Part shown: piece by piece, positions 1-64,000 of the stretch
Layout of the letters: every line of letters starts with the position of its first letter
How positions within the stretch are numbered: the first letter of the stretch is position 1
DNA from: a phage
Length of the DNA: 64,000 bases
Direction: 5' to 3' (one strand)
NCBI GenBank assembly: GCA_029742005.1
Contig: GCA_029742005.1_4113.1
Program-made: the position numbers and the translations under genes
The notes under the pieces: model-generated
Databases searched by the model: none
The model's input: only the letters and a program-made list of their open reading frames with translations
Told to the model about the DNA's origin: nothing

Positions 1-196
1 TAGCACACTTTACTAGTGATGAATCGCGGGGCGTTCCCTATTGTGCTGTACATGTAAACACTGAGGGTAACTACTGGTTTACGGTTTACGGTTCATATTC
101 ATTTGGACGGCCAGGGCATCAAAAAATTCTGGATAAAGTACAGCCAACGGGTAAAAATATCACTGCTGAAATGTTTTATAAAAAATCATAAAGTAC

Positions 197-256
197 TTGC
201 AATTAGTTTTTAGTACTGTATAATATTTTACATCGCAAGGGGGAGCGGTTCCCCCT
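197..256 (+). promoter_or_regulatory. early promoter plus 5' stem-loop (PeSL-like)
   Basis: TTGCAA 197-202, 16-nt spacer, TATAAT 219-224; stem-loop AGGGGG/CCCCCT 238-256 just downstream. Confidence 0.65.
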
Positions 257-275
257 GGTAACTAAGGATAATCAA

Positions 276-575
276 ATGAAAATTGCAATCATCGCCCTGG
301 CTTTATCTGTTTCCTCTTTCGCTGTTAATGCGTCATTAGATGTAAGTAGTGAAAAATTCATTCAGTGCACTGTTGCAATGACCGATGAAAGTACTGGCGA
401 GATTGTTTTAAAGGATTTAGAGATCCAGCCGGAAGCATTTAAAAACGGGCCGTTCCATGAAGAAGACGAAAAAGGTAGCACGACAATTTATTACGATGCA
501 AGTACTAAACGCGGTTCGGTCACTGTTATGGATACTGAGAAAGTAACTCATACTGGCGTTATTAATTGCCGTTGA
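276..575 (+). CDS. hypothetical secreted protein (N-terminal signal peptide)
   Basis: ORF track; RBS AAGGA upstream; N-terminus MKIAIIALALSVSSFAVNA is signal-peptide like. Confidence 0.7.
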   Translation: MKIAIIALALSVSSFAVNASLDVSSEKFIQCTVAMTDESTGEIVLKDLEIQPEAFKNGPFHEEDEKGSTTIYYDASTKRGSVTVMDTEKVTHTGVINCR

Positions 576-596
576 TAGATACTACGGGGTAACATC

Positions 597-827
597 ATGA
601 CTAAGCGAATTGTTTTACTTAACGAAAGCAGTACTACACAACTACTTAACGCCGTGCATTATGATATTGAAACGAGCGTTAATCTTATCAGTACTGTCGT
701 ACTGTTGGACACTGGAAAGGTCGCCAATGATAAAGCGATTGCAGGTATACTAACGGATCTTGAGCCTGGTAGCAGTGCACCAATAACGTTAAATGGTAAA
801 GTGTTTAACATTTTACTTACTGATTAA
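597..827 (+). CDS. hypothetical protein
   Basis: ORF track; RBS GGGG upstream; followed by terminator. Confidence 0.6.
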   Translation: MTKRIVLLNESSTTQLLNAVHYDIETSVNLISTVVLLDTGKVANDKAIAGILTDLEPGSSAPITLNGKVFNILLTD

Positions 828-833
828 GTACAT

Positions 834-860
834 AGCCCACCCGGTGGGCTTTTTTGTTTT
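834..860 (+). terminator. rho-independent terminator
   Basis: AGCCCAC..GTGGGCT hairpin then T-run. Confidence 0.7.
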
Positions 861-908
861 TGTAGTATCGTAGTACTGAGATACTTTGAAAATAGTTTTA
901 AAAAATAG

Positions 909-936
909 TTGACATTACCGCAGAAAAGCGTAGAAT
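909..936 (+). promoter_or_regulatory. sigma70-like promoter
   Basis: TTGACA 909-914, 16-nt spacer, TAGAAT 931-936; about 120-nt leader before 1060. Confidence 0.55.
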
Positions 937-1059
937 GTATTACATCAAGACGGGGAGCACTAAGTAGACCGCCAGTAAGTCGAACGAAAAACTGGACACG
1001 TCGAGAAAACTTTGATACACTAATAAACGTAAACTAAACTTTAATTGAGGATTTATAAA

Positions 1060-1542
1060 ATGGCTAATGTAAAATCATTCATCAAAGCACTGGTAGCAAA
1101 TGAAACTAACGTCGCGGCAGAGATCCTGGCTGATCTGGATAACGATACCATGAAAGCGGTACGCAATAATTTTAACATCGCTTATAGTACTGCGAAAGAA
1201 CTACAAGCAAATAAAGCGGCAGAAATTGAAGCGGCAAAGGCGGCCCGTGAAGCAGAACTACAAGCAACAATTGAAAGTATCCAGGCGGCAGTAGTTGGAT
1301 TGGATCTGGAAGTAGTTACAGAGATGGCACAAAAAGCCCTGGCGGTTAAGTATGGGGAAGATAAGCCGGAATCTAAGCCTAAAAAATGGATTCAAAAACG
1401 TGTAGCGGTAGTACTGGACAACGGGGAAGAATATCTGATTCCGGTGCGTGGTAACTGCATTGCGGTAGTACTGGATGCGATTAACTCCAGTGGTATGACT
1501 CGCGAGGAATGGATCGAAGCTCATCGCAAAGTGGAAGCATAA
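1060..1542 (+). CDS. hypothetical protein (Ala/Glu-rich helical segment)
   Basis: ORF track frame; start moved to ATG 1060 behind RBS GAGGA; track ATG 1045 has no RBS. Confidence 0.7.
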   Translation: MANVKSFIKALVANETNVAAEILADLDNDTMKAVRNNFNIAYSTAKELQANKAAEIEAAKAAREAELQATIESIQAAVVGLDLEVVTEMAQKALAVKYGEDKPESKPKKWIQKRVAVVLDNGEEYLIPVRGNCIAVVLDAINSSGMTREEWIEAHRKVEA

Positions 1543-1563
1543 CAATTAAAGTACTGAATCACT

Positions 1564-1593
1564 AGCCCACCTTAAACGGTGGGCTTTTTTGTG
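1564..1593 (+). terminator. rho-independent terminator
   Basis: AGCCCACC..GGTGGGCT hairpin then T6. Confidence 0.75.
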
Positions 1594-1609
1594 TTTATCG
1601 TTTACCAGG

Positions 1610-1680
1610 CCACCAGCACCGCCTAGAAACGATTCTAACGCATTAAACTGATTATCTGATGCATTGCCCTAGCTGGTGGC
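1610..1680 (+). repeat. inverted repeat GCCACCAGC / GCTGGTGGC carrying Chi octamers on both strands
   Basis: 9-bp arms about 50 nt apart; right arm contains GCTGGTGG at 1672-1679. Confidence 0.5.
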
Positions 1681-1744
1681 GTTAAGGCTGTAAGAACGCG
1701 ATTGAGAGCGTTTAAAGTATTTTGCAAAAAGTAATAAAAAGTAC

Positions 1745-1806
1745 TTGCACGATTAAGAGATTAGCGTATAATGTTTTACATCGAGAGGGGGAAACGGTTC
1801 TCCTTC
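1745..1806 (+). promoter_or_regulatory. early promoter plus 5' stem-loop (PeSL-like)
   Basis: TTGCAC 1745-1750, TATAAT 1767-1772, GGGGGAAACGGTTCTCC hairpin. Confidence 0.6.
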
Positions 1807-1827
1807 CAAATCAAAGGAATTAAAACA

Positions 1828-2055
1828 ATGGCTATCGTAATCACTCGCGTAACTGGTACTACTGGCAATTCTTCTACTGTTGCTGTAATTACTAATAAGA
1901 AAGGTGCGGAATTGCATTTTGCAATGGATAAATGGGCCGTTAATGAGTTCGGTCAGTGGGCAAGTGTAGCATACATTGAAACCTATCAAGTGCCGTCAAT
2001 TAGTTTAACTGATTTGGGCGTTGAGCGTATCCTTTGCCTGGATGAATTAAATTAA
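1828..2055 (+). CDS. hypothetical protein
   Basis: track ORF 1771..2055 starts inside the -10 box; start moved to ATG 1828 behind RBS AAAGGA. Confidence 0.65.
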   Translation: MAIVITRVTGTTGNSSTVAVITNKKGAELHFAMDKWAVNEFGQWASVAYIETYQVPSISLTDLGVERILCLDELN

Positions 2056-2063
2056 AAAAGTAC

Positions 2064-2122
2064 TTGCAAAGTAAATCAGATAAAGTATAATACATTACAT
2101 CAAGGGGAGAAATGGTTCTCCC
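2064..2122 (+). promoter_or_regulatory. early promoter plus 5' stem-loop (PeSL-like)
   Basis: TTGCAA 2064-2069, TATAAT 2086-2091, hairpin GGGGAGAAATGGTTCTCCC. Confidence 0.6.
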
Positions 2123-2141
2123 TGATAATGAGGAAACTAAT

Positions 2142-2285
2142 ATGAAAACTTGTCAATGTGGTAAAAAATCTATTACTGGTTTAAAGCGGGGCGTTGCACT
2201 TTGCCAGTACCATTATAATTTACAAGTATGGGGTAAAGAATGGGCCGACCAGGTGGAAGCAGCAAAGAAAGCAAAAAGTAAGTAA
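2142..2285 (+). CDS. small Cys-containing protein (47 aa)
   Basis: hand-called; RBS GAGGAA; translation MKTCQCGKKS..CQYHYN; below track cutoff. Confidence 0.45.
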   Translation: MKTCQCGKKSITGLKRGVALCQYHYNLQVWGKEWADQVEAAKKAKSK

Positions 2286-2304
2286 AAATATTATCACAGT
2301 ACTA

Positions 2305-2333
2305 TTGACATAGTTTGATAGTACTGGCATAAT
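2305..2333 (+). promoter_or_regulatory. class-2 promoter (AGTACT-flanked, no stem-loop)
   Basis: TTGACA 2305-2310, 17-nt spacer, CATAAT; same architecture at 5159 and 11379. Confidence 0.55.
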
Positions 2334-2366
2334 AGATTTTATCAAGACAACTAAGAGGAAATTAAA

Positions 2367-2711
2367 ATGGCTAATATCAACACTATCGCAAAACAAAATA
2401 TCAACCTGTCTTCTGTTGAAGTTGTACATATTGCCGCTCGGCGTTGGTTCCAGGCTTCATATGGTAACACTTATTTCTCTTTAAGTGTAGACGTAGAAAT
2501 TGATGGTAATTTTATTGAAGTAGTAAACGTGCCGTTCCAATATGGATACGGGGATCACTTTGACACTGTAGCAATGGAAGAATTTAGCAAGGTTATTAAT
2601 ATGGAAGATAAGGAGTTTACACGCGGAACGTACCTTTCACGTTTTTGCCGTGATAATAATATCACTGTTTATAGTTCTGTTAGTGATGTTAAACGCAAAA
2701 AAGATCTTTAA
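2367..2711 (+). CDS. hypothetical protein (paralog of 8255..8578)
   Basis: ORF track; RBS AAGAGGA; shares GNTY..Y..VKRKKD with 8255 ORF. Confidence 0.7.
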   Translation: MANINTIAKQNINLSSVEVVHIAARRWFQASYGNTYFSLSVDVEIDGNFIEVVNVPFQYGYGDHFDTVAMEEFSKVINMEDKEFTRGTYLSRFCRDNNITVYSSVSDVKRKKDL

Positions 2712-2791
2712 TTAGCTTTACTTTATGCAGATACTTTGATATAGTGTCTGCATAGGGGAAAGAAATTAAATTAACTTAAGAGGATAGTATA

Positions 2792-3061
2792 ATGAAAAAT
2801 ATCAGTACTTTAATCGATGCAGGTACACATGTTCGGCGGTCAATGGTTGCAACCAGTACTACAAAACAAGTAGCGAGCGGTTATCTTGTATTTGTGCACG
2901 ATGGTAAACTCCTGGAACGTTCAATCAATTTTGATGTTAAAAACAATTGCCGTTTTATTATCTTTCGCCGTGAACAATATAAGATCGACATTCCAGCGAA
3001 GCCCATTAGCGGGGCGTATAACGTCTATTCATTGTTTGAGCGTCAACCATACACCTATTAA
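2792..3061 (+). CDS. hypothetical protein
   Basis: ORF track; RBS AAGAGGA. Confidence 0.6.
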   Translation: MKNISTLIDAGTHVRRSMVATSTTKQVASGYLVFVHDGKLLERSINFDVKNNCRFIIFRREQYKIDIPAKPISGAYNVYSLFERQPYTY

Positions 3062-3112
3062 TCAAAACATCGTTAGCGGTTGATTTAGGCCGCTTATATT
3101 GAGGATTATACC

Positions 3113-3385
3113 ATGAACGTTAATCAAGTACTGAATGAGATCGAAAGCATCATTAAACCGATGAAGCGTACTGATGCTATGTTAACACCGGAAGAATGCC
3201 GCCTATATGAGCGTTATAGCGTCGAACAAGTCCAGGCAATGGCTATGGCTACCCCAGCCGTTAAACCGCCTGAGAATGCGTTACAGGACGTTACAGGGGA
3301 TTATATCATCAATCCAGTACTAGGGAAGATGGCTGCAATCACCGAAGATCAACAAGACTACTTAAGCCAGTACTTAAAAGGTTAA
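3113..3385 (+). CDS. hypothetical protein
   Basis: ORF track; RBS GAGGA. Confidence 0.65.
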   Translation: MNVNQVLNEIESIIKPMKRTDAMLTPEECRLYERYSVEQVQAMAMATPAVKPPENALQDVTGDYIINPVLGKMAAITEDQQDYLSQYLKG

Positions 3386-3390
3386 TTAAT

Positions 3391-3600
3391 ATGCTTACTG
3401 TACAGGATAAGATCGACATCTTAAAGGTTAATATGTATGTGATTGATGCCGTACCTGGTAAAGTATTTGCATACGATGATAGTACTGTAAGCGATTTCTA
3501 CTATAGCCAGGACGTGGGGGATCTTTCTGTACAGTCGGTTATTGAAAACGTAGTTAATGCAGCGTATGAGCATTTACTTTCAAATAGTACTTGCAATTAG
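3391..3600 (+). CDS. hypothetical protein
   Basis: ORF track; 3' end overlaps next promoter. Confidence 0.55.
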   Translation: MLTVQDKIDILKVNMYVIDAVPGKVFAYDDSTVSDFYYSQDVGDLSVQSVIENVVNAAYEHLLSNSTCN

Positions 3601-3650
3601 TTTTTAAACGCGTATAATGTTTTACATGAAGGGGAGAAATGATTCTCCCC
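3591..3650 (+). promoter_or_regulatory. early promoter plus 5' stem-loop (PeSL-like)
   Basis: TTGCAA, TATAAT 3613-3618, hairpin GGGGAGAAATGATTCTCCCC 3631-3650. Confidence 0.6.
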
Positions 3651-3669
3651 ACTAATTAAGGAATATGAA

Positions 3670-3816
3670 ATGAAAGCATCAAAAAAGAGTAATACCAAGA
3701 AAGCATGTTCACCTTTCGCTGGGGTATTCCCTTTACGTTTCGTTGATGAAGTAGTTTCCTACCCGCCGGGCCTTACTCCTGAGATGGTAGAAAGTTTGCG
3801 TAAATCTAAAAAATAG
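3670..3816 (+). CDS. small hypothetical protein (48 aa)
   Basis: hand-called; RBS AAGGAA; below track cutoff. Confidence 0.45.
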   Translation: MKASKKSNTKKACSPFAGVFPLRFVDEVVSYPPGLTPEMVESLRKSKK

Positions 3817-3819
3817 TAC

Positions 3820-3879
3820 TTGCAATTAGTTTTTAGTACTGTATAATAGTTTACATGAAGGGGAGAAATGGTTCTCCCC
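3820..3879 (+). promoter_or_regulatory. early promoter plus 5' stem-loop (PeSL-like)
   Basis: TTGCAA 3820-3825, TATAAT 3842-3847, hairpin GGGGAGAAATGGTTCTCCCC. Confidence 0.6.
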
Positions 3880-3897
3880 AATAACAGGAGAATCAAA

Positions 3898-4050
3898 ATG
3901 AAACAATACAACGCTCGGTTTGATGTTACTATCGGTAACGGCAAAGGTCAATTCTCTTTCAGTACTCGCAAAAGTTATACAGAAAACTTCCTGCGTAATT
4001 GTGCACTGACCGCCGCACAAATTAAACATTATTTTCAGGCTAAAAAATGA
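3898..4050 (+). CDS. small hypothetical protein (50 aa)
   Basis: track ORF 3868..4050 starts inside the stem-loop; start moved to ATG 3898 behind RBS AGGAG. Confidence 0.5.
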   Translation: MKQYNARFDVTIGNGKGQFSFSTRKSYTENFLRNCALTAAQIKHYFQAKK

Positions 4051-4136
4051 AAACATTAGCTTACTATAGTTCGGCCCTGGTCGGTGCATTGATCGCGGCG
4101 TTGTTAGTAACCTATCTATTCTTTATGGTGATTTAA
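4047..4136 (+). CDS. putative small hydrophobic peptide (29 aa)
   Basis: hand-called; ATGA overlap with upstream stop; single hydrophobic helix. Confidence 0.3.
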   Translation: MKTLAYYSSALVGALIAALLVTYLFFMVI

Positions 4137-4280
4137 ATGAATCCAACAGGTTTAAACTATAAAAGTTGTTCGGCGTTTACGAAAGCAAATAAAGCGAATG
4201 CACGTAAAGCGAAAGTACAGGAATACATCAAGCAAGGCATGACGCGAAAGGCGGCGATTCTAAAAGCTAAAAATAAATGA
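4137..4280 (+). CDS. small basic protein (47 aa)
   Basis: hand-called; TAAATG overlap; Lys-rich. Confidence 0.35.
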   Translation: MNPTGLNYKSCSAFTKANKANARKAKVQEYIKQGMTRKAAILKAKNK

Positions 4281-4470
4281 AAAAAGTGGTTGACTCCGGT
4301 CAGCCATTTTGCTATTATATATTCATTGAGAGATAGCTCACTAGCCCACAGGGTGCATAAGTGTATCTATTATATAAGTATTGAGTACTGAAAACTATTT
4401 TTAAAAAGTACTTGCAAACTATCTCAATTGGCGTATAATGTTTTACATCGCAAGGGGAAACGGTTTCCCC
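4281..4470 (+). repeat. intergenic cassette copy 1: hairpin, conserved core, early promoter, 5' stem-loop
   Basis: AAAAAG-TGGTTGACTCCGGTCAGCCA-TTTT hairpin; core AGCCCACAGGGTGCATAAGTGTATC; TTGCAA 4412-4417, TATAAT 4434-4439. Confidence 0.6.
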
Positions 4471-4490
4471 TGGTAATAAGGAAACGAATC

Positions 4491-4832
4491 ATGACTATCT
4501 CAATTGCTCAATCTAACTTTGAAAACGAAATCATCGCCCAGGCACTGCGTTTAAATGATGGTCGGGCCGAAATTAATTACGGTTTCAATTCAGGCGGTTG
4601 CGAAAAATATCAGTACTTTGTAACGGCTGATGGCGGTGTCCTGGGGATCAATACAGTTATTGTAAACATTCAGAAAATTAATTTCAATGATCCAGAAGAT
4701 AGCCAGTTTTACATCACGGGTGTGAACGTGAACTATGAGGATGATTATCTAACTGATGATCACACTGGCGAGAAGTTAGAAAGTGCATACGGTGAAGATG
4801 ATTATCAGTCCGGTCCAGAAGATTTTGAATAA
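4491..4832 (+). CDS. hypothetical protein (acidic C-terminus)
   Basis: track ORF 4428..4832 starts in the promoter; start moved to ATG 4491 behind RBS AAGGAA. Confidence 0.7.
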   Translation: MTISIAQSNFENEIIAQALRLNDGRAEINYGFNSGGCEKYQYFVTADGGVLGINTVIVNIQKINFNDPEDSQFYITGVNVNYEDDYLTDDHTGEKLESAYGEDDYQSGPEDFE

Positions 4833-4846
4833 TATTAAAAAATAGT

Positions 4847-4906
4847 TTGACAATAGATTATAGTACTGTATAATAAGTTACATCAAGGGGAGAAATGATT
4901 CTCCCC
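4847..4906 (+). promoter_or_regulatory. early promoter plus 5' stem-loop (PeSL-like)
   Basis: TTGACA 4847-4852, 17-nt spacer, TATAAT 4870-4875, hairpin GGGGAGAAATGATTCTCCCC. Confidence 0.65.
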
Positions 4907-4927
4907 CACTAACAAAGAGAAAACAAA

Positions 4928-5140
4928 ATGGCTAATATCTGCACTGTACTGAAAAATGCAAAACAAGTTTTATTTTCTGATCATGAAAATTTCAACAAGG
5001 ATATTACGGGCGTTCGGAATATCAAAGATGTAAAAAGTGTTATGGGTATCTATTGCAATATGAAACGTGTTGGTACGTTCGGCGACAAAGTACTATACCA
5101 GGCAGGGGATTATAACTTTACATTAACCATTATCAATTAA
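4928..5140 (+). CDS. hypothetical protein
   Basis: ORF track; RBS AAGAGA. Confidence 0.65.
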   Translation: MANICTVLKNAKQVLFSDHENFNKDITGVRNIKDVKSVMGIYCNMKRVGTFGDKVLYQAGDYNFTLTIIN

Positions 5141-5158
5141 AATATATTACCAGTACTA

Positions 5159-5187
5159 TTGACAATGATTGATAGTACTGGCATAAT
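5159..5187 (+). promoter_or_regulatory. class-2 promoter
   Basis: AGTACTATTGACA..GATAGTACTGGCATAAT. Confidence 0.55.
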
Positions 5188-5231
5188 AACTTTTATCAAC
5201 AGTAGTTAACTTAACAAAAGAGAGAAACAAA

Positions 5232-5375
5232 ATGATCGCACTAGATTCATTCATCGACGCAGTACTGGCAAAAACTGGCGAGGATCTGACCGCAGAACAA
5301 TACGCGATGATCGAACAATGTCAGCAAAACGGTAAATCGGTGAAAGATACTGTTAAGATTATCCGCAAGATGTAA
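5232..5375 (+). CDS. small hypothetical protein (47 aa)
   Basis: hand-called; RBS AAGAGAGA; followed by terminator. Confidence 0.5.
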   Translation: MIALDSFIDAVLAKTGEDLTAEQYAMIEQCQQNGKSVKDTVKIIRKM

Positions 5376-5380
5376 GATTA

Positions 5381-5410
5381 TAGCCCACTGGTTAACGCTG
5401 GTGGGCTATA
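5381..5410 (+). terminator. terminator-like hairpin containing a Chi octamer
   Basis: TAGCCCAC..GTGGGCTA stem; GCTGGTGG at 5397-5404; weak T-tract. Confidence 0.5.
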
Positions 5411-5677
5411 ATTCATTACCCTATACAATGCCAGTACTAAACCGTTTATCTCGTTAGAATGCGTTACAGGACGTTTGACAATGATTAGCATGAAATCAGT
5501 ACAAAAACAAATAGAAACATTATCAAAAATTAAACGTAAACAATACTCCTTAGAATATAATATCAATGGTAACTATCATCTAATGAAAGAAAATAATTTT
5601 ATAGTCATTGATGAATCATTGCAAATTATTAGTATAGTACTGAAAGCATTAATCAATGACAGAAAAAAGTTAAAATA

Positions 5678-5935
5678 ATGGCTGTAGGATTCGCGAAAGA
5701 CGGGGCCGAGCAAGACGAGATTAACGCAGTGATTCAGGCCGCCGTAAACCACGCTAGAAAGCAAATTAACGCACAAATAGAATCACTGATACATTGCCGC
5801 GACTGCGGCGATATAATCCCTGAGAAACGACGCCAGGCCGTTAAGGGATGTAAGTACTGCATAACTTGCCAGGAGGATCATGATAGTACTTTTAAACGTC
5901 CCCCGCGTAATTGTTGGCATAGATCTATGAGATAA
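5678..5935 (+). CDS. TraR/DksA-like C4 zinc-finger protein (putative)
   Basis: ORF track; CxxC..CxxC pattern (CRDC..CKYC) in a basic ~85-aa protein. Confidence 0.5.
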   Translation: MAVGFAKDGAEQDEINAVIQAAVNHARKQINAQIESLIHCRDCGDIIPEKRRQAVKGCKYCITCQEDHDSTFKRPPRNCWHRSMR

Positions 5936-5941
5936 AAAGTA

Positions 5942-5999
5942 TTGACAGTACTATCCAGTAGTGTTATAGTACTTACATCAAGGGGAAACATCTTCCCCT
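5942..5999 (+). promoter_or_regulatory. early promoter plus 5' stem-loop (PeSL-like)
   Basis: TTGACA 5942-5947, TATAGT, hairpin AGGGGAAACATCTTCCCCT. Confidence 0.55.
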
Positions 6000-6016
6000 A
6001 CTAAGAGGAAATGAAA

Positions 6017-6205
6017 ATGGAAAACTTATCAAGTATTTTAGTACAAGATGATTTCGGTAATCCTGGAAGTGCTATCATTGTTCGGGGTAATAAAGCAACA
6101 TTTGTTATTGCTGGTGGACCTGTACAGCGTAGCATTAAAAACAATGCCGTTACTATTAATAATGTACGCTATCGCTTAGATAAAGAATTGATTCATAAAC
6201 TGTAA
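6017..6205 (+). CDS. hypothetical protein
   Basis: ORF track frame; second ATG 6017 better spaced from RBS AAGAGGA. Confidence 0.6.
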   Translation: MENLSSILVQDDFGNPGSAIIVRGNKATFVIAGGPVQRSIKNNAVTINNVRYRLDKELIHKL

Positions 6206-6232
6206 TATTAATTTAATAGAGGATAACAATAA

Positions 6233-6556
6233 ATGTACATTCATACTACTATCACAAAGGAAGTCCGTTGCCAGTTCGAAAGTATTCCGGGCGTATGTTT
6301 CATCACTGGTACGTTTTCCCCTGGTGATCGTGATAATCCAGTACTGTTACAATTACGCCATCCATCATGGGATAAAGCATTTGATCTACCGTTGAATGAA
6401 TTCGCAACTACTGCTGAAAAGTACATTAAAAATATTCGCGAGAATGATCGACTATTCATTAATGCTTTTAGTGATTCCGCGTTAAGCGAGATCCACGGCG
6501 TATTGGTTGCAATCATGGAATCAATGGAGAAAACTAAATTCAAACAAGGTGAATAA
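6233..6556 (+). CDS. hypothetical protein
   Basis: ORF track; RBS AGAGGA. Confidence 0.65.
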   Translation: MYIHTTITKEVRCQFESIPGVCFITGTFSPGDRDNPVLLQLRHPSWDKAFDLPLNEFATTAEKYIKNIRENDRLFINAFSDSALSEIHGVLVAIMESMEKTKFKQGE

Positions 6557-6562
6557 AAACTA

Positions 6563-6622
6563 TTGACAATGTAATCTAGTACTGTATAATAAGTTACATG
6601 AAGGGGAGAAATGATTCTCCCC
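6563..6622 (+). promoter_or_regulatory. early promoter plus 5' stem-loop (PeSL-like)
   Basis: TTGACA, TATAAT 6585-6590, hairpin GGGGAGAAATGATTCTCCCC. Confidence 0.65.
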
Positions 6623-6639
6623 ACTGAGAGGAAAGAAAA

Positions 6640-6852
6640 ATGCAAGGTCAACTAATCGTTCGTAAATGGTCTGATACTAACGAAAAACCGTGGGATGTAC
6701 AATACATCGGACCGGACGGTGTTTCACGTTATCAACCTGGCGTAACGCATAGTACTGAGCAATATGCCGCCGCTCACCGCGAACGCCTGTTAGAATCCAT
6801 GAAACAGGGATTCTGTGAAAAATTCATTCAAGATCATTGGCTGAAAGATTAA
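6640..6852 (+). CDS. hypothetical protein
   Basis: ORF track; RBS GAGAGGAAAG. Confidence 0.65.
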   Translation: MQGQLIVRKWSDTNEKPWDVQYIGPDGVSRYQPGVTHSTEQYAAAHRERLLESMKQGFCEKFIQDHWLKD

Positions 6853-6869
6853 TATAAGGAGTACAGCTT

Positions 6870-6962
6870 ATGCAAATGAATCCGATGATTATTGTTTTAG
6901 CTGTACTTATGATCATTCATGCAATTGTAGAAGTATTAACGCAATCAGGAGTAATAAAATGA
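6870..6962 (+). CDS. putative small membrane peptide (30 aa)
   Basis: hand-called; RBS TAAGGAG; hydrophobic. Confidence 0.4.
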   Translation: MQMNPMIIVLAVLMIIHAIVEVLTQSGVIK

Positions 6963-7132
6963 TTCAAGTAGAATTATCAGTACTGAAAGATCTGTTTTAT
7001 CGGATTGGTACTACTGGCGAATATCCGAAGGGTGATAATGCAAAACTTTACGTATCACTCGACTTATGGCAACGCGAACAATTAGCAACAGCGTGGCGTA
7101 AAGGTAAAGCAGATCGCGAGGTGAAAGCATGA
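6959..7132 (+). CDS. small hypothetical protein (57 aa)
   Basis: hand-called; ATGA start/stop overlap. Confidence 0.45.
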   Translation: MIQVELSVLKDLFYRIGTTGEYPKGDNAKLYVSLDLWQREQLATAWRKGKADREVKA

Positions 7133-7278
7133 AAGAATTCTTATTCGAAGTAGTGTTCCAGGGCGTAGGAAGTAACCAACTGATTCGATCAAGTGGTTAC
7201 AATGTTAACCAGGCATGGAATAACATTAAACAAATGTACCCGAACGCTATCACCTATCGCAACCCAAAACAAGTTTAA
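7129..7278 (+). CDS. small hypothetical protein (49 aa)
   Basis: hand-called; ATGA overlap. Confidence 0.4.
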   Translation: MKEFLFEVVFQGVGSNQLIRSSGYNVNQAWNNIKQMYPNAITYRNPKQV

Positions 7279-7494
7279 AAAGAATTGAAAAAGGGATTGA
7301 CTCCGGTCAGTCCCTTTGCTATTATATATTCATTGAAACAATCTAGCCCACAGGGTGCATAAATGTATCTATTGTTTGCTGGTGGCTAGTACTATCAAGT
7401 ACTGAAAACTATTTTTAAAAAGTACTTGCAAAGTATCACGATAAGCGTATAATGTTTTACATCAGGACGGGGAACGAAACAAGTAACTCCCCGT
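7279..7494 (+). repeat. intergenic cassette copy 2
   Basis: GGGATTGACTCCGGTCAGTCCC hairpin, conserved core, Chi GCTGGTGG 7378-7385, TTGCAA/TATAAT 7447-7452, stem-loop ACGGGGA..TCCCCGT. Confidence 0.6.
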
Positions 7495-7543
7495 TAAGTA
7501 GTCCAGGAGTAAGACATACGAAAACCTCCCCTGATAAAATAGT

Positions 7544-7571
7544 TTGACAATAGAAATTAAACGAGTATAAT
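7544..7571 (+). promoter_or_regulatory. sigma70-like promoter
   Basis: TTGACA 7544-7549, 16-nt spacer, TATAAT 7566-7571. Confidence 0.6.
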
Positions 7572-7601
7572 ACTTACATCAACCACAAAGAGGAATACAA
7601 A

Positions 7602-7802
7602 ATGAAACATTTTACTTTCGGTGTAGTAGGCTTTACAGTATCCAGCGGCGTTTATAAATCAGAACGCGGTGCTAAAAATGCAGCAAGTCGGGCGTATGGT
7701 TCACAGCGTGACTTACAGGTCGGTTATATTAGTAACATTAATAACATGTTTATTCCTGTTTCACAGCGTAAAGCGGGTAACATGAAATGGGAAACAATTT
7801 GA
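7602..7802 (+). CDS. hypothetical protein
   Basis: ORF track; RBS AAGAGGAA. Confidence 0.65.
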   Translation: MKHFTFGVVGFTVSSGVYKSERGAKNAASRAYGSQRDLQVGYISNINNMFIPVSQRKAGNMKWETI

Positions 7803-7811
7803 TAAAATAGT

Positions 7812-7870
7812 TTGACAATAGTTTTTAGTACTGTATAATAGTTTACATCAAGTGGGGAATAGTTCCCCAC
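7812..7870 (+). promoter_or_regulatory. early promoter plus 5' stem-loop (PeSL-like)
   Basis: TTGACA 7812-7817, TATAAT, hairpin GTGGGGAATAGTTCCCCAC. Confidence 0.65.
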
Positions 7871-7891
7871 CTAACAAAGAGAGAAATTAAA

Positions 7892-8167
7892 ATGCGGATT
7901 CTACTGACAGCTAACGAAATCGAGCAAGTACTGACTACTAACCTGGAAGACTGGAAACGTGATGCAGATATCCAGGCGGTTCAATGCCTTAACGATAAGT
8001 TAACGCCAGATGACTTAAGCACGATTGTTGATCCACAATTTTATGAAGATATTCACGACATGGATTTAAGCGTAGAGGATGTACTTGATAAGCACTACAT
8101 TGATACTGATTTACAGGTTTACGGTCGTAAAAACTTTATCACTATTCACGACATTTACAATACTTAA
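7892..8167 (+). CDS. hypothetical protein (acidic)
   Basis: ORF track; RBS AAGAGAGA. Confidence 0.7.
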   Translation: MRILLTANEIEQVLTTNLEDWKRDADIQAVQCLNDKLTPDDLSTIVDPQFYEDIHDMDLSVEDVLDKHYIDTDLQVYGRKNFITIHDIYNT

Positions 8168-8170
8168 GTA

Positions 8171-8231
8171 TTGACAAAGTATCTTAGTACTGTATAATAG
8201 TTTACATCAAGTGAGGGGAATGGTTCCCCTC
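8171..8231 (+). promoter_or_regulatory. early promoter plus 5' stem-loop (PeSL-like)
   Basis: TTGACA 8171-8176, TATAAT 8193-8198, hairpin GAGGGGAATGGTTCCCCTC. Confidence 0.65.
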
Positions 8232-8254
8232 CTAACAAAAAGAGAGAAATTAAA

Positions 8255-8578
8255 ATGGCTATGATCCTTACCCAGAAAGTAGAAATGAAAATTGTAACTT
8301 CCTTTGACATTAAAGTTAATCGGTGGACTGATAGCCACGGCAATACTTACCACTCATGCTACGTGTCTGCATTGATTGGTGACCGCTGGGAAGACCTGGG
8401 ACATGAAACCTTTACTTACGGTTACGGTACACAAGGCGAATACACGGGCTTGGAGATCATTAAAGAAACTGTAATAGGTTTCAACCCGAAAGAGAAAGTA
8501 CTACACAGAATTGAGGATGAGATCAACAAAGAAATTACAGTTCGTTACTACGATGTAAAACGTAAGAAAGACATGTAA
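8255..8578 (+). CDS. hypothetical protein (paralog of 2367..2711)
   Basis: ORF track; shared GNTY..YGYG..VKRKKD signature. Confidence 0.7.
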   Translation: MAMILTQKVEMKIVTSFDIKVNRWTDSHGNTYHSCYVSALIGDRWEDLGHETFTYGYGTQGEYTGLEIIKETVIGFNPKEKVLHRIEDEINKEITVRYYDVKRKKDM

Positions 8579-8600
8579 TAGAATCCATTTAAAGTACTAT

Positions 8601-8629
8601 TTGACATTACCCAGATAGTACTTTATAAT
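8601..8629 (+). promoter_or_regulatory. sigma70-like promoter
   Basis: TTGACA 8601-8606, 17-nt spacer, TATAAT 8624-8629. Confidence 0.6.
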
Positions 8630-8677
8630 AGACTCTAACTTGTAGTACTAATTAACTTAACTAATAGGATGTACACC

Positions 8678-9073
8678 ATGATTACTAAATTCTTCGCTAC
8701 CCGTGAACAAGCTCGCATCGTTGCCCGTGAAGAAGGTGAAACATTTAAAGACATGGGCAAAGATGCACCGAAAGGACAACGCTGGGCGGTACAGTTCAAA
8801 GAGATCTCTGATATTGTGAATTCACCTGAACCAGTACTTACTGAAGCAGAACTAAAGCAAGCTCAAGAACTGGCTGAAGTACTGAACGCTCAAGATGACT
8901 TCTTGGAAGGTTCTGATATTCAAGTACAAGTGAATAGTAATGCATGGACTCACGCGGATCACCTGGCAAACCTTAAGCGTCCAAGTGAACTGATTCGTAA
9001 CCAGAAAGAGATCCGTCATGACCGTAAAGGAAACCGTGTAACAGTATACAGTAAACGCCGCCAGGTTATCTAA
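8678..9073 (+). CDS. hypothetical protein
   Basis: track frame 8669..9073; ATG 8678 better spaced from RBS AGGAT. Confidence 0.7.
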   Translation: MITKFFATREQARIVAREEGETFKDMGKDAPKGQRWAVQFKEISDIVNSPEPVLTEAELKQAQELAEVLNAQDDFLEGSDIQVQVNSNAWTHADHLANLKRPSELIRNQKEIRHDRKGNRVTVYSKRRQVI

Positions 9074-9095
9074 TAACTTGCAGTACTAACAACAC

Positions 9096-9122
9096 GGCGG
9101 GTTCAGTTCCCGCCTTTTTTAT
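9096..9122 (+). terminator. rho-independent terminator
   Basis: GGCGGG-TTCAGTT-CCCGCC then T6. Confidence 0.75.
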
Positions 9123-9135
9123 AGGATAAACTAAA

Positions 9136-9390
9136 ATGATGAAGGTACAACTATCTAAAGATAATATCTTGCGGGTACACTATAAAGCACCACAGAGAAT
9201 CATCACAAAGGCCGTACAGCTTGCTAATGAGTTTATTAATGGTAGTCTATTACCCAGGAAGTTAAGCAACGGAAAACTACGTGTTATCGATGTAGACACT
9301 AACAATAGAATAGTAATTGAGAGTACTGGAAAAATTAATCTATATGAACACCAACAATACAATAAAAAAATAAAACTAATATCACGTTGA
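9136..9390 (+). CDS. hypothetical protein
   Basis: ORF track; RBS AGGA; AT-rich. Confidence 0.45.
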   Translation: MMKVQLSKDNILRVHYKAPQRIITKAVQLANEFINGSLLPRKLSNGKLRVIDVDTNNRIVIESTGKINLYEHQQYNKKIKLISR

Positions 9391-9415
9391 CAGTACTCAA
9401 TTGTTTTAGTATTAT
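9387..9415 (+). promoter_or_regulatory. sigma70-like promoter (duplicated at 9666)
   Basis: TTGACAGTACTCAATTGTTTTAGTATTAT. Confidence 0.55.
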
Positions 9416-9446
9416 GTATCTATACCAACACAGAGAGAGAAACAAA

Positions 9447-9665
9447 ATGAAATTATCTAAAATCGAAAAGAAAACTATTGATGAAGCAGTGAAGCACGGT
9501 TATACCTTTCGTAATGATTCACATTTTACCAATTTTCAACAAGGGTATCGTACTATTAAAAAACTAATTGACAAAGGTTTATTAGTTGAAGTCAATAACG
9601 GCAATGGCATTGAGTATCAACCAACACAAGACGCATTATCACTAAAGAAATATTCTATTATCTAA
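9447..9665 (+). CDS. hypothetical protein
   Basis: track ORF 9387..9665 starts at the -35 box; start moved to ATG 9447. Confidence 0.6.
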   Translation: MKLSKIEKKTIDEAVKHGYTFRNDSHFTNFQQGYRTIKKLIDKGLLVEVNNGNGIEYQPTQDALSLKKYSII

Positions 9666-9694
9666 TTGACAGTACTCAAATGTTTTAGTACTAT
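9666..9694 (+). promoter_or_regulatory. sigma70-like promoter (near-identical copy of 9387)
   Basis: TTGACAGTACTCAAATGTTTTAGTACTAT. Confidence 0.55.
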
Positions 9695-9722
9695 GTACGC
9701 ATACCAACACGGGGAAAACAAA

Positions 9723-9950
9723 ATGATTACTTTAGAAAAACGTATCAAAGAGACTACAACGCTGGTGGAACTGTTAACCGTTCTTAAATGCCGGGTAACT
9801 CCATTCAGTACACCGGACTTTATCAACATGGTGGACGTTAACGGTCGATATCGTATTGCGGTCGAACAAGGTACGGCAAAAGTATTCAGTACTAAAAATA
9901 CGCGTGAAGTATTCCACGCAGTTCAAGTAAAAAAAAGTAGTTGCCATTGA
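9723..9950 (+). CDS. hypothetical protein
   Basis: track ORF 9666..9950 starts at the -35 box; start moved to ATG 9723. Confidence 0.6.
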   Translation: MITLEKRIKETTTLVELLTVLKCRVTPFSTPDFINMVDVNGRYRIAVEQGTAKVFSTKNTREVFHAVQVKKSSCH

Positions 9951-9997
9951 TAGTAAAGTACTGTAATATAGTTTCATTAACTCAAGGAGTCAACACA

Positions 9998-10582
9998 ATG
10001 CGTAACTATACTAAATTCATCCGTTCACTTCATGCAATGGAAACCAACAAAGAGATCCTTTCAGCTTGTCGGTTAGCTGGACTGGAGATCGTCGGTGCGG
10101 GTTCTTCCCGTATTGTATTCGCTTTAAATGATCGGTTAGTGATTAAGGTCGCGAATTGTGATGCGGGTGTAGAACAAAATGAAACTGAATGTAAGGTATG
10201 GAATTTTTTAGATTATGACCGTCCGCACCTTAAACAGTTCTTTGCCAAGGTGCATATGCATTTATGCGATCCTGATAATCTGTTTATTGTTATGGATCGT
10301 TTGAGTACTGCAAGCAAAGGCAGTGTAAAGCATGTAAACGCGTGCAATGAGTTAAAGTACAATATTAAACGTAATACGGTAGAACGCCAACACCATTTCG
10401 CTGATGCTCTCAATCACGTTGATGATACATTATCCACACTAACGATAAGAGATATCAGAAAACAGAATATCGGCCAGGATCGCAACGGCTTGATTAAAGT
10501 ACTTGATTACGGTTTAACCCGCAATATCTGGAATCAGTACTATAAAAAACGTGATGTTAACGCGATAACTATAACACGATAA
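9998..10582 (+). CDS. putative protein kinase (eukaryotic-like kinase fold)
   Basis: VIKV (VAIK-like), IRDIRKQNIG (HRD-loop-like), DYG (DFG-like) in order; start moved to ATG 9998 behind RBS AAGGAG. Confidence 0.6.
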   Translation: MRNYTKFIRSLHAMETNKEILSACRLAGLEIVGAGSSRIVFALNDRLVIKVANCDAGVEQNETECKVWNFLDYDRPHLKQFFAKVHMHLCDPDNLFIVMDRLSTASKGSVKHVNACNELKYNIKRNTVERQHHFADALNHVDDTLSTLTIRDIRKQNIGQDRNGLIKVLDYGLTRNIWNQYYKKRDVNAITITR

Positions 10583-10784
10583 AAAAGATTAAAAAAGGGA
10601 TTGACTCCAGTCAGTCCCTTTGCTATTATATATTCATTGAGAGATAACTCACTGACCCATAGGGTGCGGAAGTGTATCTATTATATAAGTATTCAGTACT
10701 GAAAACTATTTGATAAAAAGTACTTGCAAACTATCTCAAAGAGCGTATAATGTTTTATATCGAGAGGGGGAAATGGTTTCCCCT
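10581..10784 (+). repeat. intergenic cassette copy 3
   Basis: GGGATTGACTCCAGTCAGTCCC hairpin, conserved core, TTGCAA 10724-10729, TATAAT 10746-10751, stem-loop GAGGGGGAAATGGTTTCCCCTC. Confidence 0.6.
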
Positions 10785-10803
10785 CAAGTCCAGGAGATAC
10801 ACC

Positions 10804-11067
10804 ATGAACACTATCGAAATCACTATCAATGCACACGTATACGACAACGTAGTACTGCAAACTACTATGACCGCTAACGATACCAGTACTTTGCGGAATA
10901 CTGTTATTAGTGCTGTATGTGCCGCTATCGGTGATGTCGCCCTGGAAAATGCAAAACACGTAAACGATGGTTTCACTATGTGCAAACGTGATAACGCAAA
11001 ACATATCATCGTAGAAGGTTACGGCGGTGTAGAATATAATGTTTATATGAAAAAAGTACTTGCATAG
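10804..11067 (+). CDS. hypothetical protein
   Basis: track ORF 10750..11067 starts in the -10 box; start moved to ATG 10804 behind RBS CAGGAGA. Confidence 0.65.
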   Translation: MNTIEITINAHVYDNVVLQTTMTANDTSTLRNTVISAVCAAIGDVALENAKHVNDGFTMCKRDNAKHIIVEGYGGVEYNVYMKKVLA

Positions 11068-11115
11068 TACTGAATAAAGCGTATAATGTTTTGCATAGGG
11101 GGAGATATCCTCCCC
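11060..11115 (+). promoter_or_regulatory. early promoter plus 5' stem-loop (PeSL-like)
   Basis: TTGCAT, TATAAT 11082-11087, hairpin GGGGGAGATATCCTCCCCC. Confidence 0.6.
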
Positions 11116-11134
11116 CACTAAAAGGAGTATTAAA

Positions 11135-11359
11135 ATGGCTAACTTTGATGAACTGATGCGGGAAGTAGCTAACCTGGCAGAAGAGAAGAAATCATTCGAT
11201 TCTATCTATAACACCGCTCACCGTGATTCAGTACTGGCATGTAACCAGGATCAAAAAGATGAACTAATCGCCACATATCATGAAGCATGGAAGTACTACC
11301 GACAATGGGAGAAAGAAGAAAGCGAGTCTACCATCGAAGGTATCAATAATCTAATCTAA
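11135..11359 (+). CDS. hypothetical protein
   Basis: ORF track; RBS AAAGGAG. Confidence 0.7.
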   Translation: MANFDELMREVANLAEEKKSFDSIYNTAHRDSVLACNQDQKDELIATYHEAWKYYRQWEKEESESTIEGINNLI

Positions 11360-11378
11360 AAGTTTTATTTCAGTACTA

Positions 11379-11407
11379 TTGACATAGCTTGATAGTACTG
11401 ATATGAT
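11379..11407 (+). promoter_or_regulatory. class-2 promoter
   Basis: AGTACTATTGACA..GATAGTACTGATATGAT. Confidence 0.5.
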
Positions 11408-11434
11408 AACTTTACTAACTAAAGGGGAAACATA

Positions 11435-11692
11435 ATGGAACAGTTCACACAATATCGGGTAAATCCTCAAGCGATGGCCTACGTAGAAGACCATAAAACG
11501 TTACCAGTACTGCAACCAGTTAAAGGCCATATCTATCGTGCAATGTCGTGGAGTGCGGCCCAGGATGGATATAAAACCGTCGCCGTGGGGATGTATTGCG
11601 GGAATGGTGAATGGTTTGATCCTAACAATCCGATTGCACTTGACAGTACTGAAAAAATGAAATGGGCCGACTACATCGAAGATATTTCATAA
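11435..11692 (+). CDS. hypothetical protein
   Basis: ORF track; RBS AAAGGGGAA. Confidence 0.7.
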   Translation: MEQFTQYRVNPQAMAYVEDHKTLPVLQPVKGHIYRAMSWSAAQDGYKTVAVGMYCGNGEWFDPNNPIALDSTEKMKWADYIEDIS

Positions 11693-11698
11693 AAACTA

Positions 11699-11760
11699 TT
11701 TGACAGTACTAACCAGTAATGTATAATGTTTTACATAGAGCGGGGGAATAGTTCTCCCGC
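11699..11760 (+). promoter_or_regulatory. early promoter plus 5' stem-loop (PeSL-like)
   Basis: TTGACA 11699-11704, 17-nt spacer, TATAAT, hairpin GCGGGGGAATAGTTCTCCCGC. Confidence 0.65.
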
Positions 11761-11782
11761 CAATAGTTTGGAGTAAAACATT

Positions 11783-11983
11783 ATGTCTATCGCTATCGCC
11801 CTGGTTGAAGTACTGAAAGAAGCTAAAGCCAACCTTATCGATGTACAGATTAAGGAATTGCAAAACGGCTTAATCGGCTGTACTTGTACCGCTGGTGGAG
11901 CGGCAGACTATCGAGAACACGAATCACTCGAATCACTGGTTCGGTATCTTACCATGATCGTTGATGATTGGAGAATCATCTAA
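11783..11983 (+). CDS. hypothetical protein
   Basis: ORF track; RBS GGAG. Confidence 0.65.
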   Translation: MSIAIALVEVLKEAKANLIDVQIKELQNGLIGCTCTAGGAADYREHESLESLVRYLTMIVDDWRII

Positions 11984-12208
11984 CAAAAAAGAATAAAAAA
12001 GGGATTGACTCCGGTCAGTCCCTTTGCTATTATATACGCATAGACAAAAACTAGCCCACTGGGTGCATAAGTGTATCCAAAATATATAGTTAATAACGGT
12101 GAGTAACTATCTGCTGGTGGAGTGAAAACTATTAATAAAAAAAGTATTGACAAAGTATATCAGTACTGCGATAATGTATCTCGTAGGGCGGCAATGGTGC
12201 GACGGCCC
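11984..12208 (+). repeat. intergenic cassette copy 4 (most diverged)
   Basis: GGGATTGACTCCGGTCAGTCCC hairpin, core GCCCACTGGGTGCATAAGTGTATC, Chi 12113-12120, TTGACA/GATAAT promoter, GC-rich stem-loop. Confidence 0.55.
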
Positions 12209-12228
12209 ACAAAGTTAGGAGATTCAAA

Positions 12229-12561
12229 ATGACTACTTCAATCGCTATCGTTAAAGCTTTCATCCGTACTAATGTTTCCTCTGTATTCATCGACGGCCTC
12301 GACCGTAACGTAGAATACTCAATCATTATCGCACAAACGGCAAACGGTTCTCGGTACATCCTGAATGATAGTGAAGCAAATCACTACTACTTCACTAAAG
12401 CCACTGGCTTTAAACGCATCGATGCTGATGTAGTATACGCTAAGATGAATAAGCTGGTAGATAAGATTAACGCTAAAGGTACTATAGATTTACAGTACTG
12501 GACCGAAACCGATCCAGAATATGGATCTCACCGCTACCTGAATCCAGGTATTAAAATGTAA
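12229..12561 (+). CDS. hypothetical protein
   Basis: ORF track; RBS TAGGAGA. Confidence 0.7.
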   Translation: MTTSIAIVKAFIRTNVSSVFIDGLDRNVEYSIIIAQTANGSRYILNDSEANHYYFTKATGFKRIDADVVYAKMNKLVDKINAKGTIDLQYWTETDPEYGSHRYLNPGIKM

Positions 12562-12568
12562 AAAGTAC

Positions 12569-12630
12569 TTGCATAGTACTTAGATTCATGTATAATGTTT
12601 TACATAGAGAGGGGGAAATGGTTCTCCCTC
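12569..12630 (+). promoter_or_regulatory. early promoter plus 5' stem-loop (PeSL-like)
   Basis: TTGCAT 12569-12574, TATAAT 12591-12596, hairpin GAGGGGGAAATGGTTCTCCCTC. Confidence 0.6.
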
Positions 12631-12650
12631 CTAAATTAAGGAGTTTTATC

Positions 12651-13052
12651 ATGACCTTCTCAATCACTTCCTTCGCTGACGTTTTAGTACTGGCTCGGAC
12701 TTTTGGTAAAGATGCACTGGAGTACGCTGTAAGTAATGGCACTATCCAACCGGAACAGTGCCGCATCATTGGAAACTGCAAACGTTGGGCGGTATCCAAT
12801 ACTATTGCACTGGAAAACTTCAACGATGGCAACAATGAATATTCTGTTGATGCAGTATTCGAAGCCGTAGACCTGGGCGGTATCTATAACACTAACCTGA
12901 ATGATGTGCGTATCGTTCGCACTGGCTTCGGTGCTTATGATGTATCTATCCGTGAAGCTATGGACAAGGGATACATTAGCAAGGACCAGTTAGCTTACAT
13001 CATGCAGCAAACTAAGGAGCGTAACGAAGCCCGTACTATCTTAGGGTTGTAA
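12651..13052 (+). CDS. hypothetical protein
   Basis: track ORF 12588..13052 starts in the promoter; start moved to ATG 12651 behind RBS AAGGAG. Confidence 0.7.
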   Translation: MTFSITSFADVLVLARTFGKDALEYAVSNGTIQPEQCRIIGNCKRWAVSNTIALENFNDGNNEYSVDAVFEAVDLGGIYNTNLNDVRIVRTGFGAYDVSIREAMDKGYISKDQLAYIMQQTKERNEARTILGL

Positions 13053-13120
13053 GCGTTACACATCACCAAACATCATAGGCCGCCTTGTAGCGGCCTTAAC
13101 TATATCAGGAGTACATACAC

Positions 13121-13330
13121 ATGATCTATACAGTATATAGCGTTCTAGGTACTATTGCAGGCGTACACGATAACGTCGATAGTGCTATGCGTACAGTACT
13201 GCAACAGGTTCCACTAAAGCCTAAGACCATTAAGCAGATGACAGCACGATTAACCAGGGCGACGGCTGGCGTGGAAGTATGGCAGGACTATGGGGATACA
13301 CAGATAATCGTAAGCGTAACGAAGGATTAA
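13121..13330 (+). CDS. hypothetical protein
   Basis: ORF track; RBS CAGGAG. Confidence 0.6.
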   Translation: MIYTVYSVLGTIAGVHDNVDSAMRTVLQQVPLKPKTIKQMTARLTRATAGVEVWQDYGDTQIIVSVTKD

Positions 13331-13561
13331 TGCGTAAAAGGATTTAGTACTGAATCAAAAAAAAGTCAAGGCATTTTTTTCATGCGTCGAAAAAAAACTT
13401 AACCAGTACACTATCACGCATGAAATAATTTTGACCAGTGATTATATCTCTTGCCCTAAAGGGCGGGTAATGTCTTAGCGAGCATATTGGAGTTCTTGGG
13501 TAGGACAAAATTATTTCTTGTGCTATAATTATATCGAATGTAATCATAGAAAGGAGTCCCT

Positions 13562-13759
13562 ATGCGTATTTTAACTGAAGAAGAGCACAACCACACACTC
13601 ATATCCAACATGGCATATATCCTACATATGTCACATATCCGTGGTATTGCATATAAGCGTGAATTGGTTATGAAACTTTTCATAGGAACTAACTATCAAG
13701 AAAAGTATATCGAACTATACTTACAAGAATTACGAAGGGACATAAAAGGAAGACGATGA
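13562..13759 (+). CDS. fam1 small protein (first array member)
   Basis: ORF track; RBS AAAGGAG; motif FIGTNYQEKY. Confidence 0.65.
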   Translation: MRILTEEEHNHTLISNMAYILHMSHIRGIAYKRELVMKLFIGTNYQEKYIELYLQELRRDIKGRR

Positions 13760-13956
13760 AAATGCGTATTTTAAATAAAGAAGATTATCAAGAACTGTTA
13801 TGTAAAAACATGGTAAAGATTTATAACACAGACACAAACTTAGAACGAATTGAGTTATACCTTTTGATTACATTGGGAACAAGCTATCAGAGAAGATGGG
13901 TGATTCAATATATGGATGCATTGAAAAATGAAATATTGTCCACGAGGAAACAATGA
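13756..13956 (+). CDS. fam1 small protein
   Basis: ORF track; ATGA overlap; motif LGTSYQRRW. Confidence 0.6.
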   Translation: MKMRILNKEDYQELLCKNMVKIYNTDTNLERIELYLLITLGTSYQRRWVIQYMDALKNEILSTRKQ

Positions 13957-14162
13957 AAACTATAACACGAACCCAATCATACGGTCTTATCTTGAGATAC
14001 ATGGACTTAATGTTGGATATCAGCAAAGACCTTCCTAAAACTGCAATTGAAGTTACAAGAGCAGAGATCCGCATGTTGGCTGTACTGAACACAAACCATC
14101 AGGAAGAGTATGTTGATGATTGGATTAATTTTTTAATTCAAGATATAAAGAGTAAACTATGA
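13953..14162 (+). CDS. fam1 small protein
   Basis: ORF track; ATGA overlap; motif LNTNHQEEY. Confidence 0.6.
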   Translation: MKTITRTQSYGLILRYMDLMLDISKDLPKTAIEVTRAEIRMLAVLNTNHQEEYVDDWINFLIQDIKSKL

Positions 14163-14371
14163 TTTTTTTAACACCAGAAGAATATAAGATACGTTTTGTT
14201 TCTGTCCAGAATAAAATCTTAATTATATACAATTCAAATGCAGACCTTAACTTATCAAGGGTATTAGAAAAAGATTTACTTATGGGTGCATTTTTGGATA
14301 CAGACTTTCAGGAGTATTATGTAGGGGAATACTTAATTGCACTCAAGAATTATATTAAGAGTAAACTATGA
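14159..14371 (+). CDS. fam1 small protein
   Basis: ORF track; motif FLDTDFQEYY; close paralog of next gene. Confidence 0.6.
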   Translation: MIFLTPEEYKIRFVSVQNKILIIYNSNADLNLSRVLEKDLLMGAFLDTDFQEYYVGEYLIALKNYIKSKL

Positions 14372-14583
14372 ATATCATTGCAAACTCAAATCAATATACC
14401 GAACGCGTCGCTGCAAGACAACTTGAAATTCTCATAGTATACGAAGAGACTTCTGATTTAAACTTAGCCGAGGTATTGGAAAATGATATACTATTGGGTG
14501 CATTCCTCGGCACAGACTATCAGGAGCACTTCTTGAATGAGTATATAATTGCACTCCAGAAATACATTAAGAGCAAACTATGA
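14368..14583 (+). CDS. fam1 small protein
   Basis: ORF track; motif FLGTDYQEHF. Confidence 0.6.
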   Translation: MNIIANSNQYTERVAARQLEILIVYEETSDLNLAEVLENDILLGAFLGTDYQEHFLNEYIIALQKYIKSKL

Positions 14584-14816
14584 AACATTTAAGTAACTCC
14601 GAGAAGAATAAAATTATCGTTGCTGCAATAAACAAATATTTTACACTTCCTCACACAGAAGGTTTATGTGTAAGAGAACACAGGATAAACACCACCGATA
14701 TACGCATGATGGCTGTACTGGGGACTAACTTTCAGAAGGAGTATGTTGATGCACACATTACCGCACTGATGAACTTTATAATGGGAAAGGTAAATGAAAC
14801 ACTTAACACTAGATGA
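14580..14816 (+). CDS. fam1 small protein
   Basis: ORF track; motif LGTNFQKEY. Confidence 0.6.
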   Translation: MKHLSNSEKNKIIVAAINKYFTLPHTEGLCVREHRINTTDIRMMAVLGTNFQKEYVDAHITALMNFIMGKVNETLNTR

Positions 14817-15051
14817 ATATGAAACTATAGTCCGTAAACTAACCCCTATAGCAAGGATAGTCTACGATGACCCCAGCCTTACATGGAACCAAATGCGAGC
14901 TAAAGTTAATGAGCTATGGTTGCTGTACTTTATGGGAACGCAATATCAAGATAAGTTTTGCACAGAATATGTCGAACAATTAATGAATGTTATACAGGAT
15001 AAACTAGATGATTATTGGCTCGCAAAACATGAAGACTTTATCAGGAGTTGA
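14794..15051 (+). CDS. fam1 small protein
   Basis: ORF track; motif MGTQYQDKF. Confidence 0.6.
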   Translation: MKHLTLDEYETIVRKLTPIARIVYDDPSLTWNQMRAKVNELWLLYFMGTQYQDKFCTEYVEQLMNVIQDKLDDYWLAKHEDFIRS

Positions 15052-15280
15052 GTATCAAACTGCCCTATTCTCTTTAATCCATACCCTTAGAAAAAACAAT
15101 GCCTTACATGGTGCACCTGAAGTGGATGTTATCAACGGTGAACTTTATCTGATGAAATTCATTGGAACAAACTATCAAGATCTGTTCATTCAACGATACC
15201 TATCAGCATTAAGAAACCAAATCCAATATAAAACCATCAAGGCCAAAAAAGAATGGAATAAACAATGCGACACAGACTAA
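15029..15280 (+). CDS. fam1 small protein
   Basis: track frame 15008..15280; start placed at ATG 15029 by paralog alignment; motif IGTNYQDLF. Confidence 0.55.
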   Translation: MKTLSGVEYQTALFSLIHTLRKNNALHGAPEVDVINGELYLMKFIGTNYQDLFIQRYLSALRNQIQYKTIKAKKEWNKQCDTD

Positions 15281-15516
15281 ATCACAAAATGTATTGTAAA
15301 CTATTGCAGACACTGGCACAGAAACACTATGACACGGTATCTGAAATATTACCCTATGATATCATGCGTTTACTTCACTGTGAGGCCGAGATGCTTGTAC
15401 TGATGACAGGCACAGATAAAAAAGCAATTGCCAAATCAATAGATATGTTCATCGAAGCACAATGTCAACACATTAGAACCGAGATATGGAGGCGAGAGAA
15501 TGATAACCCTAAATGA
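15265..15516 (+). CDS. fam1-like small protein (divergent motif)
   Basis: ORF track; motif degenerated to LMTGTDKKAI. Confidence 0.5.
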   Translation: MRHRLNHKMYCKLLQTLAQKHYDTVSEILPYDIMRLLHCEAEMLVLMTGTDKKAIAKSIDMFIEAQCQHIRTEIWRRENDNPK

Positions 15517-15715
15517 GTATCAGTATCATTGGAGGTTACAAGCTATAAGAAGGAAAGTTGTTAGTATTTCTTTAGACAAGTCTATTGCACAAGAGGACAA
15601 ATGTGTTATAATAGCTGAAATGAAGTTGGGTGTTTTCGTAGGGACAAACTATCAAAACATCTACACTGACGTATTGTTAAGTGTCTTACGTAACAAGGTG
15701 ATATCAAAAGAATGA
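15500..15715 (+). CDS. fam1 small protein
   Basis: ORF track; RBS GGAGG; motif FVGTNYQNIY. Confidence 0.65.
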   Translation: MITLNEYQYHWRLQAIRRKVVSISLDKSIAQEDKCVIIAEMKLGVFVGTNYQNIYTDVLLSVLRNKVISKE

Positions 15716-15929
15716 GAAAATTACAAGGCTTTGAATACATCAGGCTCCTGAAAACATGTGGCAGCAGAAGGAGAATGATATCAAGCGATAAGAGCATCTC
15801 TATTGACCTGAAGCACGCAATGAAAGCTGAACTCTATGTATGAGCACTATTGGGGACAAACTATCAACAAATGTATGTAGACCTATGGATTGATGCATTA
15901 GTCAAGGAGGTCCAAAGTAAATGCAAATG
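15712..15929 (+). pseudogene. fam1 pseudogene (in-frame TGA before the motif)
   Basis: ATG 15712 opens a fam1-like frame; TGA at 15841-15843 just before LLGTNYQQMY, which continues in frame to 15929. Confidence 0.55.
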
Positions 15930-16139
15930 ATTAATTTAAGTAAAGATGAATTTTATGTTCTACTGGCGAAAACTTATTCATTACGCAAGGCCGTTTATGA
16001 TAGTCACATTATTGAACCAACAAAGAAGTTGATTTTAGTATCTGAGATAAAGATGCTTTCAGTCTTAGGAACAAACTACCAAGAGAATGCTGTACTGTTG
16101 TTAATTGATGCCCTCAAGAGAGAGATACAAAGTAAATGA
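15921..16139 (+). CDS. fam1 small protein
   Basis: ORF track; motif LGTNYQENA. Confidence 0.6.
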   Translation: MQMINLSKDEFYVLLAKTYSLRKAVYDSHIIEPTKKLILVSEIKMLSVLGTNYQENAVLLLIDALKREIQSK

Positions 16140-16375
16140 TTCATTTATCTTACCATGATTATCAAAAACGTTTAAATGCATCAAGGGATATAAGAATTCA
16201 AATCTTCAATAACAAAAAATTGAAACCTGACACCAGAAGAATCAAAATAATCGAAGCAGAGTTATGCAACTTCCTGGGGACGAACTATCAGGCAGGTAAG
16301 GTAAAAAACTATCTTAGAGAACTCATGAATTGTATCGAAAATAAATGCGATGCTTTGGAGGATAAAAATGATTAA
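16136..16375 (+). CDS. fam1 small protein
   Basis: ORF track; motif FLGTNYQAGK. Confidence 0.6.
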   Translation: MIHLSYHDYQKRLNASRDIRIQIFNNKKLKPDTRRIKIIEAELCNFLGTNYQAGKVKNYLRELMNCIENKCDALEDKND

Positions 16376-16625
16376 TTTAAATTCTGATGAATATCATGAA
16401 CGCATGGCTAAAATCTCAACTAAACGAAATGAAATCTATCACAACCCAGAAATTCAACACAGTAAGAAAATGATTATGATGCGTGAGTTAAAGTTGGGTG
16501 TATTCTTAGGAACAAACTATCAAGAACCAGAGGTCCAACGCGTATTAAATGAATTACTAATGGAAATCAGAGGTAAGCTTTACTTTCATCAAATGACCCA
16601 ACCACTGAGGTGTACTGTGAAATGA
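16368..16625 (+). CDS. fam1 small protein
   Basis: track frame 16350..16625; start moved to ATG 16368 behind RBS GGAGG; motif FLGTNYQEPE. Confidence 0.6.
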   Translation: MINLNSDEYHERMAKISTKRNEIYHNPEIQHSKKMIMMRELKLGVFLGTNYQEPEVQRVLNELLMEIRGKLYFHQMTQPLRCTVK

Positions 16626-16837
16626 TCAACATCACATTACAAGAAAGATTCATCCGAATCAACTATGCAATTTCCAAATTAGATGCTACAATAGGATTTC
16701 AAAGTCTACCGTTCAAAACCAGAATGATATTAGAGTGCGAAGCCAGGTTAGGTGTACTGTTAGGGACGCAACACCAACAACGATATGTGGAAATCTGGAT
16801 TGATCTTTTAACCCAAAATGCACATGAGAGAATGTAA
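16622..16837 (+). CDS. fam1 small protein
   Basis: track frame 16610..16837; start moved to ATG 16622 (RBS GAGG); motif LLGTQHQQRY. Confidence 0.6.
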   Translation: MINITLQERFIRINYAISKLDATIGFQSLPFKTRMILECEARLGVLLGTQHQQRYVEIWIDLLTQNAHERM

Positions 16838-17068
16838 ATGCAAAATGAAATGATATACTTAACACATGATGAATTTCAAGAGAAGATGTTAAAAGCCAAT
16901 AACATTACTCTTAAGTTCGTTCCAAATCAATCAATATATGAAATGTCTGCGAATGTATTGTTTGAGAAGCTACCATACGTTCTTGGAACTGATAAACAAG
17001 AATTTATGGTTCAAAATATGATTGAGCATCTTGCAATGAGTATTATGGAAAAAGTAAATGCAAAATGA
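16838..17068 (+). CDS. fam1 small protein (MQNEM subgroup)
   Basis: ORF track; motif VLGTDKQEFM; N-terminus MQNEMIYLT shared with next two genes. Confidence 0.6.
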   Translation: MQNEMIYLTHDEFQEKMLKANNITLKFVPNQSIYEMSANVLFEKLPYVLGTDKQEFMVQNMIEHLAMSIMEKVNAK

Positions 17069-17318
17069 AATGAAATACTTAACATATAATGAATACGTCG
17101 AGAGATTAGTTAGTGCCAAGAGATATGCCAATCAACTTCCTAATGATCCAAACCAAACCCCAGAGGAAAAGAATGCGGAAGCTCTATTCCAAGCACTACC
17201 ATACCTTCTTGGAACTGATAGGCAGGAGTATCACGTTGAACGTATAATTAAATCTCTTAAAATCACTATTAAGGAAAAAGTAAATGCAAAAGGAAATGAT
17301 ATACTTAACAGACGATGA
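17058..17318 (+). CDS. fam1 small protein (MQNEM subgroup)
   Basis: ORF track; motif LLGTDRQEYH. Confidence 0.6.
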   Translation: MQNEMKYLTYNEYVERLVSAKRYANQLPNDPNQTPEEKNAEALFQALPYLLGTDRQEYHVERIIKSLKITIKEKVNAKGNDILNRR

Positions 17319-17541
17319 GTTAAAAGAACGATTAATTAAATCCAGAAAACTTACAAATCAACTTCCAAACGACACAAACAAGTCACCTGCCGAAAGGAGT
17401 GCAGAAGTTTTATACATTCAACTCATGTACTTTCTTGGAACTGACAGACAAGAGTATTACATTGAAAGTATGCTTCGATATCTTAAATTCTCTATAAAGG
17501 AAAAGATACATGCTCAAGAATTTAAAAATCCTAACAGCTAA
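17284..17541 (+). CDS. fam1 small protein (MQKEM subgroup)
   Basis: ORF track; motif FLGTDRQEYY. Confidence 0.6.
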   Translation: MQKEMIYLTDDELKERLIKSRKLTNQLPNDTNKSPAERSAEVLYIQLMYFLGTDRQEYYIESMLRYLKFSIKEKIHAQEFKNPNS

Positions 17542-17767
17542 TGAATATCATAAGATTGTAATGGAAACTAATAGTGCTTACGCTAAAAAATCAAACCCAA
17601 AGTATATACTGGAACACACATTTGAAGAACGTCAATTAGCTCTAGTTGAAGCAAAACTTCTTGCACTATTAGGAACAAACTATCAGGAAGAATACAATAG
17701 AAAACTAATATACCTTTTAACTAAACACATCAGGAAAAGAAAAAAGCATGAAACACTTGACAGATGA
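17510..17767 (+). CDS. fam1 small protein
   Basis: ORF track; RBS AAGGAAAAG; motif LLGTNYQEEY. Confidence 0.6.
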   Translation: MLKNLKILTANEYHKIVMETNSAYAKKSNPKYILEHTFEERQLALVEAKLLALLGTNYQEEYNRKLIYLLTKHIRKRKKHETLDR

Positions 17768-17978
17768 TGAACATGGGCTTATAGTAATGGATGTAATCAA
17801 CATCGAATTCAAAAAGTTGATACGCTACCGTTGTTATGAAGATAAGCAACTCGTTCTAGCAGAACAGAAGTTGTTTCGACTCTTAAACACAAACTACCAA
17901 GCACAATACGAAGAATCGTATATGTACCTTTTGGCGAGGAAAGCAAAAAGAGATTATGAAAATTTTAAGCCACGATAA
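17748..17978 (+). CDS. fam1 small protein
   Basis: ORF track; motif LLNTNYQAQY. Confidence 0.6.
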   Translation: MKHLTDDEHGLIVMDVINIEFKKLIRYRCYEDKQLVLAEQKLFRLLNTNYQAQYEESYMYLLARKAKRDYENFKPR

Positions 17979-18171
17979 ACAAACAGAATTGTTAATCTTT
18001 AATACAAGTAAATTCTTAAACATAACATTGTCTGATATAGATGAGGATGAAAAAGAGTTACTTAGAGCAGATTTAAGAGTTCTTTTATATATTGGAACTA
18101 ACTTCCAAGAGCAATTCGTTGAGGACTACATCGATGAACTTAAAGAATCTGTACTGAGAACATGCAAATGA
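17956..18171 (+). CDS. fam1 small protein
   Basis: ORF track; motif YIGTNFQEQF. Confidence 0.6.
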   Translation: MKILSHDKQTELLIFNTSKFLNITLSDIDEDEKELLRADLRVLLYIGTNFQEQFVEDYIDELKESVLRTCK

Positions 18172-18413
18172 AAATCCTTTCACCAAGTGAATACCACGAA
18201 CTATTAAGTAGTTTAATTCTAAAATTGTATATAGCAAAGACCACAGATTTACCAGATGAAGAAAAAAATATTCTAATGAGTGAAATCTATGTTAATTCTA
18301 CCCTAGGGACTAACTATCAAGAATGTAATATTAATGATTACATCAAAGAACTAAAAAGGTTTATCCAATGCAAATGCGAATCATTACCGGAGAAGAATAC
18401 CGAACAATCATAA
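18162..18413 (+). CDS. fam1 small protein
   Basis: ORF track; motif TLGTNYQECN; close paralog of next gene. Confidence 0.6.
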   Translation: MQMKILSPSEYHELLSSLILKLYIAKTTDLPDEEKNILMSEIYVNSTLGTNYQECNINDYIKELKRFIQCKCESLPEKNTEQS

Positions 18414-18610
18414 ATGGACTGTTTTTGAAGTTATTTGCCATTAACACATCAAAACTACCAGATACGGATAAAATTATTAAGTTAAATGAAATCTACGTTC
18501 AAGCTACTCTAGGAACTAACTATCAAGAAGCCAATGTGTATAATTACATTAATACACTTAAAAGGGTAATACAATTAAAATGCACAGACAGCACATACAC
18601 AAACCCCTAG
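18368..18610 (+). CDS. fam1 small protein
   Basis: ORF track; motif TLGTNYQEAN. Confidence 0.6.
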   Translation: MQMRIITGEEYRTIINGLFLKLFAINTSKLPDTDKIIKLNEIYVQATLGTNYQEANVYNYINTLKRVIQLKCTDSTYTNP

Positions 18611-18810
18611 GAACAGCAGAATACATTGAACTAATGGCAGCAAACTTCTCATCCTTTCAGAAACTGATGCAAGAATCAAATAATGATTTAGAATATCATA
18701 TCAAAAGTTCAGATTTAAGATTGTTACTCACTCTAGGAACAGACAGTCAGTACAAATTCGTACAGGAGCATATTAGAGCACTTTTAAATGGCATCAGGAA
18801 TAAACTATGA
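18580..18810 (+). CDS. fam1 small protein
   Basis: ORF track; motif TLGTDSQYKF. Confidence 0.55.
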   Translation: MHRQHIHKPLGTAEYIELMAANFSSFQKLMQESNNDLEYHIKSSDLRLLLTLGTDSQYKFVQEHIRALLNGIRNKL

Positions 18811-19022
18811 AGGTAATATCAAACCAAGAGTACTTGGCACTATTCAGAAAAAATAGTCAAGAATTTCTGAATCTTGATACAAGAACTGATATAAGTGAAC
18901 TTGAAAAAAATCTTTTGCGTTCAGAGATGATAGTACTGACACTCTTAGGAACACAGCACCAAGAGAGAACTGTTAATTCACACATAGGGATTCTTATACA
19001 GATAGTACAGGAAAAGATATGA
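18807..19022 (+). CDS. fam1 small protein
   Basis: ORF track; motif LLGTQHQERT. Confidence 0.6.
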   Translation: MKVISNQEYLALFRKNSQEFLNLDTRTDISELEKNLLRSEMIVLTLLGTQHQERTVNSHIGILIQIVQEKI

Positions 19023-19240
19023 GAATCATAACACAACAAGATATTCTTAAGTTCACAAGGGTTCATGCATCTGAATTTGATGCTATATTATCAAAAAGTT
19101 ACAACAACCCTTATACAGAAGATGTACACTACAGTGAATTATGGGTGTATATACTTTTAGGTACAGATCATCAAGAGCAAGCAGTACAGAAGTATTTGTT
19201 AGCGTTAAGTACTGCTACTGCTAATGGAGTATGTGTTTAA
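19019..19240 (+). CDS. fam1 small protein
   Basis: ORF track; motif LLGTDHQEQA. Confidence 0.6.
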   Translation: MRIITQQDILKFTRVHASEFDAILSKSYNNPYTEDVHYSELWVYILLGTDHQEQAVQKYLLALSTATANGVCV

Positions 19241-19241
19241 T

Positions 19242-19484
19242 ATGAAAGTACTGACAGAATTAGAAATGTATCATAGATTTAATAAGTACTATCATTTACT
19301 TAAACCTATACAGAGGATTAAGTGTCCCTTTGTAGTGAAACAGGTATTAATTTATGAGCATAAGTTATTTGTATCATTAGGTACGAATGAACAAGAGTAT
19401 TATTTGAAGTTGTACTTAATTACTTTAATTGAATTGATTAATTACAAAACTCAGAAAGCGAAGAAATCTAAAAATGAAAACTAA
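19242..19484 (+). CDS. fam1 small protein
   Basis: track frame 19224..19484; start moved to ATG 19242 behind RBS GGAG; motif SLGTNEQEYY. Confidence 0.6.
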   Translation: MKVLTELEMYHRFNKYYHLLKPIQRIKCPFVVKQVLIYEHKLFVSLGTNEQEYYLKLYLITLIELINYKTQKAKKSKNEN

Positions 19485-19815
19485 AATTCAACTCAGGGTA
19501 TACATATCGTATGAAAATATATACGTTAAAAGTAGTCTATGTAAAGATGTAATGGACTACAAAGGTAAACCATTCACAGTTACTTACAGTTTAACAGGAG
19601 GTTTATATATCTCTTTTGCTAATTACGAAAATAATATGTACGAACACATTGACATTGAAGATTTAAGTACTTTATCACCAGAGGAATACTTCCAGGAATC
19701 ATTAGTATGGGATTTAGAGTTCCCTATGCCATTAGTACATAAGATGATAGTACTAATGAAAGAATCTAAACAGGAGCCTAATAGTGCTTATGAAGAACAC
19801 ATTATTGAGTATTAA
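19474..19815 (+). CDS. fam2 protein (first member)
   Basis: ORF track; motif PEEYFQESLVWD. Confidence 0.6.
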   Translation: MKTKIQLRVYISYENIYVKSSLCKDVMDYKGKPFTVTYSLTGGLYISFANYENNMYEHIDIEDLSTLSPEEYFQESLVWDLEFPMPLVHKMIVLMKESKQEPNSAYEEHIIEY

Positions 19816-19827
19816 GAGTACTGATAT

Positions 19828-20043
19828 ATGAAAAGATTATCATACAAAGATTACAGTAAACTTATCAGTACTTTACAACCAGAAATTAGAAGAATTAATT
19901 ATCTTCCTATATCTAACGAAGAACGTGTAGTACTGAAAAATGAGTTAATCTTAAAACGCACAGTAGGTACTAACTATCAAGATAATAGTGTTCGCGATTT
20001 AATTAGAGGGTTAATGATCACAATAAAGGCCAAGTGCTATTGA
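19828..20043 (+). CDS. fam1 small protein
   Basis: ORF track; motif TVGTNYQDNS. Confidence 0.6.
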   Translation: MKRLSYKDYSKLISTLQPEIRRINYLPISNEERVVLKNELILKRTVGTNYQDNSVRDLIRGLMITIKAKCY

Positions 20044-20107
20044 CAGTACTTGACGGAGCTTTTCATTACTGATATAGTGCATCAACGTTAATCATAGGGT
20101 ACAGATT

Positions 20108-20353
20108 ATGTTAAAATTTTTAAATTTCCTTATCGTCTTGTGTATTGTTCTTGGAATTGCACCGTTTGTATTAGCGTATCTGGATTCAGATGAAATGCAG
20201 AAGATGAATTGCACAAAGACAGGACAGAGTAGAGAAGAGACGGTTATGATGCCTGTAACGGTTATTGTGAATAACATACCAATTACGAACATGATTCCTA
20301 CCCTAACGACAACGTACCAGTACTCTTGTGCTGACGGAGAGAGGTGGAGATGA
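20108..20353 (+). CDS. putative small membrane protein
   Basis: ORF track; hydrophobic N-terminal helix FLNFLIVLCIVLGIAPFVLAYL; promoter-like TTGACA about 60 nt upstream. Confidence 0.45.
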   Translation: MLKFLNFLIVLCIVLGIAPFVLAYLDSDEMQKMNCTKTGQSREETVMMPVTVIVNNIPITNMIPTLTTTYQYSCADGERWR

Positions 20354-20661
20354 AATTTAATATAGCAAAAACATCGAGTATATGTATTTTTGGTTATTCC
20401 TATGAATTGGGTGATATTGACATTCTATTGTACAAAACGAATGGTGTTATGCATTTCAAGTACCAGGATGAAGAGGCAGACAATTATCTTTTACCTAATT
20501 TAGTACAAATGCAGGAAGAGGAATTATTCCAGTACAGCTTAATATACGACATTGATATTTGCACGATGCCAGTATTAATTAGTATTCAAAAAGTGATGCT
20601 CGATATGTATGATAAGCTAATACAAGGTATGTCAGGGAGGATCATTGAAATCGATATATAA
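20350..20661 (+). CDS. fam2 protein
   Basis: track frame 20344..20661 (GTG); start moved to ATG 20350 behind RBS GGTGGAG; motif EEELFQYSLIYD. Confidence 0.6.
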   Translation: MKFNIAKTSSICIFGYSYELGDIDILLYKTNGVMHFKYQDEEADNYLLPNLVQMQEEELFQYSLIYDIDICTMPVLISIQKVMLDMYDKLIQGMSGRIIEIDI

Positions 20662-20857
20662 GAATTTACCTAATGAATATTTGTTGAAGTACAAAGAGTT
20701 TATTAAAGATGTATATGTAGATCCTTTTAATATCAAATTTGCAGAGTTCGAAGTATCATTTTATCTAGGGACAATAGTACAGGACCAATACGTTGATAAT
20801 CTAATAAGGTGTTTGAAAAAGGAGATACAATGCAGACCCAAATGTACAAAAAAATAA
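20645..20857 (+). CDS. fam1-like small protein (TTG start per track)
   Basis: ORF track with non-ATG start; motif YLGTIVQDQY. Confidence 0.45.
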   Translation: MKSIYKNLPNEYLLKYKEFIKDVYVDPFNIKFAEFEVSFYLGTIVQDQYVDNLIRCLKKEIQCRPKCTKK

Positions 20858-21093
20858 ACTGTTATTTGTATGCATCAAAGTACAGGGATTTTTGTTTACG
20901 AGGGGGAGAGGAAGATTTTGCTCTGAGATTATCGGAATTTAATATGTTATTTTATCTTGGTACATCAGTACAAGAAGAAATGGTACAGAAATTTATCAAT
21001 CACCTTGTACAAAAAATTAATATGCAAATTTTGATGCTTGAGTTACAGAATGAGATAAACAAATATGAACCCAACAATAGTACAGGATCTTAA
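20830..21093 (+). CDS. fam1-like small protein
   Basis: track frame 20809..21093; start moved to ATG 20830 behind RBS AAGGAGA; motif YLGTSVQEEM. Confidence 0.5.
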   Translation: MQTQMYKKINCYLYASKYRDFCLRGGEEDFALRLSEFNMLFYLGTSVQEEMVQKFINHLVQKINMQILMLELQNEINKYEPNNSTGS

Positions 21094-21454
21094 ACAAGTA
21101 ATATTCCTTTTGAATACAAGAAGTGAAATGTATACAGAGTTTAAAGAGATTAATGCATTTTATCAGAATTTTGTAATTCAAGAGTTCAGTGATTTAATTA
21201 CAGATGCATTATTTGAATTATCGGAAAAATACAAAGGAACAGAGTTCAGTGTTAAAAATGTATTACGTTCTTTATCAACGCGTATAATAAAATTAGATCA
21301 TTTCAAATTTGAAAATAAAGATTTATTCAGTCACAATCCAAGTACAGCTTTATATTTTATTCCTGATTCAGACAAAAATCATCCTATTCATTACGGATGG
21401 ATTTTGTCGTACATAGTACAAGGAAAGGAGTATCCTATTAAATGGAACGATTAG
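21065..21454 (+). CDS. hypothetical protein
   Basis: ORF track; no clear family motif. Confidence 0.5.
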   Translation: MNPTIVQDLKQVIFLLNTRSEMYTEFKEINAFYQNFVIQEFSDLITDALFELSEKYKGTEFSVKNVLRSLSTRIIKLDHFKFENKDLFSHNPSTALYFIPDSDKNHPIHYGWILSYIVQGKEYPIKWND

Positions 21455-21602
21455 GGCGATTAGATTATTACACAATTAATACAAATTATTTGTTGCGTAA
21501 TATAAAATCCGATTACAAAATATGGATAAAGAACAGAGATAGTATGTGTTATGAATTTTATTTAGATTATGCCATCAAACGCTTTTTAAGAGAAGAACAT
21601 TA

Positions 21603-21794
21603 ATGCACACACCGCACAAAGAGCACAAAAATACAAAAACGATAAATGTTTTAAATGATTCTTTATTGGTGAGTATAAATTTATATTATAAAATTCATTT
21701 AAATGGTGGTATTGAAAATTTTAGTTATTATTTGAGTGCAATATCGCAAGAGCATTTAATATACCAAGATCATTTATTGCACCCGAATCCATAA
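21603..21794 (+). CDS. hypothetical protein (low confidence)
   Basis: ORF track; AT-rich; weak RBS. Confidence 0.35.
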   Translation: MHTPHKEHKNTKTINVLNDSLLVSINLYYKIHLNGGIENFSYYLSAISQEHLIYQDHLLHPNP

Positions 21795-21802
21795 GGCGAA
21801 TT

Positions 21803-22348
21803 ATGAATGAGATAGAATTATTAGCACACAAGATTAGTACAATAATGCTTATCCTAAATAACAACCATCCTATATCGCAGATAGATGGAATCCTGAGTCA
21901 GAGGACAGGTGGTAGTTTATATTTGACATTAACAGAGGTTATCGCAAGGAATTACATTGATATTGAAATCGAGAACAGTGATGCATCAGGAAAGGTTGAT
22001 GTAGGTGCATTAATCAGTTCAAATCCAGTATCAGCATCCCCATTGACCAAAGGTGTTAGTACAGGATTCGAAGGGTATTTGTGGTACAATACCAATGATG
22101 ATTATTTTATATATCAGCATTCCAATACAAATTATGATGAAGACAAATTTCAGTTCATAGACCCTTATGATGAAGCTGAAGTATTTCAAAAATCATTAAT
22201 CACAAAACCGCATGAGATGATGTATCTAATGTTATTCAGTACAATGCATTTGAATCCATTAATTAAAGGTTTAAAATTTTATATTCAATTGAAATTAGTC
22301 CATGTAGTTTATGATTTATTAATGCAAGGATATAGTTATGAAGTATAA
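21803..22348 (+). CDS. fam2 protein
   Basis: ORF track; motif EAEVFQKSLITK. Confidence 0.6.
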   Translation: MNEIELLAHKISTIMLILNNNHPISQIDGILSQRTGGSLYLTLTEVIARNYIDIEIENSDASGKVDVGALISSNPVSASPLTKGVSTGFEGYLWYNTNDDYFIYQHSNTNYDEDKFQFIDPYDEAEVFQKSLITKPHEMMYLMLFSTMHLNPLIKGLKFYIQLKLVHVVYDLLMQGYSYEV

Positions 22349-22655
22349 AATGCTTAATACAGTATCAGGGATATATGTAGAATTAGAATCCGATTATTCA
22401 GATGGATGGAATTTTATTAAACGACACGATAGAAATACATGGTACATGGCACATTTGGATAATGACGTAATAATAGATAATTTTGTCGATTTTAATACAT
22501 TATCAGAAGAAGAATTTTTCCAAATGCAATTTGTGCTTGATACAAATGGATTTGATTTGCTATTATTAAGGAATATTCAGAAAGCGGTTAATGAATTCAT
22601 AATCCAAAATAATTCAGGTAAAATGGGGATGTTCCATGATCTGGAAGTACAATGA
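22338..22655 (+). CDS. fam2 protein
   Basis: ORF track; motif EEEFFQMQFVLD. Confidence 0.6.
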   Translation: MKYKMLNTVSGIYVELESDYSDGWNFIKRHDRNTWYMAHLDNDVIIDNFVDFNTLSEEEFFQMQFVLDTNGFDLLLLRNIQKAVNEFIIQNNSGKMGMFHDLEVQ

Positions 22656-23193
22656 AATTCAGTACACCTACGCTAATGCAATCCTTATGGGACAAAAGTT
22701 AGCTTGTATTGTTGCAGCCTTATATAATGCACAGAAAGATTACAAGCGTCATATCCACAAATGTATTGGTATTATTCCATCGAAGTACAATACATATATT
22801 GCGTGCACGAGTCATTTTGATAAACGATTCAATACACCTGATACCCCAAATGCCAGTAGTGTTATTGGTCTTTTGGATTTCGCACCTGGTGCTGTTATTG
22901 GAAAGAATGATTTAGAGTACACATGGTATAATAAAAATGCCCCGTTAGTAATGGGAAAATATGATACAGAAACGAACAAAACAATAGAGTACAATACATA
23001 TAAATCAGAGGAAGAATTTTTCCAAGGTTCATTGCTTGTACCAGTGCGTTTGTTGTTTTATAATGTCCTTATTAGTACAGTACACAATAGTCCATTACAC
23101 AAGAATCACAAAATTAATTTCAATTTTTGTGCTTATGCGATTGATGGTGTGTATGAGTGTTTAATGGAGGTATTGAGTTATGAAGCTGAATAA
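22636..23193 (+). CDS. fam2 protein
   Basis: ORF track; RBS GGGGA; motif EEEFFQGSLLVP. Confidence 0.6.
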   Translation: MIWKYNEIQYTYANAILMGQKLACIVAALYNAQKDYKRHIHKCIGIIPSKYNTYIACTSHFDKRFNTPDTPNASSVIGLLDFAPGAVIGKNDLEYTWYNKNAPLVMGKYDTETNKTIEYNTYKSEEEFFQGSLLVPVRLLFYNVLISTVHNSPLHKNHKINFNFCAYAIDGVYECLMEVLSYEAE

Positions 23194-23521
23194 TACATTT
23201 GATATTAATAAGTTAAGAGAATGGTTTTATAGTATTGAAATTGAAGCCATCCCGTATCATAGATATGAACAATATAATTTAACCAGTATTGATATCCGTG
23301 AGTTGTACGCGTATTATCAAAGTGCATTAGAGATGCATAAGTTATTTTTGAGTACAGATTTTGTTATAAATTACAATTTTGAGGAATTTAATAATTATAA
23401 TTTAGTACAGAAATATGTAGTAGCAAAGTACATGTACCTTCAAGGAATTACAAGTAATTTGGAATTCAATACAGTCCTGGCTTTAGTTGAGGTAATTTTA
23501 TGCAGTACATGTATGATTTAG
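23180..23521 (+). CDS. hypothetical protein (possible divergent fam2)
   Basis: ORF track; motif not clear. Confidence 0.5.
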   Translation: MKLNNTFDINKLREWFYSIEIEAIPYHRYEQYNLTSIDIRELYAYYQSALEMHKLFLSTDFVINYNFEEFNNYNLVQKYVVAKYMYLQGITSNLEFNTVLALVEVILCSTCMI

Positions 23522-23895
23522 AGTTTAGTTTAGATGCTGCCTTTAAATTTGTTCACAAGATAGAAACAATATACAGTACATTATGTGCAATACAATCAGT
23601 ATCATCTGAGTTTGATGTTGGTGAAAAATATCAGGTATGGAATAATACATTTCTAAACAAAGAACGTTGCTCTACGGGGTTTAATATTTTAACATTTAAT
23701 CCCAGCAATTGTTACCCAGAGAAGCATGAACGTTATCCGAATGACGACATGTGGTTTGATTACACAAAAGATGGTGATATGTCATCCCTTGTAGTTCCTG
23801 ATGATTTTAATGCCGAAGATTTAACGGAAGAGTGGTGGTTTCAACAGAATTTAGTTCACGATGATATTGATTTATTTTTTTTATGTAGTATTTAA
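23500..23895 (+). CDS. fam2 protein
   Basis: ORF track; RBS GAGG; motif EEWWFQQNLVHDD. Confidence 0.6.
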   Translation: MQYMYDLEFSLDAAFKFVHKIETIYSTLCAIQSVSSEFDVGEKYQVWNNTFLNKERCSTGFNILTFNPSNCYPEKHERYPNDDMWFDYTKDGDMSSLVVPDDFNAEDLTEEWWFQQNLVHDDIDLFFLCSI

Positions 23896-24089
23896 AATGC
23901 TTTATCACAACAATATATTAAAAGATAGTGTGTTTTTTTCATGTCTATATATTGATGATTTGTACAATGAAATCCAAATCAACATTCCCAGCACGCCTGT
24001 ATCGTAAGATATGGGCTTTTTTCGTTTTGGTATTGACAAAGAAGTGCAAAGCTGTTATCATGTGTAATCATTTTAAAGGAGAACATATA

Positions 24090-24602
24090 GTGAGTTTCAT
24101 AATCCCAAGTACATACGAAGATGCATCAAGTGCAGTTCATAAGATTCATTATATTTTTAATTTAATTATTAGATCTGCAAAAATTAAAATGTATGCACCT
24201 CTTGTGGAATACGATAAAAATGAGGAAATTTTTGTTAGCACAGACCAAATTATTTTTCCATATTTCAATGAAGATAGATTGTGGTTCATGCATTTAGCTG
24301 CATTACAAAAATATAAAATGTCAATTCGTAATAATTTGGATATACCGTTATATCATCCTGATATTGGAGAGGATGAATATTTTCAGTACAGTACAGTACA
24401 CCGCCATGAAGATATCTTTGTTGCTATGCTTATTGCTAAATTGAATACCGTTGATTTGGAGCAGTACAAATACAATAATAAATCATGTAAGATCATAATC
24501 CCTGCATTCATAGCTCTTTATGATTATGTGGTGCATAACAAAAAAGATGATACATATGCTTTCAATGAAGAGTATTTGAATTTTTTTAAGGAGAACATAT
24601 GA
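24090..24602 (+). CDS. fam2 protein (GTG start)
   Basis: track ORF 23928..24602 runs through an internal TTGACA promoter; start placed at GTG 24090 behind RBS AAAGGAG; motif EDEYFQYSTVH. Confidence 0.5.
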   Translation: MSFIIPSTYEDASSAVHKIHYIFNLIIRSAKIKMYAPLVEYDKNEEIFVSTDQIIFPYFNEDRLWFMHLAALQKYKMSIRNNLDIPLYHPDIGEDEYFQYSTVHRHEDIFVAMLIAKLNTVDLEQYKYNNKSCKIIIPAFIALYDYVVHNKKDDTYAFNEEYLNFFKENI

Positions 24603-25126
24603 GCAGTGAAGTGCTGAAATCAATGACATTCAATGAAATTGGTGCATTTAAAGATAAGATCATTGATTGCATTGAATACATGATTTGTAGTAATATCGAA
24701 AGTATTGAGATATTTAACAAGACAAATCGCTCTTACCATATGATGTACATTGCAAACAATAATGGTATCATTCCATTTATTTCGGATAGTACAATATGGT
24801 ACGCATGTGATACGAAAAAAACCACAATAGGTTTACATTCATTTGAGACACATTATGATCTAATTATTCCTGAACATTGTATGCAAGAAGAAGAATATTT
24901 TCAAATGCAATGTATACATTCACCATTAGTGTTGTTTAGTTTATATATTATACCTTATATCACCAAATGTGTTCATGAGAATAAAGCTCCGTGGAATCAT
25001 GAATTTGTATCGTTGAAGTTATTGTATAATGTATTAGTAGAATATTATGATTACAGGCACAATGGTACAATCAGTGATGTATGGGATTTTGAATCGCTAA
25101 GGGTGAAAACATACACAGGTGAATGA
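24599..25126 (+). CDS. fam2 protein
   Basis: ORF track; ATGA overlap; motif EEEYFQMQCIH. Confidence 0.6.
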   Translation: MSSEVLKSMTFNEIGAFKDKIIDCIEYMICSNIESIEIFNKTNRSYHMMYIANNNGIIPFISDSTIWYACDTKKTTIGLHSFETHYDLIIPEHCMQEEEYFQMQCIHSPLVLFSLYIIPYITKCVHENKAPWNHEFVSLKLLYNVLVEYYDYRHNGTISDVWDFESLRVKTYTGE

Positions 25127-25127
25127 T

Positions 25128-25742
25128 ATGACCAGAATTAAAATGTATGATTTGATGCAGTACAGTAAAATTGCCATTCCAGTGCTTAATAAAGTGCTGG
25201 ATGCATTCATTGCCAAATACCCTGAGAATTCAGTGTTATGTATTCCATTTAGTGTTCCAGATAAAGATGATATATTCCAAGTGAATGTCAGTACACGTGG
25301 TATTACATTGCAGCAGAAATACATGGATACGGAATATTATGGAATAAAGTTGGATTCAGTACAGGGTTCAAAATCAGCCTATGATTTTTTTGTTCCTAAT
25401 AATATAGAGTCATGGGAAACAAACATTTCAAAGAAAGATGAAAATGATGTTCCTATTAGTGGTGTGTTCAACAATAAAGTTTTTTATTATTACGAAACCG
25501 ACAAATTCCCTGAAGAGTTATATTACAATTCAGAAATGATTGAAGATGTAGATGCATTCATGTTTCAATTATCGTTAGTACATGATATCATTGATGTTCA
25601 AGAGTTAAGAGCAGAAATCAATTTAGCTAAAGAGTTATCGGACATGCTGCCACCGTTTAGTATGCTTTTTTGTGAAGGAGGTTATTTTTCAAAAGAAGTG
25701 TTTGAACATTTCGTAGATGTTGTAAAAGGGTTGGATATATAG
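25128..25742 (+). CDS. fam2 protein
   Basis: track frame 25119..25742; start moved to ATG 25128 behind RBS AGGTGA; motif DAFMFQLSLVHD. Confidence 0.6.
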   Translation: MTRIKMYDLMQYSKIAIPVLNKVLDAFIAKYPENSVLCIPFSVPDKDDIFQVNVSTRGITLQQKYMDTEYYGIKLDSVQGSKSAYDFFVPNNIESWETNISKKDENDVPISGVFNNKVFYYYETDKFPEELYYNSEMIEDVDAFMFQLSLVHDIIDVQELRAEINLAKELSDMLPPFSMLFCEGGYFSKEVFEHFVDVVKGLDI

Positions 25743-25743
25743 T

Positions 25744-25938
25744 ATGCTTACAGTTGATGTTAAACAAAAATACCGTAAGTTTGATTGGTTCACCGACAGT
25801 TTCCAGCTTGAATTATTACATTTGAATATCTGTGAAACATTATGTGCAGAAACACAAGATGAATTTGATGATAGAGTGCTTCACATCGTAGTTCTTTCTT
25901 GCTTTAAACATTTTGGTTATTTTTTCGGACAGAATTGA
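25744..25938 (+). CDS. hypothetical small protein
   Basis: ORF track; weak RBS. Confidence 0.4.
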   Translation: MLTVDVKQKYRKFDWFTDSFQLELLHLNICETLCAETQDEFDDRVLHIVVLSCFKHFGYFFGQN

Positions 25939-25946
25939 GGTAAAAA

Positions 25947-26465
25947 ATGCATCAACACAAGCATCATTCATATGATTTTGCAATTAACATTATGAAGTTC
26001 ATTCGAGCGTTGGAGGATGGGAAGCTTAGTCATAAGTACACCAAAGTGGGTGACAATTGGTTCAGAAATGATGATGATGAGTTCAGAAGTCATAAGATTG
26101 TTTACAGCAATAATTACAGTGCCAATTACCTACAAGATGTAGTGATGTGTTTTGAATACGTGTTACAGTTCAGGGGTTCCATCAGTCCTGAGCTAAGAGA
26201 ACACATGTACATTCGATACCTACCAATGCTTAAGGATGAGAAATCAATATTCAATTCAGTACACCACAGAGTACGAGAGAGAACATTCAGAGATATTTTG
26301 GAAGATGAAGCTGCCTATTTTCAGCAATCATTGATTGATGCTCCTGATGTGTTACAGATGCAGAATTTGTATAATGTATTAGATGCGAACATCGATACGG
26401 ATATCTTTTTTTCCTTAAGTGATTATGAAACATTTTTGGAAGATTTAAAGGAAATAGGATTATGA
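25947..26465 (+). CDS. fam2 protein
   Basis: ORF track; RBS GAGGT; motif DEAAYFQQSLID. Confidence 0.6.
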   Translation: MHQHKHHSYDFAINIMKFIRALEDGKLSHKYTKVGDNWFRNDDDEFRSHKIVYSNNYSANYLQDVVMCFEYVLQFRGSISPELREHMYIRYLPMLKDEKSIFNSVHHRVRERTFRDILEDEAAYFQQSLIDAPDVLQMQNLYNVLDANIDTDIFFSLSDYETFLEDLKEIGL

Positions 26466-26806
26466 GTAGATTTTCAGTTTATATAGTAAACGTCAGTAAA
26501 GATGGTAGTTTAATTGAATTTGATGTAGTTGATAACAATGATAATTCATATGGTATTAAGGTACAGGACAATGATGTACAGTTCAGTACAAGGACAAATT
26601 TTGAGAATCCAGTCCAAGTTCCGAATTTCATAGAAGATGAAGCTGCACGATTCCAATACGAAACGGCCTTTGATAATTTAGCGATGCATATTATTATGCA
26701 AGAAAGTTTAGTTCAATTGCTTCAGGTATTCAGACAAAATATATATGTACATGAAGTGTCGATTAATGGCATTCAAAGTTCCGTTTTGTTCGGTACAAAT
26801 ATGTAA
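26462..26806 (+). CDS. fam2 protein
   Basis: ORF track; motif DEAARFQYETAFD. Confidence 0.55.
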   Translation: MSRFSVYIVNVSKDGSLIEFDVVDNNDNSYGIKVQDNDVQFSTRTNFENPVQVPNFIEDEAARFQYETAFDNLAMHIIMQESLVQLLQVFRQNIYVHEVSINGIQSSVLFGTNM

Positions 26807-26816
26807 GGAAAGTACA

Positions 26817-27371
26817 ATGAGTTCAATGAGTTTATTAGATACATTAGAAAAAGACAGAAGTGCCATTAAGAGATTAAAAAATCTTGTCCAGAGCATTGCG
26901 AACAACGCTGAGAAGTTCAGTGACAATCTTAGTATAGGTGATATAACCAGTACAGGAATAAAATCCCTGAAGTCAGATTTATTAATTCATAAGGAAGATA
27001 AATTATTATTTGTATTGAGTTCAGATTTAATGGTTGCAAGTAATGGTTTCAATTCGATATCAACACAAGATGGTAGCACAGGATTATATCTATCACAGGG
27101 TGTCCAGACGAACGAACAGAAGTGTTTTAGTTCAGGAGTACAGAATCCCTTTAAGTTCAGTACAGAACAAGCTACAGAGCTTTTAGAGGCTTCAGAAGAG
27201 ATGTTATTTCAGTACAAAACGGTTCATACAGATTTTGAATTACGATGCATGTACGCTGTTAAGCATTATGTTCAGGAGTTCGAGGATTTAAGTTATCTTT
27301 TAGTTCGAACGAATACAAAGAACATTGGTGCATTAGAAGATTACATTTCAAAAGTTGTTAAAGGTTGTTAA
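26817..27371 (+). CDS. fam2 protein
   Basis: track frame 26745..27371; start moved to ATG 26817 behind RBS AAGGAAAG; motif EEMLFQYKTVH. Confidence 0.6.
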   Translation: MSSMSLLDTLEKDRSAIKRLKNLVQSIANNAEKFSDNLSIGDITSTGIKSLKSDLLIHKEDKLLFVLSSDLMVASNGFNSISTQDGSTGLYLSQGVQTNEQKCFSSGVQNPFKFSTEQATELLEASEEMLFQYKTVHTDFELRCMYAVKHYVQEFEDLSYLLVRTNTKNIGALEDYISKVVKGC

Positions 27372-27380
27372 AGGGTGCTG

Positions 27381-27542
27381 ATGAAAGAGTTATTTGAAGA
27401 ACAGTTCGATACATATGTGGATAATATTCTTTATTCTAGCCGTGCTAGTCAACGAGGAAATCGTGCTTACAACATAGATTACCTATTAACGGTGCTGAGT
27501 TCACAGTACACCTACGCTGTACAGAGGACATATTATGAATAA
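27381..27542 (+). CDS. small hypothetical protein (53 aa)
   Basis: hand-called; below track cutoff. Confidence 0.35.
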   Translation: MKELFEEQFDTYVDNILYSSRASQRGNRAYNIDYLLTVLSSQYTYAVQRTYYE

Positions 27543-27738
27543 TTTTAGAGATGTTGCAAAGGAGAAGTTCAAGTGCAGTTTAGATTACGGTTTAAATGAT
27601 TTTCTTACATGCACAATGTACAGGAATGATGATTATGAGCAATCCGTAATTTCGTTGCACAGATATTTCGAAATAATTTACGCAAGATATCTTAGAAGGT
27701 TAGAGGGAATAGGGGATTGGAATTATGATTACGTTTGA
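27535..27738 (+). CDS. hypothetical small protein
   Basis: ORF track. Confidence 0.45.
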   Translation: MNNFRDVAKEKFKCSLDYGLNDFLTCTMYRNDDYEQSVISLHRYFEIIYARYLRRLEGIGDWNYDYV

Positions 27739-27949
27739 AGAGCCGGAAGTGGTATATTGCTTTAGTGTGAAAGGTTTTGAATACATGATGGATTCGATTT
27801 TGAAGGATACATATTTGGTTCAGATTGCAGTTACAGATAATACAGATAATGCATTACAGCGTGTAATGAATATGTACGAGAAGACAAGTCGAAGGCTTTG
27901 TGCAATGAAAAGGATTGAAGAAATCAAGGTTTCTAGGCTGAATAAATAG
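27725..27949 (+). CDS. hypothetical small protein
   Basis: ORF track. Confidence 0.45.
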   Translation: MITFEEPEVVYCFSVKGFEYMMDSILKDTYLVQIAVTDNTDNALQRVMNMYEKTSRRLCAMKRIEEIKVSRLNK

Positions 27950-28147
27950 AGACGTTTCATTTTGACAGGCCGCAGGGGGGTCAAAAAAATTTCCGCTGAA
28001 AAACATGCTAAGGTATATGTTTAATATAAAGTTTTATATTGTGTTTTTCAGAGTACAGTTCATGTTTCCTGAAACAAAAAAAATACCCCGCCACCGAACG
28101 TGCTCCTTATATTGGAGTTTACCTTATTAATTATAGTAGAGATTAAG

Positions 28148-28525
28148 ATGGAAATAAAATATAATGAATTTTGTGCAAGGACATGGATGTACACTGGTGA
28201 GTTAGTTACGCACTCTAACTTATACAAGGGTGATTTAAACTACGCTAGGGACAAGATTTTAAAGTACTGGAATGCTGACTTTTATTTGATGGATTTTAGT
28301 ACTGGGTTTAGGGGTAAAGCAACCGAGATGTTGGACTATACAGTACTTGATGATGCTGCACTGTTTCAGGAGGCATTAGTATTTGATAAGAAGTACATCT
28401 GTACATTAGAAGAGATGATTGAATTACAGCGTAGAATTAAATGTATTCACAGGGAATGTATAGATATCTGGTGCAGTACTGGTGAAGTTGATTTTTGTAA
28501 TCATTTCAATCTAGGGGAAGTGTGA
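28148..28525 (+). CDS. fam2 protein (triplet copy 1)
   Basis: track frame 28100..28525; start moved to ATG 28148; motif DAALFQEALVFDKKYICTLEE. Confidence 0.6.
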   Translation: MEIKYNEFCARTWMYTGELVTHSNLYKGDLNYARDKILKYWNADFYLMDFSTGFRGKATEMLDYTVLDDAALFQEALVFDKKYICTLEEMIELQRRIKCIHRECIDIWCSTGEVDFCNHFNLGEV

Positions 28526-28881
28526 TGGAATTTGATTTTTTAATATCAGTACATTCTTTTAAGCACAGTTTTCAGTACTTTTGTAATTTAAACAAAGGTG
28601 ATTTAATGCACAGTGCGAATGAGTATATTCATTTTACTGATGGTAAATTCTCATTTATTGATTACAGTTCATTAGATTTTCCATACACTGATATGCCGGA
28701 CTATACATTGATGGATGCTGGTGAACTATTTCAAGCTGCATTAGTATTTGACAAGAAGTACATCTGTACATTTGAAGAAGTAATTACTATACAAAATGAA
28801 ATGAAGGTGTATGCATCGTTGAATAAACCTAATGAATGTATTAATCAAGAATACAAATTCAATATAGGAATTCCAAAATGA
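28522..28881 (+). CDS. fam2 protein (triplet copy 2)
   Basis: ORF track; motif GELFQAALVFDKKYICTFEE. Confidence 0.6.
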   Translation: MMEFDFLISVHSFKHSFQYFCNLNKGDLMHSANEYIHFTDGKFSFIDYSSLDFPYTDMPDYTLMDAGELFQAALVFDKKYICTFEEVITIQNEMKVYASLNKPNECINQEYKFNIGIPK

Positions 28882-29237
28882 CATATGATTATTCTATGTA
28901 CTATTATAAGTTACCTAAAGGATGGGACTTGTGCTGTAATCTTATTAAGGGAGACTCGGAACATGAGTTGAGTTTATATATGCACTACAAAGATTCTTGT
29001 TTTAAATTTATTCATGTATTACATGATGGCTATGACTATGAATCTGAGAGTCTTATAGATTATACAGTACTGGACGATGGTGAACTATTTCAGGAAGCAT
29101 TAGTGTTTGATAAGAATAAGTACTCCTGTACATTTGAAGAAATGGTTTCTTTGCAAAATGAAATGAAGAGATTTGAAAAAGAAAACGTATTTAATCCATC
29201 CCCATCAAGAACGAATAATTATTATTTCAATATATGA
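28878..29237 (+). CDS. fam2 protein (triplet copy 3)
   Basis: ORF track; motif GELFQEALVFDKNKYSCTFEE. Confidence 0.6.
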   Translation: MTYDYSMYYYKLPKGWDLCCNLIKGDSEHELSLYMHYKDSCFKFIHVLHDGYDYESESLIDYTVLDDGELFQEALVFDKNKYSCTFEEMVSLQNEMKRFEKENVFNPSPSRTNNYYFNI

Positions 29238-29246
29238 GATTATAAA

Positions 29247-29741
29247 ATGACATTACAGAGTTCATTGGAAAAAGCAAAGAAGATTCATGAGTACATGAAT
29301 ATGGCAAAAGAAGGTTCAGTTTACGGTGTTTTCAAAGACACAAGTACTCAATATTATGTGCCAGATAACCTCCTTTATAATGACTGCTCAGATACAGAAA
29401 CGTGCGTACTGGATACAGAAACGTGCATACTAGATACCGACCCTAATGATTATGAATGTTTCATTGATATGCATAATGAGTACATGGTCTATATTAATGA
29501 TGCAGATATTACCATATACAGTACTGACTGCGATTCCGATGACATTATAATTCCGAGTGAAGTACTAGAAGGTCAGTGGGATAGTGAAGAGTATTACTTC
29601 CAACAAAGTACTGTTTACGATGATGAAGTACTTGAAGTATTAGTTATTATGTGGTACTTTAAAAGTATTGGTTCTGGGAACTTCTATTTCGATTACAGAT
29701 ACGTAACGAAAACTGTAGATAACGGTATTAACAGGGGTTGA
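29247..29741 (+). CDS. fam2 protein (MSLxxALE subgroup)
   Basis: ORF track; motif SEEYYFQQSTVYDDEVLEVLVIMWYFKS. Confidence 0.65.
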   Translation: MTLQSSLEKAKKIHEYMNMAKEGSVYGVFKDTSTQYYVPDNLLYNDCSDTETCVLDTETCILDTDPNDYECFIDMHNEYMVYINDADITIYSTDCDSDDIIIPSEVLEGQWDSEEYYFQQSTVYDDEVLEVLVIMWYFKSIGSGNFYFDYRYVTKTVDNGINRG

Positions 29742-29742
29742 A

Positions 29743-30213
29743 ATGAGTTTAGAAAGAGCATTAGAGATTGCGAAGTTAATTGATTTATGCAGCAAAGAAA
29801 TTGTATCAAATTGTCTCAATGGATATCTATTCAAGGAAGGTAAATCATATTGTCGAATGATATACGATGACAGTAGTGAATATATCCATATGTATGAAGA
29901 AAACTTAGATGATTCTGACATAGTACTCACAGGATGTGATGTTAATTTGGAAGATAATTACATGTACTTCTGCCGTGATGCTGATATTTTAATCCAAGAT
30001 TCATTAATTCAAACAGGTGCACCAGAGGTATATCTTCCGTATTCAGTACTGGATAATAACTGGGGTAGTGAAGATTACTATTTCCAGCAGAGTACTATAT
30101 ATAATGAAGATATACTTGACAAACTTGTTATTTCGTGGTACTTTCATAACACGGATTATAGTAGCTTCTACATAGACTTGGATCTACTAAGAGTACTTAA
30201 AGAGGATATATGA
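29743..30213 (+). CDS. fam2 protein (MSLxxALE subgroup)
   Basis: ORF track; motif SEDYYFQQSTIYNEDILDKLVISWYF. Confidence 0.65.
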   Translation: MSLERALEIAKLIDLCSKEIVSNCLNGYLFKEGKSYCRMIYDDSSEYIHMYEENLDDSDIVLTGCDVNLEDNYMYFCRDADILIQDSLIQTGAPEVYLPYSVLDNNWGSEDYYFQQSTIYNEDILDKLVISWYFHNTDYSSFYIDLDLLRVLKEDI

Positions 30214-30650
30214 GTTTAGAAAGAGCACTAGAACTAGCCAACAAAATACATCAGTACTACGATAAAATAAAAAGTGGGTTCTATGGTGATAAAGTACATG
30301 CATATGGGAATGAATATTACCTCACAGGAGTAAAGAGATACTCTAATGATATTTTACTTATGGGTCATGATAAAGACTATACTATACAGTACTCTTCATG
30401 TAGTCAATATACTAGTTTTATGGTATATATTCCTGGTACTAAGATTACTTTTGACACATCAAATACACCTGTTGACTTTGAAGTGTTGGAAGGACCGTGG
30501 GGTACTGAAGAATATTACTTCCAACAGAGTCTCATTTTTAACCAAGAAATGCTTGATTCCTTGGTTGTGTTGTGGTACTTTAAGGAATTGAATTTTGAAC
30601 CATTCTTTCTTGACTGGGGATCATGTGAGTATTTAATTTCAGGGGAATAA
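30210..30650 (+). CDS. fam2 protein (MSLxxALE subgroup)
   Basis: ORF track; motif TEEYYFQQSLIFNQEMLDSLVVLWYF. Confidence 0.65.
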   Translation: MSLERALELANKIHQYYDKIKSGFYGDKVHAYGNEYYLTGVKRYSNDILLMGHDKDYTIQYSSCSQYTSFMVYIPGTKITFDTSNTPVDFEVLEGPWGTEEYYFQQSLIFNQEMLDSLVVLWYFKELNFEPFFLDWGSCEYLISGE

Positions 30651-30652
30651 TA

Positions 30653-31141
30653 ATGTCATTACAAAGTGCATTGAAAGAAGCAAAGAAAATTCATGAGTTC
30701 ATGATTATGGTACAGGAAGGTTCAGTACCAGGTGTATACAAAACATCAGATACGGAATTCTTCGTTAAGGATAGAGATGATTATGACGATTCAGAGGTAT
30801 GTGCAGAAACATTAGTACTGCACACTGATACTGGTGACAGTGATAACTGTGAATATCATATGTACAATCAGTACATTAGTTATTGCCGTAATGAAGATAT
30901 TACCATCTACAACACAGATAGTGATGCTGATGACACTATCATTCCTTATTCAGTACTGGAAGGTCCGTGGGATAGTGAAGAATATTACTTCCAGAATAGT
31001 ACTATCTACAATGAAGAAGAACTGGATGTTATTGTGATTATGTGGTATTTCAAAAGTATTGACTCCAGTAGTTTCTATTTTGATTATGAATATGTAGAGA
31101 ATACAGTAGGAGAAGGTAATGTCATTACAAAGTGCTCTTGA
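30653..31141 (+). CDS. fam2 protein (MSLxxALE subgroup)
   Basis: ORF track; motif SEEYYFQNSTIYNEEELDVIVIMWYF. Confidence 0.65.
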   Translation: MSLQSALKEAKKIHEFMIMVQEGSVPGVYKTSDTEFFVKDRDDYDDSEVCAETLVLHTDTGDSDNCEYHMYNQYISYCRNEDITIYNTDSDADDTIIPYSVLEGPWDSEEYYFQNSTIYNEEELDVIVIMWYFKSIDSSSFYFDYEYVENTVGEGNVITKCS

Positions 31142-31571
31142 AAAAGCAAAAGAACTACATGGATACTTTGAAGATATAAAGGCCGGAAAGTTCAAAGAAG
31201 TGTACAAAGCCGAGAACGGTAACTACTACAAAGATGAAATGTATAATAACTCCGTTGGTGTAAGGGTTATTCTTGGGTTGAATTCCAATAGTCCTATATC
31301 GTTTTCTGAATACAATAGAGATGCAGAATTTATTAGTTATGTTGAAAATGGTAGCATTCGTTTTATTAATAGACAAAAACCATTAATTTTGAATTATGAA
31401 GTACTGGATGGACAGTGGAATAGTGAAGAGTATTACTTCCAAAACAGTACTGTATATGATGATGAAGTACTTGAAGCATTAGTTATTATGTGGTACTTCA
31501 AGAGTGTTAGCTGTCCTCGATTTTATTTGGATTTCGAAGATCTTCGTAAAGATCCAGAAGGTATAGAATGA
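31119..31571 (+). CDS. fam2 protein (MSLxxALE subgroup)
   Basis: ORF track; RBS GGAGAAGG; motif SEEYYFQNSTVYDDEVLEALVIMWYF. Confidence 0.65.
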   Translation: MSLQSALEKAKELHGYFEDIKAGKFKEVYKAENGNYYKDEMYNNSVGVRVILGLNSNSPISFSEYNRDAEFISYVENGSIRFINRQKPLILNYEVLDGQWNSEEYYFQNSTVYDDEVLEALVIMWYFKSVSCPRFYLDFEDLRKDPEGIE

Positions 31572-31882
31572 AAAACTTATTCAGTGTTCAGTACGTTCCT
31601 GGTGAAATTGGTTTATTGTATCTATTTGACCATGATAATTCATTATTACTAGTAGTGAAGAAATGCCAAGCTAGTTCGTTTGTTGAATACATTCACGATA
31701 GTGAATACATTCCTGATTTCCTAGAGTGTGATTATCACGATGAACATGAATCATTTATTTTTCAGGAATCACTCGTTTGGGATAAGTCTATTAACTTCTT
31801 TACGTTAATTGAATTACAAAAGCAGGTGAAGTATCATTGGGATTACTTAATTACACAGGATTACATTGAGATAGAAATATAA
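31568..31882 (+). CDS. fam2 protein
   Basis: ORF track; motif HESFIFQESLVWDK. Confidence 0.6.
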   Translation: MKNLFSVQYVPGEIGLLYLFDHDNSLLLVVKKCQASSFVEYIHDSEYIPDFLECDYHDEHESFIFQESLVWDKSINFFTLIELQKQVKYHWDYLITQDYIEIEI

Positions 31883-32190
31883 TGACTAAAAATGAATTTG
31901 ATTCACTTTGTACGGTTTATAATTCATTGACAGAAATACCTGACTTTATTAATTACATTTCAGCTTTAAATCAAATTATGCATAGTTTTGAACAATCGTT
32001 TGAAGAGAAATATGCAGGTAGAAAAGTTCTATGTCATATGTCAATGTACTTGGGAGATGGTGAGCCTTACACTACCAGTACTACATGTGAAATAAAAAAA
32101 TATAATATATTATTGGGCACAATAGAATTCACAGTATCCAATGGTGGTAGTTATATGTACTTTAGAGATGGAGTGGTTGAATTATTATGA
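31882..32190 (+). CDS. hypothetical protein (non-family)
   Basis: ORF track; no family motif. Confidence 0.5.
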   Translation: MTKNEFDSLCTVYNSLTEIPDFINYISALNQIMHSFEQSFEEKYAGRKVLCHMSMYLGDGEPYTTSTTCEIKKYNILLGTIEFTVSNGGSYMYFRDGVVELL

Positions 32191-32636
32191 GTTACGAAAG
32201 TGCAATCAAGAAAGCAAATGATATTCTAAAAGTTGTTCAGTTCTTCAAAGAAAATCCTGAATACTTAGCTGATGAAAACCATGATCACGATGAGAGATTG
32301 AGACGAAAAATTGTTTCTTTATTTGACACTAATGCAGATAATTATAGTCTAATTGAGTTAGCATACGATTATATTTCATTGAACCGAAACGGACATTTAG
32401 TTAATATAGAAAGACATGCGACTGAAGAATCTTTTAAAATTTCAGACATTTTATCCCTGAGTACTGAAGAAGGGTACTTCCAGGGTAGTACTGTTTATGA
32501 ACAAGGAACGCTTGACAATCTATGCACATTCAGTGTAATATATCAGAAATCAGTACTGGATGTATTTTATCTTGACACTGCTGAACTGGATACACTAATC
32601 AATTTTGTTACTACTGAAGAGGCCACATTCGAGTGA
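32187..32636 (+). CDS. fam2 protein
   Basis: ORF track; motif TEEGYFQGSTVYEQ. Confidence 0.6.
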   Translation: MSYESAIKKANDILKVVQFFKENPEYLADENHDHDERLRRKIVSLFDTNADNYSLIELAYDYISLNRNGHLVNIERHATEESFKISDILSLSTEEGYFQGSTVYEQGTLDNLCTFSVIYQKSVLDVFYLDTAELDTLINFVTTEEATFE

Positions 32637-33169
32637 TGAAAGTTAACATCAATGACTTTGATGCATTACAAGATTTATCAAAAAAGATTCGTATCATCGT
32701 ACCAGTACTAAAAAAATGCAGTACTGGTTTAATTGATCCTAGTACTGTTGTTAATGAGAAGTACAATTTTCATCGTGTATTACAGGGTACAGGTGCATTT
32801 CAGAAGTGTGATGTACGTGAGAAACACGTAATTGATACATCATTGTTTTCTATTGGTGCACCTGTGTCGAATAATTCTATTTTCTTGGATAACGCAGGAA
32901 ATATTCAACAATTAACATTTAAGAAAAGGAAAAAGAACAATAACATTGGTGTGTACGCGATGAAGTGGGGGAAACCTGATTTGAAGCGTGAAATTCACAT
33001 CCCTAAGTACAATTACAATGCATTTGACGAACAGTGTTTTCAACTATCGTGTACTGACCCTGACTATGCAATCATTCAGTTCTATATGGAATTGCAGATA
33101 GCATTTAATAGTAATTTGTATATTAACTTATTGGCGATGAACATCGATGAAGTATTCAAAAACATTTAA
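32633..33169 (+). CDS. fam2-like protein
   Basis: ORF track; motif FDEQCFQLSCTDPD. Confidence 0.55.
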   Translation: MMKVNINDFDALQDLSKKIRIIVPVLKKCSTGLIDPSTVVNEKYNFHRVLQGTGAFQKCDVREKHVIDTSLFSIGAPVSNNSIFLDNAGNIQQLTFKKRKKNNNIGVYAMKWGKPDLKREIHIPKYNYNAFDEQCFQLSCTDPDYAIIQFYMELQIAFNSNLYINLLAMNIDEVFKNI

Positions 33170-33365
33170 TCGAATTGAATACATGAGAACTGTGAGTGCA
33201 GTGTGGGATATATGGTTCACTACTAAACCAAAAATGGATTACCATGACTTTAAGCTATTGTTCTTCATTGGCTCTAACAAACAGGATGTTGCAATGAAGG
33301 GTTATATTCAGCACTTACAGGAACTAATACAGAAGAGGGTTAATGAAAATAATAGACCAAGATGA
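33147..33365 (+). CDS. fam1-like small protein inside the fam2 array
   Basis: ORF track; motif FIGSNKQDVA. Confidence 0.5.
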   Translation: MKYSKTFNRIEYMRTVSAVWDIWFTTKPKMDYHDFKLLFFIGSNKQDVAMKGYIQHLQELIQKRVNENNRPR

Positions 33366-33534
33366 TATTGCTAAACTATTCAATATATATTCTACTAGAA
33401 TGATGCAAACAGACTCATATAGTACTGAATTCAAAGAGTTGAAAGTACTGATGTACTTGGGAACCCAATATCAGGAACAAGTTATTTTGGAATATATTAA
33501 TTCGTTGAAGAAGGATATCCGTTATGTACGATGA
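33343..33534 (+). CDS. fam1 small protein inside the fam2 array
   Basis: ORF track; RBS AGAGGG; motif YLGTQYQEQV. Confidence 0.55.
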   Translation: MKIIDQDDIAKLFNIYSTRMMQTDSYSTEFKELKVLMYLGTQYQEQVILEYINSLKKDIRYVR

Positions 33535-34084
33535 TTTAGATCTTGCGTTTGAACGTATGGTAATTTTAATGCAATGTGCAGAAATGCATGAAACAATCCG
33601 TCGCACCAAAGGGATTGAATATACAAGTAAACTATTCTCATACGAAAGTCGTCGAGGGATGGATCATTTTTACTGCACTGATTGTTCAAAGTTTTCAGTA
33701 CTGAAATATTATCATCCTACTGTTTCCAATAATAGTTTAATATCCACATATGACGGTGATCTGTTTAGTGTAATGTATGACACATTACATCCATCAATTT
33801 CAATCTATAAAGATTGCGATAGTAGTTTATCGTATATAATTGAAGATTACTTATCTCCTAATACTGAAGAGAATATTTTTCAGAACAGTGTGTTGCATGA
33901 TGAATTAAGTATAAAATGCATCTATATGTTCAATAAGTTAAAAGAGTACGCCGATAATAATTACTTCATTGATGATTTAGCGGTATTGTCTGTTTCCGTT
34001 TTTAATACAAATGATATTGATATGAAATACTATAATGAGATTTGTAAAGTACATCATATGTATAAGGAACTATTATGTCAATAA
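33524..34084 (+). CDS. fam2 protein
   Basis: ORF track; motif EENIFQNSVLHDE. Confidence 0.6.
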   Translation: MYDDLDLAFERMVILMQCAEMHETIRRTKGIEYTSKLFSYESRRGMDHFYCTDCSKFSVLKYYHPTVSNNSLISTYDGDLFSVMYDTLHPSISIYKDCDSSLSYIIEDYLSPNTEENIFQNSVLHDELSIKCIYMFNKLKEYADNNYFIDDLAVLSVSVFNTNDIDMKYYNEICKVHHMYKELLCQ

Positions 34085-34677
34085 ATGCAAATAAATGTTG
34101 TAGTGCAAATGTGCATTTGTTTTTTAAGAAATTAGCAAATGATATTATATATATGCAGGAAATGATTTATCACAAACGAGCGGATTTAGAAAAAGCATTA
34201 GTACAGTTCTCATTTATGCTTGATGGTGATATATTTCTAGAGAGTGATGCATTGCGAATAGTATTAGACAAAAATGCTAAAAGATTTTTATTTCATATAG
34301 ATAATAAATTATGTTCCTCCGTATGTCGTACTTTTTATAATCGTGATTCGGACTTATATCAATTCCTTTATTCCAAAGGTGCAGTAGAAGCATCATATGG
34401 TGATGGTTATGCCCTAGGAAAGAGTATTCCATTTATGAAATCATTTAAAATAGAACACATCAGTACTGATGAAGATGCAATGTTCACAAATGATATAACT
34501 ATGGGACGTGAAGATGCAATGCGATATATTACAAATTCTATGCATACATTCTTTCAACGAACAGAATTTGATAATGTATATATATCAAATGTAAATATTT
34601 TCAATGACCTGTGTCAGTACTTGAGAAGTGTTTGTGACTTCGATGAAAGTTATTGTAAGCTATACACTGAGGTATAA
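34075..34677 (+). CDS. fam2-like protein (divergent motif)
   Basis: ORF track; RBS AAGGAA; motif DEDAMFTNDIT. Confidence 0.5.
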   Translation: MSINANKCCSANVHLFFKKLANDIIYMQEMIYHKRADLEKALVQFSFMLDGDIFLESDALRIVLDKNAKRFLFHIDNKLCSSVCRTFYNRDSDLYQFLYSKGAVEASYGDGYALGKSIPFMKSFKIEHISTDEDAMFTNDITMGREDAMRYITNSMHTFFQRTEFDNVYISNVNIFNDLCQYLRSVCDFDESYCKLYTEV

Positions 34678-34682
34678 AACAA

Positions 34683-35045
34683 ATGAACACATTAAGTATT
34701 ACATACTATACAACTAAAAAATTAGTTACTTGTTTAATATCTTTGAAGACAAACCATGATGATATGTTTGATATGGCTGCATATGAATTAGAATTATCAG
34801 AAGATGGCTTCAAGAGCTATGAATTATATAGCTATGTCCGTGAAGATGTAATTGACACTACACTAATGCAAGAGGATGAGTTATTCCAAGAAAGTTTAGT
34901 ATGGGATAATAAGTACGATTGTAACTTTGATTTCTTATGTTTAATCCAGAAAGAAATGAAAAGAATCTTTGATAATTATCCAATCAAACGTTTCAGTACT
35001 GCACCTGAGCAATATAAAAGGATTATATTCACCTATGAAGATTGA
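34683..35045 (+). CDS. fam2 protein
   Basis: ORF track; RBS GAGGT; motif EDELFQESLVWDN. Confidence 0.6.
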   Translation: MNTLSITYYTTKKLVTCLISLKTNHDDMFDMAAYELELSEDGFKSYELYSYVREDVIDTTLMQEDELFQESLVWDNKYDCNFDFLCLIQKEMKRIFDNYPIKRFSTAPEQYKRIIFTYED

Positions 35046-35412
35046 ATTTGAAGTTATTACATATAGTATAGGTGATGGTATCCGTTGCTATGTACAAGCA
35101 AGGCATATGGTTCCTGATGATAAACTGTCACCCAAAAGCTTCTGTATCACACAAGATCTCTTAGATATCAACGGAGAGTACAAGTACATATATTATCTTA
35201 CTAAGGGTTATTGTAGTACACGTGGTTTTAATATTGTAGCTGTTTCTAGAGATGAAATTGATGATTTAACTGAGTACGGGGAAGAAGAGATGTTCCAGTA
35301 CAGTACTGTTTTTAATGAACTGGATGTGTTTCTGTTACGAAAAATACAACACATTATGCAAGAATGTTTGCATCATAAGAGAGGTATTGTATGCGACGTG
35401 AATCTGAATTAG
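35035..35412 (+). CDS. fam2 protein
   Basis: track frame 34969..35412; start moved to ATG 35035; motif EEEMFQYSTVFNE. Confidence 0.55.
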   Translation: MKIEFEVITYSIGDGIRCYVQARHMVPDDKLSPKSFCITQDLLDINGEYKYIYYLTKGYCSTRGFNIVAVSRDEIDDLTEYGEEEMFQYSTVFNELDVFLLRKIQHIMQECLHHKRGIVCDVNLN

Positions 35413-35732
35413 TTAAAGTAATGTACGCTACTCATATTAAACTACTACTTGTTAAATTTGATTATAATAAAAAACATAATGATTTCTATACTTTAATTCG
35501 TGATGAAAATACATTCTCCTTGCGATGCAACAATATACCCTTGAAGATAAATGATTTTACTTCACTTGACGAGGGGGAATTATTTCAAGAATCATTAGTT
35601 TTTAATAGTAATATAAAAATTGATATAGAAGTTATTAAAAAATACCAGATTCTATTGAACAAAATTATGAATTGTTATCCATGTGAAATAGGTGGTCATA
35701 TGCAGTTCAAATCAAAAATGTATGAATTATGA
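35391..35732 (+). CDS. fam2 protein
   Basis: ORF track; RBS GAGAGG; motif DEGELFQESLVFN. Confidence 0.6.
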   Translation: MRRESELVKVMYATHIKLLLVKFDYNKKHNDFYTLIRDENTFSLRCNNIPLKINDFTSLDEGELFQESLVFNSNIKIDIEVIKKYQILLNKIMNCYPCEIGGHMQFKSKMYEL

Positions 35733-35739
35733 GGTTTAT

Positions 35740-36276
35740 ATGTTAGATAAAAAAATGAACTCTGGAACCCAATATAATCATCTTAAGTTGGATACATTCG
35801 AATCAGCTATCAGTACAGCACAAGATATAATTGATATTATCAAGTTCATTAAAAAAGATAAGTTCAAATGTTTGAAAATACTAAATCGTTCAATGTACCG
35901 TGATAAAAATATTCATGTATCAGTACGTAGACCGAAAGATCAAGAAAGTGGGAGAGATTTCTATAACAACAGTGAGCAGTTCGAATGTGAATATGATCCA
36001 GAATTTAGAGGTGGTTTCATGTGTTACAGTATGAAGGATACCTCACACATTGAGATACGTTCATCGAAAGGTGGCATACGTACATTAGAGTTTATTGATA
36101 TAGTTTTAAATCAGGAATACTACTTTCAACTATCATTATTGTTTCCTGCATACGATTTAGGAGTTCTATTCATGTATAAGTACTTTCATGAGCACTGGAA
36201 TGAAGACTTCTATCTGGACTTAGAAGATTACCAATTAGTTTGGGAAGAAATGGTAGAACTTCGCAACCACTCTTGA
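35740..36276 (+). CDS. fam2 protein
   Basis: track frame 35692..36276; start moved to ATG 35740 behind RBS GAGG; motif NQEYYFQLSLLFP. Confidence 0.6.
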   Translation: MLDKKMNSGTQYNHLKLDTFESAISTAQDIIDIIKFIKKDKFKCLKILNRSMYRDKNIHVSVRRPKDQESGRDFYNNSEQFECEYDPEFRGGFMCYSMKDTSHIEIRSSKGGIRTLEFIDIVLNQEYYFQLSLLFPAYDLGVLFMYKYFHEHWNEDFYLDLEDYQLVWEEMVELRNHS

Positions 36277-36330
36277 CACCCACCGATTTTTTGTGATATA
36301 ATCCCTTTATATTAATTGTAAAGGGTTATA
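36273..36330 (+). promoter_or_regulatory. internal promoter (TTGACA plus extended -10 TGATATAAT) and 5' stem-loop
   Basis: TTGACA, about 18-nt spacer, TGATATAAT; hairpin CCCTTTA..TAAAGGG before the RBS of 36336. Confidence 0.55.
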
Positions 36331-36335
36331 ACACA

Positions 36336-36812
36336 ATGTCCAAAGACCTATCATTTAGCAATGCACAAAAAATAGCAAAAGACATTATCAGGGTTTATAA
36401 ATTCCTTGCGAATGTTACTGAAGATTTTTTAATTGATAAAAATAAAGTTATTAAACGAAATGGATATCTTTCCTTTATGGATGGGTTACTCTATAGCTCA
36501 GATGAATCAACTTGTAGTATTAGAGTGCTTGATGAAGTACCAAGTGGTGATTTTATTTCATACCATTTCCCAAGTTCAGATAATTTCAAATACTACAATC
36601 ATCTTCTTATAAATGAAGCATTTGATACGATTGTAATTAACACTGAAGAAGAGTTCTTCCAGTACAGTACTGTGTATCCAGAGAGGATTGTTTTCAGTTC
36701 AGTGATTTTAACAGCCCTTAAAAATGAACTAAATTCCGATAGTGATCATTTCTACTTGGACCTGAACAATGTCGATTGTATTATTGAGTACCTGGAGAAA
36801 AATGGTTTATGA
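36336..36812 (+). CDS. fam2 protein
   Basis: ORF track; motif EEEFFQYSTVYPE. Confidence 0.65.
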   Translation: MSKDLSFSNAQKIAKDIIRVYKFLANVTEDFLIDKNKVIKRNGYLSFMDGLLYSSDESTCSIRVLDEVPSGDFISYHFPSSDNFKYYNHLLINEAFDTIVINTEEEFFQYSTVYPERIVFSSVILTALKNELNSDSDHFYLDLNNVDCIIEYLEKNGL

Positions 36813-37303
36813 TTACTACAGAATATGATTACGATGGTGTTTTAGAATTTGCAGAAAATATCTATCGCATTGCAAAGGAGTTCAGAAGTCCTAAACCTTT
36901 TGGTGGTATGTTTCAATACGATGAGTTCAGTTCATCTAAAGGAAGACTAGCATTTACTAATGGTAGAGGTAATCAAATCTACGCGGAGTACTTTGATGAT
37001 AATGACTTTCATTACAAAGCAGAATACATTTCATATTGCCCTGGGTCTGATTTGAAGATTAATATTGATACATTTAGAGAAGCAGTACAAGTTCCATATA
37101 ATGATTTAGTATTCATGTCAGAGGAAATGTACTTTCAGAAATCATTGATTAATGATACAAAAGTACTTAATGCTATGTTATTTTATGGTGCACTACTTCA
37201 TCATTACAAATACAAACAACGATTCTTTTTAGATTTAGCAGTATACTATAAATGCGTGGATTATTTGAATGCAAAATACGACAACAATTCAGTACATGAC
37301 TGA
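36809..37303 (+). CDS. fam2 protein
   Basis: ORF track; motif SEEMYFQKSLIND. Confidence 0.6.
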   Translation: MITTEYDYDGVLEFAENIYRIAKEFRSPKPFGGMFQYDEFSSSKGRLAFTNGRGNQIYAEYFDDNDFHYKAEYISYCPGSDLKINIDTFREAVQVPYNDLVFMSEEMYFQKSLINDTKVLNAMLFYGALLHHYKYKQRFFLDLAVYYKCVDYLNAKYDNNSVHD

Positions 37304-37631
37304 TGGTACTGAATACTTTGTTTCAAGATATGTAATCAACCACAACCATTATGTAACCTATATTCCAGAATACAATCAATTTTATATCCAGATTTATCAA
37401 TATAATGGAAAGATAAATGATATATATTCAGAAATAAAAATCCCTGATTATAGTACTTTATCAGAAGAGGAATTATTTCAGGAGAGCACTATAAGTACTG
37501 AAGATGTGTACGAAATAATGGAATACCAGAAGGTACTTAAACATTTTCATGAAGCAAATGATATACAAATCGATATTGTTAAACCGTGGTGTTACAATAC
37601 ATATGAGGTAAATTATGTTAGAAATGATTAA
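37269..37631 (+). CDS. fam2 protein
   Basis: ORF track (start uncertain; alternative ATG 37296); motif SEEELFQESTIS. Confidence 0.55.
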   Translation: MQNTTTIQYMTDGTEYFVSRYVINHNHYVTYIPEYNQFYIQIYQYNGKINDIYSEIKIPDYSTLSEEELFQESTISTEDVYEIMEYQKVLKHFHEANDIQIDIVKPWCYNTYEVNYVRND

Positions 37632-38028
37632 AATTATGCAACGTTGTGTTGTTGACCAACACGGGATATATGGATATCGTTTAAGTGCTCCTATTGACAA
37701 AAATAAAACAACCTATGTAAGCTATAATGCTGTACAAGGATTTGATATATTCATTAGTACTAATTATCAAATCAAACAAGCTAAAGATGTGTCTATAATG
37801 ACCCCTGATGAGTTATTTCAGTACAGCTTAGTCTTTCCTACATGTATCGATTTACAACGTCTAGGAGCGATACAGAAGGTTTTACGCGAACATAAAGTAC
37901 AACCCAATAAAGTCACACACATTCCAGAAACAATCTTCAAAACCATAGAAGTAGAAACTCCTGATTATATGTTAAGTGATGATGAGTACTACGAGAAACG
38001 CTTCCCTGGTAAAGTTTGGAGAGACTAA
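37615..38028 (+). CDS. fam2 protein
   Basis: ORF track; motif PDELFQYSLVFP. Confidence 0.6.
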   Translation: MLEMIKIMQRCVVDQHGIYGYRLSAPIDKNKTTYVSYNAVQGFDIFISTNYQIKQAKDVSIMTPDELFQYSLVFPTCIDLQRLGAIQKVLREHKVQPNKVTHIPETIFKTIEVETPDYMLSDDEYYEKRFPGKVWRD

Positions 38029-38519
38029 TGAACCGAAAGTACAGAGAAACTATGAAGTTCGCTAAGGAGTGTTTAGAAGTGTTTGAGTTCATCAATGCTC
38101 ATAAAGATTTACTCCATAGATACATTGCAATCAGTGAGACAGATGACCATAGGTACATATGTTCTCGAATTCAAGATAAGATATATAAGATTGTGTTCTC
38201 GGAAACATACACAGATACATCTAATTCACTATATGATTTTGCACGTACTGATTACGTTTCATACAAATCTTGGTCTGATAGTATTAAAATTGTGCACAAG
38301 CAAAATACATTTTATTCTTTTCTTACGGACATTTCCGAAGAAAGTTACTTTCAAAACAGTTTAATTTATACAGAAAAAGAACTCAAAATGTTATATATTA
38401 TGTCGTACTTTAAAAAGTACTGCAAATTTAATACATTATCTTTTGAGATTTCTGCAATGAAAGTATTCATTAAAAATGTAAAAGAATTAAAGAGGGCTTT
38501 TAATGTACATAGAAAATGA
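38028..38519 (+). CDS. fam2 protein
   Basis: track frame 38016..38519 (TTG); start moved to ATG 38028 behind RBS GGAGAG; motif EESYFQNSLIYT. Confidence 0.6.
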   Translation: MNRKYRETMKFAKECLEVFEFINAHKDLLHRYIAISETDDHRYICSRIQDKIYKIVFSETYTDTSNSLYDFARTDYVSYKSWSDSIKIVHKQNTFYSFLTDISEESYFQNSLIYTEKELKMLYIMSYFKKYCKFNTLSFEISAMKVFIKNVKELKRAFNVHRK

Positions 38520-39045
38520 GAATGTAAAATGCATTACTGACATTTGTATAAAATTAATGAAAATTTTCATTAACCCAAAATACAAAAAACGTTCATTACA
38601 TCATAATATTGATGAGCATTGTACCATTAATATACTAGGTAGTATTCTTGATGTAAAATATGATGGTAAACTGTTATTCGGTATAAGAGAAGAGAAAATA
38701 GATGATGCATTCTTTTCCTGTAAAGATAAATTTGAACCTTCTGATTATAAAGTAATTATTCGTGATGATAGCATCTACATTAGTAGTGATTATTCAAATT
38801 ACTTCGATAAAATATACACTGAAAACGTTGACTACCATTATGAAATGATAGATTTACCAGTAACAGACATTGATATGGAGAGAATCAAATTTTCATTATC
38901 AGATAATGAGTACTTAGGTATACAAACATATTATTCACTACAAGGAAAGATTCCACCTGCTATGTATATAAGGATTGAGATTGGTAATGTATTCAATGAT
39001 AAGGTTATATCAATTGCTGATAAAATATTGAGGGTTGAATTATGA
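38503..39045 (+). CDS. hypothetical protein (possible divergent fam2)
   Basis: ORF track; RBS AGAGGG; motif not clear. Confidence 0.5.
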   Translation: MYIENENVKCITDICIKLMKIFINPKYKKRSLHHNIDEHCTINILGSILDVKYDGKLLFGIREEKIDDAFFSCKDKFEPSDYKVIIRDDSIYISSDYSNYFDKIYTENVDYHYEMIDLPVTDIDMERIKFSLSDNEYLGIQTYYSLQGKIPPAMYIRIEIGNVFNDKVISIADKILRVEL

Positions 39046-39605
39046 ATATCAATGATTACCAATTTCATAGGCTTGAATTTCGTCATTGTGTTGCATTTGC
39101 AAAAACATTGATGTGCATCATTGACACTCTTTCATCCAAACAATTTCGTAAGGATAATGATTTATTTCTGAAAAAAGGTCGTGTAACATCAACCGATATC
39201 GGTATTGAACTATTTGTTGATATCAGTGTTGATACCGGAGACAGTACAAGGGTTGGTTGTATAGGTCATATTGGTACACATTGCTTCACATGGAATCCAA
39301 ATACAAGTCAAGTGCGAATTGATTATAGAAATTCACGTTGGGTTGATCTTAGTACTGAATCAGATTTAGAATCAGCTATGTTCCAGCTAAGTTTAATTCA
39401 CAATCCTAATGAACTTCTTTACATTATTACTTTCAGTTATCTGTTACAAAACTACGATAATCCATCAGGGTTTTTCATAGAATCGGATATAGAAGAAATT
39501 ATGGCAGTGTTTCCTAGTTTAAAGGATATTCTGGAAGAAAAAGATTTCTATGAAGACTTCAGAGATTTATACGACATGCACTTGGAGTTATTTAAGAATG
39601 GATAA
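39042..39605 (+). CDS. fam2 protein
   Basis: ORF track; motif LESAMFQLSLIHN. Confidence 0.6.
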   Translation: MNINDYQFHRLEFRHCVAFAKTLMCIIDTLSSKQFRKDNDLFLKKGRVTSTDIGIELFVDISVDTGDSTRVGCIGHIGTHCFTWNPNTSQVRIDYRNSRWVDLSTESDLESAMFQLSLIHNPNELLYIITFSYLLQNYDNPSGFFIESDIEEIMAVFPSLKDILEEKDFYEDFRDLYDMHLELFKNG

Positions 39606-40113
39606 AGATGATATTCTAATTAGACTAATTAATAGTTTAATAAAGTTCTCAAATAATGATGTCGATACATACAAAGTAGGGGATATTGAATTTAAATCAT
39701 TTGGTATGTACGGTGATAAAACATATTATGCGTCAATGAAATTTCAAGATTTTCACGAGATGTTAATATCGTTATCATATGAAGATGTTGATCCAAGATG
39801 GAGTTCCAGTATTTCACTATCGAGAATGGTAATTCGTAGTAAGCATCGTTATATTTCGTCAAAGAATACTCCTAACTTGATTAATATTGTGTTGAATGAA
39901 AATACAAATCCCCTATCTAAACATGATATCGTACCGTTAACCGATGAAGTTCTTTTTCAATTGAGTACCATTTGTGATGAAGATGTGATATCATGTATGA
40001 AAATTTATGAGAAGGTTGGGAGTGATATTCCCATGAACTATTACCTAACTATAGATGGAACGTACCTTCGAGATGAGGTTCTAGCGTACATTGACAGTGT
40101 TTTACCCAAATAA
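39598..40113 (+). CDS. fam2 protein
   Basis: track frame 39550..40113; start moved to ATG 39598; motif DEVLFQLSTICD. Confidence 0.55.
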   Translation: MDKDDILIRLINSLIKFSNNDVDTYKVGDIEFKSFGMYGDKTYYASMKFQDFHEMLISLSYEDVDPRWSSSISLSRMVIRSKHRYISSKNTPNLINIVLNENTNPLSKHDIVPLTDEVLFQLSTICDEDVISCMKIYEKVGSDIPMNYYLTIDGTYLRDEVLAYIDSVLPK

Positions 40114-40140
40114 AGACCCGTATGGGTCTTTTTGTGTTTA
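40114..40140 (+). terminator. rho-independent terminator
   Basis: AGACCCGTATGGGTCT hairpin then T-run. Confidence 0.7.
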
Positions 40141-40145
40141 TGGCT

Positions 40146-40175
40146 TTACAAGAGCATTCAGGTGTGTTATACTTG
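40146..40175 (+). promoter_or_regulatory. sigma70-like promoter
   Basis: TTTACA, 17-nt spacer, TATACT with upstream TG. Confidence 0.5.
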
Positions 40176-40200
40176 ATTTTAAATAGAGTTGGAGGAATCT

Positions 40201-40767
40201 ATGAGTACTGAATTAATTAAAGAAGTCACATTACTTCTGAAGCATTGTTTTAAGTTCATTCCTGATACTGGTTCCCGCCAGTACATTAAAGTTAATGAGA
40301 AATATAACATCAATATCCTTGTATCTGAAACTGCGAGCAGTTATGCTAACATTGAGTTGGATTCTGAAGAAAAATATACAGTATTACAAATCATAGCAGA
40401 TGTACAACGTAAACAAGATTATCGTTCTTCATTTTACAACGATCATCTGTGTGTTTGCTCAAACTTCAGTGAGAATAAAATTGTGTATAAGAATTTATAC
40501 ACACATGAAGTGATTGATACATATAATTATAAAATTTCATCTGATGAATACAATGTTCTAATGTTCAACGCAAACCTTTTGTATGATGCCAGTACTGTAC
40601 GCTGTTTAGAGTTAGCATATAAAATTCCAAAGATCATGGAAAGAAAAGATTTGATTCACTTTAAAACTATTTTAAAATACAGTACAAAAGAATTAGAGGA
40701 TTTAGTACAGGCTCTTAAGAATTTCATTAATGAACATGTACCTGTTAAATTCGAGGATGCACAATGA
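40201..40767 (+). CDS. hypothetical protein (possible divergent fam2)
   Basis: track frame 40189..40767; start moved to ATG 40201 behind RBS GGAGG. Confidence 0.6.
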   Translation: MSTELIKEVTLLLKHCFKFIPDTGSRQYIKVNEKYNINILVSETASSYANIELDSEEKYTVLQIIADVQRKQDYRSSFYNDHLCVCSNFSENKIVYKNLYTHEVIDTYNYKISSDEYNVLMFNANLLYDASTVRCLELAYKIPKIMERKDLIHFKTILKYSTKELEDLVQALKNFINEHVPVKFEDAQ

Positions 40768-41348
40768 ACCATATCAGAACTAAAATTTTGAGACTCATGC
40801 ATGACATTGCAGAACTTTCAGAGATTCATGACATTACGGAAATTGTTGAATTTGATAATTATCGACTGAAAATTGAAAACAAATCCAAACATCGTTTTGG
40901 TTCAGTTCAGTTGGATGTATATAAAACTTATGAATTTTCTAAAAAAATTAAAAGTTCATGGGATACGATTACTATGTACATTCGCACATCCAGAAATCGT
41001 GAACGTATTGGTTCTATTTCTTATAATATGGTATTTGCGAATGCATTACATGAAAAAATGAATAAAATTGTAGAATCTAATTTCAGTGAAGATGATGGTT
41101 TTATTGGTTTGGAAGTTCCACCAGAATTAGACCAAAGTGAAGATATTCGAGATGCATTCATTTTCCAGAAATCATTGTTGGACAATTACAAAGAATTCGA
41201 GTACTTAATGCTTTGTTACGATACTGCAAAAGTTCTTGATTGTGGTGAACTAGTTATGTACAATGATTTTATCAATTGCAAGACTGATGTTCTGAATACA
41301 CTACTTCAAAATATAGAATCTGTTAAGGAAAAATATGAACGCTTATAG
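40764..41348 (+). CDS. fam2 protein
   Basis: ORF track; RBS GAGGA; motif RDAFIFQKSLLDN. Confidence 0.6.
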   Translation: MNHIRTKILRLMHDIAELSEIHDITEIVEFDNYRLKIENKSKHRFGSVQLDVYKTYEFSKKIKSSWDTITMYIRTSRNRERIGSISYNMVFANALHEKMNKIVESNFSEDDGFIGLEVPPELDQSEDIRDAFIFQKSLLDNYKEFEYLMLCYDTAKVLDCGELVMYNDFINCKTDVLNTLLQNIESVKEKYERL

Positions 41349-41913
41349 TTATATGACAGAACGCCATCAGTTATTATATGATATCAGTAAAAAAATGCTA
41401 TCAATTGTTGGTAGTGCGAAAGAAATTGAAAAACAATATCTCATCCGTGATGTAGCAATTTCATCTAAATGTTGGTCAAATGAATATTACGACCACGGTA
41501 TTCTTACTATTTCTGGGGCCAGAAATATTTGTATTGTAAAAAATAAAAGTAAAAGTAATGAAGAGTGTGAGATTAGAACCGATATACAAATTAAGGATGA
41601 TGGAAGTTTTTCACATCACCCATTCCATATTAGTACTGTTGGTGTTTTATATAATATTAAAGTTCTATTCGGTGATGAAGAGTATGTGTTAAAAGCTATC
41701 AATCCAGATTCAAGTACAGTTGAAGAAGAACTGTTCCAGATGAGCACTGTTATACCTGAAGAGGTTCTTAGTACTGTTATTTTTTGTAGTTTAATTTATC
41801 ATGAATACAAAAAGAACCAGTTCGATTTCCACATGTTAGGAACGTACATCTTCAATAATTTGAATGTAGATCGTTTAAAAGCATTAAATTCAGCAATGGA
41901 TAAGGTGCTATAA
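41335..41913 (+). CDS. fam2 protein
   Basis: ORF track; RBS AAGGAA; motif EEELFQMSTVIPE. Confidence 0.6.
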   Translation: MNAYSYMTERHQLLYDISKKMLSIVGSAKEIEKQYLIRDVAISSKCWSNEYYDHGILTISGARNICIVKNKSKSNEECEIRTDIQIKDDGSFSHHPFHISTVGVLYNIKVLFGDEEYVLKAINPDSSTVEEELFQMSTVIPEEVLSTVIFCSLIYHEYKKNQFDFHMLGTYIFNNLNVDRLKALNSAMDKVL

Positions 41914-42341
41914 TGACAAGAGATGATTGTTTGTACATATGGGATATAATTGAAACTACACTTTCAAATCCAGAAAATTATAAAACACAAAAAAGACAAC
42001 GACACAAAACATGGATAGATTTGTTCGTTGAGGACATACACGCAGTGACTATTTGGGATTCACCGAGGACATCAGCATCTACTCTGTTGGACAATGAATG
42101 CATTGATTGTATTAATTCCACTTTTCATCTCCACGGTACTACAATTTTTGGTACATTTCTGGATATTGAAAGTAAAGATGATATTGATTCACTTGCGTTA
42201 CAATACCAAGTACTGTATAATACTAAATTAATTTACGATTTAGTACTAGCTTCTTATGTGTATAAATTAATGATGAAATATAATCATATTTCTGTTTCAG
42301 TTTATACTAAGGATATTCTTTCATTAAGAGACAAAACATGA
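41913..42341 (+). CDS. hypothetical protein (possible divergent fam2)
   Basis: ORF track; TAATG overlap; LQYQVLY variant. Confidence 0.5.
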   Translation: MTRDDCLYIWDIIETTLSNPENYKTQKRQRHKTWIDLFVEDIHAVTIWDSPRTSASTLLDNECIDCINSTFHLHGTTIFGTFLDIESKDDIDSLALQYQVLYNTKLIYDLVLASYVYKLMMKYNHISVSVYTKDILSLRDKT

Positions 42342-42847
42342 GTTTATTAAATGCACGCGAATTGGTTGAGATGTATGAGATTTTGTCTTCATATAAAAAT
42401 TCTCATGGAGATGTGATTCTCGACAAAAAGTTCCATGTCAGTGTTGAAAATATATCAAATATAGATATGATTTCTTTGGTGGAAAGTAATAAGTCAGGTC
42501 TTGAACGCGATATCATGCGTTTGATTTATATTCCCAAACCATCATATACTAATGATAGTTCAATTAGTAATGAGACATTCATGTATAGTCCTGGTACGGA
42601 TTCTACTATAGTATCGCTGTCCAATAAATCAATGGGTACTTTCCAATTCATCTATACCAGTACTGATAACATTGAAGAAATTGAATTTCAAAACAATACA
42701 TTAAGTCCATGTAGTAGTGTTATAACCTTTATGTCATATCTATGGTCAACTAAAACAAGTGCTGTTGTATATAGTTCAAATTATACACAAGATAGTATTG
42801 TTGAATCATATAAAGTTCTAAAGGAATACTATGAAAATAACAAATGA
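42338..42847 (+). CDS. fam2-like protein
   Basis: ORF track; motif EEIEFQNNTLSP. Confidence 0.55.
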   Translation: MSLLNARELVEMYEILSSYKNSHGDVILDKKFHVSVENISNIDMISLVESNKSGLERDIMRLIYIPKPSYTNDSSISNETFMYSPGTDSTIVSLSNKSMGTFQFIYTSTDNIEEIEFQNNTLSPCSSVITFMSYLWSTKTSAVVYSSNYTQDSIVESYKVLKEYYENNK

Positions 42848-43412
42848 TTTTATTAAAAGTGTAGTACACCCTATGCTTAGTATTATGAAAAAAATACAGA
42901 ATCTACCGGAAGATAACGATTACAAGTTTAATCGTTTTGATTCAGATGTGTTTTGTATTGAAATTGAAATTAATAACAATCGCAATTTACATTTAAAATT
43001 CAAAGAATCGTCAAGTCCGTACTACAACTTTGATATGAATTTTAAAATAGATACTGACATTGAAGAAAACGTAATATCAAATCATACTAGCAAAAATGGT
43101 TTTATGCATAGAACTACTATGTACAATAATAAAAATAGTATTATATCTAAATGGAATCATCAATTCACTAAAATTTGTGAAATTGAATATAGTGATTTTG
43201 GTGAAGAGAATTACTTTCAGTTAAGTACAATTCATGAACTTCCACCGTATGATTATGTTAAAACATGGTTTGATATTCATAATATAATTGATGATGCAAT
43301 CAAACTTCCATTTGGTGTGTCAATATCATATACTGCTCCTAAAACATTTGTTTTTACTGAAGATATGATTATGAAAAAGATATGGGCAATTATCCCACTT
43401 ATGATGGATTAA
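42831..43412 (+). CDS. fam2 protein
   Basis: ORF track; RBS AAGGAA; motif EENYFQLSTIHE. Confidence 0.6.
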   Translation: MKITNDFIKSVVHPMLSIMKKIQNLPEDNDYKFNRFDSDVFCIEIEINNNRNLHLKFKESSSPYYNFDMNFKIDTDIEENVISNHTSKNGFMHRTTMYNNKNSIISKWNHQFTKICEIEYSDFGEENYFQLSTIHELPPYDYVKTWFDIHNIIDDAIKLPFGVSISYTAPKTFVFTEDMIMKKIWAIIPLMMD

Positions 43413-43417
43413 ATTCG

Positions 43418-43445
43418 TACCAGGGGTTGACTCTGGTATTTTTGT
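43418..43445 (+). terminator. rho-independent terminator
   Basis: TACCAG..CTGGTA stem (loop GGGTTGACT) then T5. Confidence 0.65.
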
Positions 43446-43473
43446 ATGATACATTGTCCTAAAGGAGAATTTT

Positions 43474-44025
43474 ATGAACTACAATCATGATCTTTTTACA
43501 TTATGTGCATCCAAATGTGTTGATGGATGGACAGATAAAATCAATACCATAATTCATCGATATCTGGTCTTTAGTTCTCGTGCACGAAGTGAGGGGGCTA
43601 TGGATTTCAAATATACACTATCTATTGATGGTGTAACTATCCATGCAGACGAAGAACGTCTGAGCATTAATTTGTATGATTCCTGTGTATTTGCTATTCA
43701 CCAAAAGATGGGGAAAGGATGGGGTTGTAATAACATTAACTCAAAAGCTATCTTTTGGGTTGGTCACCACCAGACAGTACTTGATCCTTCAATCAAATCT
43801 AATCTTTTATCCGATAATATGGTTTATGATTTATTGTACTCCGAAGAACAACATTTTCAGTTAAGTACATTACATGATCTGGCACAGTACGAGGATTGTT
43901 ACAAAACATTAGAACTATGCCATTCCCTTGAACTTAAAGATAAATTGATACAAGTTTACCCTTCATTCTTTCATGAAGAAGTACAAAGTACACTAGATCA
44001 TATTTTATATGGATACGATAAATGA
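43474..44025 (+). CDS. fam2 protein
   Basis: ORF track; RBS AAAGGAG; motif EEQHFQLSTLHD. Confidence 0.65.
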   Translation: MNYNHDLFTLCASKCVDGWTDKINTIIHRYLVFSSRARSEGAMDFKYTLSIDGVTIHADEERLSINLYDSCVFAIHQKMGKGWGCNNINSKAIFWVGHHQTVLDPSIKSNLLSDNMVYDLLYSEEQHFQLSTLHDLAQYEDCYKTLELCHSLELKDKLIQVYPSFFHEEVQSTLDHILYGYDK

Positions 44026-44624
44026 GAAAAAGTTATCAAGAAGCTATTGACTTAATTCGTGAAGTTATCAAGGTGGCTCCTGCTGCTATTGAGTTCAAGA
44101 AGTCCATATACAAGAAGTATGGTTCAATGTCGAGTATGTGCTTTCAAAAGAAACGTAGAGCATTCACTACCCAGTACTGGAATGATTCTATCATCCTGAG
44201 CAATGAGACTCAGCGTATTTTAACACTAGAATCTGAACCTAATGAGTACGGGGAAGGGAACATTTGTGTACCTGATTATGATGAAATTAACTTCAACTGC
44301 GGTGATTTTGAAACAACATTATTACTTCATGAGGGTTATCCAGAAGGTGATGTATTAGCTGAGTACAATCCAAAAACTAAAATTCTCAAAAGAGGAATCC
44401 AGTTCACTATTAATAACAAAGATGATGTTCAAGCAGCACTGATGCAACTGAGTACAAGTGAACCTATCACTATTAGTGTAGAAGAGTTATGGGGAATTAT
44501 TTCAGTACTCAATGAGTGCTATAAAGTAAAATCATTGCGTAAACACAGCATTATATTACATACCAATATGGCAAATATAAAATGTAAGCACATTCAAGAA
44601 ATGGTGGTTCCAGATGGACTTTAA
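44022..44624 (+). CDS. fam2-like protein
   Basis: ORF track; variant motif AALMQLSTSEP. Confidence 0.55.
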   Translation: MRKSYQEAIDLIREVIKVAPAAIEFKKSIYKKYGSMSSMCFQKKRRAFTTQYWNDSIILSNETQRILTLESEPNEYGEGNICVPDYDEINFNCGDFETTLLLHEGYPEGDVLAEYNPKTKILKRGIQFTINNKDDVQAALMQLSTSEPITISVEELWGIISVLNECYKVKSLRKHSIILHTNMANIKCKHIQEMVVPDGL

Positions 44625-45198
44625 AGAAATTGAAAGTAAATTAAAGTACTTCAAAGATATCAAACTTCTTTGGGAAAAGTATAAAGTTGATTACAATTTC
44701 AGTGATGATGACACTGTAAAAACAATTGAGATTAATATCAAAATCAAGTTCAAGAATAATAATTATGGTGAAGTAACCTTAAATCATACTGGTATATCAC
44801 TCAAGGACTATGATGGTTCAACACTCGCATATTTTGACTTCACACCAGAACCAGGTGAAACACTACTTAGTGAGATAAATTCCTATGACATGGAAGTGTT
44901 CGGCGGGAATCCGTTACTGTTCCGACTTTCTGAAGATTGGAGTGAAGAATACTACACTTACAAAGATGGTGTAGTACTTGACATTAATGGTGAAGTTGTG
45001 AATGACTTGGAAGAACGCTTGTTCCAAGAATTGTGTGTTTCAAATACTTCATATGCATACAATCATATCCTTGACATGTTTGATTTATATAGTAAAATAG
45101 ATGCTGAAATGAATGCACATGGTATTCATTATCTTACAATCAACGACTATGCTCAACTTGAAACTGTAGTGAAAGCATTGACTAAAGTACTGAAATAG
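44614..45198 (+). CDS. fam2-like protein
   Basis: ORF track; motif EERLFQELCVSN. Confidence 0.55.
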   Translation: MDFKEIESKLKYFKDIKLLWEKYKVDYNFSDDDTVKTIEINIKIKFKNNNYGEVTLNHTGISLKDYDGSTLAYFDFTPEPGETLLSEINSYDMEVFGGNPLLFRLSEDWSEEYYTYKDGVVLDINGEVVNDLEERLFQELCVSNTSYAYNHILDMFDLYSKIDAEMNAHGIHYLTINDYAQLETVVKALTKVLK

Positions 45199-45207
45199 GA
45201 ATGAAAT

Positions 45208-45621
45208 ATGAAACTGTATCATGCGAGTACTGTAAAAATTGATAACTTTTATATCCCGTATGGTGGTCTTCATATGGGAGGTAAACACAGTGCTTTGGAA
45301 GCTGCATTACGCAAGCTCAGAAGTCCACTGAACGTAGTAGACGCATGTACAGTATACTTGCATACCTTAGAAGTTGATGTTGATAACGTGCTTCTGTGTG
45401 AAGATTTAGGTAGTGATGATGAGTGGCGTTCACTTATTGAGAATTGCACTGCTCAAGGTTATGATGCTGTTCAGTACAAAAATGATTACGAGCCAGACAA
45501 TGTTCCTAGTTTTATGATTTGGGATGCATCTAAAGTTCGCATCATTGAAGTTGATGCTATGCATATGGATGAAGCTGAAATGATTATCGAAGATTTTCTT
45601 GATGAATATGAAGGTGTATAA
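45208..45621 (+). CDS. hypothetical protein (non-family, acidic C-terminus)
   Basis: ORF track; RBS AGGAA; no family motif. Confidence 0.6.
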   Translation: MKLYHASTVKIDNFYIPYGGLHMGGKHSALEAALRKLRSPLNVVDACTVYLHTLEVDVDNVLLCEDLGSDDEWRSLIENCTAQGYDAVQYKNDYEPDNVPSFMIWDASKVRIIEVDAMHMDEAEMIIEDFLDEYEGV

Positions 45622-46139
45622 TGATTGAACCTATGACAGTACTAGCACGTACTAAATTATTATTGAGGATTGGTGAGATATTCACTGATATTTTGTACAG
45701 TGGGATTGATATACTTGAATTAGGCATTAAGCAACCGTGGGAATTAACCAAGTTCTCTGCGTTCCATCGTTTATCCTATAAAGGGGAAACGGTTCTTGAC
45801 TTGAACCCCAAAGCCAGATTCATGGACTATGCAGCTTTATATGGAACATGTGGAGGAATAACAAATGATTTCAAAGAAATTAAAGTTCAAACAGCGTCAC
45901 ATGAATTTAATGATTTATTATATCCAGAATTTAAGTTAACAGAAGAATCATTCTTCCAGTACTCATTGATTTTAAAAGATCTTAATGATTTAGAGTACTA
46001 CAAAGAGTTAGTAGATATTTTTATTAATACACGACTTTCAAAAGATATTGTGATATTCTGGTATACAGAGCATGTTACGGAGGAATTGCTTACTGAATTT
46101 CTTCTAAATATGACAGCTATAAAGGAGAAGTTATGTTAG
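45621..46139 (+). CDS. fam2 protein
   Basis: ORF track; motif EESFFQYSLILKD. Confidence 0.6.
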   Translation: MIEPMTVLARTKLLLRIGEIFTDILYSGIDILELGIKQPWELTKFSAFHRLSYKGETVLDLNPKARFMDYAALYGTCGGITNDFKEIKVQTASHEFNDLLYPEFKLTEESFFQYSLILKDLNDLEYYKELVDIFINTRLSKDIVIFWYTEHVTEELLTEFLLNMTAIKEKLC

Positions 46140-46606
46140 ATATTTTAGGAAACATCGACACTGCAAATTATTTTATTCAAGATGCATTGTTTAATACAGT
46201 ACAACAAGGTTTAGAAGTTCACCACAATGTTTATCAGGGTGATGGATATTTTGTTGATATTATCGAGACACGTAAAAATACATTTAATGTTAACATTACG
46301 ACGCTTGGAAGACAGAACATTGCACGAATTTTAGTAAGTAAAGATGAAATAGTACTGAGATACAGTGCTAAGTTTATGTTGACTTATAAGAAAAAAACTG
46401 ATATGTTCAGTACTAATTTATTTGATGAGCCATTTGACCTTGAAGATATTGAAGCTACTTTCTTTACTCAAAGTACTATGGTAAAATACACTGATGTTCA
46501 ATTTTCTGCTGATGTAATGTCAGAAACATTACAAATGATCAAGGTATTATTTTATGCATTTGAGCAATTTAGAGAAGAAAGAAACAAGGTTAACAACCAC
46601 AGATGA
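46133..46606 (+). CDS. fam2-like protein
   Basis: ORF track; RBS AGGAGAAG; variant motif EATFFTQSTMV. Confidence 0.55.
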   Translation: MLDILGNIDTANYFIQDALFNTVQQGLEVHHNVYQGDGYFVDIIETRKNTFNVNITTLGRQNIARILVSKDEIVLRYSAKFMLTYKKKTDMFSTNLFDEPFDLEDIEATFFTQSTMVKYTDVQFSADVMSETLQMIKVLFYAFEQFREERNKVNNHR

Positions 46607-46967
46607 ACTAATAGAGGCGATCACTAAGGAGTCAAAATACCATAAAGGTATTCGTCTATACTTTATAGATACTGGTTCGATGGAAGGTACATACATTTAT
46701 GGTTCACAATCGTTGTCTTATGATGCAATGCCAAATAAACATGTTAAAATCTTTTTAGGTTCAAGTAATAAAACTTTCTTGACAATTAATGATAGCAGTG
46801 TTATTATGAATTCGTTGGGTCATGATAAGGTGGAAATTGATCTAAACACGCTGGAGGATATTGATTTTTTTCAATACGAGTGTTTAGGTGTTGACTTACA
46901 TGGCATTAGTAGCGATATGATAAAATCATTAATCAAATATTTCGAAGGTGTTCATAAATGTATCTAA
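46554..46967 (+). CDS. fam2-like protein (start uncertain)
   Basis: ORF track; 52-nt overlap with upstream gene; motif EDIDFFQYECLG. Confidence 0.45.
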   Translation: MHLSNLEKKETRLTTTDELIEAITKESKYHKGIRLYFIDTGSMEGTYIYGSQSLSYDAMPNKHVKIFLGSSNKTFLTINDSSVIMNSLGHDKVEIDLNTLEDIDFFQYECLGVDLHGISSDMIKSLIKYFEGVHKCI

Positions 46968-47455
46968 CTAAATCAATGAAAAATTCATTTGATAAAATCA
47001 AGAGTTGTCTTGATGGAGAAAATATTACAAGTGTTACACAAACTGCTGACCAAATTCAAAGCAGTTCAAGTGATTGCACTGTTATTTTTGGTTTACATAG
47101 TCTGCGTTTATCAATAGTAAATAATATTGACAACACTGCTATTGTAATCACACCATGCAATATTCAAAATGAGAATGGTGTATATCTTCATCACATGGGA
47201 ACAGTATTTCACATTTTCAATTCAAACGAAAACATTGTTAAGGAATACAATACTCTTAATATTGATTCAGGTGAATTATTTCAAATGAGTACTTTGTACT
47301 CATGTAATTTTACAGATACTTCATGTATTTTGCCATTTTTCTTGGAAATTATTAAGAAAATGGAAAATTTAAAACGTGAATACAATAAAGAAATGGTTCC
47401 TGAAGCTATATTAAATATTACTAATGCTATAGAGAAGTATAATGCAGTGACTTAA
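46958..47455 (+). CDS. fam2 protein
   Basis: ORF track; motif SGELFQMSTLYS. Confidence 0.6.
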   Translation: MYLTKSMKNSFDKIKSCLDGENITSVTQTADQIQSSSSDCTVIFGLHSLRLSIVNNIDNTAIVITPCNIQNENGVYLHHMGTVFHIFNSNENIVKEYNTLNIDSGELFQMSTLYSCNFTDTSCILPFFLEIIKKMENLKREYNKEMVPEAILNITNAIEKYNAVT

Positions 47456-47497
47456 TAAAAACGCACATGGAGTGCATTAGAAGATCAAGGATAGATC

Positions 47498-47971
47498 ATG
47501 GAGATTAAAACTGTTGAAAATGGGAAAATTGATGACATTTTAGAGTTGGACGCATTCAAAGTTCATGATATAATGTTTAATGTGAAGGACATTATTCAAT
47601 GTCTATTTTTGTGTAGCAAGACAATGCATGATTTTTTTCACAACCCAAATACTAACGTTTTTATACTAACAATCAGTACTGAAAACTCGTTTATCATGGG
47701 TATGCCTATGAGTACAAATGAACAATATATTGATTGTGTTATTCGTAATAACGATAGTATTACGCCACAATCTGAAGTACGTAAAAAGAAAAACACCTAC
47801 ACAATCAAAGATGATAAAATTATGATGTGCTGTAGTAAAGGGTTTATATTAGATAATTTTATCGTAAAAGACAGTTATCACGACTTTAAAGTATCTGAAA
47901 ATCAATCCAATGTAGTTCTTTATGCGAGTGACATAGAAAGTCTAACAGTTAAAGATCCCAGTTTGGAGTAA
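47498..47971 (+). CDS. hypothetical protein
   Basis: ORF track; RBS AAGGA; no family motif. Confidence 0.55.
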   Translation: MEIKTVENGKIDDILELDAFKVHDIMFNVKDIIQCLFLCSKTMHDFFHNPNTNVFILTISTENSFIMGMPMSTNEQYIDCVIRNNDSITPQSEVRKKKNTYTIKDDKIMMCCSKGFILDNFIVKDSYHDFKVSENQSNVVLYASDIESLTVKDPSLE

Positions 47972-47973
47972 GT

Positions 47974-48105
47974 ATGGCTAAGAAAGTAAACAATTTCGTA
48001 CAGAAACACATGAATGAGTTTAACAAGCCTCAGACACATGTGGATCGTAAAAAAGAAATGAAAAATGGTAAAGTAAAACACAAGTCGAGATTTATTCTCG
48101 ACTAA
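47974..48105 (+). CDS. small basic protein (43 aa)
   Basis: hand-called; RBS GGAG; Lys-rich MAKKVNNFVQKH.. Confidence 0.4.
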   Translation: MAKKVNNFVQKHMNEFNKPQTHVDRKKEMKNGKVKHKSRFILD

Positions 48106-48134
48106 TTTTTTGTATAAATTTATGAGGATTGTAT

Positions 48135-48983
48135 ATGTTAGACATTTCAGATTTTCTTAATTTTAAAAAGTATTCAGTACTTGAACATATCAACGAATTT
48201 CTGAATTCTACTACACCATTTGGTATCAGTACATCAGATGTATACGATGGATATACAATCTTCCCATACAATGACTTTCAAATTTCCGTCAAAAAAGGTT
48301 TTACAAAAGAAGTTGCAATTCGTGATGTAGTAATGTATAGCGATTCTTCTATTTCTTACTGTCATGATGTGAACAAGTTTGAATCTCTTGCAACACCTAA
48401 TTGTTCATACTACAAATCCCATGACACGATGATGTATAAAGAACAACATATCAATGGTGTTTCGTTCTATAAAACTAGCAGTGATAAATCATATACATCT
48501 AGAGATGATTTTGGAAAATACACATGTACTATGCACACGGATAATGAAAAAACAAATTACACTCATTCATTCGAGTCCAAATTCCAAGAGAGTGAAGTTT
48601 CAAATATCACTATACAAGAACAGGTTTCAGAAGGCATTGTATATCGTAGCACTGCATTCTTTCGCATGAAAGATATTGTCACAGGCAGACCAATGATGTA
48701 CAATATTGACATATACATGAAAGGTGATATATCCGAAGTAGTGATTAGTACTGGTTATCGTGAAAAATATACAGTTACAATGGAATCACCAGATGCATCA
48801 TTAGTTCACCTCTTTAACAATTTATATACATTCCAATTCGAACTTAGTTTCGATCCAAATGAATATCAAATATTTGATATATTAAAAAGTAATATTATTA
48901 ATAAGTTAGAATATTACTACAAGTTAGGTGGTAAGATGTGCATAGTTAATACTATGTTACATAACATAAAAGAAACATTATAA
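48135..48983 (+). CDS. hypothetical protein (282 aa)
   Basis: track frame 48129..48983 (TTG); start moved to ATG 48135 behind RBS GAGGA. Confidence 0.6.
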   Translation: MLDISDFLNFKKYSVLEHINEFLNSTTPFGISTSDVYDGYTIFPYNDFQISVKKGFTKEVAIRDVVMYSDSSISYCHDVNKFESLATPNCSYYKSHDTMMYKEQHINGVSFYKTSSDKSYTSRDDFGKYTCTMHTDNEKTNYTHSFESKFQESEVSNITIQEQVSEGIVYRSTAFFRMKDIVTGRPMMYNIDIYMKGDISEVVISTGYREKYTVTMESPDASLVHLFNNLYTFQFELSFDPNEYQIFDILKSNIINKLEYYYKLGGKMCIVNTMLHNIKETL

Positions 48984-48999
48984 ATCTGGAGGATTTGGT

Positions 49000-49293
49000 A
49001 TGGATACTAAATTCAAAATTATTTTTAAAACTAAGCCGTATATTCCACATACAGCAGAACGTTTTATACCACATGGTGCTGAGGAAATTATTCACCAAGA
49101 TGGTACTAAGTTATACCTTGTTCCTTGTTCTTATGAACGTGCAGTAGAAATGTTGCTAATGAATGCTAGACTATGCAAAAACAAGTACATTAGTTACCTA
49201 TACAATGAACATATTTTAGATTTCAATGATGAAAATATGTTCATTCTAGCAATTGAGGATTTTGATAACTGGTACAATATTATTAAAATCTAA
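49000..49293 (+). CDS. hypothetical protein
   Basis: ORF track; RBS GGAGGA. Confidence 0.6.
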   Translation: MDTKFKIIFKTKPYIPHTAERFIPHGAEEIIHQDGTKLYLVPCSYERAVEMLLMNARLCKNKYISYLYNEHILDFNDENMFILAIEDFDNWYNIIKI

Positions 49294-49301
49294 TGAAAAT
49301 A

Positions 49302-49348
49302 ATGTGAACATATTAGATTCTTGTGATATAATGTTCACATCTTTTTTT
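49302..49348 (+). terminator. terminator-like 10-bp perfect inverted repeat overlapping a TGATATAAT box
   Basis: ATGTGAACAT 49302-49311 and ATGTTCACAT 49331-49340 flank TTGTGATATAAT; followed by CTTTTTTT. Confidence 0.5.
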
Positions 49349-49364
49349 GATAACGGAGATATAG

Positions 49365-49751
49365 ATGAATACAAGTTCAGTCCTAAAAGCAATTGGTGGT
49401 GTTTTACTCATTGAAGTAAAAGGTGAGCCAAAGCTATGCTGTTTAGAAGATATGAAGAATACAAAACACTTCAGTACTGGTCAGATTTTCAATGCCATTC
49501 GTATTCTAAATGACAAATCCATTGCTGATTATGGAAAAGTTTGGCCTGTATATCAAAATGCTGATGGTGATATCAGTACTGATTGGAAAACAATTGAGGC
49601 GGTACGACAAAGTTGTGAGAGTGATTGGGACTTCATTGTTGAAGTTTGTGATCAACTACAAGAAGATGTTCCAGAAATTGTTGAACGAAAAGAAGTTCTA
49701 GCACGACTTGAAAAATTCCGTCACGGAACACTACAGTATGACACAATCTAA
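49365..49751 (+). CDS. hypothetical protein
   Basis: ORF track; RBS GGAGA. Confidence 0.6.
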   Translation: MNTSSVLKAIGGVLLIEVKGEPKLCCLEDMKNTKHFSTGQIFNAIRILNDKSIADYGKVWPVYQNADGDISTDWKTIEAVRQSCESDWDFIVEVCDQLQEDVPEIVERKEVLARLEKFRHGTLQYDTI

Positions 49752-49800
49752 TCTGCTTATTAAAAATATCTAATTAACATTATATAAAAGGAATTTAAAA

Positions 49801-50106
49801 ATGGAAGACAATGGAATGAAATTTGATATGTTTGAAGGTGTACCAGAGTTCGATTTCAACAAACTTGAAGAAGGTGAGGAATCAGAACTAGTTAGTGTTA
49901 CACTTAAAGCAGATTCTAAAAAGAAATATTCATCATCAGTACGTTCACGTTCACAAGAAGAATACGAATCATTTATTGAAAGTATTCATTATGAAACATT
50001 CCATCACGCAGATGGAACTCCATATGAAGTACGTGTAACAGTACTGAAGCCTGAAGTAAATCCAATGGAAAATCTACGTCCTGTTTACTGCTGGGCAAGT
50101 CACTAA
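49801..50106 (+). CDS. hypothetical protein (acidic)
   Basis: ORF track; RBS AAGGAA. Confidence 0.6.
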   Translation: MEDNGMKFDMFEGVPEFDFNKLEEGEESELVSVTLKADSKKKYSSSVRSRSQEEYESFIESIHYETFHHADGTPYEVRVTVLKPEVNPMENLRPVYCWASH

Positions 50107-50114
50107 TAAACCAA

Positions 50115-50147
50115 AGGACGGGATTTGTTATCTCGTCCTTTTTTTGT
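50115..50147 (+). terminator. rho-independent terminator
   Basis: AGGACG..CGTCCT hairpin then T7. Confidence 0.7.
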
Positions 50148-50157
50148 CTGGAGATGT

Positions 50158-51012
50158 ATGAAACTTTATCTAATCGTTGACTACAATAAGGATTATGCTG
50201 GTAACTTCACCGAAGATTCGGATGGATATTGCACATCGACTAATGTCAATGTACGTAGCAGTAGTGCTCATGAACATGAATCTTGTAAAAATCTAAAAGA
50301 TTTTATCGCATACCGAGCATTTGAAAAGAACTTCTGCCGCAGTAGATATTCGAAGTTTGAGTACCCGTTAATTGATGTTCCTGATGATTTAATGTTCCAG
50401 TTAATGCTGACTGGAGTTCAAGATTATGATTACATAGCGTATAATCATATTACTAAGAAAATTTATATTGGTACATCATCACATGACACTTCTATGTATG
50501 CATCATGCCCAGATGATCGAATGAATGATAGAAAATCATACTATAGTGGGTCAGTTGGTTTAAATGATTCATTAAATAAAAATTCATTCTTTGAGTATGT
50601 TTATGATTACCATCATGAGAAAAAAGAACGTGAAGATTACTGTATAGCAATTGATAGTACTAATGGTTATGAAGACGTGAAAGAAGCACTTATGCCGTAC
50701 ATTATTGAAAAGTACTACAAAGATTTTCAGTACTGTAGTAATTTTCTAATCAGAAATTCTATTATAATCGGTCGCCAATCTAGTGCATACTCTCAGTACT
50801 ATAATGATTCACCAGTAGCATCGGCAAATGAAATGTGTGATATTTTACAAATTCCACGTGAAGATATGGCATTCATTTTTACATCTTTTATTGAAGATGA
50901 TGAGTTGTATATTAAAAATAAACACCGTTTCATGCCAAGCAAGATTGAGGTTATTCGAAGTTTTAGTGTTGATATACTAACAAATTTCACAGAAAAAACC
51001 GAATATAACTGA
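50158..51012 (+). CDS. hypothetical protein (284 aa, fam2-like motif)
   Basis: track ORF 50125..51012 starts in the terminator; start moved to ATG 50158 behind RBS GGAG; motif DDLMFQLMLTG. Confidence 0.6.
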   Translation: MKLYLIVDYNKDYAGNFTEDSDGYCTSTNVNVRSSSAHEHESCKNLKDFIAYRAFEKNFCRSRYSKFEYPLIDVPDDLMFQLMLTGVQDYDYIAYNHITKKIYIGTSSHDTSMYASCPDDRMNDRKSYYSGSVGLNDSLNKNSFFEYVYDYHHEKKEREDYCIAIDSTNGYEDVKEALMPYIIEKYYKDFQYCSNFLIRNSIIIGRQSSAYSQYYNDSPVASANEMCDILQIPREDMAFIFTSFIEDDELYIKNKHRFMPSKIEVIRSFSVDILTNFTEKTEYN

Positions 51013-51042
51013 GACAAATGATAAGTTAATGATATAATATAA

Positions 51043-51075
51043 GGTGACAACATAATATGTTAGTCACCTTTTTTA
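51043..51075 (+). terminator. rho-independent terminator
   Basis: GGTGAC..GTCACC hairpin then T6. Confidence 0.7.
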
Positions 51076-51690
51076 ATCCTGAAAGGTTCCCATAAGGAAA
51101 TGATTAAAAGCCTAATCCACTCGAAAATGTAGAGGGTAGATGAGTAGTCCTTTCAGTACGAACAGCAGATGAAACCCGTTAGATGATGGCATAGTTTGAA
51201 CCACTCACGGCAATGCGGCTGTATAAAGAACTCCAATAGGATAAAGAGAGTTCCTCGATAGACATATAAGGATCGCACCTTACCAATTATCTAAGGGAGA
51301 TTTCATAAGAAATATGCGGTCGGAATTATACAATATAGTTGCGTCCAAATTTTGTGAAATCAAATACAAGTACTGGTCATATGGTATTTGTATTATGTGT
51401 CGGGATGTTTAAGACCGACGACCGTTGCTACAAGAACCGCGATAGAGAGAAACAGAGCAACCCGCTTTCGTCTCGTAAGAGAATTCGTGATATGAACTAT
51501 GTGAAGGCCACCAGCGTCAAACTTTTTTTGTTCTTTCCCCTGCGGGGGGATGAAATATGCTCAAGCAAACCCCGTCAATATTAATTAAAAGAAAATAGTA
51601 CTTGTAGAATTAGACATGCGTAGCATGGTAATTCTACTGATGTTGATGCAATCAACGTCACGTATATTCATTGATGTTTCCATAGGAATA

Positions 51691-52236
51691 ATGATGGCAT
51701 TTATTAGAAAAGAAAAAACTGTTACTTATAAAACTTTGAATTTTGATGATTGCATTAATCAATCACAAGACGAAGATATCTTTACTGGATATGTGGTTAT
51801 TAAAGAAAAAGGATGCATTTCTTATATAAAGGAATTACAAAATGGAATTGAAGTGACTTCAGTTAAATTACTTCCTACTCAAAAACCAACAATATCAAAA
51901 GCCCAGTATGGTAATTATTTTGAAGAAAGATATAGTAATAATTCAATAAGTGTTAAGGCTCATATTATTAAAGGAGAACTAGAAGGAGAATATAGAAAAT
52001 ACAACCCACAAGGAAAATGTGTTTGGGTTAAATACTTCAATTCAGGATATGATGTAACATCTGAAATTATAGAATTCTTGGGTTTAAAATGTACCCCTGA
52101 GACTATTCATGATTACAAGTTCAATACTGAAGAAGAGTTTAATCTGATGATGCGTTACGGTTCACATTTTAAATTTTTATATGAATATAACATTGACAGT
52201 AGTACTTTTGATAAGATAGTACACAACTGTCTCTAA
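51691..52236 (+). CDS. hypothetical protein
   Basis: track frame 51616..52236; start moved to ATG 51691 behind RBS AGGAA. Confidence 0.55.
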   Translation: MMAFIRKEKTVTYKTLNFDDCINQSQDEDIFTGYVVIKEKGCISYIKELQNGIEVTSVKLLPTQKPTISKAQYGNYFEERYSNNSISVKAHIIKGELEGEYRKYNPQGKCVWVKYFNSGYDVTSEIIEFLGLKCTPETIHDYKFNTEEEFNLMMRYGSHFKFLYEYNIDSSTFDKIVHNCL

Positions 52237-52252
52237 CAAAAGGAATTATATA

Positions 52253-52774
52253 ATGTCGAAGAAGGATGCTTCGAAAAAACATTCAGTACATTTCAGTACT
52301 GGAAAAGATAACTGGACAACTCCCAAAGATTTCTTTGAAGATTTGGATGAGTTATGGGGATTTACACTTGATGCTGCTTGTGTAGATGAGACTGCATTGT
52401 GTGATAATTTTTTCACTCCAGAAGATGATTCACTATCACAGGATTGGGGAAATAATATAGTTTGGTTGAATCCACCATACAGTGACTTGAAAACTTGGTT
52501 ATCTAAAGCAGTAGATGCATATAATAACGGGGCAACTGTAGTTATTCTTGTACCCTCAAGAACCGACACAATTGCTTTTCAGGATTATGCTGCTAAAATA
52601 TGTGATTGTATTTGTTTTATTAAGGGAAGATTACGATTTGGTATACCAGAAGAACCCGATAAGAAAACAGATTCAGCACCATTTCCTTCGTGTCTGATAG
52701 TACTGGATAAGTACTTAACCACTGCTAAAATCAATTATCTTAAATCTCTTGGGTTGGTGATGAAGAATTTATGA
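52253..52774 (+). CDS. dam: DNA N6-adenine methyltransferase (small phage Dam family)
   Basis: ORF track; RBS AAAGGAA; NPPY catalytic motif (LNPPYSD) in a ~170-aa protein. Confidence 0.75.
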   Translation: MSKKDASKKHSVHFSTGKDNWTTPKDFFEDLDELWGFTLDAACVDETALCDNFFTPEDDSLSQDWGNNIVWLNPPYSDLKTWLSKAVDAYNNGATVVILVPSRTDTIAFQDYAAKICDCICFIKGRLRFGIPEEPDKKTDSAPFPSCLIVLDKYLTTAKINYLKSLGLVMKNL

Positions 52775-53304
52775 AAGAAACATGTGTATTAACGTTTGGT
52801 CGTATTAATCCTGTACATCGTGGACATGGTTTAGTTTTTGAAAAGGCCAAAACATTACAAGAACAGTACAATGCTGATTTAAAAATATATCTAAGCACCA
52901 GTACTGACAATATAAAAAACCCACTCCCACCTGAACTAAAAATGTATTATACAGAGGGATTCTATCCTTCAGTGCAAGAGAACATCTACACAGAAGACAA
53001 TCTGTTTGATATAATGAGAGAACTGGATGGAAAGTACTTAGATGTTCTTTTCATATGTGGTTCTGACCGTATTGAATCTTTTCAAAAAACTCTTGACATG
53101 TACAATGGTAAGTTGTATAATTTTTGTAGTATAAAAGCAATTCAAGCAGGTATTGACCGTAATGTAAGTCAATATAGCTCAACACAAATGCGTAACTTCG
53201 CAAAAAATGAAGATTTTGATAGTTTTCGTGAGTTTTTACCTGGAAATGACGAGGACTTAAAAATACAATTATTTGAAGACGTTATAAAATACATGAGGAA
53301 ATAA
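52771..53304 (+). CDS. nucleotidyltransferase, HxGH superfamily (cytidylyl/adenylyltransferase-like)
   Basis: ORF track; ATGA overlap with dam; N-terminal LTFGRINPVHRGHG matches the (T/H)xGH signature. Confidence 0.55.
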   Translation: MKETCVLTFGRINPVHRGHGLVFEKAKTLQEQYNADLKIYLSTSTDNIKNPLPPELKMYYTEGFYPSVQENIYTEDNLFDIMRELDGKYLDVLFICGSDRIESFQKTLDMYNGKLYNFCSIKAIQAGIDRNVSQYSSTQMRNFAKNEDFDSFREFLPGNDEDLKIQLFEDVIKYMRK

Positions 53305-53306
53305 TT

Positions 53307-53600
53307 ATGTCAGTACTGTTCAAAACCAATCCAGTACTTTGGGATCAAAATGAGCAATCAGGATTTCGTTCCATCCATGTTGAATACAAAGGTAATACTG
53401 TAGTTGCAATTATTGCTAACAAAACTCTAGGAAACTGGACTGCACAGGTTGTTCCTATGGGATATTCTTACACATCTGATGAGGTTCAATTCCTGGCTGA
53501 ACTATATCGTCAAGTGCCGTTTATCATTAATGTACTAGAAGGTAATGATACATTATCACATGAAGATGTGATTAATTTTCTTGGAAACTTACATGTGTGA
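53307..53600 (+). CDS. hypothetical protein
   Basis: ORF track. Confidence 0.55.
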   Translation: MSVLFKTNPVLWDQNEQSGFRSIHVEYKGNTVVAIIANKTLGNWTAQVVPMGYSYTSDEVQFLAELYRQVPFIINVLEGNDTLSHEDVINFLGNLHV

Positions 53601-53880
53601 TGAAATAAATCTTACAGGATATTTTTTACAAGAATCAATGATTAAATTTAGTGATAAATTTTCAGTACTGGATGGTATCGAAATGTGGCATGTCAAACCA
53701 CTGTTCCACACTTTCAGTAAAGAGCACAAAATGTTATTGACTGAAGCCAGTAAATCAAATAACATATGTGAAATCAAAATTGGTGTAAATGTCTATAAAG
53801 GGATGGTTATCTTTTTTGACAATAACAGCAACTACTTTTATATTGTTAAGGAGCATTACGTTGACAAATACAAATACTAA
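53581..53880 (+). CDS. hypothetical protein
   Basis: ORF track. Confidence 0.5.
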   Translation: METYMCDEINLTGYFLQESMIKFSDKFSVLDGIEMWHVKPLFHTFSKEHKMLLTEASKSNNICEIKIGVNVYKGMVIFFDNNSNYFYIVKEHYVDKYKY

Positions 53881-54475
53881 TACATATTTCCGTTATCTTC
53901 GCTTAGGTCTTTCCCTACGTCCGATCCGTGGAAAGTGCGATTCACTCGCTGACCTTGACTATGCATATGCATTACATCATGAAGGTGTACAGTATGTATT
54001 GGGTGATTATGGTGAATTTGAAGAAACAAATGACAGTACTGGAATTAATGCTGGTGTAGAAAATCTTAACAACATTGCTAACAGTTCTCGCCATGACATT
54101 GTGTTACAGATTCAAAACTTTATTGAGCAGCACACAGGTAAACGTGTTTGGTGCTATGTCGGTACGGATGCACAAATGTCAATTTCATTCGGTAACGATG
54201 AAGGATATGTTGCACAGCTTATTATGGATTTTGAATCTGAAGAGAAGTTTTTAGAATTCAAAGAAAAGATTATTCAGTCACTTGTTGATATGGGTATCCC
54301 CGAAGATAAAATGCCAGAAGTCCAAAACATTGATGAATTTGTTTTGATTCCATCTGATGAGAAATATGATGCAATGTTTACTGCTCTTAATATTCCAGGA
54401 GTTATTGTGGAGTACTTTGATGATGGTGATGATAGTATCTATATCGATCTAGATGACGATGACGACGATGAATAA
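53861..54475 (+). CDS. hypothetical protein with poly-acidic C-terminus (TTG start inferred)
   Basis: track frame 53789..54475 overlaps upstream gene; RBS AAGGAG precedes TTG 53861; ends DLDDDDDDE. Confidence 0.45.
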   Translation: MTNTNTNTYFRYLRLGLSLRPIRGKCDSLADLDYAYALHHEGVQYVLGDYGEFEETNDSTGINAGVENLNNIANSSRHDIVLQIQNFIEQHTGKRVWCYVGTDAQMSISFGNDEGYVAQLIMDFESEEKFLEFKEKIIQSLVDMGIPEDKMPEVQNIDEFVLIPSDEKYDAMFTALNIPGVIVEYFDDGDDSIYIDLDDDDDDE

Positions 54476-54481
54476 TGTACA

Positions 54482-54510
54482 TAGCCCGACATAAGTTCGG
54501 GCTATTTTTG
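54482..54510 (+). terminator. rho-independent terminator
   Basis: TAGCCCGA..TCGGGCTA hairpin then T5. Confidence 0.7.
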
Positions 54511-54521
54511 TAAGGGGATAT

Positions 54522-54797
54522 ATGAATTATAAAGTTCTACAATATACATACAGTGTTTTGTTTGATTTACATCACAATGGAAGATATCTCAATACAATAC
54601 GAGAAAACACATTCACTCATACTATCTGGATTAATCACTTAATAATGATACGTGAATATTTTGTTAATAGTGAGATAATCATTCGTGGTAAAAAACAGAA
54701 GATAGAACAAGTTAATAGTTTTGGTGGTAAATTAGTACTATCATTTATAGATAGTAATACTAATGAAAGATATAGTATAGATTTGGTGGACATATGA
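54522..54797 (+). CDS. fam3 small protein
   Basis: ORF track; N-terminal LQYTYSVLFDL signature. Confidence 0.55.
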   Translation: MNYKVLQYTYSVLFDLHHNGRYLNTIRENTFTHTIWINHLIMIREYFVNSEIIIRGKKQKIEQVNSFGGKLVLSFIDSNTNERYSIDLVDI

Positions 54798-55059
54798 ATT
54801 ATAAAGATTTCCTACTAACATACAAGATTATTCGAGATTTAGCACACGACAATGATAGCCCTAGTCTAGAAGACACATGCACTGAAATGATTCATACGAT
54901 TCGTGGTAAGATTAAAAAAAATTCAGTACTGTTATTATTGGTGATGACCATGCAGAATTTTCTGATATAATCATTAGACGTGATGGTAAAGTTGAGGTTC
55001 AGTACTACACTGATTTTGGATTTACCAGTATTCCGTTGGAGATATTCCCTTGGGATTAA
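54794..55059 (+). pseudogene. fam3 copy disrupted by a frameshift at an A8 run
   Basis: ATG 54794 opens a fam3-like frame that stops after about 58 codons; the rest continues in another frame across an A8 homopolymer near 54919. Confidence 0.4.
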
Positions 55060-55361
55060 ATTTAAATGATATACAATTCACTTATAAGATCCTATATGAT
55101 TTGTATGATTTATACCTTGTTAGTAACAAAATAGGTTCACATAACTCATCCAAAGAACAACCATTTATTGATTTATATATTGAGTACTTAGATTCAGTAG
55201 GTGAATATATAAAAAAGAATTACAGTACTTTTAACGATGGAAATGATATATTCGAGTTCTCTGGAGTTAAATCATACAATGGGATTATCCATGTTGAATT
55301 TCTTGAAATAACCGATAGGGGATTTATCGAGATTAAAGTTGTGAAGTTGGTGAATTTATAA
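55050..55361 (+). CDS. fam3 small protein (TTG start per track)
   Basis: ORF track with non-ATG start; signature LNDIQFTYKILYDLYDLY. Confidence 0.5.
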   Translation: MGLNLNDIQFTYKILYDLYDLYLVSNKIGSHNSSKEQPFIDLYIEYLDSVGEYIKKNYSTFNDGNDIFEFSGVKSYNGIIHVEFLEITDRGFIEIKVVKLVNL

Positions 55362-55371
55362 GAGGTTACAT

Positions 55372-55683
55372 ATGTTATTAAATGATATACAATTCACATA
55401 CAAATTTTTGTATATCCAATACGCTACGGTTGATGCTGGAGAATATCTCTACGGTGAAATCTATCGTTCGGTATGGATAAAGTTTTTGGATGAATTACAT
55501 GAATATTACCATGATTTGTGTATAGTTCGTGATAATAAAATATACAAATTCCTCGATATTGTTAGTCATAGCGGTAAGCTACGATTGGAATTAAGTACTG
55601 ATAGTGATGTTGATTGGATTGGTGTAAATTTACTGGAGTTGGAGAATGAAAAACAACTTAAAGGAAATACAAGTATTTTATAA
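55372..55683 (+). CDS. fam3 small protein
   Basis: ORF track; RBS AGAGG; signature LNDIQFTYKFLYIQY. Confidence 0.6.
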   Translation: MLLNDIQFTYKFLYIQYATVDAGEYLYGEIYRSVWIKFLDELHEYYHDLCIVRDNKIYKFLDIVSHSGKLRLELSTDSDVDWIGVNLLELENEKQLKGNTSIL

Positions 55684-55930
55684 ATTCTTATACTTGTCAT
55701 ATGTAAAAGATGAGTACTATGAAAGTGTGTATTATTTTTTATGGCAACATTACCGTACTATAGTAAGAGATTTATATATAGGAAAATCTATCATATCCAA
55801 TGGTGAAAAATGTATATGTACTGATGTTGTTAGTTTTAATGGTTCGTTAACACTGTGTTTCAGATGCGATAATAATAGTGGGTCATTTTCATTAAACGTA
55901 TATCAGTTAGAAGGAATAAATTTTGAATAA
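55646..55930 (+). CDS. fam3 small protein
   Basis: ORF track; signature EIQVFYKFLYLSY. Confidence 0.55.
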   Translation: MKNNLKEIQVFYKFLYLSYVKDEYYESVYYFLWQHYRTIVRDLYIGKSIISNGEKCICTDVVSFNGSLTLCFRCDNNSGSFSLNVYQLEGINFE

Positions 55931-56123
55931 ATGTCCATATTGTAACAGTACTCAATTAGCTCGTTTCCGTTTAGATTCAGACTGGGCGACTGGTGCTGGT
56001 GATTTCTTCCCTATTAATGATGATGCGGAATACACCGAAGAACAGCACAAAGATTTTGATAAATCATGGCGACCTGACATTGAGTGCATTTATTGCCTTA
56101 ATTGTGAGCGTGTTCATGACTAA
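55923..56123 (+). CDS. small zinc-ribbon protein
   Basis: ORF track; CPYC..CIYCLNC (two CxxC pairs). Confidence 0.55.
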   Translation: MNKCPYCNSTQLARFRLDSDWATGAGDFFPINDDAEYTEEQHKDFDKSWRPDIECIYCLNCERVHD

Positions 56124-56379
56124 AGCTGAACTAATAGTTCATACATATAAAATGATATCAAGTACTAAGTTATCATATAGTGAAGATAATCCAGTACTGG
56201 ATTATTTTGTTGAATTATTGAAAGAGCATTATATTGGTAAATCACTGATTCTTAATAATATTAATTTCACGGTAAAGGATGTAGCACCTGGAAAAAACGT
56301 ACTAATAGTATGTGTTACTTCATCTGATAACCCAGTATACCCAATATCAATAATTTTTGAGATATTAGGAGATTTATGA
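56116..56379 (+). CDS. fam3-like small protein
   Basis: track frame 55993..56379 overlaps upstream gene; start moved to ATG 56116. Confidence 0.5.
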   Translation: MTKAELIVHTYKMISSTKLSYSEDNPVLDYFVELLKEHYIGKSLILNNINFTVKDVAPGKNVLIVCVTSSDNPVYPISIIFEILGDL

Positions 56380-56666
56380 ATATCATTTTAATGCAGAAAA
56401 CATATGCTATATTGGTGAAAGATTATTCCATTACTTTCGATTCACAAGAAAGTGCTCTACATAACCTATACAAAAACGTAACACAAGAATACAGAAATAT
56501 GTTTTCTGACTTAGTAGTAGGAAGGTATTTCAGTACTAGAAAATACCCAAAACTTCAAATAGTTGATGTTTCTTTTTATTTCAATGGTCATATTACTATT
56601 CATACTTTAGACCAAGATTCAACAACGTACTTAAACTTTTCATTTGATGAGGTAACATTTTTATGA
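56376..56666 (+). CDS. fam3 small protein
   Basis: ORF track; signature MQKTYAILVKDY. Confidence 0.55.
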   Translation: MNIILMQKTYAILVKDYSITFDSQESALHNLYKNVTQEYRNMFSDLVVGRYFSTRKYPKLQIVDVSFYFNGHITIHTLDQDSTTYLNFSFDEVTFL

Positions 56667-56839
56667 GAGCAGTATTTTTTATCTGGAGTCTTTTTTCATT
56701 GGCAGTACTGACAGTATGTGGGATTTGTTTCCTTTCATCAATTAATACTTGGTATATCAATTTACTATTTCCATTTGTCTGTGTTGGTTTAGGGTTTACT
56801 TTGCATAGTGTATGTAAGGATTACAATGAGAACAAATGA
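56663..56839 (+). CDS. putative small membrane protein (58 aa)
   Basis: hand-called; ATGA overlap; two hydrophobic segments. Confidence 0.4.
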   Translation: MRAVFFIWSLFSLAVLTVCGICFLSSINTWYINLLFPFVCVGLGFTLHSVCKDYNENK

Positions 56840-57104
56840 AGTACTTATTGCTGAAACAATGAAGATGATTTACAATATCACGTCAGCACAGAATATGCCC
56901 TATCCAACTAAGTCTTTATTGAGGACTGTGTATCTGGGGATAGTACAGGAGTACTACAAATCCAAGCACCGAAGCATTATTAGTGTTTATCGTGATTATG
57001 AAAGGATTCGTATTTTATTCTGGAACAAGAATCGAGTACGTTCTGAATGTGACCTAGTGGACTTTAAATTAGAGAATCTTTATTGCTATAAACAGGGACA
57101 ATAG
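56826..57104 (+). CDS. fam3-like small protein
   Basis: track frame 56808..57104 (GTG); start moved to ATG 56826. Confidence 0.5.
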   Translation: MRTNEVLIAETMKMIYNITSAQNMPYPTKSLLRTVYLGIVQEYYKSKHRSIISVYRDYERIRILFWNKNRVRSECDLVDFKLENLYCYKQGQ

Positions 57105-57162
57105 TTTAATTCATGATATAATAATGGGTAAGGAACAATAATTAACACAAGGAGTGTGTGAA

Positions 57163-57891
57163 ATGCTTGACCGTATCCGTTTCGCTACAGAGATGGCGAA
57201 TGAATTAAACATGGCAAATTTCCAAATGTTAACATCAGTAATGGCTGAACATGCATGTGCTTATTCTGTAAGTGGTGTGCAGTGTGGTCAGGAGAATATG
57301 TTAGCAGATGTTTATAGTGAAGTGCAAAGTAAGCAATATAGTGTAAAGACATATAAGGATAAGTTTGTTAGTCTTTATATGAACGAAGATATTGCCGAAG
57401 ACCGTAAATTCACTGATTTTATTATTGAACGCCGAGTATCAGGTGTATCTAATCCTAATGCATCAAGCGAGGAAGTTTTTGCAGAAGTACTGAAAGATAT
57501 ATACGAAAATGAATTAAAAAGTAAGAATCATTACAATGTACGTGAAACTAACACAGTGCTCTTGGGATATGATGAAGACGAAGAATACTATTATTTTCGT
57601 ATGACTGAAGTTCCTTTTGAATACAAATCTCCATATACAACTACAGTGAAAGAATTTACTGAAAAAAGTAAAAACTTCATGAAGCATGAAGGAAATCGTT
57701 GTAGTATAAATGGTTACGACGAAAATGGCATTCACATTTATGAGTGGGTTCACCCAAATTGTCAGACATACACTCGTTGCTTGAAAAAACGTTATAATTT
57801 AGAAGAGCATGAATCATTCTATTTTAAAGTTAAGAAGCAAGGTTACACTCGCCCCGCCGATTCTGAATTGATGGGTATGATATATTTCTAA
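57163..57891 (+). CDS. hypothetical protein (242 aa)
   Basis: track frame 57154..57891; start moved to ATG 57163 behind RBS AAGGAG; TGATATAAT promoter-like box about 45 nt upstream. Confidence 0.6.
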   Translation: MLDRIRFATEMANELNMANFQMLTSVMAEHACAYSVSGVQCGQENMLADVYSEVQSKQYSVKTYKDKFVSLYMNEDIAEDRKFTDFIIERRVSGVSNPNASSEEVFAEVLKDIYENELKSKNHYNVRETNTVLLGYDEDEEYYYFRMTEVPFEYKSPYTTTVKEFTEKSKNFMKHEGNRCSINGYDENGIHIYEWVHPNCQTYTRCLKKRYNLEEHESFYFKVKKQGYTRPADSELMGMIYF

Positions 57892-57901
57892 GGAAACTTC
57901 T

Positions 57902-58183
57902 ATGGATTTTTATCTACACACATGGACATACGAACAATATATTACATTATATCTTGAAATTATTAACACAGAACCTAGGTGTGGTTGTTGGTTCGCAGAT
58001 ATCATAAAAGAGTATGCTGACGAGTTCGAGTTTGTGTATCTTGGGTCTGATATATTTGTAAAAAGTGTAGGTAAAACCGGACGAATCACTGATATAGATT
58101 ACGACACTGTTAGTGTGAATTTCTATGTTGATTTTCCTGATGCTGGAGTTGATGGTGTATATTGTCTTTATGAAATAATTTAA
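57902..58183 (+). CDS. hypothetical protein
   Basis: ORF track. Confidence 0.55.
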   Translation: MDFYLHTWTYEQYITLYLEIINTEPRCGCWFADIIKEYADEFEFVYLGSDIFVKSVGKTGRITDIDYDTVSVNFYVDFPDAGVDGVYCLYEII

Positions 58184-58189
58184 ATTCTT

Positions 58190-58216
58190 AGGCCAGCGTT
58201 TGCTGGTCTTTTTTCG
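58190..58216 (+). terminator. rho-independent terminator
   Basis: AGGCCAGC..GCTGGTCT hairpin then T6. Confidence 0.7.
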
Positions 58217-58227
58217 CAGGTACAAAG

Positions 58228-58530
58228 ATGTTCAGTATAGATTTAATTAACAGTACTATCAAAATGTTGGCTGATTTGGTGAGACAATCCAATGGAACTT
58301 TATATCCATCAATGTATAAAATGTTTGACCGATACATCAAGGATTGTAACATATCATTATATGGACTTACTGTTGATATAGACGATTACTATGGAATTAA
58401 TACTTCATATAAAACAGGAATTTTAATTGGTATTAATATAAAGATGGGGTATTTCCCTTATTACTGTATAGGATTACCAGATAATACTTTGGTAGAATAT
58501 CCAGCCAGTACTATTAAATTAAGAGGATAA
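58228..58530 (+). CDS. hypothetical protein
   Basis: ORF track. Confidence 0.55.
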   Translation: MFSIDLINSTIKMLADLVRQSNGTLYPSMYKMFDRYIKDCNISLYGLTVDIDDYYGINTSYKTGILIGINIKMGYFPYYCIGLPDNTLVEYPASTIKLRG

Positions 58531-58537
58531 AACTAAA

Positions 58538-59116
58538 ATGAATGTATTAGAATTAAGTACTAAGCTGATTAGTATGCGTAATGAGTGGTACGATTGGTTT
58601 TATAATGGTACTGATATGAATTTTTCAAAATATCCATTTATGGAATCAGGATGTGATTCAAGATACCGCTGGTTGAGCAAAAGTGATTCTGGTTTACATA
58701 TTAGAATCGATGATAGTGGTCGAGGAATTATACACGATTTACTTCAAGTTGATCAATTCGTCCATGACAATTGGTGTGATAACGATCCATACCTTGGAAA
58801 TATGATTTATATAAGTGAAGATGATTGCGTATTCGTTATCCAGCGACATGGTAATTCTATGTTTTATGTAGCAGACAGCAGTACACCAGAAGGTGCAGCA
58901 GCCGATGGACTTATGCCTAAAATTGATATATTGGAATTTGGATTACCTGAGCACTTCCAGATTAGTACTTTATACGATATTCCACCACTTGAGTTCTTTG
59001 AAGAATTTAAATTGTACTTCAATGATCTTCAAAAATTGAGTACTGATAGACGCATTGAAATAACTGTTAAGTACATGGACGGAACGAAATTAACCGATAC
59101 GGGGATAGAATTTTGA
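58538..59116 (+). CDS. fam2-like protein
   Basis: ORF track; motif LPEHFQISTLYD. Confidence 0.55.
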   Translation: MNVLELSTKLISMRNEWYDWFYNGTDMNFSKYPFMESGCDSRYRWLSKSDSGLHIRIDDSGRGIIHDLLQVDQFVHDNWCDNDPYLGNMIYISEDDCVFVIQRHGNSMFYVADSSTPEGAAADGLMPKIDILEFGLPEHFQISTLYDIPPLEFFEEFKLYFNDLQKLSTDRRIEITVKYMDGTKLTDTGIEF

Positions 59117-59802
59117 TTAAAGATTTAGATAGAATTTTATATGTACTAAGGGGTGTAATTACATTACATCCACAAATCAATCGAATTGAAAGTACATTTC
59201 AGTTGGAGTCAAGAGAAACTCCATATTCACATATATCAAATGTAGTTGGTTCACTCAGTACTGAAGACTCGTCTTACGATATTTGTGTATGTGAAGTACA
59301 ACCAAGTTCGGATCTTGGATTTGCTATTTTTGATAAAAATCAAAATCTCATTAGTATGTTTCAGTGCAATAATCCTTTTTGGAAAACATGCCTGTATCCA
59401 GAGTGGGCTATGCTTGATCCAACCAAGAGTACCATTAAAGTTTATGACTCTAAAAATGATGAAGTCGTTATTGATTTGGATGAGTCAATGTCAGAGGAAG
59501 AACACTTTCAGCTAATGATGATGCGTGCTATGCCTGAATACAATGCAATGATTAACACAGTGCAATACATTAAGGATACCATGCCATCGTTGCGTACACA
59601 TGAGTTTTGTCATCCGGTATTGTATGAACATCTAGATTTAGACTTCAGTACTATTAAATTTAAAGATAGTGTTATTAGATATATCCAAGAAGTTACTAAA
59701 TTTAATTTCATTAGTACAATGAATAATAACCCTGAAACAAATTTCAGACGACAATATAATGAATCTTTGTCTAATGGACGTGATACCAGTTGGTGGAAAT
59801 AA
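59113..59802 (+). CDS. fam2-like protein
   Basis: ORF track; motif EEEHFQLMMMRA. Confidence 0.55.
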   Translation: MIKDLDRILYVLRGVITLHPQINRIESTFQLESRETPYSHISNVVGSLSTEDSSYDICVCEVQPSSDLGFAIFDKNQNLISMFQCNNPFWKTCLYPEWAMLDPTKSTIKVYDSKNDEVVIDLDESMSEEEHFQLMMMRAMPEYNAMINTVQYIKDTMPSLRTHEFCHPVLYEHLDLDFSTIKFKDSVIRYIQEVTKFNFISTMNNNPETNFRRQYNESLSNGRDTSWWK

Positions 59803-59803
59803 T

Positions 59804-59956
59804 ATGAATATCCAAGATAGATTACAATTACTGTACACACTTGAACAGGCTGCTTATGAACTTGTTCGAAAAATCTCTGAAGAACTCCCTAAAGGAACTA
59901 AAGTTCGTGTACGTGAGATGAATTATTTTTCTGGAAAATTGAAGAACAAGTACTAA
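59804..59956 (+). CDS. small hypothetical protein (50 aa)
   Basis: track frame 59759..59956; start moved to ATG 59804 (TAATATG junction). Confidence 0.4.
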   Translation: MNIQDRLQLLYTLEQAAYELVRKISEELPKGTKVRVREMNYFSGKLKNKY

Positions 59957-60062
59957 CAGTGAATAAAGTAACATACTATGAATCTGAGTTGTCTATTCAG
60001 TGTGAATCAGATGATGGATTAATATCATATTATGGGACTGATATAGACATAGAGGTAATAAA

Positions 60063-61205
60063 ATGACCCTTTTGCAAATATATGAAGATTTAATGCACTT
60101 ATGTAATACAAACGATGCATTCTTTTATGTGGATCATAAAAGTCCTGCTGGTGGCACGTATCGTGTATTCAGTTATCGTCTAGCATCATACACTGATTTC
60201 ATGCAACCAAATGCGTTGGAAACCCGTGGCTCTATGTGGGAAATTGATGAAGAAGGTGAAATGATACGTTGTGCAGCACGTACAATGAAAAAGTTCTTCA
60301 ATGCTTACGAGAATCCTGCTACAATGTTCCCTGCTAACACCACATGCGATGACATTGCGGTAGTGATGCCTAAGTTGGATGGTTCGATTATCAGTACTTA
60401 CCGTGATAATGATGGTGAGATTCGTTGTAAATCACATACTGCATTGTATTCTGACCATGCGATTAATAGTACTCGACTTATTAACGAGAACCAGAATTTG
60501 TATCAGTACATCGACGAAGCGGAACGTTTAGGTTACACAGTTAATATGGAGTATACAAGCCCAGAGTACCGAATTGTATTACCATATCAGGTAGAACAAC
60601 TGTTTGTACTGAACGTTCGTCATCGTGTGAGTGGTGAGTTGCTATGTGGTAAAGCACTACGTGATAAGTTTCCATGTCTTGCACAGTACAGTACTAATAT
60701 GACTGGAAAAGATATTCATCACACTTTTCCGGTACGAAATACCTTCCGTGAAAGCGTGGAGGAAGTTCATAAAATGCTTGATATTGAGGGTTTTGTGTGC
60801 ATCCTAAATAATGGGACAATGTGTAAAATAAAGACTGACTGGTACAGTTCATTACATCTTACAAAAGATAGTATTATTATTGATTCTCATTTATATGAAG
60901 CAGTATTAAATGGTTCAAGTGATGATTTAAAACAATTGTTCAGTACTGATGAATATGCTATGCAAAAGATATTAAGAATGGAACAATTGGTATTTTCGTG
61001 CTATAATGCATTACAAGATGAAGTAGAAAGCTTCGTCAAGGAACACAAGCACTTGGAGCGAAAGGAATTCGCAATGAAGGTTCAGGAGTGTTTAACTAAT
61101 GAACTGAATCGTCAGGGCTTGGCCTTTGCAATGTATAACAATAAGAAAGTTGATTACAAAGAGACTCTTATAAAATACATGAAAATTGTACTAAAGGATT
61201 TTTAG
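60063..61205 (+). CDS. rnlA: RNA ligase 1 (T4 RnlA-like)
   Basis: ORF track; RBS GAGG; KxDG adenylation motif (PKLDGS); YRVFSY, EKFFN..ENP, KIKTDWY..LH..K and SDDLK blocks match recalled T4 RnlA in order; T4-like length 380 aa. Confidence 0.8.
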   Translation: MTLLQIYEDLMHLCNTNDAFFYVDHKSPAGGTYRVFSYRLASYTDFMQPNALETRGSMWEIDEEGEMIRCAARTMKKFFNAYENPATMFPANTTCDDIAVVMPKLDGSIISTYRDNDGEIRCKSHTALYSDHAINSTRLINENQNLYQYIDEAERLGYTVNMEYTSPEYRIVLPYQVEQLFVLNVRHRVSGELLCGKALRDKFPCLAQYSTNMTGKDIHHTFPVRNTFRESVEEVHKMLDIEGFVCILNNGTMCKIKTDWYSSLHLTKDSIIIDSHLYEAVLNGSSDDLKQLFSTDEYAMQKILRMEQLVFSCYNALQDEVESFVKEHKHLERKEFAMKVQECLTNELNRQGLAFAMYNNKKVDYKETLIKYMKIVLKDF

Positions 61206-61235
61206 TACTATCTAGCCTAAGCACAAGGAGAAGTG

Positions 61236-61490
61236 ATGGCTAAACCTAAGTATAAAAATGACGGTTCCCTTTCTCCGACTGAGTTCAGGAAAATACAAGA
61301 AGAAATCGATGAATTACAGCACAAACGCTCAATGAAAGGTGTGAAGATAAGTAAGAAACGAATCGAGAATACCTTCGGATGTAGTAGTACTGAATACAAG
61401 AAGAAAAGGAAACCAAAAGGTGTTAAGCCGAGAATACATGATGTAACTCGCTATACATCGAAACGTGAAAATAAATTTGATCCACTATAA
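61236..61490 (+). CDS. hypothetical basic protein
   Basis: track frame 61233..61490 (GTG); ATG 61236 behind RBS AAGGAGAAG. Confidence 0.55.
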   Translation: MAKPKYKNDGSLSPTEFRKIQEEIDELQHKRSMKGVKISKKRIENTFGCSSTEYKKKRKPKGVKPRIHDVTRYTSKRENKFDPL

Positions 61491-61499
61491 GGAGTTCAT

Positions 61500-61730
61500 A
61501 TGAAAGTTGAAGTTCAGCATAGTATTGTTCAGGATATGTCAGTAGTTAAATTTCTTTCTCTGAAAGATTACTTCAGATGTATCAAGTTCCTAGAAGAATC
61601 TCAATTACAGTGGACCCCATTAAAGTACAGTTCATCCAATGATACTGCTAGTATTCGTTGTGATGAATCTGTACTTGTGAAAATCTCCAAGCGATTTGGA
61701 GTAGGAAAAGTTAATGAGCACAGTAAGTGA
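61500..61730 (+). CDS. hypothetical protein
   Basis: ORF track; RBS AAGGAG. Confidence 0.55.
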   Translation: MKVEVQHSIVQDMSVVKFLSLKDYFRCIKFLEESQLQWTPLKYSSSNDTASIRCDESVLVKISKRFGVGKVNEHSK

Positions 61731-61968
61731 CCTAAAATACTACAACAAAACTGCGGATACGTTTATTACTCATTTATATGAAGAATTTAGTCGTATCCGT
61801 AAGGAATATACAGGTAAATGTATTTTATATAGTTCTTATCATAGTGGTGGAATTGAAAGTGCTTACATTACTAAAGTGAAGTTTTCTGATGACTATCAAT
61901 TACTCTTTGAATTAGATGATTGTTTCGTTATTGAAGCTTGTTTGATAGTGGATGTTCTAGATAATTGA
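61714..61968 (+). CDS. hypothetical protein
   Basis: ORF track. Confidence 0.5.
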   Translation: MSTVSDLKYYNKTADTFITHLYEEFSRIRKEYTGKCILYSSYHSGGIESAYITKVKFSDDYQLLFELDDCFVIEACLIVDVLDN

Positions 61969-61974
61969 GGACAT

Positions 61975-62289
61975 ATGAATAAAGAACTTGCATTTGAGAG
62001 GATCGAAAAGTTAAAGTACATTGAAAAGGAACTAATAGAATCTGTCGAATCAATGGTCGAAGATTACGTTTTCGATTTTAAGAAAACATTGATTGGATGT
62101 AAAGTTAAATGCTGGGATCATACAATCAGAGAATGGTTCAGTACTATAATTCTTGATGTTAAAGTATCGCGTACTGCTATTGGTAATTTAGTAAATGGTG
62201 AATGCTTTGTATACACTGAATACAATAACGGAACAAGAAACCTTTCAAGAGGATGGCACAAACTCGAAGATGTAGAATTCATTGAGTAA
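61975..62289 (+). CDS. hypothetical protein
   Basis: ORF track; RBS GAGGA. Confidence 0.55.
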   Translation: MNKELAFERIEKLKYIEKELIESVESMVEDYVFDFKKTLIGCKVKCWDHTIREWFSTIILDVKVSRTAIGNLVNGECFVYTEYNNGTRNLSRGWHKLEDVEFIE

Positions 62290-62301
62290 CAAGGAGTAAT
62301 A

Positions 62302-63234
62302 ATGCCAACTATTACACTAACAGTTGGATTACCTGGGTGTGGTAAAACCACATGGGCAGTTCAAGAAATTAAAAATGCCAAATCCAAGACTATCAACATC
62401 AACCGTGATGATATTCGTGAATCTATGGCTGGGTCACATGATGCTTACAAATTCAACGATGCTAATGAGCAGTACGTAACTAATTTACAGTTCAGTGCAG
62501 CAAATTCAGCAGCAGAGAATGGTTGGAACATCATCATATCCGATACAAACCTTAAACAACATTTCCGTAATCTCTGGAAAGTATGGGCTAAAGATAATGG
62601 TTATGATTACAAAGAAAAGAACTTCTATGATGATTTTGTACCTAATGAAGACCGTGGTGCAGATGTTCATGAATTCTTTAAGATTAAAGAGTTCGTAAAA
62701 CTTTGTAAGAAATATAACCTTCAGCGTGAGCGTTCAGTACAAGATAATATCATTGACACAATGGCAGATACGTACTATTATAGTAAGGCATTGCACATTG
62801 GTTACTATGGTAATTCACGAGAAGCTGCTGTTATCGTTGATATTGACGGTACTCTTGCTCATAAATGGGGTCGTAATCCTTACGATGAAAGTACTGTTCT
62901 TCAGGATACACCTGATGAAGAAGTTATTTTGTCTATTATCGCTGAAGCAGTTTTTCATAAACGCAAGATTATCGTCATGAGTGGGCGTACTGAAGGGTGT
63001 CGTACTGACACCGAACAGTGGCTTAAGAATTGGGGTGTTCCTTACGATGCATTGTTTATGCGAGGCATCGATGATAAACGTCCTGATGATGTTGTTAAAT
63101 TCGACCTGTACATGAAAAATGTGGTTAATCAATACGATGTTAAAAAGGTATATGATGACCGCGAAGCCGTGACGTTCATGTGGCGTAAGCTACTTGGTTT
63201 GAAGGTATTTCAAGTAGATTTTGGACGTTTTTGA
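62302..63234 (+). CDS. pnk: polynucleotide 5'-kinase / 3'-phosphatase (T4 Pnk-like)
   Basis: ORF track; RBS AAGGAG; N-terminal P-loop GLPGCGKTT; C-terminal HAD-type DxDGT (VDIDGTLA); blocks match recalled T4 Pnk in order. Confidence 0.8.
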   Translation: MPTITLTVGLPGCGKTTWAVQEIKNAKSKTININRDDIRESMAGSHDAYKFNDANEQYVTNLQFSAANSAAENGWNIIISDTNLKQHFRNLWKVWAKDNGYDYKEKNFYDDFVPNEDRGADVHEFFKIKEFVKLCKKYNLQRERSVQDNIIDTMADTYYYSKALHIGYYGNSREAAVIVDIDGTLAHKWGRNPYDESTVLQDTPDEEVILSIIAEAVFHKRKIIVMSGRTEGCRTDTEQWLKNWGVPYDALFMRGIDDKRPDDVVKFDLYMKNVVNQYDVKKVYDDREAVTFMWRKLLGLKVFQVDFGRF

Positions 63235-63274
63235 TAAAATAAATAGTGCATATATGACAAAAAGGACTTTCTAT

Positions 63275-63961
63275 ATGCACTATTATATTATATATAAAAT
63301 AACCAATTTAATTAATAATAAAATTTATATTGGTGCTCATATGACTGATGACATAAATGATGAATATATGGGTTCAGGTGTTCTGATAAAGAAATCCATT
63401 AAGAAATATGGAATTGAAAAATTCAATAAAGAAATACTTTATATTTTTGATAATAAAGAAGAAATGTATAACAAAGAAAGAGAAATTGTTAATGAACAAT
63501 TTATACAAAGAAGCGACACATATAACATCAAACGTGGTGGAGAAGGTGGCTACGGCGTAATTGATAAAGAAAATTGGAAAAAACAAATATCAACGACACA
63601 AAAGAAGCGATATTCTTCAGGTGTTGTGGCTTGGAATAAAGGTAAATCTGTATCAGAAGAAACACGTATTCAAATGAGTCAGAGGATGAAAGGTCGTTTC
63701 CCTGGAGATAAAAATCCTATGCATGGTAAACCCTGTACATATAAAATGACAGATGAAGAAAAAACATCATGGTCCAACAATATAAAGAAATCAAACACTG
63801 GTAAAAAGAGAACTGATGTTCAAAAACAAAAATATTCTTCGGTCGCGTCAAAACGAATTTGGTTAGTTCATAAAAGTGGTAAAGTTACTAATACACAAAA
63901 TGAAAATGACCCACGTTTGAATGATCCAGATTGGCAACGTGGTCAAAAGTGGAGAGAATGA
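63275..63961 (+). CDS. GIY-YIG homing endonuclease (Seg/I-TevI-like)
   Basis: track frame 63221..63961; start moved to ATG 63275 behind RBS AAAGGA; IYKITN..KIYIG..NIKRGGEG pattern; basic C-terminal half; locally very AT-rich. Confidence 0.65.
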   Translation: MHYYIIYKITNLINNKIYIGAHMTDDINDEYMGSGVLIKKSIKKYGIEKFNKEILYIFDNKEEMYNKEREIVNEQFIQRSDTYNIKRGGEGGYGVIDKENWKKQISTTQKKRYSSGVVAWNKGKSVSEETRIQMSQRMKGRFPGDKNPMHGKPCTYKMTDEEKTSWSNNIKKSNTGKKRTDVQKQKYSSVASKRIWLVHKSGKVTNTQNENDPRLNDPDWQRGQKWRE

Positions 63962-64000
63962 ATATTTTTATGGATTATAATTTTTGAGGGATCATAATTT

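Follow-up and report, generated by a model that had tools for sequence, protein, structure and literature searches.

The closest described counterparts of the elements analysed here are the promoter-early stem-loops (PeSLs) of T4-type phages (Arbiol et al. 2010, PMC2839356; Comeau et al. 2014, PMC4122927). PeSLs are small intergenic cassettes of a hyperplastic early region and flank ORFans. Their sigma-70-like promoter is strong, follows an AT-rich tract, and is overlapped by a G/C-rich stem-loop that terminates upstream transcription, a Shine-Dalgarno sequence and start codon form the end of the cassette, and repeated homology is found at indel junctions. These properties are shared by four cassettes in a 64-kb stretch of phage DNA (the window), the source of which is a 121Q/PBECO4-like giant (jumbo) coliphage that carries them in the early region of its terminal repeat. 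Unlike PeSLs, the cassettes belong to the Rak2-like jumbo phages, have tandem promoters (P1 and P2) with the -35 element of P1 inside a hairpin, and contain embedded Chi sites. Furthermore, a conserved structured RNA of ~52 nt is encoded between the promoters, whereas PeSLs have no such domain. The PeSL-like terminator/promoter cassette is of a known kind, and the structured 5′ RNA domain is the new part.

The cassettes are located on the plus strand at positions 4283–4470, 7290–7492, 10594–10783, and 11998–12208, where the original prediction had placed them, and start 2–14 nt past the stop codons of ORFs ending at 4280, 7278, 10582, and 11983. A 31-nt probe covering the hairpin through the -10 element matches exactly four sites in the window with zero to three mismatches (0.00 expected, 100 shuffles), and in a repeat search of the window the cassettes form a four-copy, 93-nt family. 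Each cassette is composed of the hairpin with the P1 -35, the P1 -10, the ~52-nt domain, an UP-like element, P2, and a 5′ stem-loop, followed by a gene; all of these features are on the plus strand. The spacer between the core of the domain and P2 is longer and diverged in copy 4. The anatomy is very probably that of a terminator, tandem promoters, and a conserved structured 5′ RNA, and the cassettes are predicted to end transcription coming from upstream and to start it anew at two host-type promoters in tandem. The proposal of a terminator plus tandem promoters is supported by the pairing of the hairpin in relatives and by the near-consensus sequences of P1 and P2.

The upstream hairpin has a 12-bp stem and the loop TCCG or TCCA. 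In copy 1, it is formed by AAAGTGGTTGAC-TCCG-GTCAGCCATTTT (4283–4310, -16.5 kcal/mol, z = -5.6), with the P1 -35 in the 5′ arm, and in copy 2 by AAAGGGATTGAC-TCCG-GTCAGTCCCTTT (7290–7317, -19.1 kcal/mol, z = -6.2). The hairpin of copy 3 (10594–10621) has the loop TCCA, and that of copy 4 is at 11998–12025. The compensatory differences between the stem of copy 1 and those of copies 2–4, which had been pointed out earlier, consist of two double changes and one G-C to G·U change. When 25 distinct sense units of relatives are aligned without gaps, the pairing holds in 99.1% of cells, three pairs are changed on both sides, G·U pairs are frequent, and the loops are of the UNCG type. We read this sense-strand RNA hairpin, with its short U-tract, as a putative intrinsic terminator or attenuator. 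The U-tract is overlapped by the extended -10 of P1, a near-consensus sigma-70 promoter. The earlier reading TTGACT-17-TATTAT applies to all four copies, and the complete motif, TTGACT-17-TGcTATTAT, is present at 4290–4318, 7297–7325, 10601–10629, and 12005–12033, with predicted starts at A4325, A7332, A10636, and A12040.

The domain begins at the predicted +1 of P1. It contains a variable, covarying stem, H1, capped by a loop rich in purines (GNGAAA, AGAUAA, or AGAACAA), the linker CUA, a second hairpin, H2, which is small and invariant (RCCC-NNN-GGGU), the dinucleotide GC, a polypurine pentamer, and the sequence U..UC.UAU. In copy 1 (4324–4375), identified by a covariance-model match of 52.6 bits (E = 1e-11) and by pair counts, H1 is UGAG/CUCA with the loop AGAUAG (4327–4340), H2 is GCCC-ACA-GGGU (4344–4354), and the tail is GC-AUAAG-UGUAUCUAU. 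Copy 3 (10635–10686; 62 bits, E = 2e-14) has the same H1 stem with the loop AGAUAA, the H2 ACCC-AUA-GGGU, and the tail GC-GGAAG-UGUAUCUAU. Copy 2 (7331–7377; 39.6 bits, E = 6e-8) has a reduced H1, CAUUGAAACAAUCUA, and the core AGCCCACAGGGUGCAUAAAUGUAUC. Copy 4 (12039–12085; model match at 12045–12085, 31.5 bits, E = 1e-5) has a minimal H1, UAG-ACAAAAA-CUA, and the core AGCCCACUGGGUGCAUAAGUGUAUC. The conserved core, as it had been described, recurs in copies 1, 2, and 4 with at most one mismatch, but copy 3 (GACCCATAGGGTGCGGAAGTGTATC) differs from it at five positions.

A covariance model, R1, was searched in the window and in 16 loci of Rak2-like phages, and yielded 101 units of P1 and domain, 86 of them distinct, which form a family. 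The carriers are jumbo phages of E. coli, Klebsiella, Salmonella, Cronobacter, Pectobacterium, and Yersinia, and related viral contigs; the domain is conserved in every related jumbo-phage genus examined. When window positions 1–14000 are compared with phages CBB and GAP32 by blastn, all HSPs fall on the four modules. Whole-genome searches locate the units at four places per Escherichia phage record, or eight when both terminal repeats are included, within the annotated direct terminal repeats. A sigma-70-like promoter precedes every unit, mostly at the canonical distance. Among 88 distinct units, 71 have at least 10 of 12 matches to TTGACA/TATAAT, 67 a 17-bp spacer, and 50 the TG. The A of the domain is exactly the seventh nucleotide after the -10 in 61 of the 88, despite differing promoter sequences.

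All four pairs of H1 change on both sides (for example CG 30, AU 21, GC 15, other 1), and they are the four column pairs with the highest mutual information. Overall, the pairing holds in 94.7% of cells, compared with 74% in shuffles (0/500) and 10–50% with the partners slid. In an alignment-free test of folding, the mean minimum free energy is -2.86, compared with -0.69 ± 0.12; the domain is thermodynamically weak (z from -0.4 to -1.7). At the outer pair of H2, 45 of the 86 units have A-U and 37 have G·U, the inner pair changes from CG to UA or UG, and loops of three and four nucleotides both occur in one genome. These pair changes and loop lengths point to a strand-specific RNA structure and not to a double-stranded DNA site. 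The covariation support for H2 is thin because H2 is almost invariant (two double and four single changes), and a competing helix, GGGUGCR/UNYRUYY, also fits the data. The core CCCNNNGGGTGC, about 20–35 bp downstream of the start, might instead be a double-stranded DNA operator, at which a phage regulator would shut off or license this class of promoter. Its fixed position relative to the promoter, invariant CCC/GGGTGC bases, and occurrence in both orientations fit such a site. However, the half-sites would be spaced by 3 or 4 bp in one and the same genome, the A-U/G·U alternation is meaningless in double-stranded DNA, CCC/GGG is replaced by the compensatory CCU/AGG within one genome, and the covariation of H1 shows that the neighbouring sequence is read as a single strand. 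An operator is therefore highly unlikely, whereas the domain is probably functional as RNA, and we infer that it is the selected product of the cassette. No Rfam family matched the domain, and no description of it was found in the literature.

The function that we prefer for this RNA, with low confidence, is antitermination of the nut/put type, in which the leader modifies RNA polymerase. The putL RNA of phage HK022, a two-stem-loop RNA of ~70 nt beginning at position +2/+3 of the PL transcript, makes RNA polymerase resistant to terminators without additional factors (PMC9378689). Like put (putL and putR), the domain is a cis-encoded RNA with two stem-loops at the start of an early sigma-70 transcript, has a structure conserved with compensatory changes, and lies in an early region containing terminators. 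In contrast, put has long stems and a base triplex, occurs twice per genome, and binds to the zinc-binding domain of beta′ (PMC9378689), whereas the domain is much smaller, has two 4-bp helices, occurs in 4–12 copies per terminal repeat, has no sequence similarity to put, and has a predicted activity only. The nut sites of lambda and P22 (boxA and boxB, bound by protein N) likewise combine a promoter-proximal RNA hairpin, in which the stem varies and a purine-rich, GNRA-like loop is conserved, with an adjacent conserved linear or structured element. However, the domain contains no boxA-like sequence, no N-like protein was identified here, the H1 loops have 6–8 nt instead of the GAAAA/GAAGA pentaloop, and the element lies at +3 instead of 50–250 nt downstream.

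By this antitermination mechanism, the promoter-proximal leader would act on the very polymerase that transcribed it, either alone, as put does, or with the help of a small factor of phage or host origin that might read the H1 loop and H2, as N reads boxB. Polymerases initiated at P1 would thereby pass through the numerous terminators of the early region, and those initiated at P2 would stop at the next hairpin. A gene at 9136–9390 of the window, conserved in all genera, needs read-through, because it lies behind a strong terminator (9096–9114) and has no promoter of its own. The placement of P2 within ~100 bp of P1 is not obviously needed under antitermination.

The alternative of a small RNA made from the first promoter has to be weighed against the arrangement of the units. 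None of the four window copies has a terminator between the domain and P2; therefore, unless it is cut off by processing, the domain would remain attached to a longer transcript as its 5′ leader. Likewise, of the 32 unpaired sense copies in seven genomes that were classified, at least 22 run into another promoter and gene without a terminator. However, six relatives contain eight antisense solo units, each consisting of promoter, domain, a ~20-nt spacer, and a canonical intrinsic terminator, without an ORF and with a predicted RNA of ~100 nt. The small-RNA prediction is supported by the ~52-nt domain with its covarying hairpin at the predicted P1 start, conserved across genera, and by the free-standing copies of relatives. 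As a multi-copy gene, P1 would produce an abundant RNA of ~55–105 nt whose conserved 5′ domain acts in trans, free-standing in the antisense copies and released from the sense copies when the transcript is processed or the polymerase collides with one bound at P2. It could titrate or recruit a host or phage protein, as a decoy or sponge with a possible anti-defence role, or pair with a target RNA. This is consistent with the roughly 5–12 units per terminal repeat, all in its early region and with near-consensus promoters, and with the conserved loops on variable stems, which are typical of protein-binding RNAs. Additionally, relatives contain eight convergent pairs of units, in which the transcript of one unit contains the other's core in reverse complement, and vice versa, as expected for an anti-sRNA. 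The distantly related Pseudomonas jumbo phage PA5oct also expresses two abundant non-coding transcripts, ncRNA001 and ncRNA002, from its long terminal repeat, although these are 236–451 nt long, are not homologous, and serve as an analogy only (PMC7318152); the best covariance-model match in this region has 10 bits (E about 0.8). Neither a candidate target nor a candidate partner was identified, and no site complementary to the core was found elsewhere in the window. We regard a trans-acting small RNA as possible, but doubtful.

Antitermination does not explain the convergent pairs and fits the antisense units only awkwardly; these look more like ordinary sRNA genes. Lambda has a comparable unit in PR′-6S RNA-tR′, a lone strong promoter with a short, terminator-ended non-coding RNA, which is the entry point of an antiterminator, Q. 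For its engagement, Q uses a DNA site together with a sigma-dependent pause, whereas here a covarying RNA structure is conserved; a -10-like TAnnnT, present in the tail of about half of the units, is not decisive. If the leader acts as proposed, the same switch would turn the ~100-nt RNA of the antisense units into antisense read-through.

In nearly all units, the first nucleotide of H1 is +3, and alignment columns 56–60 are almost purely purine. The domain could be a 5′ stabiliser or processing element of mRNA, in which a hairpin 2–3 nt from the triphosphate end and a Shine-Dalgarno-like polypurine tract (GGAGG, GGAGA, or AGGAG in many copies) either shield P1 transcripts against decay that depends on the 5′ end or mark a site of processing. 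An early RNA of Bacillus phage SP82 has a polypurine 5′ stabiliser, and the generic P2 transcripts also begin with CAU and a stem-loop, which makes a 5′ hairpin a general feature of the early RNAs. Such a role is unlikely: it leaves the invariant RCCC/GGGUGC core and the conserved H1 loop unexplained, a true GGAG is present in only about 40% of units, and the antisense solo units have no ORF that needs stabilisation. The G-cluster of the RNA, GGGUGCGGAG, followed by AT-rich DNA, could also allow P1 transcripts to persist as R-loops that prime replication or recombination in the terminal repeats in which the elements lie, as at oriF and oriG of T4 and in ColE1. However, at least ten origins per repeat, in both orientations, are implausible and the conservation of H1 would be unexplained, which makes priming extremely unlikely.

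P2 is a near-consensus sigma-70 promoter behind an UP-like element, a feature also reported for early promoters of CBB (PMC5259590), and is followed by a 5′ stem-loop, a ribosome-binding site, and a gene. In copy 1, the UP-like A/T element (4389–4410) and P2 (TTGCAA-16-TATAAT, 4412–4439) precede the stem-loop (4454–4470) and the ATG at 4491 (codon end 4493) of a 113-aa ORF. In copy 2, the UP-like element and P2 (TTGCAA-16-TATAAT, 7426–7453) occupy 7403–7453. The stem-loop (7469–7492) begins a segment, 7469–7604, that includes an orphan RBS-like remnant, CCAGGAG, read by eye near 7504–7510, a third promoter (TTGACA-16-TATAAT, 7544–7571), and the start codon (ATG, 7602) of an ORF of 66 aa that phages G17 and Turkey5 lack. 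The corresponding part of copy 3 (10700–10806) contains the UP-like element, P2 (10724–10751), the stem-loop (10766–10783), the ribosome-binding site, and the ATG at 10804, and that of copy 4 (12123–12231) the UP-like element, P2 (TTGACA-17-GATAAT, 12147–12175), the stem-loop (12186–12208), the ribosome-binding site, and the ATG at 12229. The trailing promoter and stem-loop, correctly recognised as a standard early type, are generic: positions 1–13000 of the window contain at least 13 additional copies.

PeSLs recombine and form mini-circles in T4-type phages (PMC2839356, PMC4122927), and the cassettes might in the same way be recombination scaffolds only, with a core that has no function of its own and a similarity kept by gene conversion and by the promoter/terminator role. 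Comparison with phages G17, 121Q, and Turkey5 places indel junctions at 5156–5200, 7544–7582/7800–7848, 8165–8261, and 10714–10782, with overlapping homology in the promoter/stem-loop repeats, including P2 of copy 3, where the junction is seen relative to G17 and Turkey5. Chi sites (GCTGGTGG) adjoin the core directly 3′ of the domain in copy 2 (7378–7385) and between the domain and P2 in copy 4 (12113–12120). However, gene conversion within a genome cannot account for the same 50 nt across genera with non-alignable flanking DNA or for the compensatory changes in H1, and it is the P2-type repeats, rather than the P1/core module, that contain the observed junctions. A scaffold alone is very unlikely, and the idea of a recombination module that moves gene cassettes is supported for the generic promoter/stem-loop part. 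As a side effect, the repeated cassettes provide homology for the gain and loss of gene cassettes. Oriented Chi sites are strongly enriched, with 10 in the window compared with 0.23 expected.

The window contains four copies of an intergenic cassette, all on the + strand, at positions 4283–4470, 7290–7492, 10594–10783, and 11998–12208. All four were found where the original prediction had placed them, 2–14 nucleotides past the stop codons at 4280, 7278, 10582, and 11983. A 31-mer extending from the hairpin to the −10 box matches only these four sites (0.00 expected), and a repeat search recovers the shared part of the cassettes as a four-copy, 93-nucleotide family (D11). In copy 1, the stop codon (4278–4280) is followed by an A-run (4280–4285) and the hairpin AAAGTGGTTGAC-TCCG-GTCAGCCATTTT (4283–4310), the 5′ arm of which holds the −35 box of the first promoter, P1 (4290–4295). 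The extended −10 box TGcTATTAT (4310–4318) precedes the predicted start, the A of CAT, which is the seventh nucleotide after the −10 box (4325). The conserved RNA domain of approximately 52 nucleotides is composed of helix H1 (4327–4340), a CUA linker (4341–4343), helix H2 GCCC-ACA-GGGU (4344–4354), and the tail GC-AUAAG-U-GUA-UC-UAU (4355–4370). Downstream are an A/T-rich, UP-like tract TGAAAACTATTTTTAAAAAGTA with AGTACT on both flanks (4389–4410), the second promoter, P2, TTGCAA-16-TATAAT (4412–4439), a stem-loop at the 5′ end of the P2 transcript (4454–4470), and a ribosome-binding site followed by ATG (4491). The proposed consensus of the conserved core holds for copies 1, 2, and 4, with zero or one mismatch, and fails for copy 3, which has five differences. 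In copy 2, P2 has lost its open reading frame; positions 7493–7604 contain an orphan remnant resembling a ribosome-binding site, CCAGGAGTAAGACAT, without a start codon, and then a third promoter (7544), which precedes the gene at 7602–7802. Within the long P1 transcript of copies 1 and 3, RNAfold pairs the 5′ end, GAGAGAUAG, with a complementary CUAUCUC in the P2 spacer (approximately, by eye, 4328–4336 with 4420–4426 and 10639–10647 with 10732–10738). This pairing is probably not general, because it is missing in copies 2 and 4.

The region of the cassettes (4000–12500) matches 80 phage records in a megablast search. The best matches are Escherichia phages JP4, BF17, CRJP21, and 121Q, with 91–93% identity and patchy coverage, and the window therefore represents an Asteriusvirus-like (121Q/PBECO4/Rak2-like) jumbo coliphage. 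In relatives with mapped ends, the equivalent region lies inside a direct terminal repeat of approximately 20–22 kb (CBB, 1–22456; vB_Ec-M-J, 1–21525; Muenster, 1–20030; Kae01, 1–19736). The genes at 1–13 kb are small, located on the + strand, and mostly of unknown function; they include those for a DksA/TraR zinc-finger protein (5678–5935), a kinase-like protein (9941–10582), and an 84-residue ParE-like protein (9136–9390; toxin domain PF24732, E = 3e-10). The open reading frames flanking the cassettes encode 47–213 residues, again mostly without known function, and a scan of the whole window identified zero tRNA or tmRNA genes.

The hairpin over the −35 box has 12 base pairs and folds with −16.5 and −19.1 kcal/mol (z = −5.6 and −6.2). 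Its predicted compensatory variation is borne out: between copy 1 and the others, two base pairs change on both sides in a compensatory way, and one goes from G-C to G.U. Approximately 31 distinct units, each consisting of P1 and the domain, carry such a hairpin (dG −12.6 to −19.5); all are on the sense strand, and no antisense unit has one. An ungapped alignment of 25 distinct units from relatives shows pairing in 99.1% of cells, with three pairs changed on both sides and frequent G.U pairs; the loops are mostly UUCG or UCCG. The hairpin is a predicted RNA-level terminator for upstream sense transcription. As a hairpin it is excellent, but the U-tract of its + strand tail, UUUGCUAUUAU, is short (3–4 U), since the same stretch serves as spacer and extended −10 box of P1. 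Existing annotations label these or similar sites as terminators in G17 (ARNOLD-based) and GAP32, and the P1 hexamers as promoters in fHe-Yen9-03.

The suggested arrangement TTGACT-17-TATTAT is present in all four copies and includes the TG of an extended −10 box, so that P1 reads TTGACT-17-TGcTATTAT after the A-run. P2 reads TTGCAA-16-TATAAT or TTGACA-17-GATAAT after the UP-like tract, and the promoter and stem-loop predicted to trail the cassette are a generic element with at least 13 further instances at 1–13 kb (families D1, D4, and D5). Among 88 distinct units, P1 matches TTGACA/TATAAT at 10 or more of 12 positions in 71, the spacer is 17 bp in 67, TG is present in 50, and the A of the domain is the canonical +1 in 61. 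These regularities persist despite differing spacer sequences and the occurrence of the hairpin in only some units. The cassette as originally observed is confirmed, and its interpretation as a terminator with tandem promoters, a small RNA, or a recombination module is partly supported.

The element is widespread among relatives of the phage. A blastn search with 124 nucleotides of copy 2 found 304 places in 65 records, which are Rak2-like phages of 310–386 kb except for one 52-kb Klebsiella phage record. Their hosts are Escherichia, Klebsiella, Salmonella, Erwinia, Cronobacter, Pectobacterium, Serratia, and Yersinia, and the Escherichia records have four places each, or eight where both terminal repeats are included. 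Searches with nhmmer and regular expressions identified the same order of elements in the early regions of G17, RaK2, CBB, GAP32, fHe-Yen9-03, and Munch: a sigma-70 promoter, a fixed distance, CAU, a hairpin, CUA, RCCC-NNN-GGGU, and GC. The covariance-model search of other phage genomes that had been proposed was performed with a model (R1) of 22 diverse units and two 4-bp helices, and gave 101 units at E < 0.01 in the window and 16 loci, 86 of them distinct. In the window, the model matches 4324–4375, 7331–7377, 10635–10686, and 12045–12085, all on the + strand. When positions 1–14000 were compared with CBB and GAP32 using blastn, all high-scoring pairs were on the four modules, and no coding DNA aligned. 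Conservation in related genomes, on which the original prediction depended, extends across genera.

Outside this clade, the model found no homologue of the domain in the region of phage PA5oct with RNA-seq-supported non-coding RNAs of the terminal repeat. Pattern scans of bacterial genomes gave only chance matches, for example, in a coding region of Sulfurovum, and three matching metagenome contigs all belong to the same phage clade. Rfam 15 has no match at gathering score in the whole window, and none on the domain at E up to 10 within 4200–12400, where four weak matches elsewhere look like chance. The literature searched contained no description of the domain and no transcriptome or small RNA study of Asteriusvirus, Alcyoneusvirus, or Mimasvirus phages; papers on the genomes of CBB, GAP32, and related phages give only RpoD-like promoters with UP elements and terminators. 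The domain, structured and absent from Rfam, is the most conserved non-coding element of the terminal-repeat early region, to which it is restricted.

All four base pairs of H1 change on both sides; one pair, for example, is CG in 30 units, AU in 21, GC in 15, and another combination in 1. H1 pairs in 94.7% of cells, compared with 74% in shuffles (0/500) and 10–50% with the partners slid, and its four pairs are the top four column pairs by mutual information, with no other long-range covariation. The alignment behind these counts was fitted to R1, and an alignment-free test was therefore added, in which the best stem averages 3.47 bp, compared with 2.83 ± 0.08 bp for shuffled sequences, and the minimum free energy averages −2.86 kcal/mol, compared with −0.69 ± 0.12 kcal/mol. 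The H1 loops have 6–8 nucleotides and belong to one of three classes, G(A/C)GAAA, AGAUAA/G, or A(A)GAACAA; in copies 2 and 4 of the window, H1 is reduced and surrounds an A-rich stretch. The domain alone is thermodynamically weak (z from −0.4 to −1.7).

Helix H2 is near-invariant. Its outer pair is A-U (45) or G.U (37), the inner pair shows two CG to UA and four U.G changes, and the sequence of its loop of 3 or 4 nucleotides is free, even inside one genome. A double-stranded DNA operator is very improbable, because the frequent G.U pairs and the variable spacing of the half-sites argue for a structure of the single-stranded sense RNA. A candidate helix mutually exclusive with H2, GGGUGCR/UNYRUYY, pairs in 89.7% of cells, and all its variation consists of one-sided transitions. 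A tail helix, AGA/UCU, was rejected as a third helix because its middle pair would be A-C in most units, and a pseudoknot between the AGAUAA loop and UAUCU is feasible in only one loop class and has no covariation support. The units have no conserved start codon or frame, and the coding of a small peptide was rejected. CsrA sites, mimicry of CRISPR repeats (I-E, I-F), MazF ACA sites, and RegB GGAG sites were compared by eye and dropped, as none of them fits all units.

The contexts of 56 units were classified in seven genomes. Thirty-two are in the sense orientation and unpaired, and at least 22 of these have another sigma-70 promoter 20–60 nucleotides further on, as in the window. Sixteen are arranged as eight convergent pairs toward the left end of the repeat in the Yersinia phage, CBB, GAP32, and Munch, in which transcription from either unit enters the core of its partner in reverse complement. 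The remaining eight are antisense and solitary, mostly with a canonical terminator after approximately 20 nucleotides and no open reading frame, and look like genes for small RNAs of approximately 100 nucleotides. Antisense homologues in G17, RaK2, Munch, and others combine their own promoter, the lack of a reading frame, and their own intrinsic terminator; the four window copies do not, as they continue into P2 and a gene. The antisense unit of G17 (254–305, − strand) comprises a promoter, the domain, AGUACUG, and a terminator. By homology, its equivalent is probably located approximately 150–200 bp upstream of window position 1, with the window starting just downstream, and the phage therefore likely has at least five units per repeat. 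A near-consensus, Fur-box-like palindrome (for example, GATAATGATAATCATTTAC or GCGAATGATTATCATTTCGC) is centered between the convergent pairs in several relatives (approximate positions: Munch, 7440 and 1040; L019, 6100; L016, 3120; L001, 350), and is absent from the four window copies.

The element is genuine and strongly conserved, and carries no annotation. Seen directly in the sequences are the hairpin, the two predicted promoters, the structured domain exactly at the predicted P1 start, the restriction to the terminal-repeat early region, and the conservation across genera; the function is inferred. The hairpin would end upstream transcripts, P1 would restart transcription and put the domain at the 5′ end of the transcript, and the domain RNA would be the product under selection. 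The domain might act as a 5′ stabilizer or processing element, which we consider improbable, or as an R-loop primer, which is highly improbable. We tentatively propose, as something possible rather than probable, that the domain modifies its own RNA polymerase in a put- or nut-like manner. By the mechanism we prefer, it would act on the polymerase that made it, as does putL of phage HK022, or a factor reading the boxB-like H1 loop and H2 would mediate the action. The outcome would be terminator-resistant transcription from P1 beside terminator-sensitive transcription from P2. Antitermination would fit an early region divided by hairpins, and also the conserved gene at 9136–9390, which lacks a promoter after the strong terminator at 9096. 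This intrinsic terminator (9096–9114, GGCGGGTTCAGTTCCCGCC-TTTTTT) is followed 22 nucleotides later by the ParE-like reading frame, and there is no promoter between them. The ParE-like gene and the 134-residue gene before it (8669–9073) are kept in each of the five other genera examined, within the terminal repeats, and could be a toxin–antitoxin-like pair in which the second gene needs read-through. The terminal repeats of all genera share three conserved proteins, those of 2792–3061, 8669–9073, and 9136–9390; no evident RNA-binding antiterminator or N-like protein was found among the conserved early reading frames, including these three.

The domain resembles put, the antitermination RNA of HK022, in its location just downstream of an early promoter, with the A seventh after the −10 box in 61 of the 88 units. 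The putL RNA begins at +2/+3 of the early transcript and has two stem-loops (PMC9378689), and put suppresses pausing and termination independently of factors, by way of the beta' zinc-binding domain. However, put is an RNA of approximately 70 nucleotides with two long stem-loops and a stem-I triplex, whereas the domain has two 4-bp helices in 52 nucleotides and no further long-range covariation; the two were compared by the description of put in PMC9378689. The nut site of lambda has a boxA (CGCUCUUA-like), a boxB with a GNRA-like pentaloop, and the N protein. The domain does not fit this arrangement: its H1 loops have 6–8 nucleotides, and no boxA-like sequence was seen by eye among the units listed.

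The main rival to polymerase modification is a multi-copy, trans-acting small RNA or decoy. It accounts better for the antisense stand-alone copies and the convergent pairs, and we rate it as somewhat unlikely. It is a speculative proposal, on the doubtful side, that the domain is a new phage RNA family at the start of immediate-early transcripts of the host polymerase, with 4–12 copies per terminal repeat, which reprograms the host machinery as a miniature put/nut-like element or a decoy. As a put/nut-like element, it would confer terminator resistance on P1-started polymerases only, and early transcription would thereby have a built-in program of two tiers with antisense shut-off; as a decoy, it would be a massively expressed RNA titrating a host RNA-binding or defense protein. 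Either variant, if true, would give jumbo phages that rely on the host RNA polymerase their first described RNA system of this kind. An RNA that modifies the polymerase or titrates a host factor would offer a new, minimal, RNA-based form of host takeover and could serve synthetic biology as a compact part. Jumbo phages of the Rak2/121Q-like group are popular as candidates for therapy, with approximately 80% of genes and essentially all regulation uncharacterized, and the cassette provides a testable wiring map of their terminal-repeat early region, from terminator to P1, leader RNA, and P2.

The cassette shares several properties with the promoter-early stem-loops (PeSLs) of T4-type phages. 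PeSLs combine a strong, sigma-70-like early promoter, preceded by an AT-rich tract as P1 and P2 are, with a stable stem-loop at the promoter able to terminate upstream transcription, to which the 12-bp hairpin over the −35 box would correspond. Like PeSLs, the cassettes are intergenic, lie among small ORFans of a hyperplastic region, and have a Shine–Dalgarno sequence and start codon on their 3′ side. PeSLs also contain indel junctions of close relatives, and the recombination behavior described for them (PMC2839356, PMC4122927) is that of the window repeats; such junctions occur in the P2-type repeats, and none was seen in the P1/core part. PeSLs are found in T4-type (Tevenvirinae) genomes and form excised mini-circles. 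Unlike PeSLs, the cassette belongs to a Rak2-like jumbo phage rather than a classical T4-type phage, and has tandem promoters and an additional RNA module. We propose that the cassette is PeSL-like and carries a previously undescribed, clade-wide, structured leader or small RNA domain.

The window is collinear with G17, 121Q, and Turkey5 apart from indels, and the junctions, checked as had been suggested, overlap promoter/stem-loop repeats at 5156–5200, 8165–8261, and 10714–10782. The last of these is P2 and the stem-loop of copy 3, where G17 is approximately 1.3 kb and Turkey5 approximately 0.8 kb longer. The additional gene at 7602–7802, encoding 66 residues and flanked by promoters at 7544 and 7812, is, together with the 7812 promoter, an insertion relative to G17 and Turkey5, and clearly illustrates how a cassette is gained between repeated promoters. 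A fifth sense unit in 121Q and Turkey5 lies within an insertion of approximately 320 bp missing from the window. Apparent breakpoints bordering copies 1 and 2 (megablast query positions 269 and 3278) are artefacts of joining aligned pieces; Turkey5 is collinear there. The suggested role as a recombination module is supported for the P2-type repeats, which hold the junctions, and not for the P1/core part; that the element is a recombination scaffold only is quite improbable.

The Chi octamer GCTGGTGG occurs ten times in the window (0.23 expected), at 1672, 5397, 6110, 7378, 9761, 11891, 12113, and 60147 on the + strand and 1610 and 51508 on the − strand. Eight are in the first 12.2 kb, seven of these on the + strand, and those at 7378 and 12113 lie between the domain and P2 of copies 2 and 4. 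Co-oriented enrichment (6–11 per approximately 20 kb, about 0.1 expected) characterizes the early terminal-repeat regions of G17, Turkey5, RaK2, CBB, GAP32, Munch, and the Yersinia phage, where Chi is often within promoter spacers of the units, and is not seen in Pseudomonas phage PA5oct. Because of this enrichment and an orientation active for RecBCD entry from the downstream end of the repeat, the Chi sites suggest end protection, targeted recombination at the cassettes, or both. The repeated cassettes and oriented Chi hint at how these phages shuffle small early genes and shield one end of the genome against RecBCD.

Across the whole window, the palindrome AGTACT occurs 223 times, often as CAGTACTG, against 21 expected (10.4-fold). 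It is by far the most enriched palindromic hexamer, and several GC-rich hexamers are absent. It is typically located just upstream of −10 boxes (TAGTACTGTATAAT) and approximately 15 nucleotides past the RNA domain (for example, 4384, 4407, 7388, 7398, 7421, 10695, 10719, and 12162); 16 kb of PA5oct contain only two sites. AGTACT may be a protein-binding site, or related to modification or restriction. The terminators at 834–850 and 1564–1585 have stems AGCCCACC...GGTGGGCT, the first seven bases of which are identical to the core start AGCCCAC, which may reflect an evolutionary link of the core with a terminator arm or a coincidence. Just beyond the terminal-repeat early region, positions 13600–20000 and 28300–32500 contain tandem arrays of short paralogous genes, in which repeat families D7, D10, D13, and D15 share (T)TAGGAACAAACTATCAAGA, and D2, D8, D9, and D12 have a periodicity of approximately 440–480 bp.

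Follow-up and report, generated by a model that had tools for sequence, protein, structure and literature searches.

Analysis of the window (the whole stretch of phage DNA analysed here, 64,000 nucleotides) revealed an in-frame TGA in one member of a large family of small paralogous genes, hereafter the focal gene. Overall, our analysis suggests that the TGA at 15841-15843 is very probably a genuine, ordinary and very recent nonsense allele, read as an ordinary terminator. The lesion is a single GGA to TGA transversion of very recent date, and it is without secondary decay. The focal gene represents a textbook nonsense allele, and it is best annotated as a disrupted gene and not as a recoding candidate. 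Feature coordinates are shown in Table 1.

Table 1. Features of the focal gene and of the paralogue array, in window positions
Feature	Position	Strand	Basis
Run of 28 contiguous same-strand paralogous genes of 65-90 aa, including the focal slot	13562-19484	+	ORFs, alignment and HMM
Further family copies	19828-20043, 20645-20857, 20809-21093, 33147-33365, 33343-33534		Alignment
Shine-Dalgarno-like AAGGTGA, 10 nt 5' of ATG 15712, intact; putative function	15695-15701	+	Sequence
Full 72-codon focal gene, slot 11 of the array, broken at codon 44	15712-15930	+	Translation, alignment of 18 relatives, PHROG 4148
Truncated ORF still open, 43 aa and stop	15712-15843	+	ORF list
Premature TGA (opal) at codon 44; mutated base T15841; GGA>TGA, Gly>stop	15841-15843	+	Sequence and relatives
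Orphaned C-terminal 28 codons, ALLGTNYQQMYVDLWIDALVKEVQSKCK, with LGTNYQ at 15850-15867	15844-15927	+	Identical to intact alleles
TTG-started remnant ORF, 26 aa	15850-15930	+	ORF list
Strong Shine-Dalgarno AAGGAGG before ATG 15921 of the next paralogue, inside the 3' part of the focal gene that the TGA cuts off; putative function	15904-15910	+	Sequence
ORFs of a second apparent family	19474-19815, 20344-20661, 33524-34084, ~37756 and many ORFs of 140-200 aa between 21 and 48 kb		Shared motif

The focal gene and its premature stop codon

The sequence and its translation confirm the earlier note in that the frame opened at ATG 15712 is interrupted by the TGA and that the same frame stays open beyond it through ALLGTNYQ. 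The start of the feature given there also stands, whereas its end is 15930 and not 15929, the natural stop codon TGA occupying 15928-15930. The conserved motif is in frame as described; it does not follow the TGA directly, as LGTNYQ starts two codons past it. Translation of the gene gives MRKLQGFEYIRLLKTCGSRRRMISSDKSISIDLKHAMKAELYV, the premature stop, ALLGTNYQQMYVDLWIDALVKEVQSKCK and the natural stop. The base context read directly is a15840 T15841 G15842 A15843 (gta TGA g), and the tryptic peptide across codon 44 is AELYV-X-ALLGTNYQQMYVDLWIDALVK, where X is the residue of codon 44. The start ATG overlaps the stop codon of the upstream paralogue (ATGA, 15712-15715).

The stop-tolerant translation of 72 codons matched the HMM of the other family copies of the window over its full length (51.6 bits). 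With glycine restored at codon 44 the product matched PHROG 4148 (E = 6e-21, 75.4 bits), residues 1-72 being aligned with positions 1-72 of the 74 in the profile. Because of these full-length matches to the family HMM and to PHROG 4148, the focal frame is no chance open frame. PHROG 4148 membership calls for an uninterrupted ORF, and with a TGA at codon 44 the focal gene is a disrupted member. The nearly invariant residues of the family (G, T, Q and L) all lie downstream of the focal stop, and the focal slot retains them in frame as the G-T-x-x-Q turn and the downstream leucine. Positional orthologues of the focal gene are phAPEC6 gp480c, 121Q gp329 and Turkey3 XMR00973, and the orthologous CDS is annotated in relatives at positions 463-681 of the extracted loci.

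We propose that a single G>T transversion turned the GGA codon of Gly44 into TGA in one member of this four-helix family of ~32 copies. Ribosomes starting at ATG 15712 would then release a 43-residue fragment, which by homology to the AF2 model of a neighbouring paralogue keeps helices 1 and 2 and most of helix 3 and is without the conserved GT..Q turn and the last helix, helix 4. On this model the fragment is very unlikely to fold, because every nearly invariant residue and helix 4 are lost, and the focal copy would thereby be a null or near-null allele. The phage would tolerate the loss because a single family copy is probably dispensable or redundant, at least under the propagation conditions of the stock. 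The downstream paralogue probably initiates independently and would still be expressed from its own ribosome-binding site; the polar effect is probably minor because that site is a strong AAGGAGG. Re-initiation within the orphaned part was considered and rejected: the only in-frame starts, TTG 15850 and ATG 15871, have no Shine-Dalgarno sequence, their products would be of 26 or 19 aa, and no relative is so arranged.

Codon 44 in relatives

The orthologous slot was extracted from 18 GenBank relatives and aligned codon by codon. It is flanked by the same two neighbours in all 18 relatives and is slot 11 or 12 in seven arrays. An uninterrupted 72-codon orthologue was found in 17 of the 18 relatives; the remaining one, CMSTMSU, has a frameshift farther upstream, and its record is flagged UNVERIFIED. 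Among the 17 intact relatives, codon 44 is a glycine codon (GGT/GGG) in 14 and the leucine codon TTA in three (A4, CRJP21 and 121Q).

Closer genomes were found via exact-protein look-ups of neighbouring genes. A total of seven near-identical assemblies were identified, namely BIEC01000090, CATSTR010000001 and CATSHR010000002 (assembly ids of these three non-Logan genomes: GCA_005400705.1, GCA_958319075.1 and GCA_958315955.1) and the Logan assemblies DRR569831, DRR159911, SRR11615244 and ERR3531495. Around the focal gene they are 99.9-100% identical to the window, and all seven have GGA at codon 44. Within the 219-nt slot, the sole difference between the window and these assemblies is T in place of G at 15841. 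The same base is the sole difference over 5-6 kb from two of the near-identical assemblies (L043 and L044) and the sole difference in 5.2 kb from contig ERR3531495_275. Comparison with CATSTR010000001 revealed only four nucleotide differences in 13000-21500, and all 30 array proteins of that genome are the same as those of the window save the focal one. Since the close relatives all have G at 15841, G is ancestral and T is derived and private. These results bear out the view of the focal gene as a fresh pseudogene, the TGA being one private G>T away from the GGA of the seven assemblies above, with which the gene is otherwise base-identical.

Pooled over 55 pairs of orthologues, pN/pS was 0.39 for the whole gene; for codons 1-43 it was 0.45 and for codons 45-72 it was 0.27, so that each half is coding and under constraint. 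The focal gene was functional before the mutation, judging from this purifying selection on both halves in relatives. The value for codons 1-43 also argues against a non-coding upstream segment, which had been named as a way in which the observation might fail. The focal gene thus has a disabling lesion, shows no further decay and has unbroken, constrained counterparts in close relatives, which is the picture given by a unitary pseudogene or null allele of recent origin. Spontaneous opal mutants of non-essential phage genes give the same picture, as do unitary pseudogenes that arose recently: one base change makes an in-frame stop in such a gene, secondary decay is absent, and the genome is otherwise syntenic with and near-identical to those of relatives. 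Nothing substantive separates the focal gene from them; it is one of ~32 paralogues, and for this reason its loss is likely buffered.

Some stretches of the window are less similar to the nearest genomes. At ~22290-22660 and 24180-24850 the differences are concentrated in short and highly divergent patches (~80-100 differences/kb) amid almost identical stretches; such a mosaic is typical of allele exchange by recombination between Asteriusviruses that circulate together. The Logan contigs DRR159911_45, ERR3531495_275 and SRR21990203_34, from three independent assemblies, are all 39,445-39,486 bp long. ERR3531495_275 ends at window position 12007 and SRR21990203_34, by offset, near 12024, which suggests a repeat at ~12007-12024 (and at ~51470 if the genomes are colinear) that breaks short-read assemblies.

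The paralogue array

The window is of an Asteriusvirus-type jumbo coliphage, and the array matches 36 phage records, all of them Escherichia or Salmonella jumbo phages of 310-385 kb, with Turkey3 as the best match (94%). With 31 intact copies and the focal one, the family comprises ~32 copies in the window. Most array neighbours are joined by ATGA or by overlaps of a few codons, and the array genes share a (L)GT(N/D/Q)xQ motif. Alignment found the other copies to be 19-41% identical to the reference copy, and the family is considered old because of this low identity. Glycine, leucine or cysteine is tolerated among paralogues at the position of codon 44.

The family is PHROG 4148, of unknown function. 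No Pfam family was found; two paralogues gave sub-threshold noise only (DUF1374, E = 0.012; RepD-like_N, E = 0.024). The AF2 model of the neighbouring paralogue (pLDDT 97) has four helices, H8-17, H19-27, H33-47 and H54-71, and this predicted fold had no match in the PDB and no match outside the family in BFVD. A profile search of 5.8 billion proteins returned unnamed proteins only, the long contigs among them being of ~350 kb and labelled E. coli, Escherichia or Salmonella phage. Only Asteriusvirus-like genomes yielded members of the family, the focal locus had no match in complete E. coli genomes and PLSDB plasmids, and no published description of the family was found in the literature searched. 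The array is more interesting than the TGA itself: it has ~32 diverged copies, its small fold is predicted with confidence, and no relatives were found.

Scanning of 13000-21500 revealed 39 promoter-like sites against 41.8 expected and three terminator-like sites against 3.0 expected. Since both occur at chance frequency, the array is consistent with one long polycistronic unit. A single plausible promoter lies in the gap 5' of the first array copy, at 13502-13529.

Comparison of the array between eight genomes revealed 25-30 copies per genome in the compared stretches. Among ~233 copies examined, internal stops occur in two, one in the focal slot of the window and one in 121Q. The birth-and-death turnover proposed in the earlier note finds little in its favour here, since the old paralogues are largely kept as positional orthologues throughout the genus and only these two copies carry internal stops. 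Turnover of the array is slow, and the focal TGA is an isolated recent event with no sign of rapid cycling. The lesion of 121Q (KM507819.1; L032 1928-2137) is a private nonsense change, AAA>TAA, at codon 15 of the orthologue of slot 3 (13953-14162), and GenBank annotates only the 49-aa downstream remnant of that gene, gp321. As this lesion is independent and produced TAA, the knock-outs are sporadic, affect single copies and occur irrespective of which stop codon arises. The focal lesion would further amount to natural evidence that at least one copy of this large uncharacterised array is dispensable for propagation of Asteriusvirus.

Other changes of copy number and arrangement were also observed. 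An extra family copy is present beside the focal slot in fEgEco12, and P0001, a 154-aa ORF of an ENA metagenome contig, fuses the orthologues of slots 19 and 20 (17510-17767 and 17748-17978) into one two-domain ORF. Lineage-specific expansion in a jumbo phage has been described for Bacillus phage G, which has ~35 zinc-ribbon copies (PMC7824862). The array resembles expansions of this type in having dozens of tandem, same-strand, small and diverged paralogues in a jumbo phage, individual copies of which are occasionally lost, fused or truncated. It differs from the zinc ribbons of phage G in its fold, predicted to be a four-helix bundle with a GT..Q turn and without metal ligands. A second apparent paralogous family, with a C-terminal-proximal (E)E(L/Y)FQ(Y/E)SL(V/I) motif, is interleaved with the small-gene array and follows it.

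Artefact, recoding and selection as alternatives to ordinary mutation

The base call was compared with Logan contig SRR21990203_34, a re-assembly from raw reads, which carries T at 15841. This contig is 100.000% identical to the window over 14599-35126 (20,528 bp) and 26336-46812 (20,477 bp), 32 kb in total, with no differences. SRR21990203 may be the read set behind the record of the window; in that case the consensus call is confirmed and the sample is not biologically independent. Because the re-assembly reproduces T, a glitch of the depositor's assembly is unlikely. Exact-product look-up of the 43-aa fragment returned no record, because the collection called no gene at the focal slot in SRR21990203_34.

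The two nearest reference genomes have 63 ORFs of 55 aa or more across 20 kb, and only two of these are disrupted in the window, the focal gene and a 168-aa gene. The latter (plus strand, 23500-23895 in the window) has T8 at 23875-23882 where BIEC, CATSTR, CATSHR and DRR159911 have T7. As a result of this private frameshift the product has 131 aa, and the C-terminal part that it lacks can still be read in the +1 frame. T8 is also present in SRR21990203_34 and could be a slipped-strand mutation or a homopolymer sequencing error. Taken together, T at 15841 and T8 at 23875 constitute a strain marker linking the genome of the window to run SRR21990203.

TGA is in normal use as a terminator in the window. 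Of the plus-strand ORFs with 60 aa or more it ends 67 of 159, and of the array ORFs 18 of 28 (16 in ATGA overlaps); TGAG, the four-base context of the focal stop, ends 18 ordinary ORFs. No in-frame TGA besides that of the focal gene was found in the 63 reference ORFs, and there is no sign of TGA reassignment in the genome. RNA folding of 15820-15930 against shuffled sequences (z = +0.78) detected no stimulatory structure, and as the segment folds no better than its shuffles it has no SECIS-like hairpin. Cysteine never appeared at codon 44 of the 17 intact orthologues. The 64-kb window contains no tRNA genes. The tRNA cluster of the relative fEgEco12, located according to PMC13070987, comprises Ser-UGA, Ser-GCU, Met, Asn and two Thr tRNAs and a tRNA-like gene with anticodon UCU. 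A tRNA with a UCA anticodon was found neither in the window nor in this cluster. A partial match to the tRNA-Sec model at the edge of L034 was rejected, as it is the tRNA-like gene with UCU, which lacks a D-arm and lies next to tRNA-Ser(UGA); neither of the two decodes UGA.

The main alternative, itself unlikely, is that the population carries GGA and that T at 15841 is an error of sequencing or consensus calling, or else a minority or laboratory variant that became fixed in the consensus. A single private G>T transversion is a signature of oxidative-damage artefacts arising during library preparation, the T8/T7 change at 23875 is of a kind that sequencing errors classically produce and lifts the prior probability of errors a little, and a read-level error is possible if the same reads underlie the record of the window and SRR21990203_34. 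However, the re-assembly gives T with no break or bubble at the site, and this second, identical assembly from raw reads makes the sequencing error named in the earlier note as a possible refutation unlikely. Consensus-level substitution errors are rare at normal coverage; only two genes are disrupted across 20 kb and 63 reference ORFs, and the window equals L038 across 26-46 kb, which is not the mark of a noisy assembly. Programmed recoding, in which UGA would be read through by near-cognate tRNA-Trp, a phage suppressor tRNA or selenocysteine insertion to give a functional 72-aa protein, is extremely improbable. UGA is the leakiest stop codon in E. coli, coliphage Q-beta uses UGA readthrough, and the 28 codons past the focal TGA are perfectly intact and in frame; their state is explained by the youth of the mutation, there being no other change in the gene. 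Programmed sites are conserved, whereas the focal TGA is present in none of the 17 intact GenBank orthologues and none of the seven near-identical assemblies, and the equivalent lesion of 121Q is TAA. The readthrough or recoding suggested earlier is also disfavoured by the ordinary use of TGA and TGAG as terminators, many of them in ATGA overlaps, by the lack of any further in-frame TGA in the reference ORFs, by the lack of RNA structure and by orthologues having glycine or leucine and not cysteine. Asteriusviruses do encode their own tRNAs, including one of UE-S1 given as 'Undet' (PMC12805682), but no tRNA is present in the window and no UCA anticodon in the fEgEco12 cluster.

Comparison with known UGA recoding systems agrees with this. 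The coat protein of Q-beta and its readthrough product A1 share with the focal gene a coliphage setting and an in-frame UGA after which the frame stays open and looks coding. The UGA of Q-beta is conserved and ends a complete functional coat protein, to which readthrough adds an extension, whereas the focal stop splits one small domain, is private to one phage and stands in a normal-termination context with no conserved signal. Bacterial selenocysteine sites also have a UGA inside a conserved ORF; unlike them, the focal UGA has no hairpin, the homologous residue is glycine or leucine instead of cysteine, and neither the window nor the tRNA cluster of the relative yielded a tRNA-Sec or UCA tRNA. 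Some basal UGA readthrough is given by host tRNA-Trp in E. coli, and by analogy a trace of full-length protein could conceivably be made from the focal gene in this way.

An ordinary nonsense mutation agrees with the frequency at which stops arise. Of the single-base changes possible in the coding sequence of the array, 6.1% create a stop, and in the focal gene a single change is enough to do so at 30 of the 72 codons. Comparison with the closest non-identical genome, CATSHR010000002, revealed 18 substitutions, about half of them synonymous, and three indels over 20.5 kb. Provided that selection has yet to act, mutation alone should give roughly one nonsense event, and the single nonsense SNP needs no special explanation because 6.1% of substitutions create a stop and 18 were seen. 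It is highly unlikely that the knock-out was itself selected, for example because the protein triggers abortive infection or another defence in the propagation host and null alleles escape. Two of the 21 differences from CATSHR010000002 break ORFs, both in small accessory genes, and host conflict is a frequent role of large, diversified families of early phage genes. However, one nonsense change among 18 substitutions is what mutation alone predicts at that rate, the focal slot has no repeat knock-out among 25 other genomes, and the family has no Pfam or structural match. If the focal knock-out were an escape allele, it would point to the function of the whole 32-copy family. Also distinctly unlikely is that the knock-out is not neutral in either of two ways, being a selected escape from host defence or, through basal UGA readthrough inserting tryptophan, a low-dose hypomorph in place of a null.

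The tRNA-like gene of fEgEco12 was also analysed (PP777464.1 290986-291064; L035 4987-5065). It directly follows tRNA-Ser(UGA) and has an 8-bp acceptor stem, no D-arm, the anticodon loop CUUCUAA (UCU, Arg), a long variable arm and an encoded CCA. It scored 32.6 bits on the Rfam tRNA model, was missed by ARAGORN and is probably the counterpart of the 'Undet' tRNA of UE-S1.

Follow-up and report, generated by a model that had tools for sequence, protein, structure and literature searches.

An exceptionally large array of tandem FQ-motif paralogues near the terminal repeat of a Rak2-like jumbo phage

Bacillus phage G carries a Zn-ribbon family of ~35 copies, which was termed 'unprecedented' by Iyer et al. 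2021 (PMC7824862). A comparison with the family described here, the FQ family, gives 42 to ~50 copies in a single phage versus the ~35 of phage G (PMC7824862), being the array exceptional in size by the field's own yardstick, as the original prediction from this DNA had claimed. The likeness to the multigene families of large eukaryotic DNA viruses, also proposed there, holds as an analogy, and no homology is claimed; the points shared would be a tandem array in a terminal region, paralogues that have diverged while keeping one motif, and a copy number that varies between lineages. No description of the FQ family was found in the literature on Asteriusvirus, RaK2, or CBB or in jumbo-phage reviews, and GenBank annotates its genes as 'hypothetical protein' throughout. 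Searches of Pfam and NCBIfam and a sequence search of the PDB gave no match, and in PHROGs 40 members are scattered over 28 families, all without an assigned function there, in agreement with a family that had not been recognised from its sequence.

The stretch analysed (the window, 64 kb) comes from a Rak2-like jumbo myovirus (Asteriusvirus) of E. coli, with a genome of 350 kb and 98.5% identity to Escherichia phage 121Q. Alignment to fEgEco12, whose genome termini have been confirmed experimentally (PMC13070987), places the end of the left direct terminal repeat (21 kb) at ~13.47 kb of the window, so the FQ array starts ~6 kb beyond the repeat. An array of 30 genes from a second family immediately precedes it, and the FQ family then spans 19.5-47.5 kb (~28 kb). 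In Klebsiella phage Muenster, a syntenic array likewise follows the terminal repeat predicted by PhageTerm. The region 13.5-51.1 kb contains 99 genes with a coding density of 99%, and neighbouring genes overlap at 69 of its 98 junctions, with ATGA as the form of 21 overlaps; all FQ copies run head to tail on the plus strand, the organisation originally described. That ~30 kb would be filled by paralogues does not hold for the FQ family alone, since five second-family genes and ~10 unrelated small genes are interspersed among the FQ genes.

The shared motif is far more frequent than chance would produce. FQ.S[LTFCVMI] occurs 36 times in the plus-strand ORFs of the window and never in its minus-strand ORFs. 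Amino-acid composition leads one to expect ~1 match, and when the ORFs were shuffled internally 500 times, the mean count was 0.9 and the highest 5. Predicted to lie about two-thirds along the protein, the motif is positionally homologous, being found at 0.50-0.76 of the length in every array member and falling into a single alignment column. Moreover, an iterated HMM built from the C-terminal 60-90 aa of the members and the window alone converged on 40 plus-strand ORFs (19474-47455) and none of 149 minus-strand ORFs, whereas a joint HMM of the window and Muenster reached 42, again with no minus-strand ORF, the gains being 26462-26806 and 59113-59802. The window-only HMM also matched 28 untrained Muenster members at E<1e-3, so the signal is not a product of training on its own hits; untrained members were likewise recognised by HMM in GAP32 (6) and EJP2 (28). 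The signature is [ST]-[ED]-[ED]-x-[YLF]-F-Q-x-S-[TL]-[VIL], in which F and Q are the only residues invariant across members, and they are also invariant in ~45 metagenomic relatives, each <50% identical to the members. The C-terminal profile and database searches describe a coherent family with no well-characterised match. The earlier count of 45 clean and 8 divergent copies is corrected to 42 solid genes and ~9 divergent or borderline ones; member lengths of 104-229 aa reproduce the range of about 100 to 230 aa.

The array opens with two short-class genes, 19474-19815 (113 aa, PEEYFQESL, HMM E 5e-12) and 20344-20661 (105 aa, E 4e-13), followed by 21803-22348 (181 aa, E 1.5e-16), the short-class 22338-22655 (105 aa, EEEFFQMQF, E 1e-10), with only 55% amino-acid identity to its SP27 orthologue, and 22636-23193 (185 aa, E 4e-16). 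The gene at 23500-23895 (131 aa, E 4e-8) is truncated just past the motif, its homologue in 121Q, gene 353, being 507 nt long. Translation of 23928-24602 (E 3e-11; gene 354 of 121Q, 501 nt) probably begins 3' of a putative promoter at 24033-24061. Then follow 24599-25126 (175 aa, E 6e-17), 25119-25742 (207 aa, E 1.3e-10), and two divergent alleles, 25947-26465 (172 aa, E 8e-11, 76-80% identity to 121Q and SP27) and 26745-27371 (E 2e-15, 60-62% identity to orthologues, true start probably near 26817), with the short-class 26462-26806 (114 aa, DEAARFQYET, joint HMM E<1e-3) between them.

Two recent tandem clusters are observed in the array. The first comprises three short-class genes, 28100-28525 (E 7e-14, 42% identity to its neighbour, true start at ~28148), 28522-28881 (E 3e-13), and 28878-29237 (E 9e-13). 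The second, of five genes, carries the signature SEEYYFQ...WYFK...FY[LF]D and includes 29247-29741 (E 6e-18, 56% identity to the gene at 30653), 29743-30213 (E 6e-15), 30210-30650 (E 5e-15), and 30653-31141 (E 1.4e-16). Next are 31119-31571 (150 aa, E 1.6e-18), modelled with AF2 at pLDDT 88.4 and pTM 0.84, the short-class 31568-31882 (104 aa, E 3e-8), 32187-32636 (149 aa, TEEGYFQGST, E 3e-14), 32633-33169 (178 aa, E 1.3e-10; syntenic orthologue Muenster 18618), and 33524-34084 (186 aa, E 2e-15). The short-class 34683-35045 (120 aa, E 7e-14) was also modelled (pLDDT 76.6, pTM 0.71), and it is followed by 34969-35412 (true start probably 35035, E 5.5e-13), the short-class 35391-35732 (113 aa, E 4e-10), and 35692-36276 (true start probably 35740, E 1.2e-15).

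The remaining solid members are 36336-36812 (158 aa, E 7e-17), 36809-37303 (164 aa, E 1.2e-16), the short-class 37269-37631 (120 aa, E 9e-16), 37615-38028 (137 aa, E 1.3e-15), 38016-38519 (167 aa, E 1e-14, 64% identity to the SP27 orthologue), 39042-39605 (187 aa, E 2e-14; orthologue Muenster 27913), 39550-40113 (187 aa, E 2e-13), 40764-41348 (194 aa, E 9e-12), 41335-41913 (192 aa, E 4e-14), 42831-43412 (193 aa, E 1.4e-13), 43474-44025 (183 aa, E 5e-9), 45621-46139 (172 aa, E 2.4e-11; orthologue Muenster 34593), and 46958-47455 (165 aa, E 1.6e-11; orthologue Muenster 36048), the last of the contiguous array. Of the three outliers proposed, the gene at 59113-59802 (229 aa, SEEEHFQLMM, joint HMM E<1e-3) is a member outside the array, that at 58538-59116 (LPEHFQISTLYD, E 0.0012) is borderline, and the ORF 50125-51012 (listed as 50158) was rejected, with no HMM match, its motif at ~0.29 of the length, and an orthologous relationship to a different conserved protein of 285 aa.

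Among the divergent genes, 38503-39045, with the degenerate motif DMERIKFSLS, is counted by transitivity, because its phmmer match (E 8e-8), Muenster 29053-29637, is itself an HMM member. Borderline members are 44614-45198 (LEERLFQELC, E 0.011), 40189-40767 (E 0.048), 46554-46967 (EDIDFFQYEC, E 0.12; orthologue Muenster 35597 with NEIDFFQYTC), 41913-42341 (E 0.23), and 42338-42847 (IEEIEFQNNT; orthologue Muenster 31333, E 1.3e-8, with YEELEFQYST). Doubtful ones are 44022-44624 (E 0.55) and 46133-46606 (ATFFTQST), the latter strongly conserved across genera, with orthologues Muenster 35158 (E 3e-33) and GAP32 30004 (E 3e-25), the GAP32 one scoring E 0.059 with the HMM.

Promoter calls here are matches to the sigma70 consensus only, and their total shows no excess over shuffled sequence; 9 of the 31 strong matches fall in intergenic DNA, which makes up 4.3% of the array region (P = 4e-6), several of them directly 3' of terminators. 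On the plus strand, sigma70-like promoters are predicted in an intergenic gap at 20050-20078 (TTGACG-17-TATAGT with TG), at 24033-24061 (TTGACA-17-TATCAT with TG, 11/12), directly 3' of a terminator-like hairpin at 23995-24016 (9-bp stem, then TTTTTT), at 27962-27990 (consensus match, gap 27950-28147), and at 40145-40173 (consensus match), 3' of a hairpin at 40112-40131. A perfect consensus (12/12 plus TG) lies at 36273-36302, gap 36277-36335, the gene at 36336 being the first after it. Further intrinsic-terminator-like hairpins are found at 43417-43439 (plus strand, gap 43413-43473) and, past the array end, at 48083-48103, scored on both strands. A division of the array into translationally coupled polycistronic units, with these putative promoters and terminators as borders, is well supported by the sequence. 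Also, the terminal-repeat region has 18 near-consensus sigma70 promoters, 18/18 on the plus strand, and the context of the FQ genes, adjoining this repeat and provided with promoters, suggests that they are expressed early.

Each FQ gene is under purifying selection (dN/dS ~0.3), and the genes are functional. A 1:1 orthologue was identified for 41 of the 42 members in 121Q and for 40 of them in SP27, with a pooled dN/dS of 0.31-0.33 and no gene above 1; omega is lowest in the motif segment, 0.18-0.22 versus 0.32-0.35 in the N-terminal part. Per-gene identity ranges from 55 to 100% between near-identical genomes. In Muenster, only 5 of 42 FQ members have reciprocal best hits (identity 22-30%), and for the neighbouring non-family proteins there are 26, with a median identity of 47%. 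The evolution of the family is fast and arms-race-like; since dN/dS gives no sign of positive selection in any member, the basis of this reading is turnover and mosaicism rather than site-wise tests. A single, ancient, heavily expanded paralogue family is well supported as the origin of the array.

The proteins are acidic (median pI 4.8, median net charge -9.5), and no genuine transmembrane segment is found among the members. In the AlphaFold models, they share an antiparallel beta-sheet of 5-7 strands covered by two C-terminal helices, after which a final strand goes back into the sheet; the long class adds an N-terminal helix, and the FQ signature forms the beginning of the first covering helix. 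A fold search with these models gave no convincing structural match. No FQ member is present in the published virion proteome of phAPEC6 (62 proteins), where the orthologues checked are gp434c-gp442c and the virion list is empty between gp347 and gp549. That FQ proteins are small, acidic, soluble, and non-virion is well supported. Because they are acidic and have no transmembrane segment, no database match, and no conserved polar residue outside the motif in family alignments, they look like non-enzymatic cytoplasmic binders.

Taken as a whole, the best explanation, to which we give a probability of about one half, is an old, much enlarged family of host-interaction proteins, made early and absent from the virion, on one scaffold. 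Host RNA polymerase would read the genes early in infection, and the paralogues would form a set of binding proteins without enzymatic activity, in which the conserved helix motif may keep the scaffold together. Alternatively, the invariant Gln and the conserved acidic residues, which do exceed the needs of a pure scaffold, could indicate that the paralogues have a ligand- or partner-binding site in common, the proteins then being adaptors. For the host-interaction repertoire, target choice would lie in the fast-evolving sheet and N-terminal parts, every paralogue having a separate host target, perhaps a defence system or some component of the host machinery. The repertoire would grow via tandem duplication and divergence and be reshuffled among related phages via allelic replacement, and for this reason the family is probably a toolkit for dealing with the host, in takeover, anti-defence, or host range.

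Outside the source phage, the family is also present in Muenster, EJP2, and GAP32. The number of members is 42 in this Asteriusvirus, 31 in Klebsiella phage Muenster, 28 in coliphage EJP2, and 6 in Cronobacter phage GAP32, and its specificity to Rak2-like jumbo myoviruses is well supported.

The core pattern of the FQ family, the tandem paralogues sharing an E-E-x-x-F-Q-x-S motif on the plus strand at 19474-47455 and at 59113, is strongly biased toward one strand. FQ.S[LTFCVMI] gives 36 matches in plus-strand ORFs of the window and none in minus-strand ORFs, about one match being expected by composition and five being the maximum in 500 shuffles, which supports the shared motif of the original prediction as a real feature. 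Also, in array members the motif lies at 0.50-0.76 of the protein length and occupies a single alignment column, being positionally homologous. An HMM of the motif region, iterated over all six-frame ORFs of the window, converged on 40 plus-strand ORFs in 19474-47455 and on no minus-strand ORF, picking up variants that the seed pattern misses (FQEAL, FQMQC, and FQYKT). This model, trained on the window alone, detects 28 members in the Klebsiella phage Muenster, which belongs to another genus; therefore, the signal is not an artefact of a model trained on its own hits. A joint model that includes Muenster yields 42 members in the window, with 26462-26806 and 59113-59802 being added, and about nine further genes are borderline or linked to the family via orthologues only.

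The members range from 104 to 229 aa, very near the predicted 100 to 230 aa. The packed, one-strand layout with ATGA junctions is also borne out by the region 13.5-51.1 kb, where 99 genes reach a coding density of 99% and 69 of the 98 junctions overlap, 21 of them being of the ATGA type. The earlier count of about 45 clean and about 8 divergent copies was slightly high against the 42 of the joint model, whereas a fringe of roughly the proposed size, the nine or so borderline genes, does exist. Moreover, the supposed outlier at 59113 is a member by the joint model and the one at 50158 does not belong to the family. Based on the motif, HMM, length, and junction checks, the original description is thus correct except for this slight excess and one false outlier.

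By megablast, the window is 98.5% identical to Escherichia phage 121Q across 28-36 kb and 98.7% identical to CRJP21 across 58-63 kb, and the records matching it (36 of 50,697 phage records) are every one Escherichia or Salmonella phages of 310-386 kb. According to these matches, the window is that of a Rak2-like jumbo coliphage of the genus Asteriusvirus. In all records examined, the array region is labelled 'hypothetical protein' throughout. The window and the coliphages 121Q and SP27 hold 42 members each, with reciprocal best hits for 41 of 42 in 121Q and 40 of 42 in SP27, and by this measure the array is stable within Asteriusvirus. The syntenic regions contain 31 members in Muenster (the motif being present in about 38 ORFs), 28 in the coliphage EJP2, and six plus two borderline ones in the Cronobacter phage GAP32.

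The pooled dN/dS of the FQ members is 0.31-0.33, none being above 1, and that of neighbouring genes is 0.21-0.23. Within the proteins, omega is lowest in the motif segment (0.18-0.22) and reaches 0.32-0.35 in the N-terminal part. Judged by these ratios, the FQ copies are real, selected genes. The least probable of the explanations considered here is that the array represents selfish DNA that simply persists or duplication debris with no function: the large number of copies, the truncation of one of them (23500-23895), and the absence of an assignable function would agree with it, but the dN/dS values, the intact ORFs, and the 1:1 orthologues of 40-41 of the 42 members in other isolates refute it at the level of selection. 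In addition, the family is kept across four genera or clades, with 99% coding density and coupled junctions.

Between the window and Muenster, reciprocal best hits exist for just 5 of the 42 members, at 22-30% identity; by contrast, 26 neighbouring proteins with cross-genus reciprocal best hits have a median identity of 47%. Most paralogues are about as distant from each other as from the Muenster members, and therefore the expansion is old. Two segments, 28100-29237 and 29247-31571, are recent tandem-duplication clusters. Moreover, in genomes that are about 98% identical, individual FQ members range from 55 to 100% identity, which suggests allelic replacement by recombination. The copy at 23500-23895, which ends 20 residues past the motif whereas its 121Q homologue is annotated at 507 nt, is probably a truncated allele.

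Regarding the genomic context, the termini of the coliphage fEgEco12 were experimentally confirmed (PMC13070987), and alignment with this phage places the end of the left terminal repeat of the window at about 13.47 kb. This position sits in the gap 13331-13561, ahead of the first gene of the 'LGTNYQE' array, a second paralogue family. Homology with fEgEco12 stops between positions 20889 and 21079 of that phage, the left direct terminal repeat being of about 21 kb, and the Muenster array likewise comes after a predicted 20-kb repeat. Within 188-12633 of the window, there are 18 plus-strand copies and no minus-strand copy of an element of about 74 nt, one per small gene, composed of a near-consensus sigma70 promoter (GTACTTGCAA or TTGACA, N17, GTATAAT, GTTTTACAT) followed on its 3' side by a GC-rich hairpin (GGGGAGAAATGGTTCTCCCC). 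Immediate-early transcription of the terminal-repeat region probably starts from these 18 elements. Also, a 93-nt element present in four copies (4270-4362, 7277-7369, 10581-10673, and 11985-12077) contains a terminator-like hairpin (GGGATTGACTCCGGTCAGTCCC, then TTTGCT) that overlaps a TTGACT-N17-TATTAT promoter, and it has the look of a signal that combines stop and restart. Promoters are scarce within the arrays but nonrandomly placed, with 9 of 31 strong matches located in the 4.3% of intergenic sequence (P = 4e-6), and several of the intergenic sigma70 matches come immediately after terminator hairpins. This layout is similar to that of polycistronic units, early or delayed-early, that the host polymerase transcribes.

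Such an arrangement recalls the early host-takeover clusters of other phages, for example, the hyperplastic regions and 'monkey-wrench' early genes of T4, and the host-takeover module that SPO1 carries in its terminal redundancy. The likeness extends to many small genes without assigned function on a single strand, to host-type promoters, to a position at or beside the terminal repeat, and to products that are not found in virions and vary highly among relatives. However, those clusters are formed by unrelated genes, whereas in the FQ array one family supplies 40 or more.

Among the 62 virion proteins of the coliphage phAPEC6, none falls between gp347 and gp549, the checked FQ orthologues being gp434c-442c. 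Because this proteome is empty across that interval, the FQ family is not a detectable virion component. This result bears on the idea that the FQ proteins are packaged, either as inner-body or injected internal proteins or as components of capsid or tail 'hairs'. The internal proteins of T4 are highly polymorphic, share a short capsid-targeting peptide, and at least one of them counters a host defence; by analogy, variable proteins with only a short conserved peptide in common could be read in the same way. Also, an inner body and hair-like fibres are known in these phages (PMC7247149). Nonetheless, the T4 peptide is N-terminal, cleaved, and directs packaging, whereas the FQ motif is internal and predicted to be helical, and packaged internal proteins are rejected on the phAPEC6 proteome, which leaves this option very improbable.

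Altogether, the facts fit a diversified repertoire of early binders. The FQ proteins would be cytoplasmic and non-enzymatic binding proteins, expressed early and sharing one scaffold, and the phage would use the paralogue set in host takeover, against host defences, or for its host range.

The logo of 73 members from two genera reads [ST]-[ED](86%)-[ED](78%)-x-[YLF]-F(100%)-Q(100%)-x-S(79%)-[TL](87%)-[VIL](85%)-[YHF]-[DN], with acidic residues at positions -4 and -3 in 86% and 78% of the sequences and with F and Q being 100% invariant. These two residues are also retained in six of six GAP32 members, in the multi-genus alignment, and in about 45 metagenomic relatives, each of them less than 50% identical to any sequence fetched. 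The mean column identity of the family alignments is just 9-14%, and no conserved stretch of 7-10 columns is present. For a 150-aa member, the model predicted by AlphaFold (pLDDT 88, pTM 0.84) starts with a helix at the N terminus and continues with seven strands, a pair of helices, and one final strand, and the motif corresponds to the first helix of that pair. The model of a 120-aa protein of the short class, whose members are devoid of the extra N-terminal helix, has the same core without that helix (pLDDT 77, pTM 0.71). Both models are predictions built on shallow paralogue alignments. For comparison, in the MAM33/p32 acidic protein fold (PF02330), a helix at the N terminus is followed by seven antiparallel strands and then by two helices at the C terminus.

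The motif has some resemblance to a TEV/3C-type processing site (E-x-x-Y-x-Q-(S/G), cleaved after Gln). If Q is taken as P1, P6 is acidic in 86% of the sequences, P3 is Y, L, or F, and one member reads TEEGYFQGS. However, P1' is variable (Y 31%, L 19%, E 10%, and M 6%), with the conserved Ser located at P2', the segment is predicted in both models as helical and packed instead of extended, and no 3C-like protease is found within the window. Moreover, the T4-type prohead protease of such phages cuts after Glu, and the FQ proteins are absent from virions. Given the P1' residue, the predicted helix, and this absence, a TEV-like cleavage site is rejected, and a protease-processing signal is hardly probable. 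As with packaging and debris, at least one result contradicts it.

The main rival is an adaptor repertoire, where the invariant E-E-x-x-F-Q-x-S helix would dock one common partner (a host protease, RNA polymerase, the ribosome, or a phage factor as candidates) and the variable sheet would recruit differing host proteins, in a similar way to the substrate-adaptor multigene families of poxviruses, with variable repeats and a conserved F-box-like tail. Full invariance of F and Q, together with 86% and 78% acidic residues at -4 and -3, in four phage lineages whose mean identity is 9-14% speaks for this model, as do the lowest omega on the motif codons and the high variability of the protein outside the motif. 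On the other hand, both models predict the motif to be helical and packed on the sheet. In this case, [ST]-E-E would be an ordinary helix N-cap and F a core anchor, and therefore a structural role would suffice to explain most of the motif. With Gln being invariant and the acidic pair conserved, the adaptor model retains some probability, although it is unlikely. A fuller version of this model is less likely still: the helix would dock all paralogues to one cellular or phage machine and each hypervariable sheet would capture a different host protein, so that the phage would have a programmable means of neutralising or disposing of dozens of them, anti-phage defences included, with a fold new to the PDB and as the counterpart of a eukaryotic-virus multigene family.

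The FQ proteins are acidic, with a median pI of 4.8 and a median net charge of -9.5, and they have no genuine hydrophobic segment. Thirty-four of the 42 members have a pI below 5.5 and four are basic. Taken with a genomic context that suggests early expression, this acidity could point to nucleic-acid mimics or inhibitors of the nucleoid or of DNA enzymes, that is, Ocr- or Arn-like decoys, one per DNA-binding host enzyme, directed to restriction systems, nucleases, or nucleoid proteins. Nevertheless, acidity is widespread among the early proteins of phages, the structural comparison shows no match with a known DNA mimic, and the four basic members do not fit. We consider this proposal improbable, somewhat more so than either form of the adaptor model, and it would be a special case of the early binder repertoire instead of a true alternative to it.

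Database comparison agrees with the statement of the original prediction that the family was not recognised. For 40 members, Pfam-A gives no consistent match, NCBIfam gives only two isolated matches, both below threshold, and neither sequence-profile similarity nor convincing fold similarity to any PDB chain is found. In PHROGs, the 40 members are spread across 28 families, all of 'unknown function'; these bins (13866, 12674, 9317, 15629, 34017, and 23 others) hold the same proteins but are not joined as one family, and no motif, structure, or function is given for them. The checks that had been proposed, a profile HMM against protein databases and structure prediction with a fold search, gave no characterised family and no convincing structural counterpart, respectively: an exhaustive search with the profile through 1.84 billion representatives returned just 82 clusters, and Foldseek against viral models returned only uncharacterised proteins from 121Q, SP27, RaK2, GAP32, and Serratia phage BF. 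From the word-indexed searches, 34 and 9 matches were obtained, the named ones being from Escherichia or its phages except for one. This exception, an FQ-family member on a 563-nt contig labelled Actinomadura adrarensis, probably reflects contamination of the assembly with phage or E. coli sequence.

In the literature, no description was found of the FQ family, its motif, predicted fold, size, or distribution. The RaK2 paper reports that about 10% of the RaK2 proteins are paralogues, with nothing further on them (PMC3622015). Lineage-specific expansions in jumbo phages are already known, although this family was not found described. For example, Bacillus phage G carries a Zn-ribbon family of about 35 copies, of a size called 'unprecedented' (Iyer et al. 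2021, PMC7824862), which was predicted to be DNA-binding and proposed to provide diversified regulators or binders (PMC7824862). Both cases share the expansion of one small family within a jumbo phage. However, the phage G proteins are Cys-rich Zn-ribbons, whereas the FQ fold is predicted as a sheet with two helices without Cys ligands; regarding four Cys/His zinc ligands, no Cys or His column is conserved in the FQ family, only F and Q being invariant. Also, the phage G family is from one phage with a Gram-positive host, whereas the FQ family is larger (42-50 copies) and common to several genera.

Large eukaryotic DNA viruses carry comparable multigene families, such as MGF360/505/110 of ASFV, the ankyrin/PRANC and kelch families of poxviruses, and m145/RL11 of cytomegaloviruses. 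These are locally duplicated tandem arrays near a terminus, with paralogues hugely diverged around a short conserved motif, copy numbers that vary between relatives, and a role in host range or immune evasion that, for the FQ family, would be a parallel. The resemblance put forward in the original prediction holds for both the terminus-near tandem array and the copy-number and allelic variation: 42 diverged tandem paralogues occupy 19.5-47.5 kb, with the repeat ending at about 13.47 kb, copies number 42/28/31/6 across phages, and per-gene identity is 55-100% between near-identical genomes.

About 6% of a 350-kb genome is thus devoted to 40 to 50 versions of one protein, every version being under purifying selection and the set being kept in at least four Rak2-like lineages (Escherichia, Salmonella, Klebsiella, and Cronobacter hosts), a large genomic investment with no purpose assigned to it. 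If the FQ family were a diversified repertoire for host interaction, no larger set of this kind would be known from a phage; the family would be a ready source of new inhibitors for bacterial proteins and defence systems, and it would explain some of the 'dark matter' (83% unknown genes) in these therapeutic candidate phages. For annotators, one profile and one motif unite 28 separate PHROGs, and the predicted fold has no convincing counterpart in the PDB.

The second family comprises 30-31 basic proteins of about 75 aa with a median pI of 8.8 and an 'LGTNYQE' motif, encoded at 13562-21093, opening at the first gene past the terminal repeat, and also at 33147-33365 and 33343-33534. Twelve copies are present in Muenster and none in GAP32 or EJP2, and its turnover is faster than that of the FQ family, with 24 of 31 reciprocal best hits in 121Q at a median identity of 80%. 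A single superfamily containing both families is rejected, with an hhalign probability of 0.1%, no better than the reversed control. A third small family at 54522-58530 includes eight proteins of 91-103 aa assigned to PHROG 21004 ('unknown function'), their genes being at 54522, 55050, 55372, 55646, 56376, 56808, 57902, and 58228.

The non-family genes embedded in the array gave nothing useful in Pfam or PHROGs. One of them, at 45208-45621 (137 aa), has a Muenster orthologue labelled 'putative ADP-ribosyl transferase' from an HHpred note in the annotation, a label that Pfam, PHROGs, and PDB sequence searches do not support. In the terminal-repeat region, among strongly promoted genes, 9941-10582 encodes a 213-aa protein with weak sub-threshold Pfam protein-kinase matches, and in Muenster the corresponding protein carries the label of putative protein kinase. 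Neither tRNA genes nor Rfam RNAs were found within the 64-kb window. Finally, downstream of the arrays, at 60063-63234, there are genes for an RnlA-type RNA ligase and a polynucleotide kinase/phosphatase, the pair that T4 employs for tRNA repair against the anticodon nuclease PrrC, and a GIY-YIG-like ORF comes next at 63221-63961.
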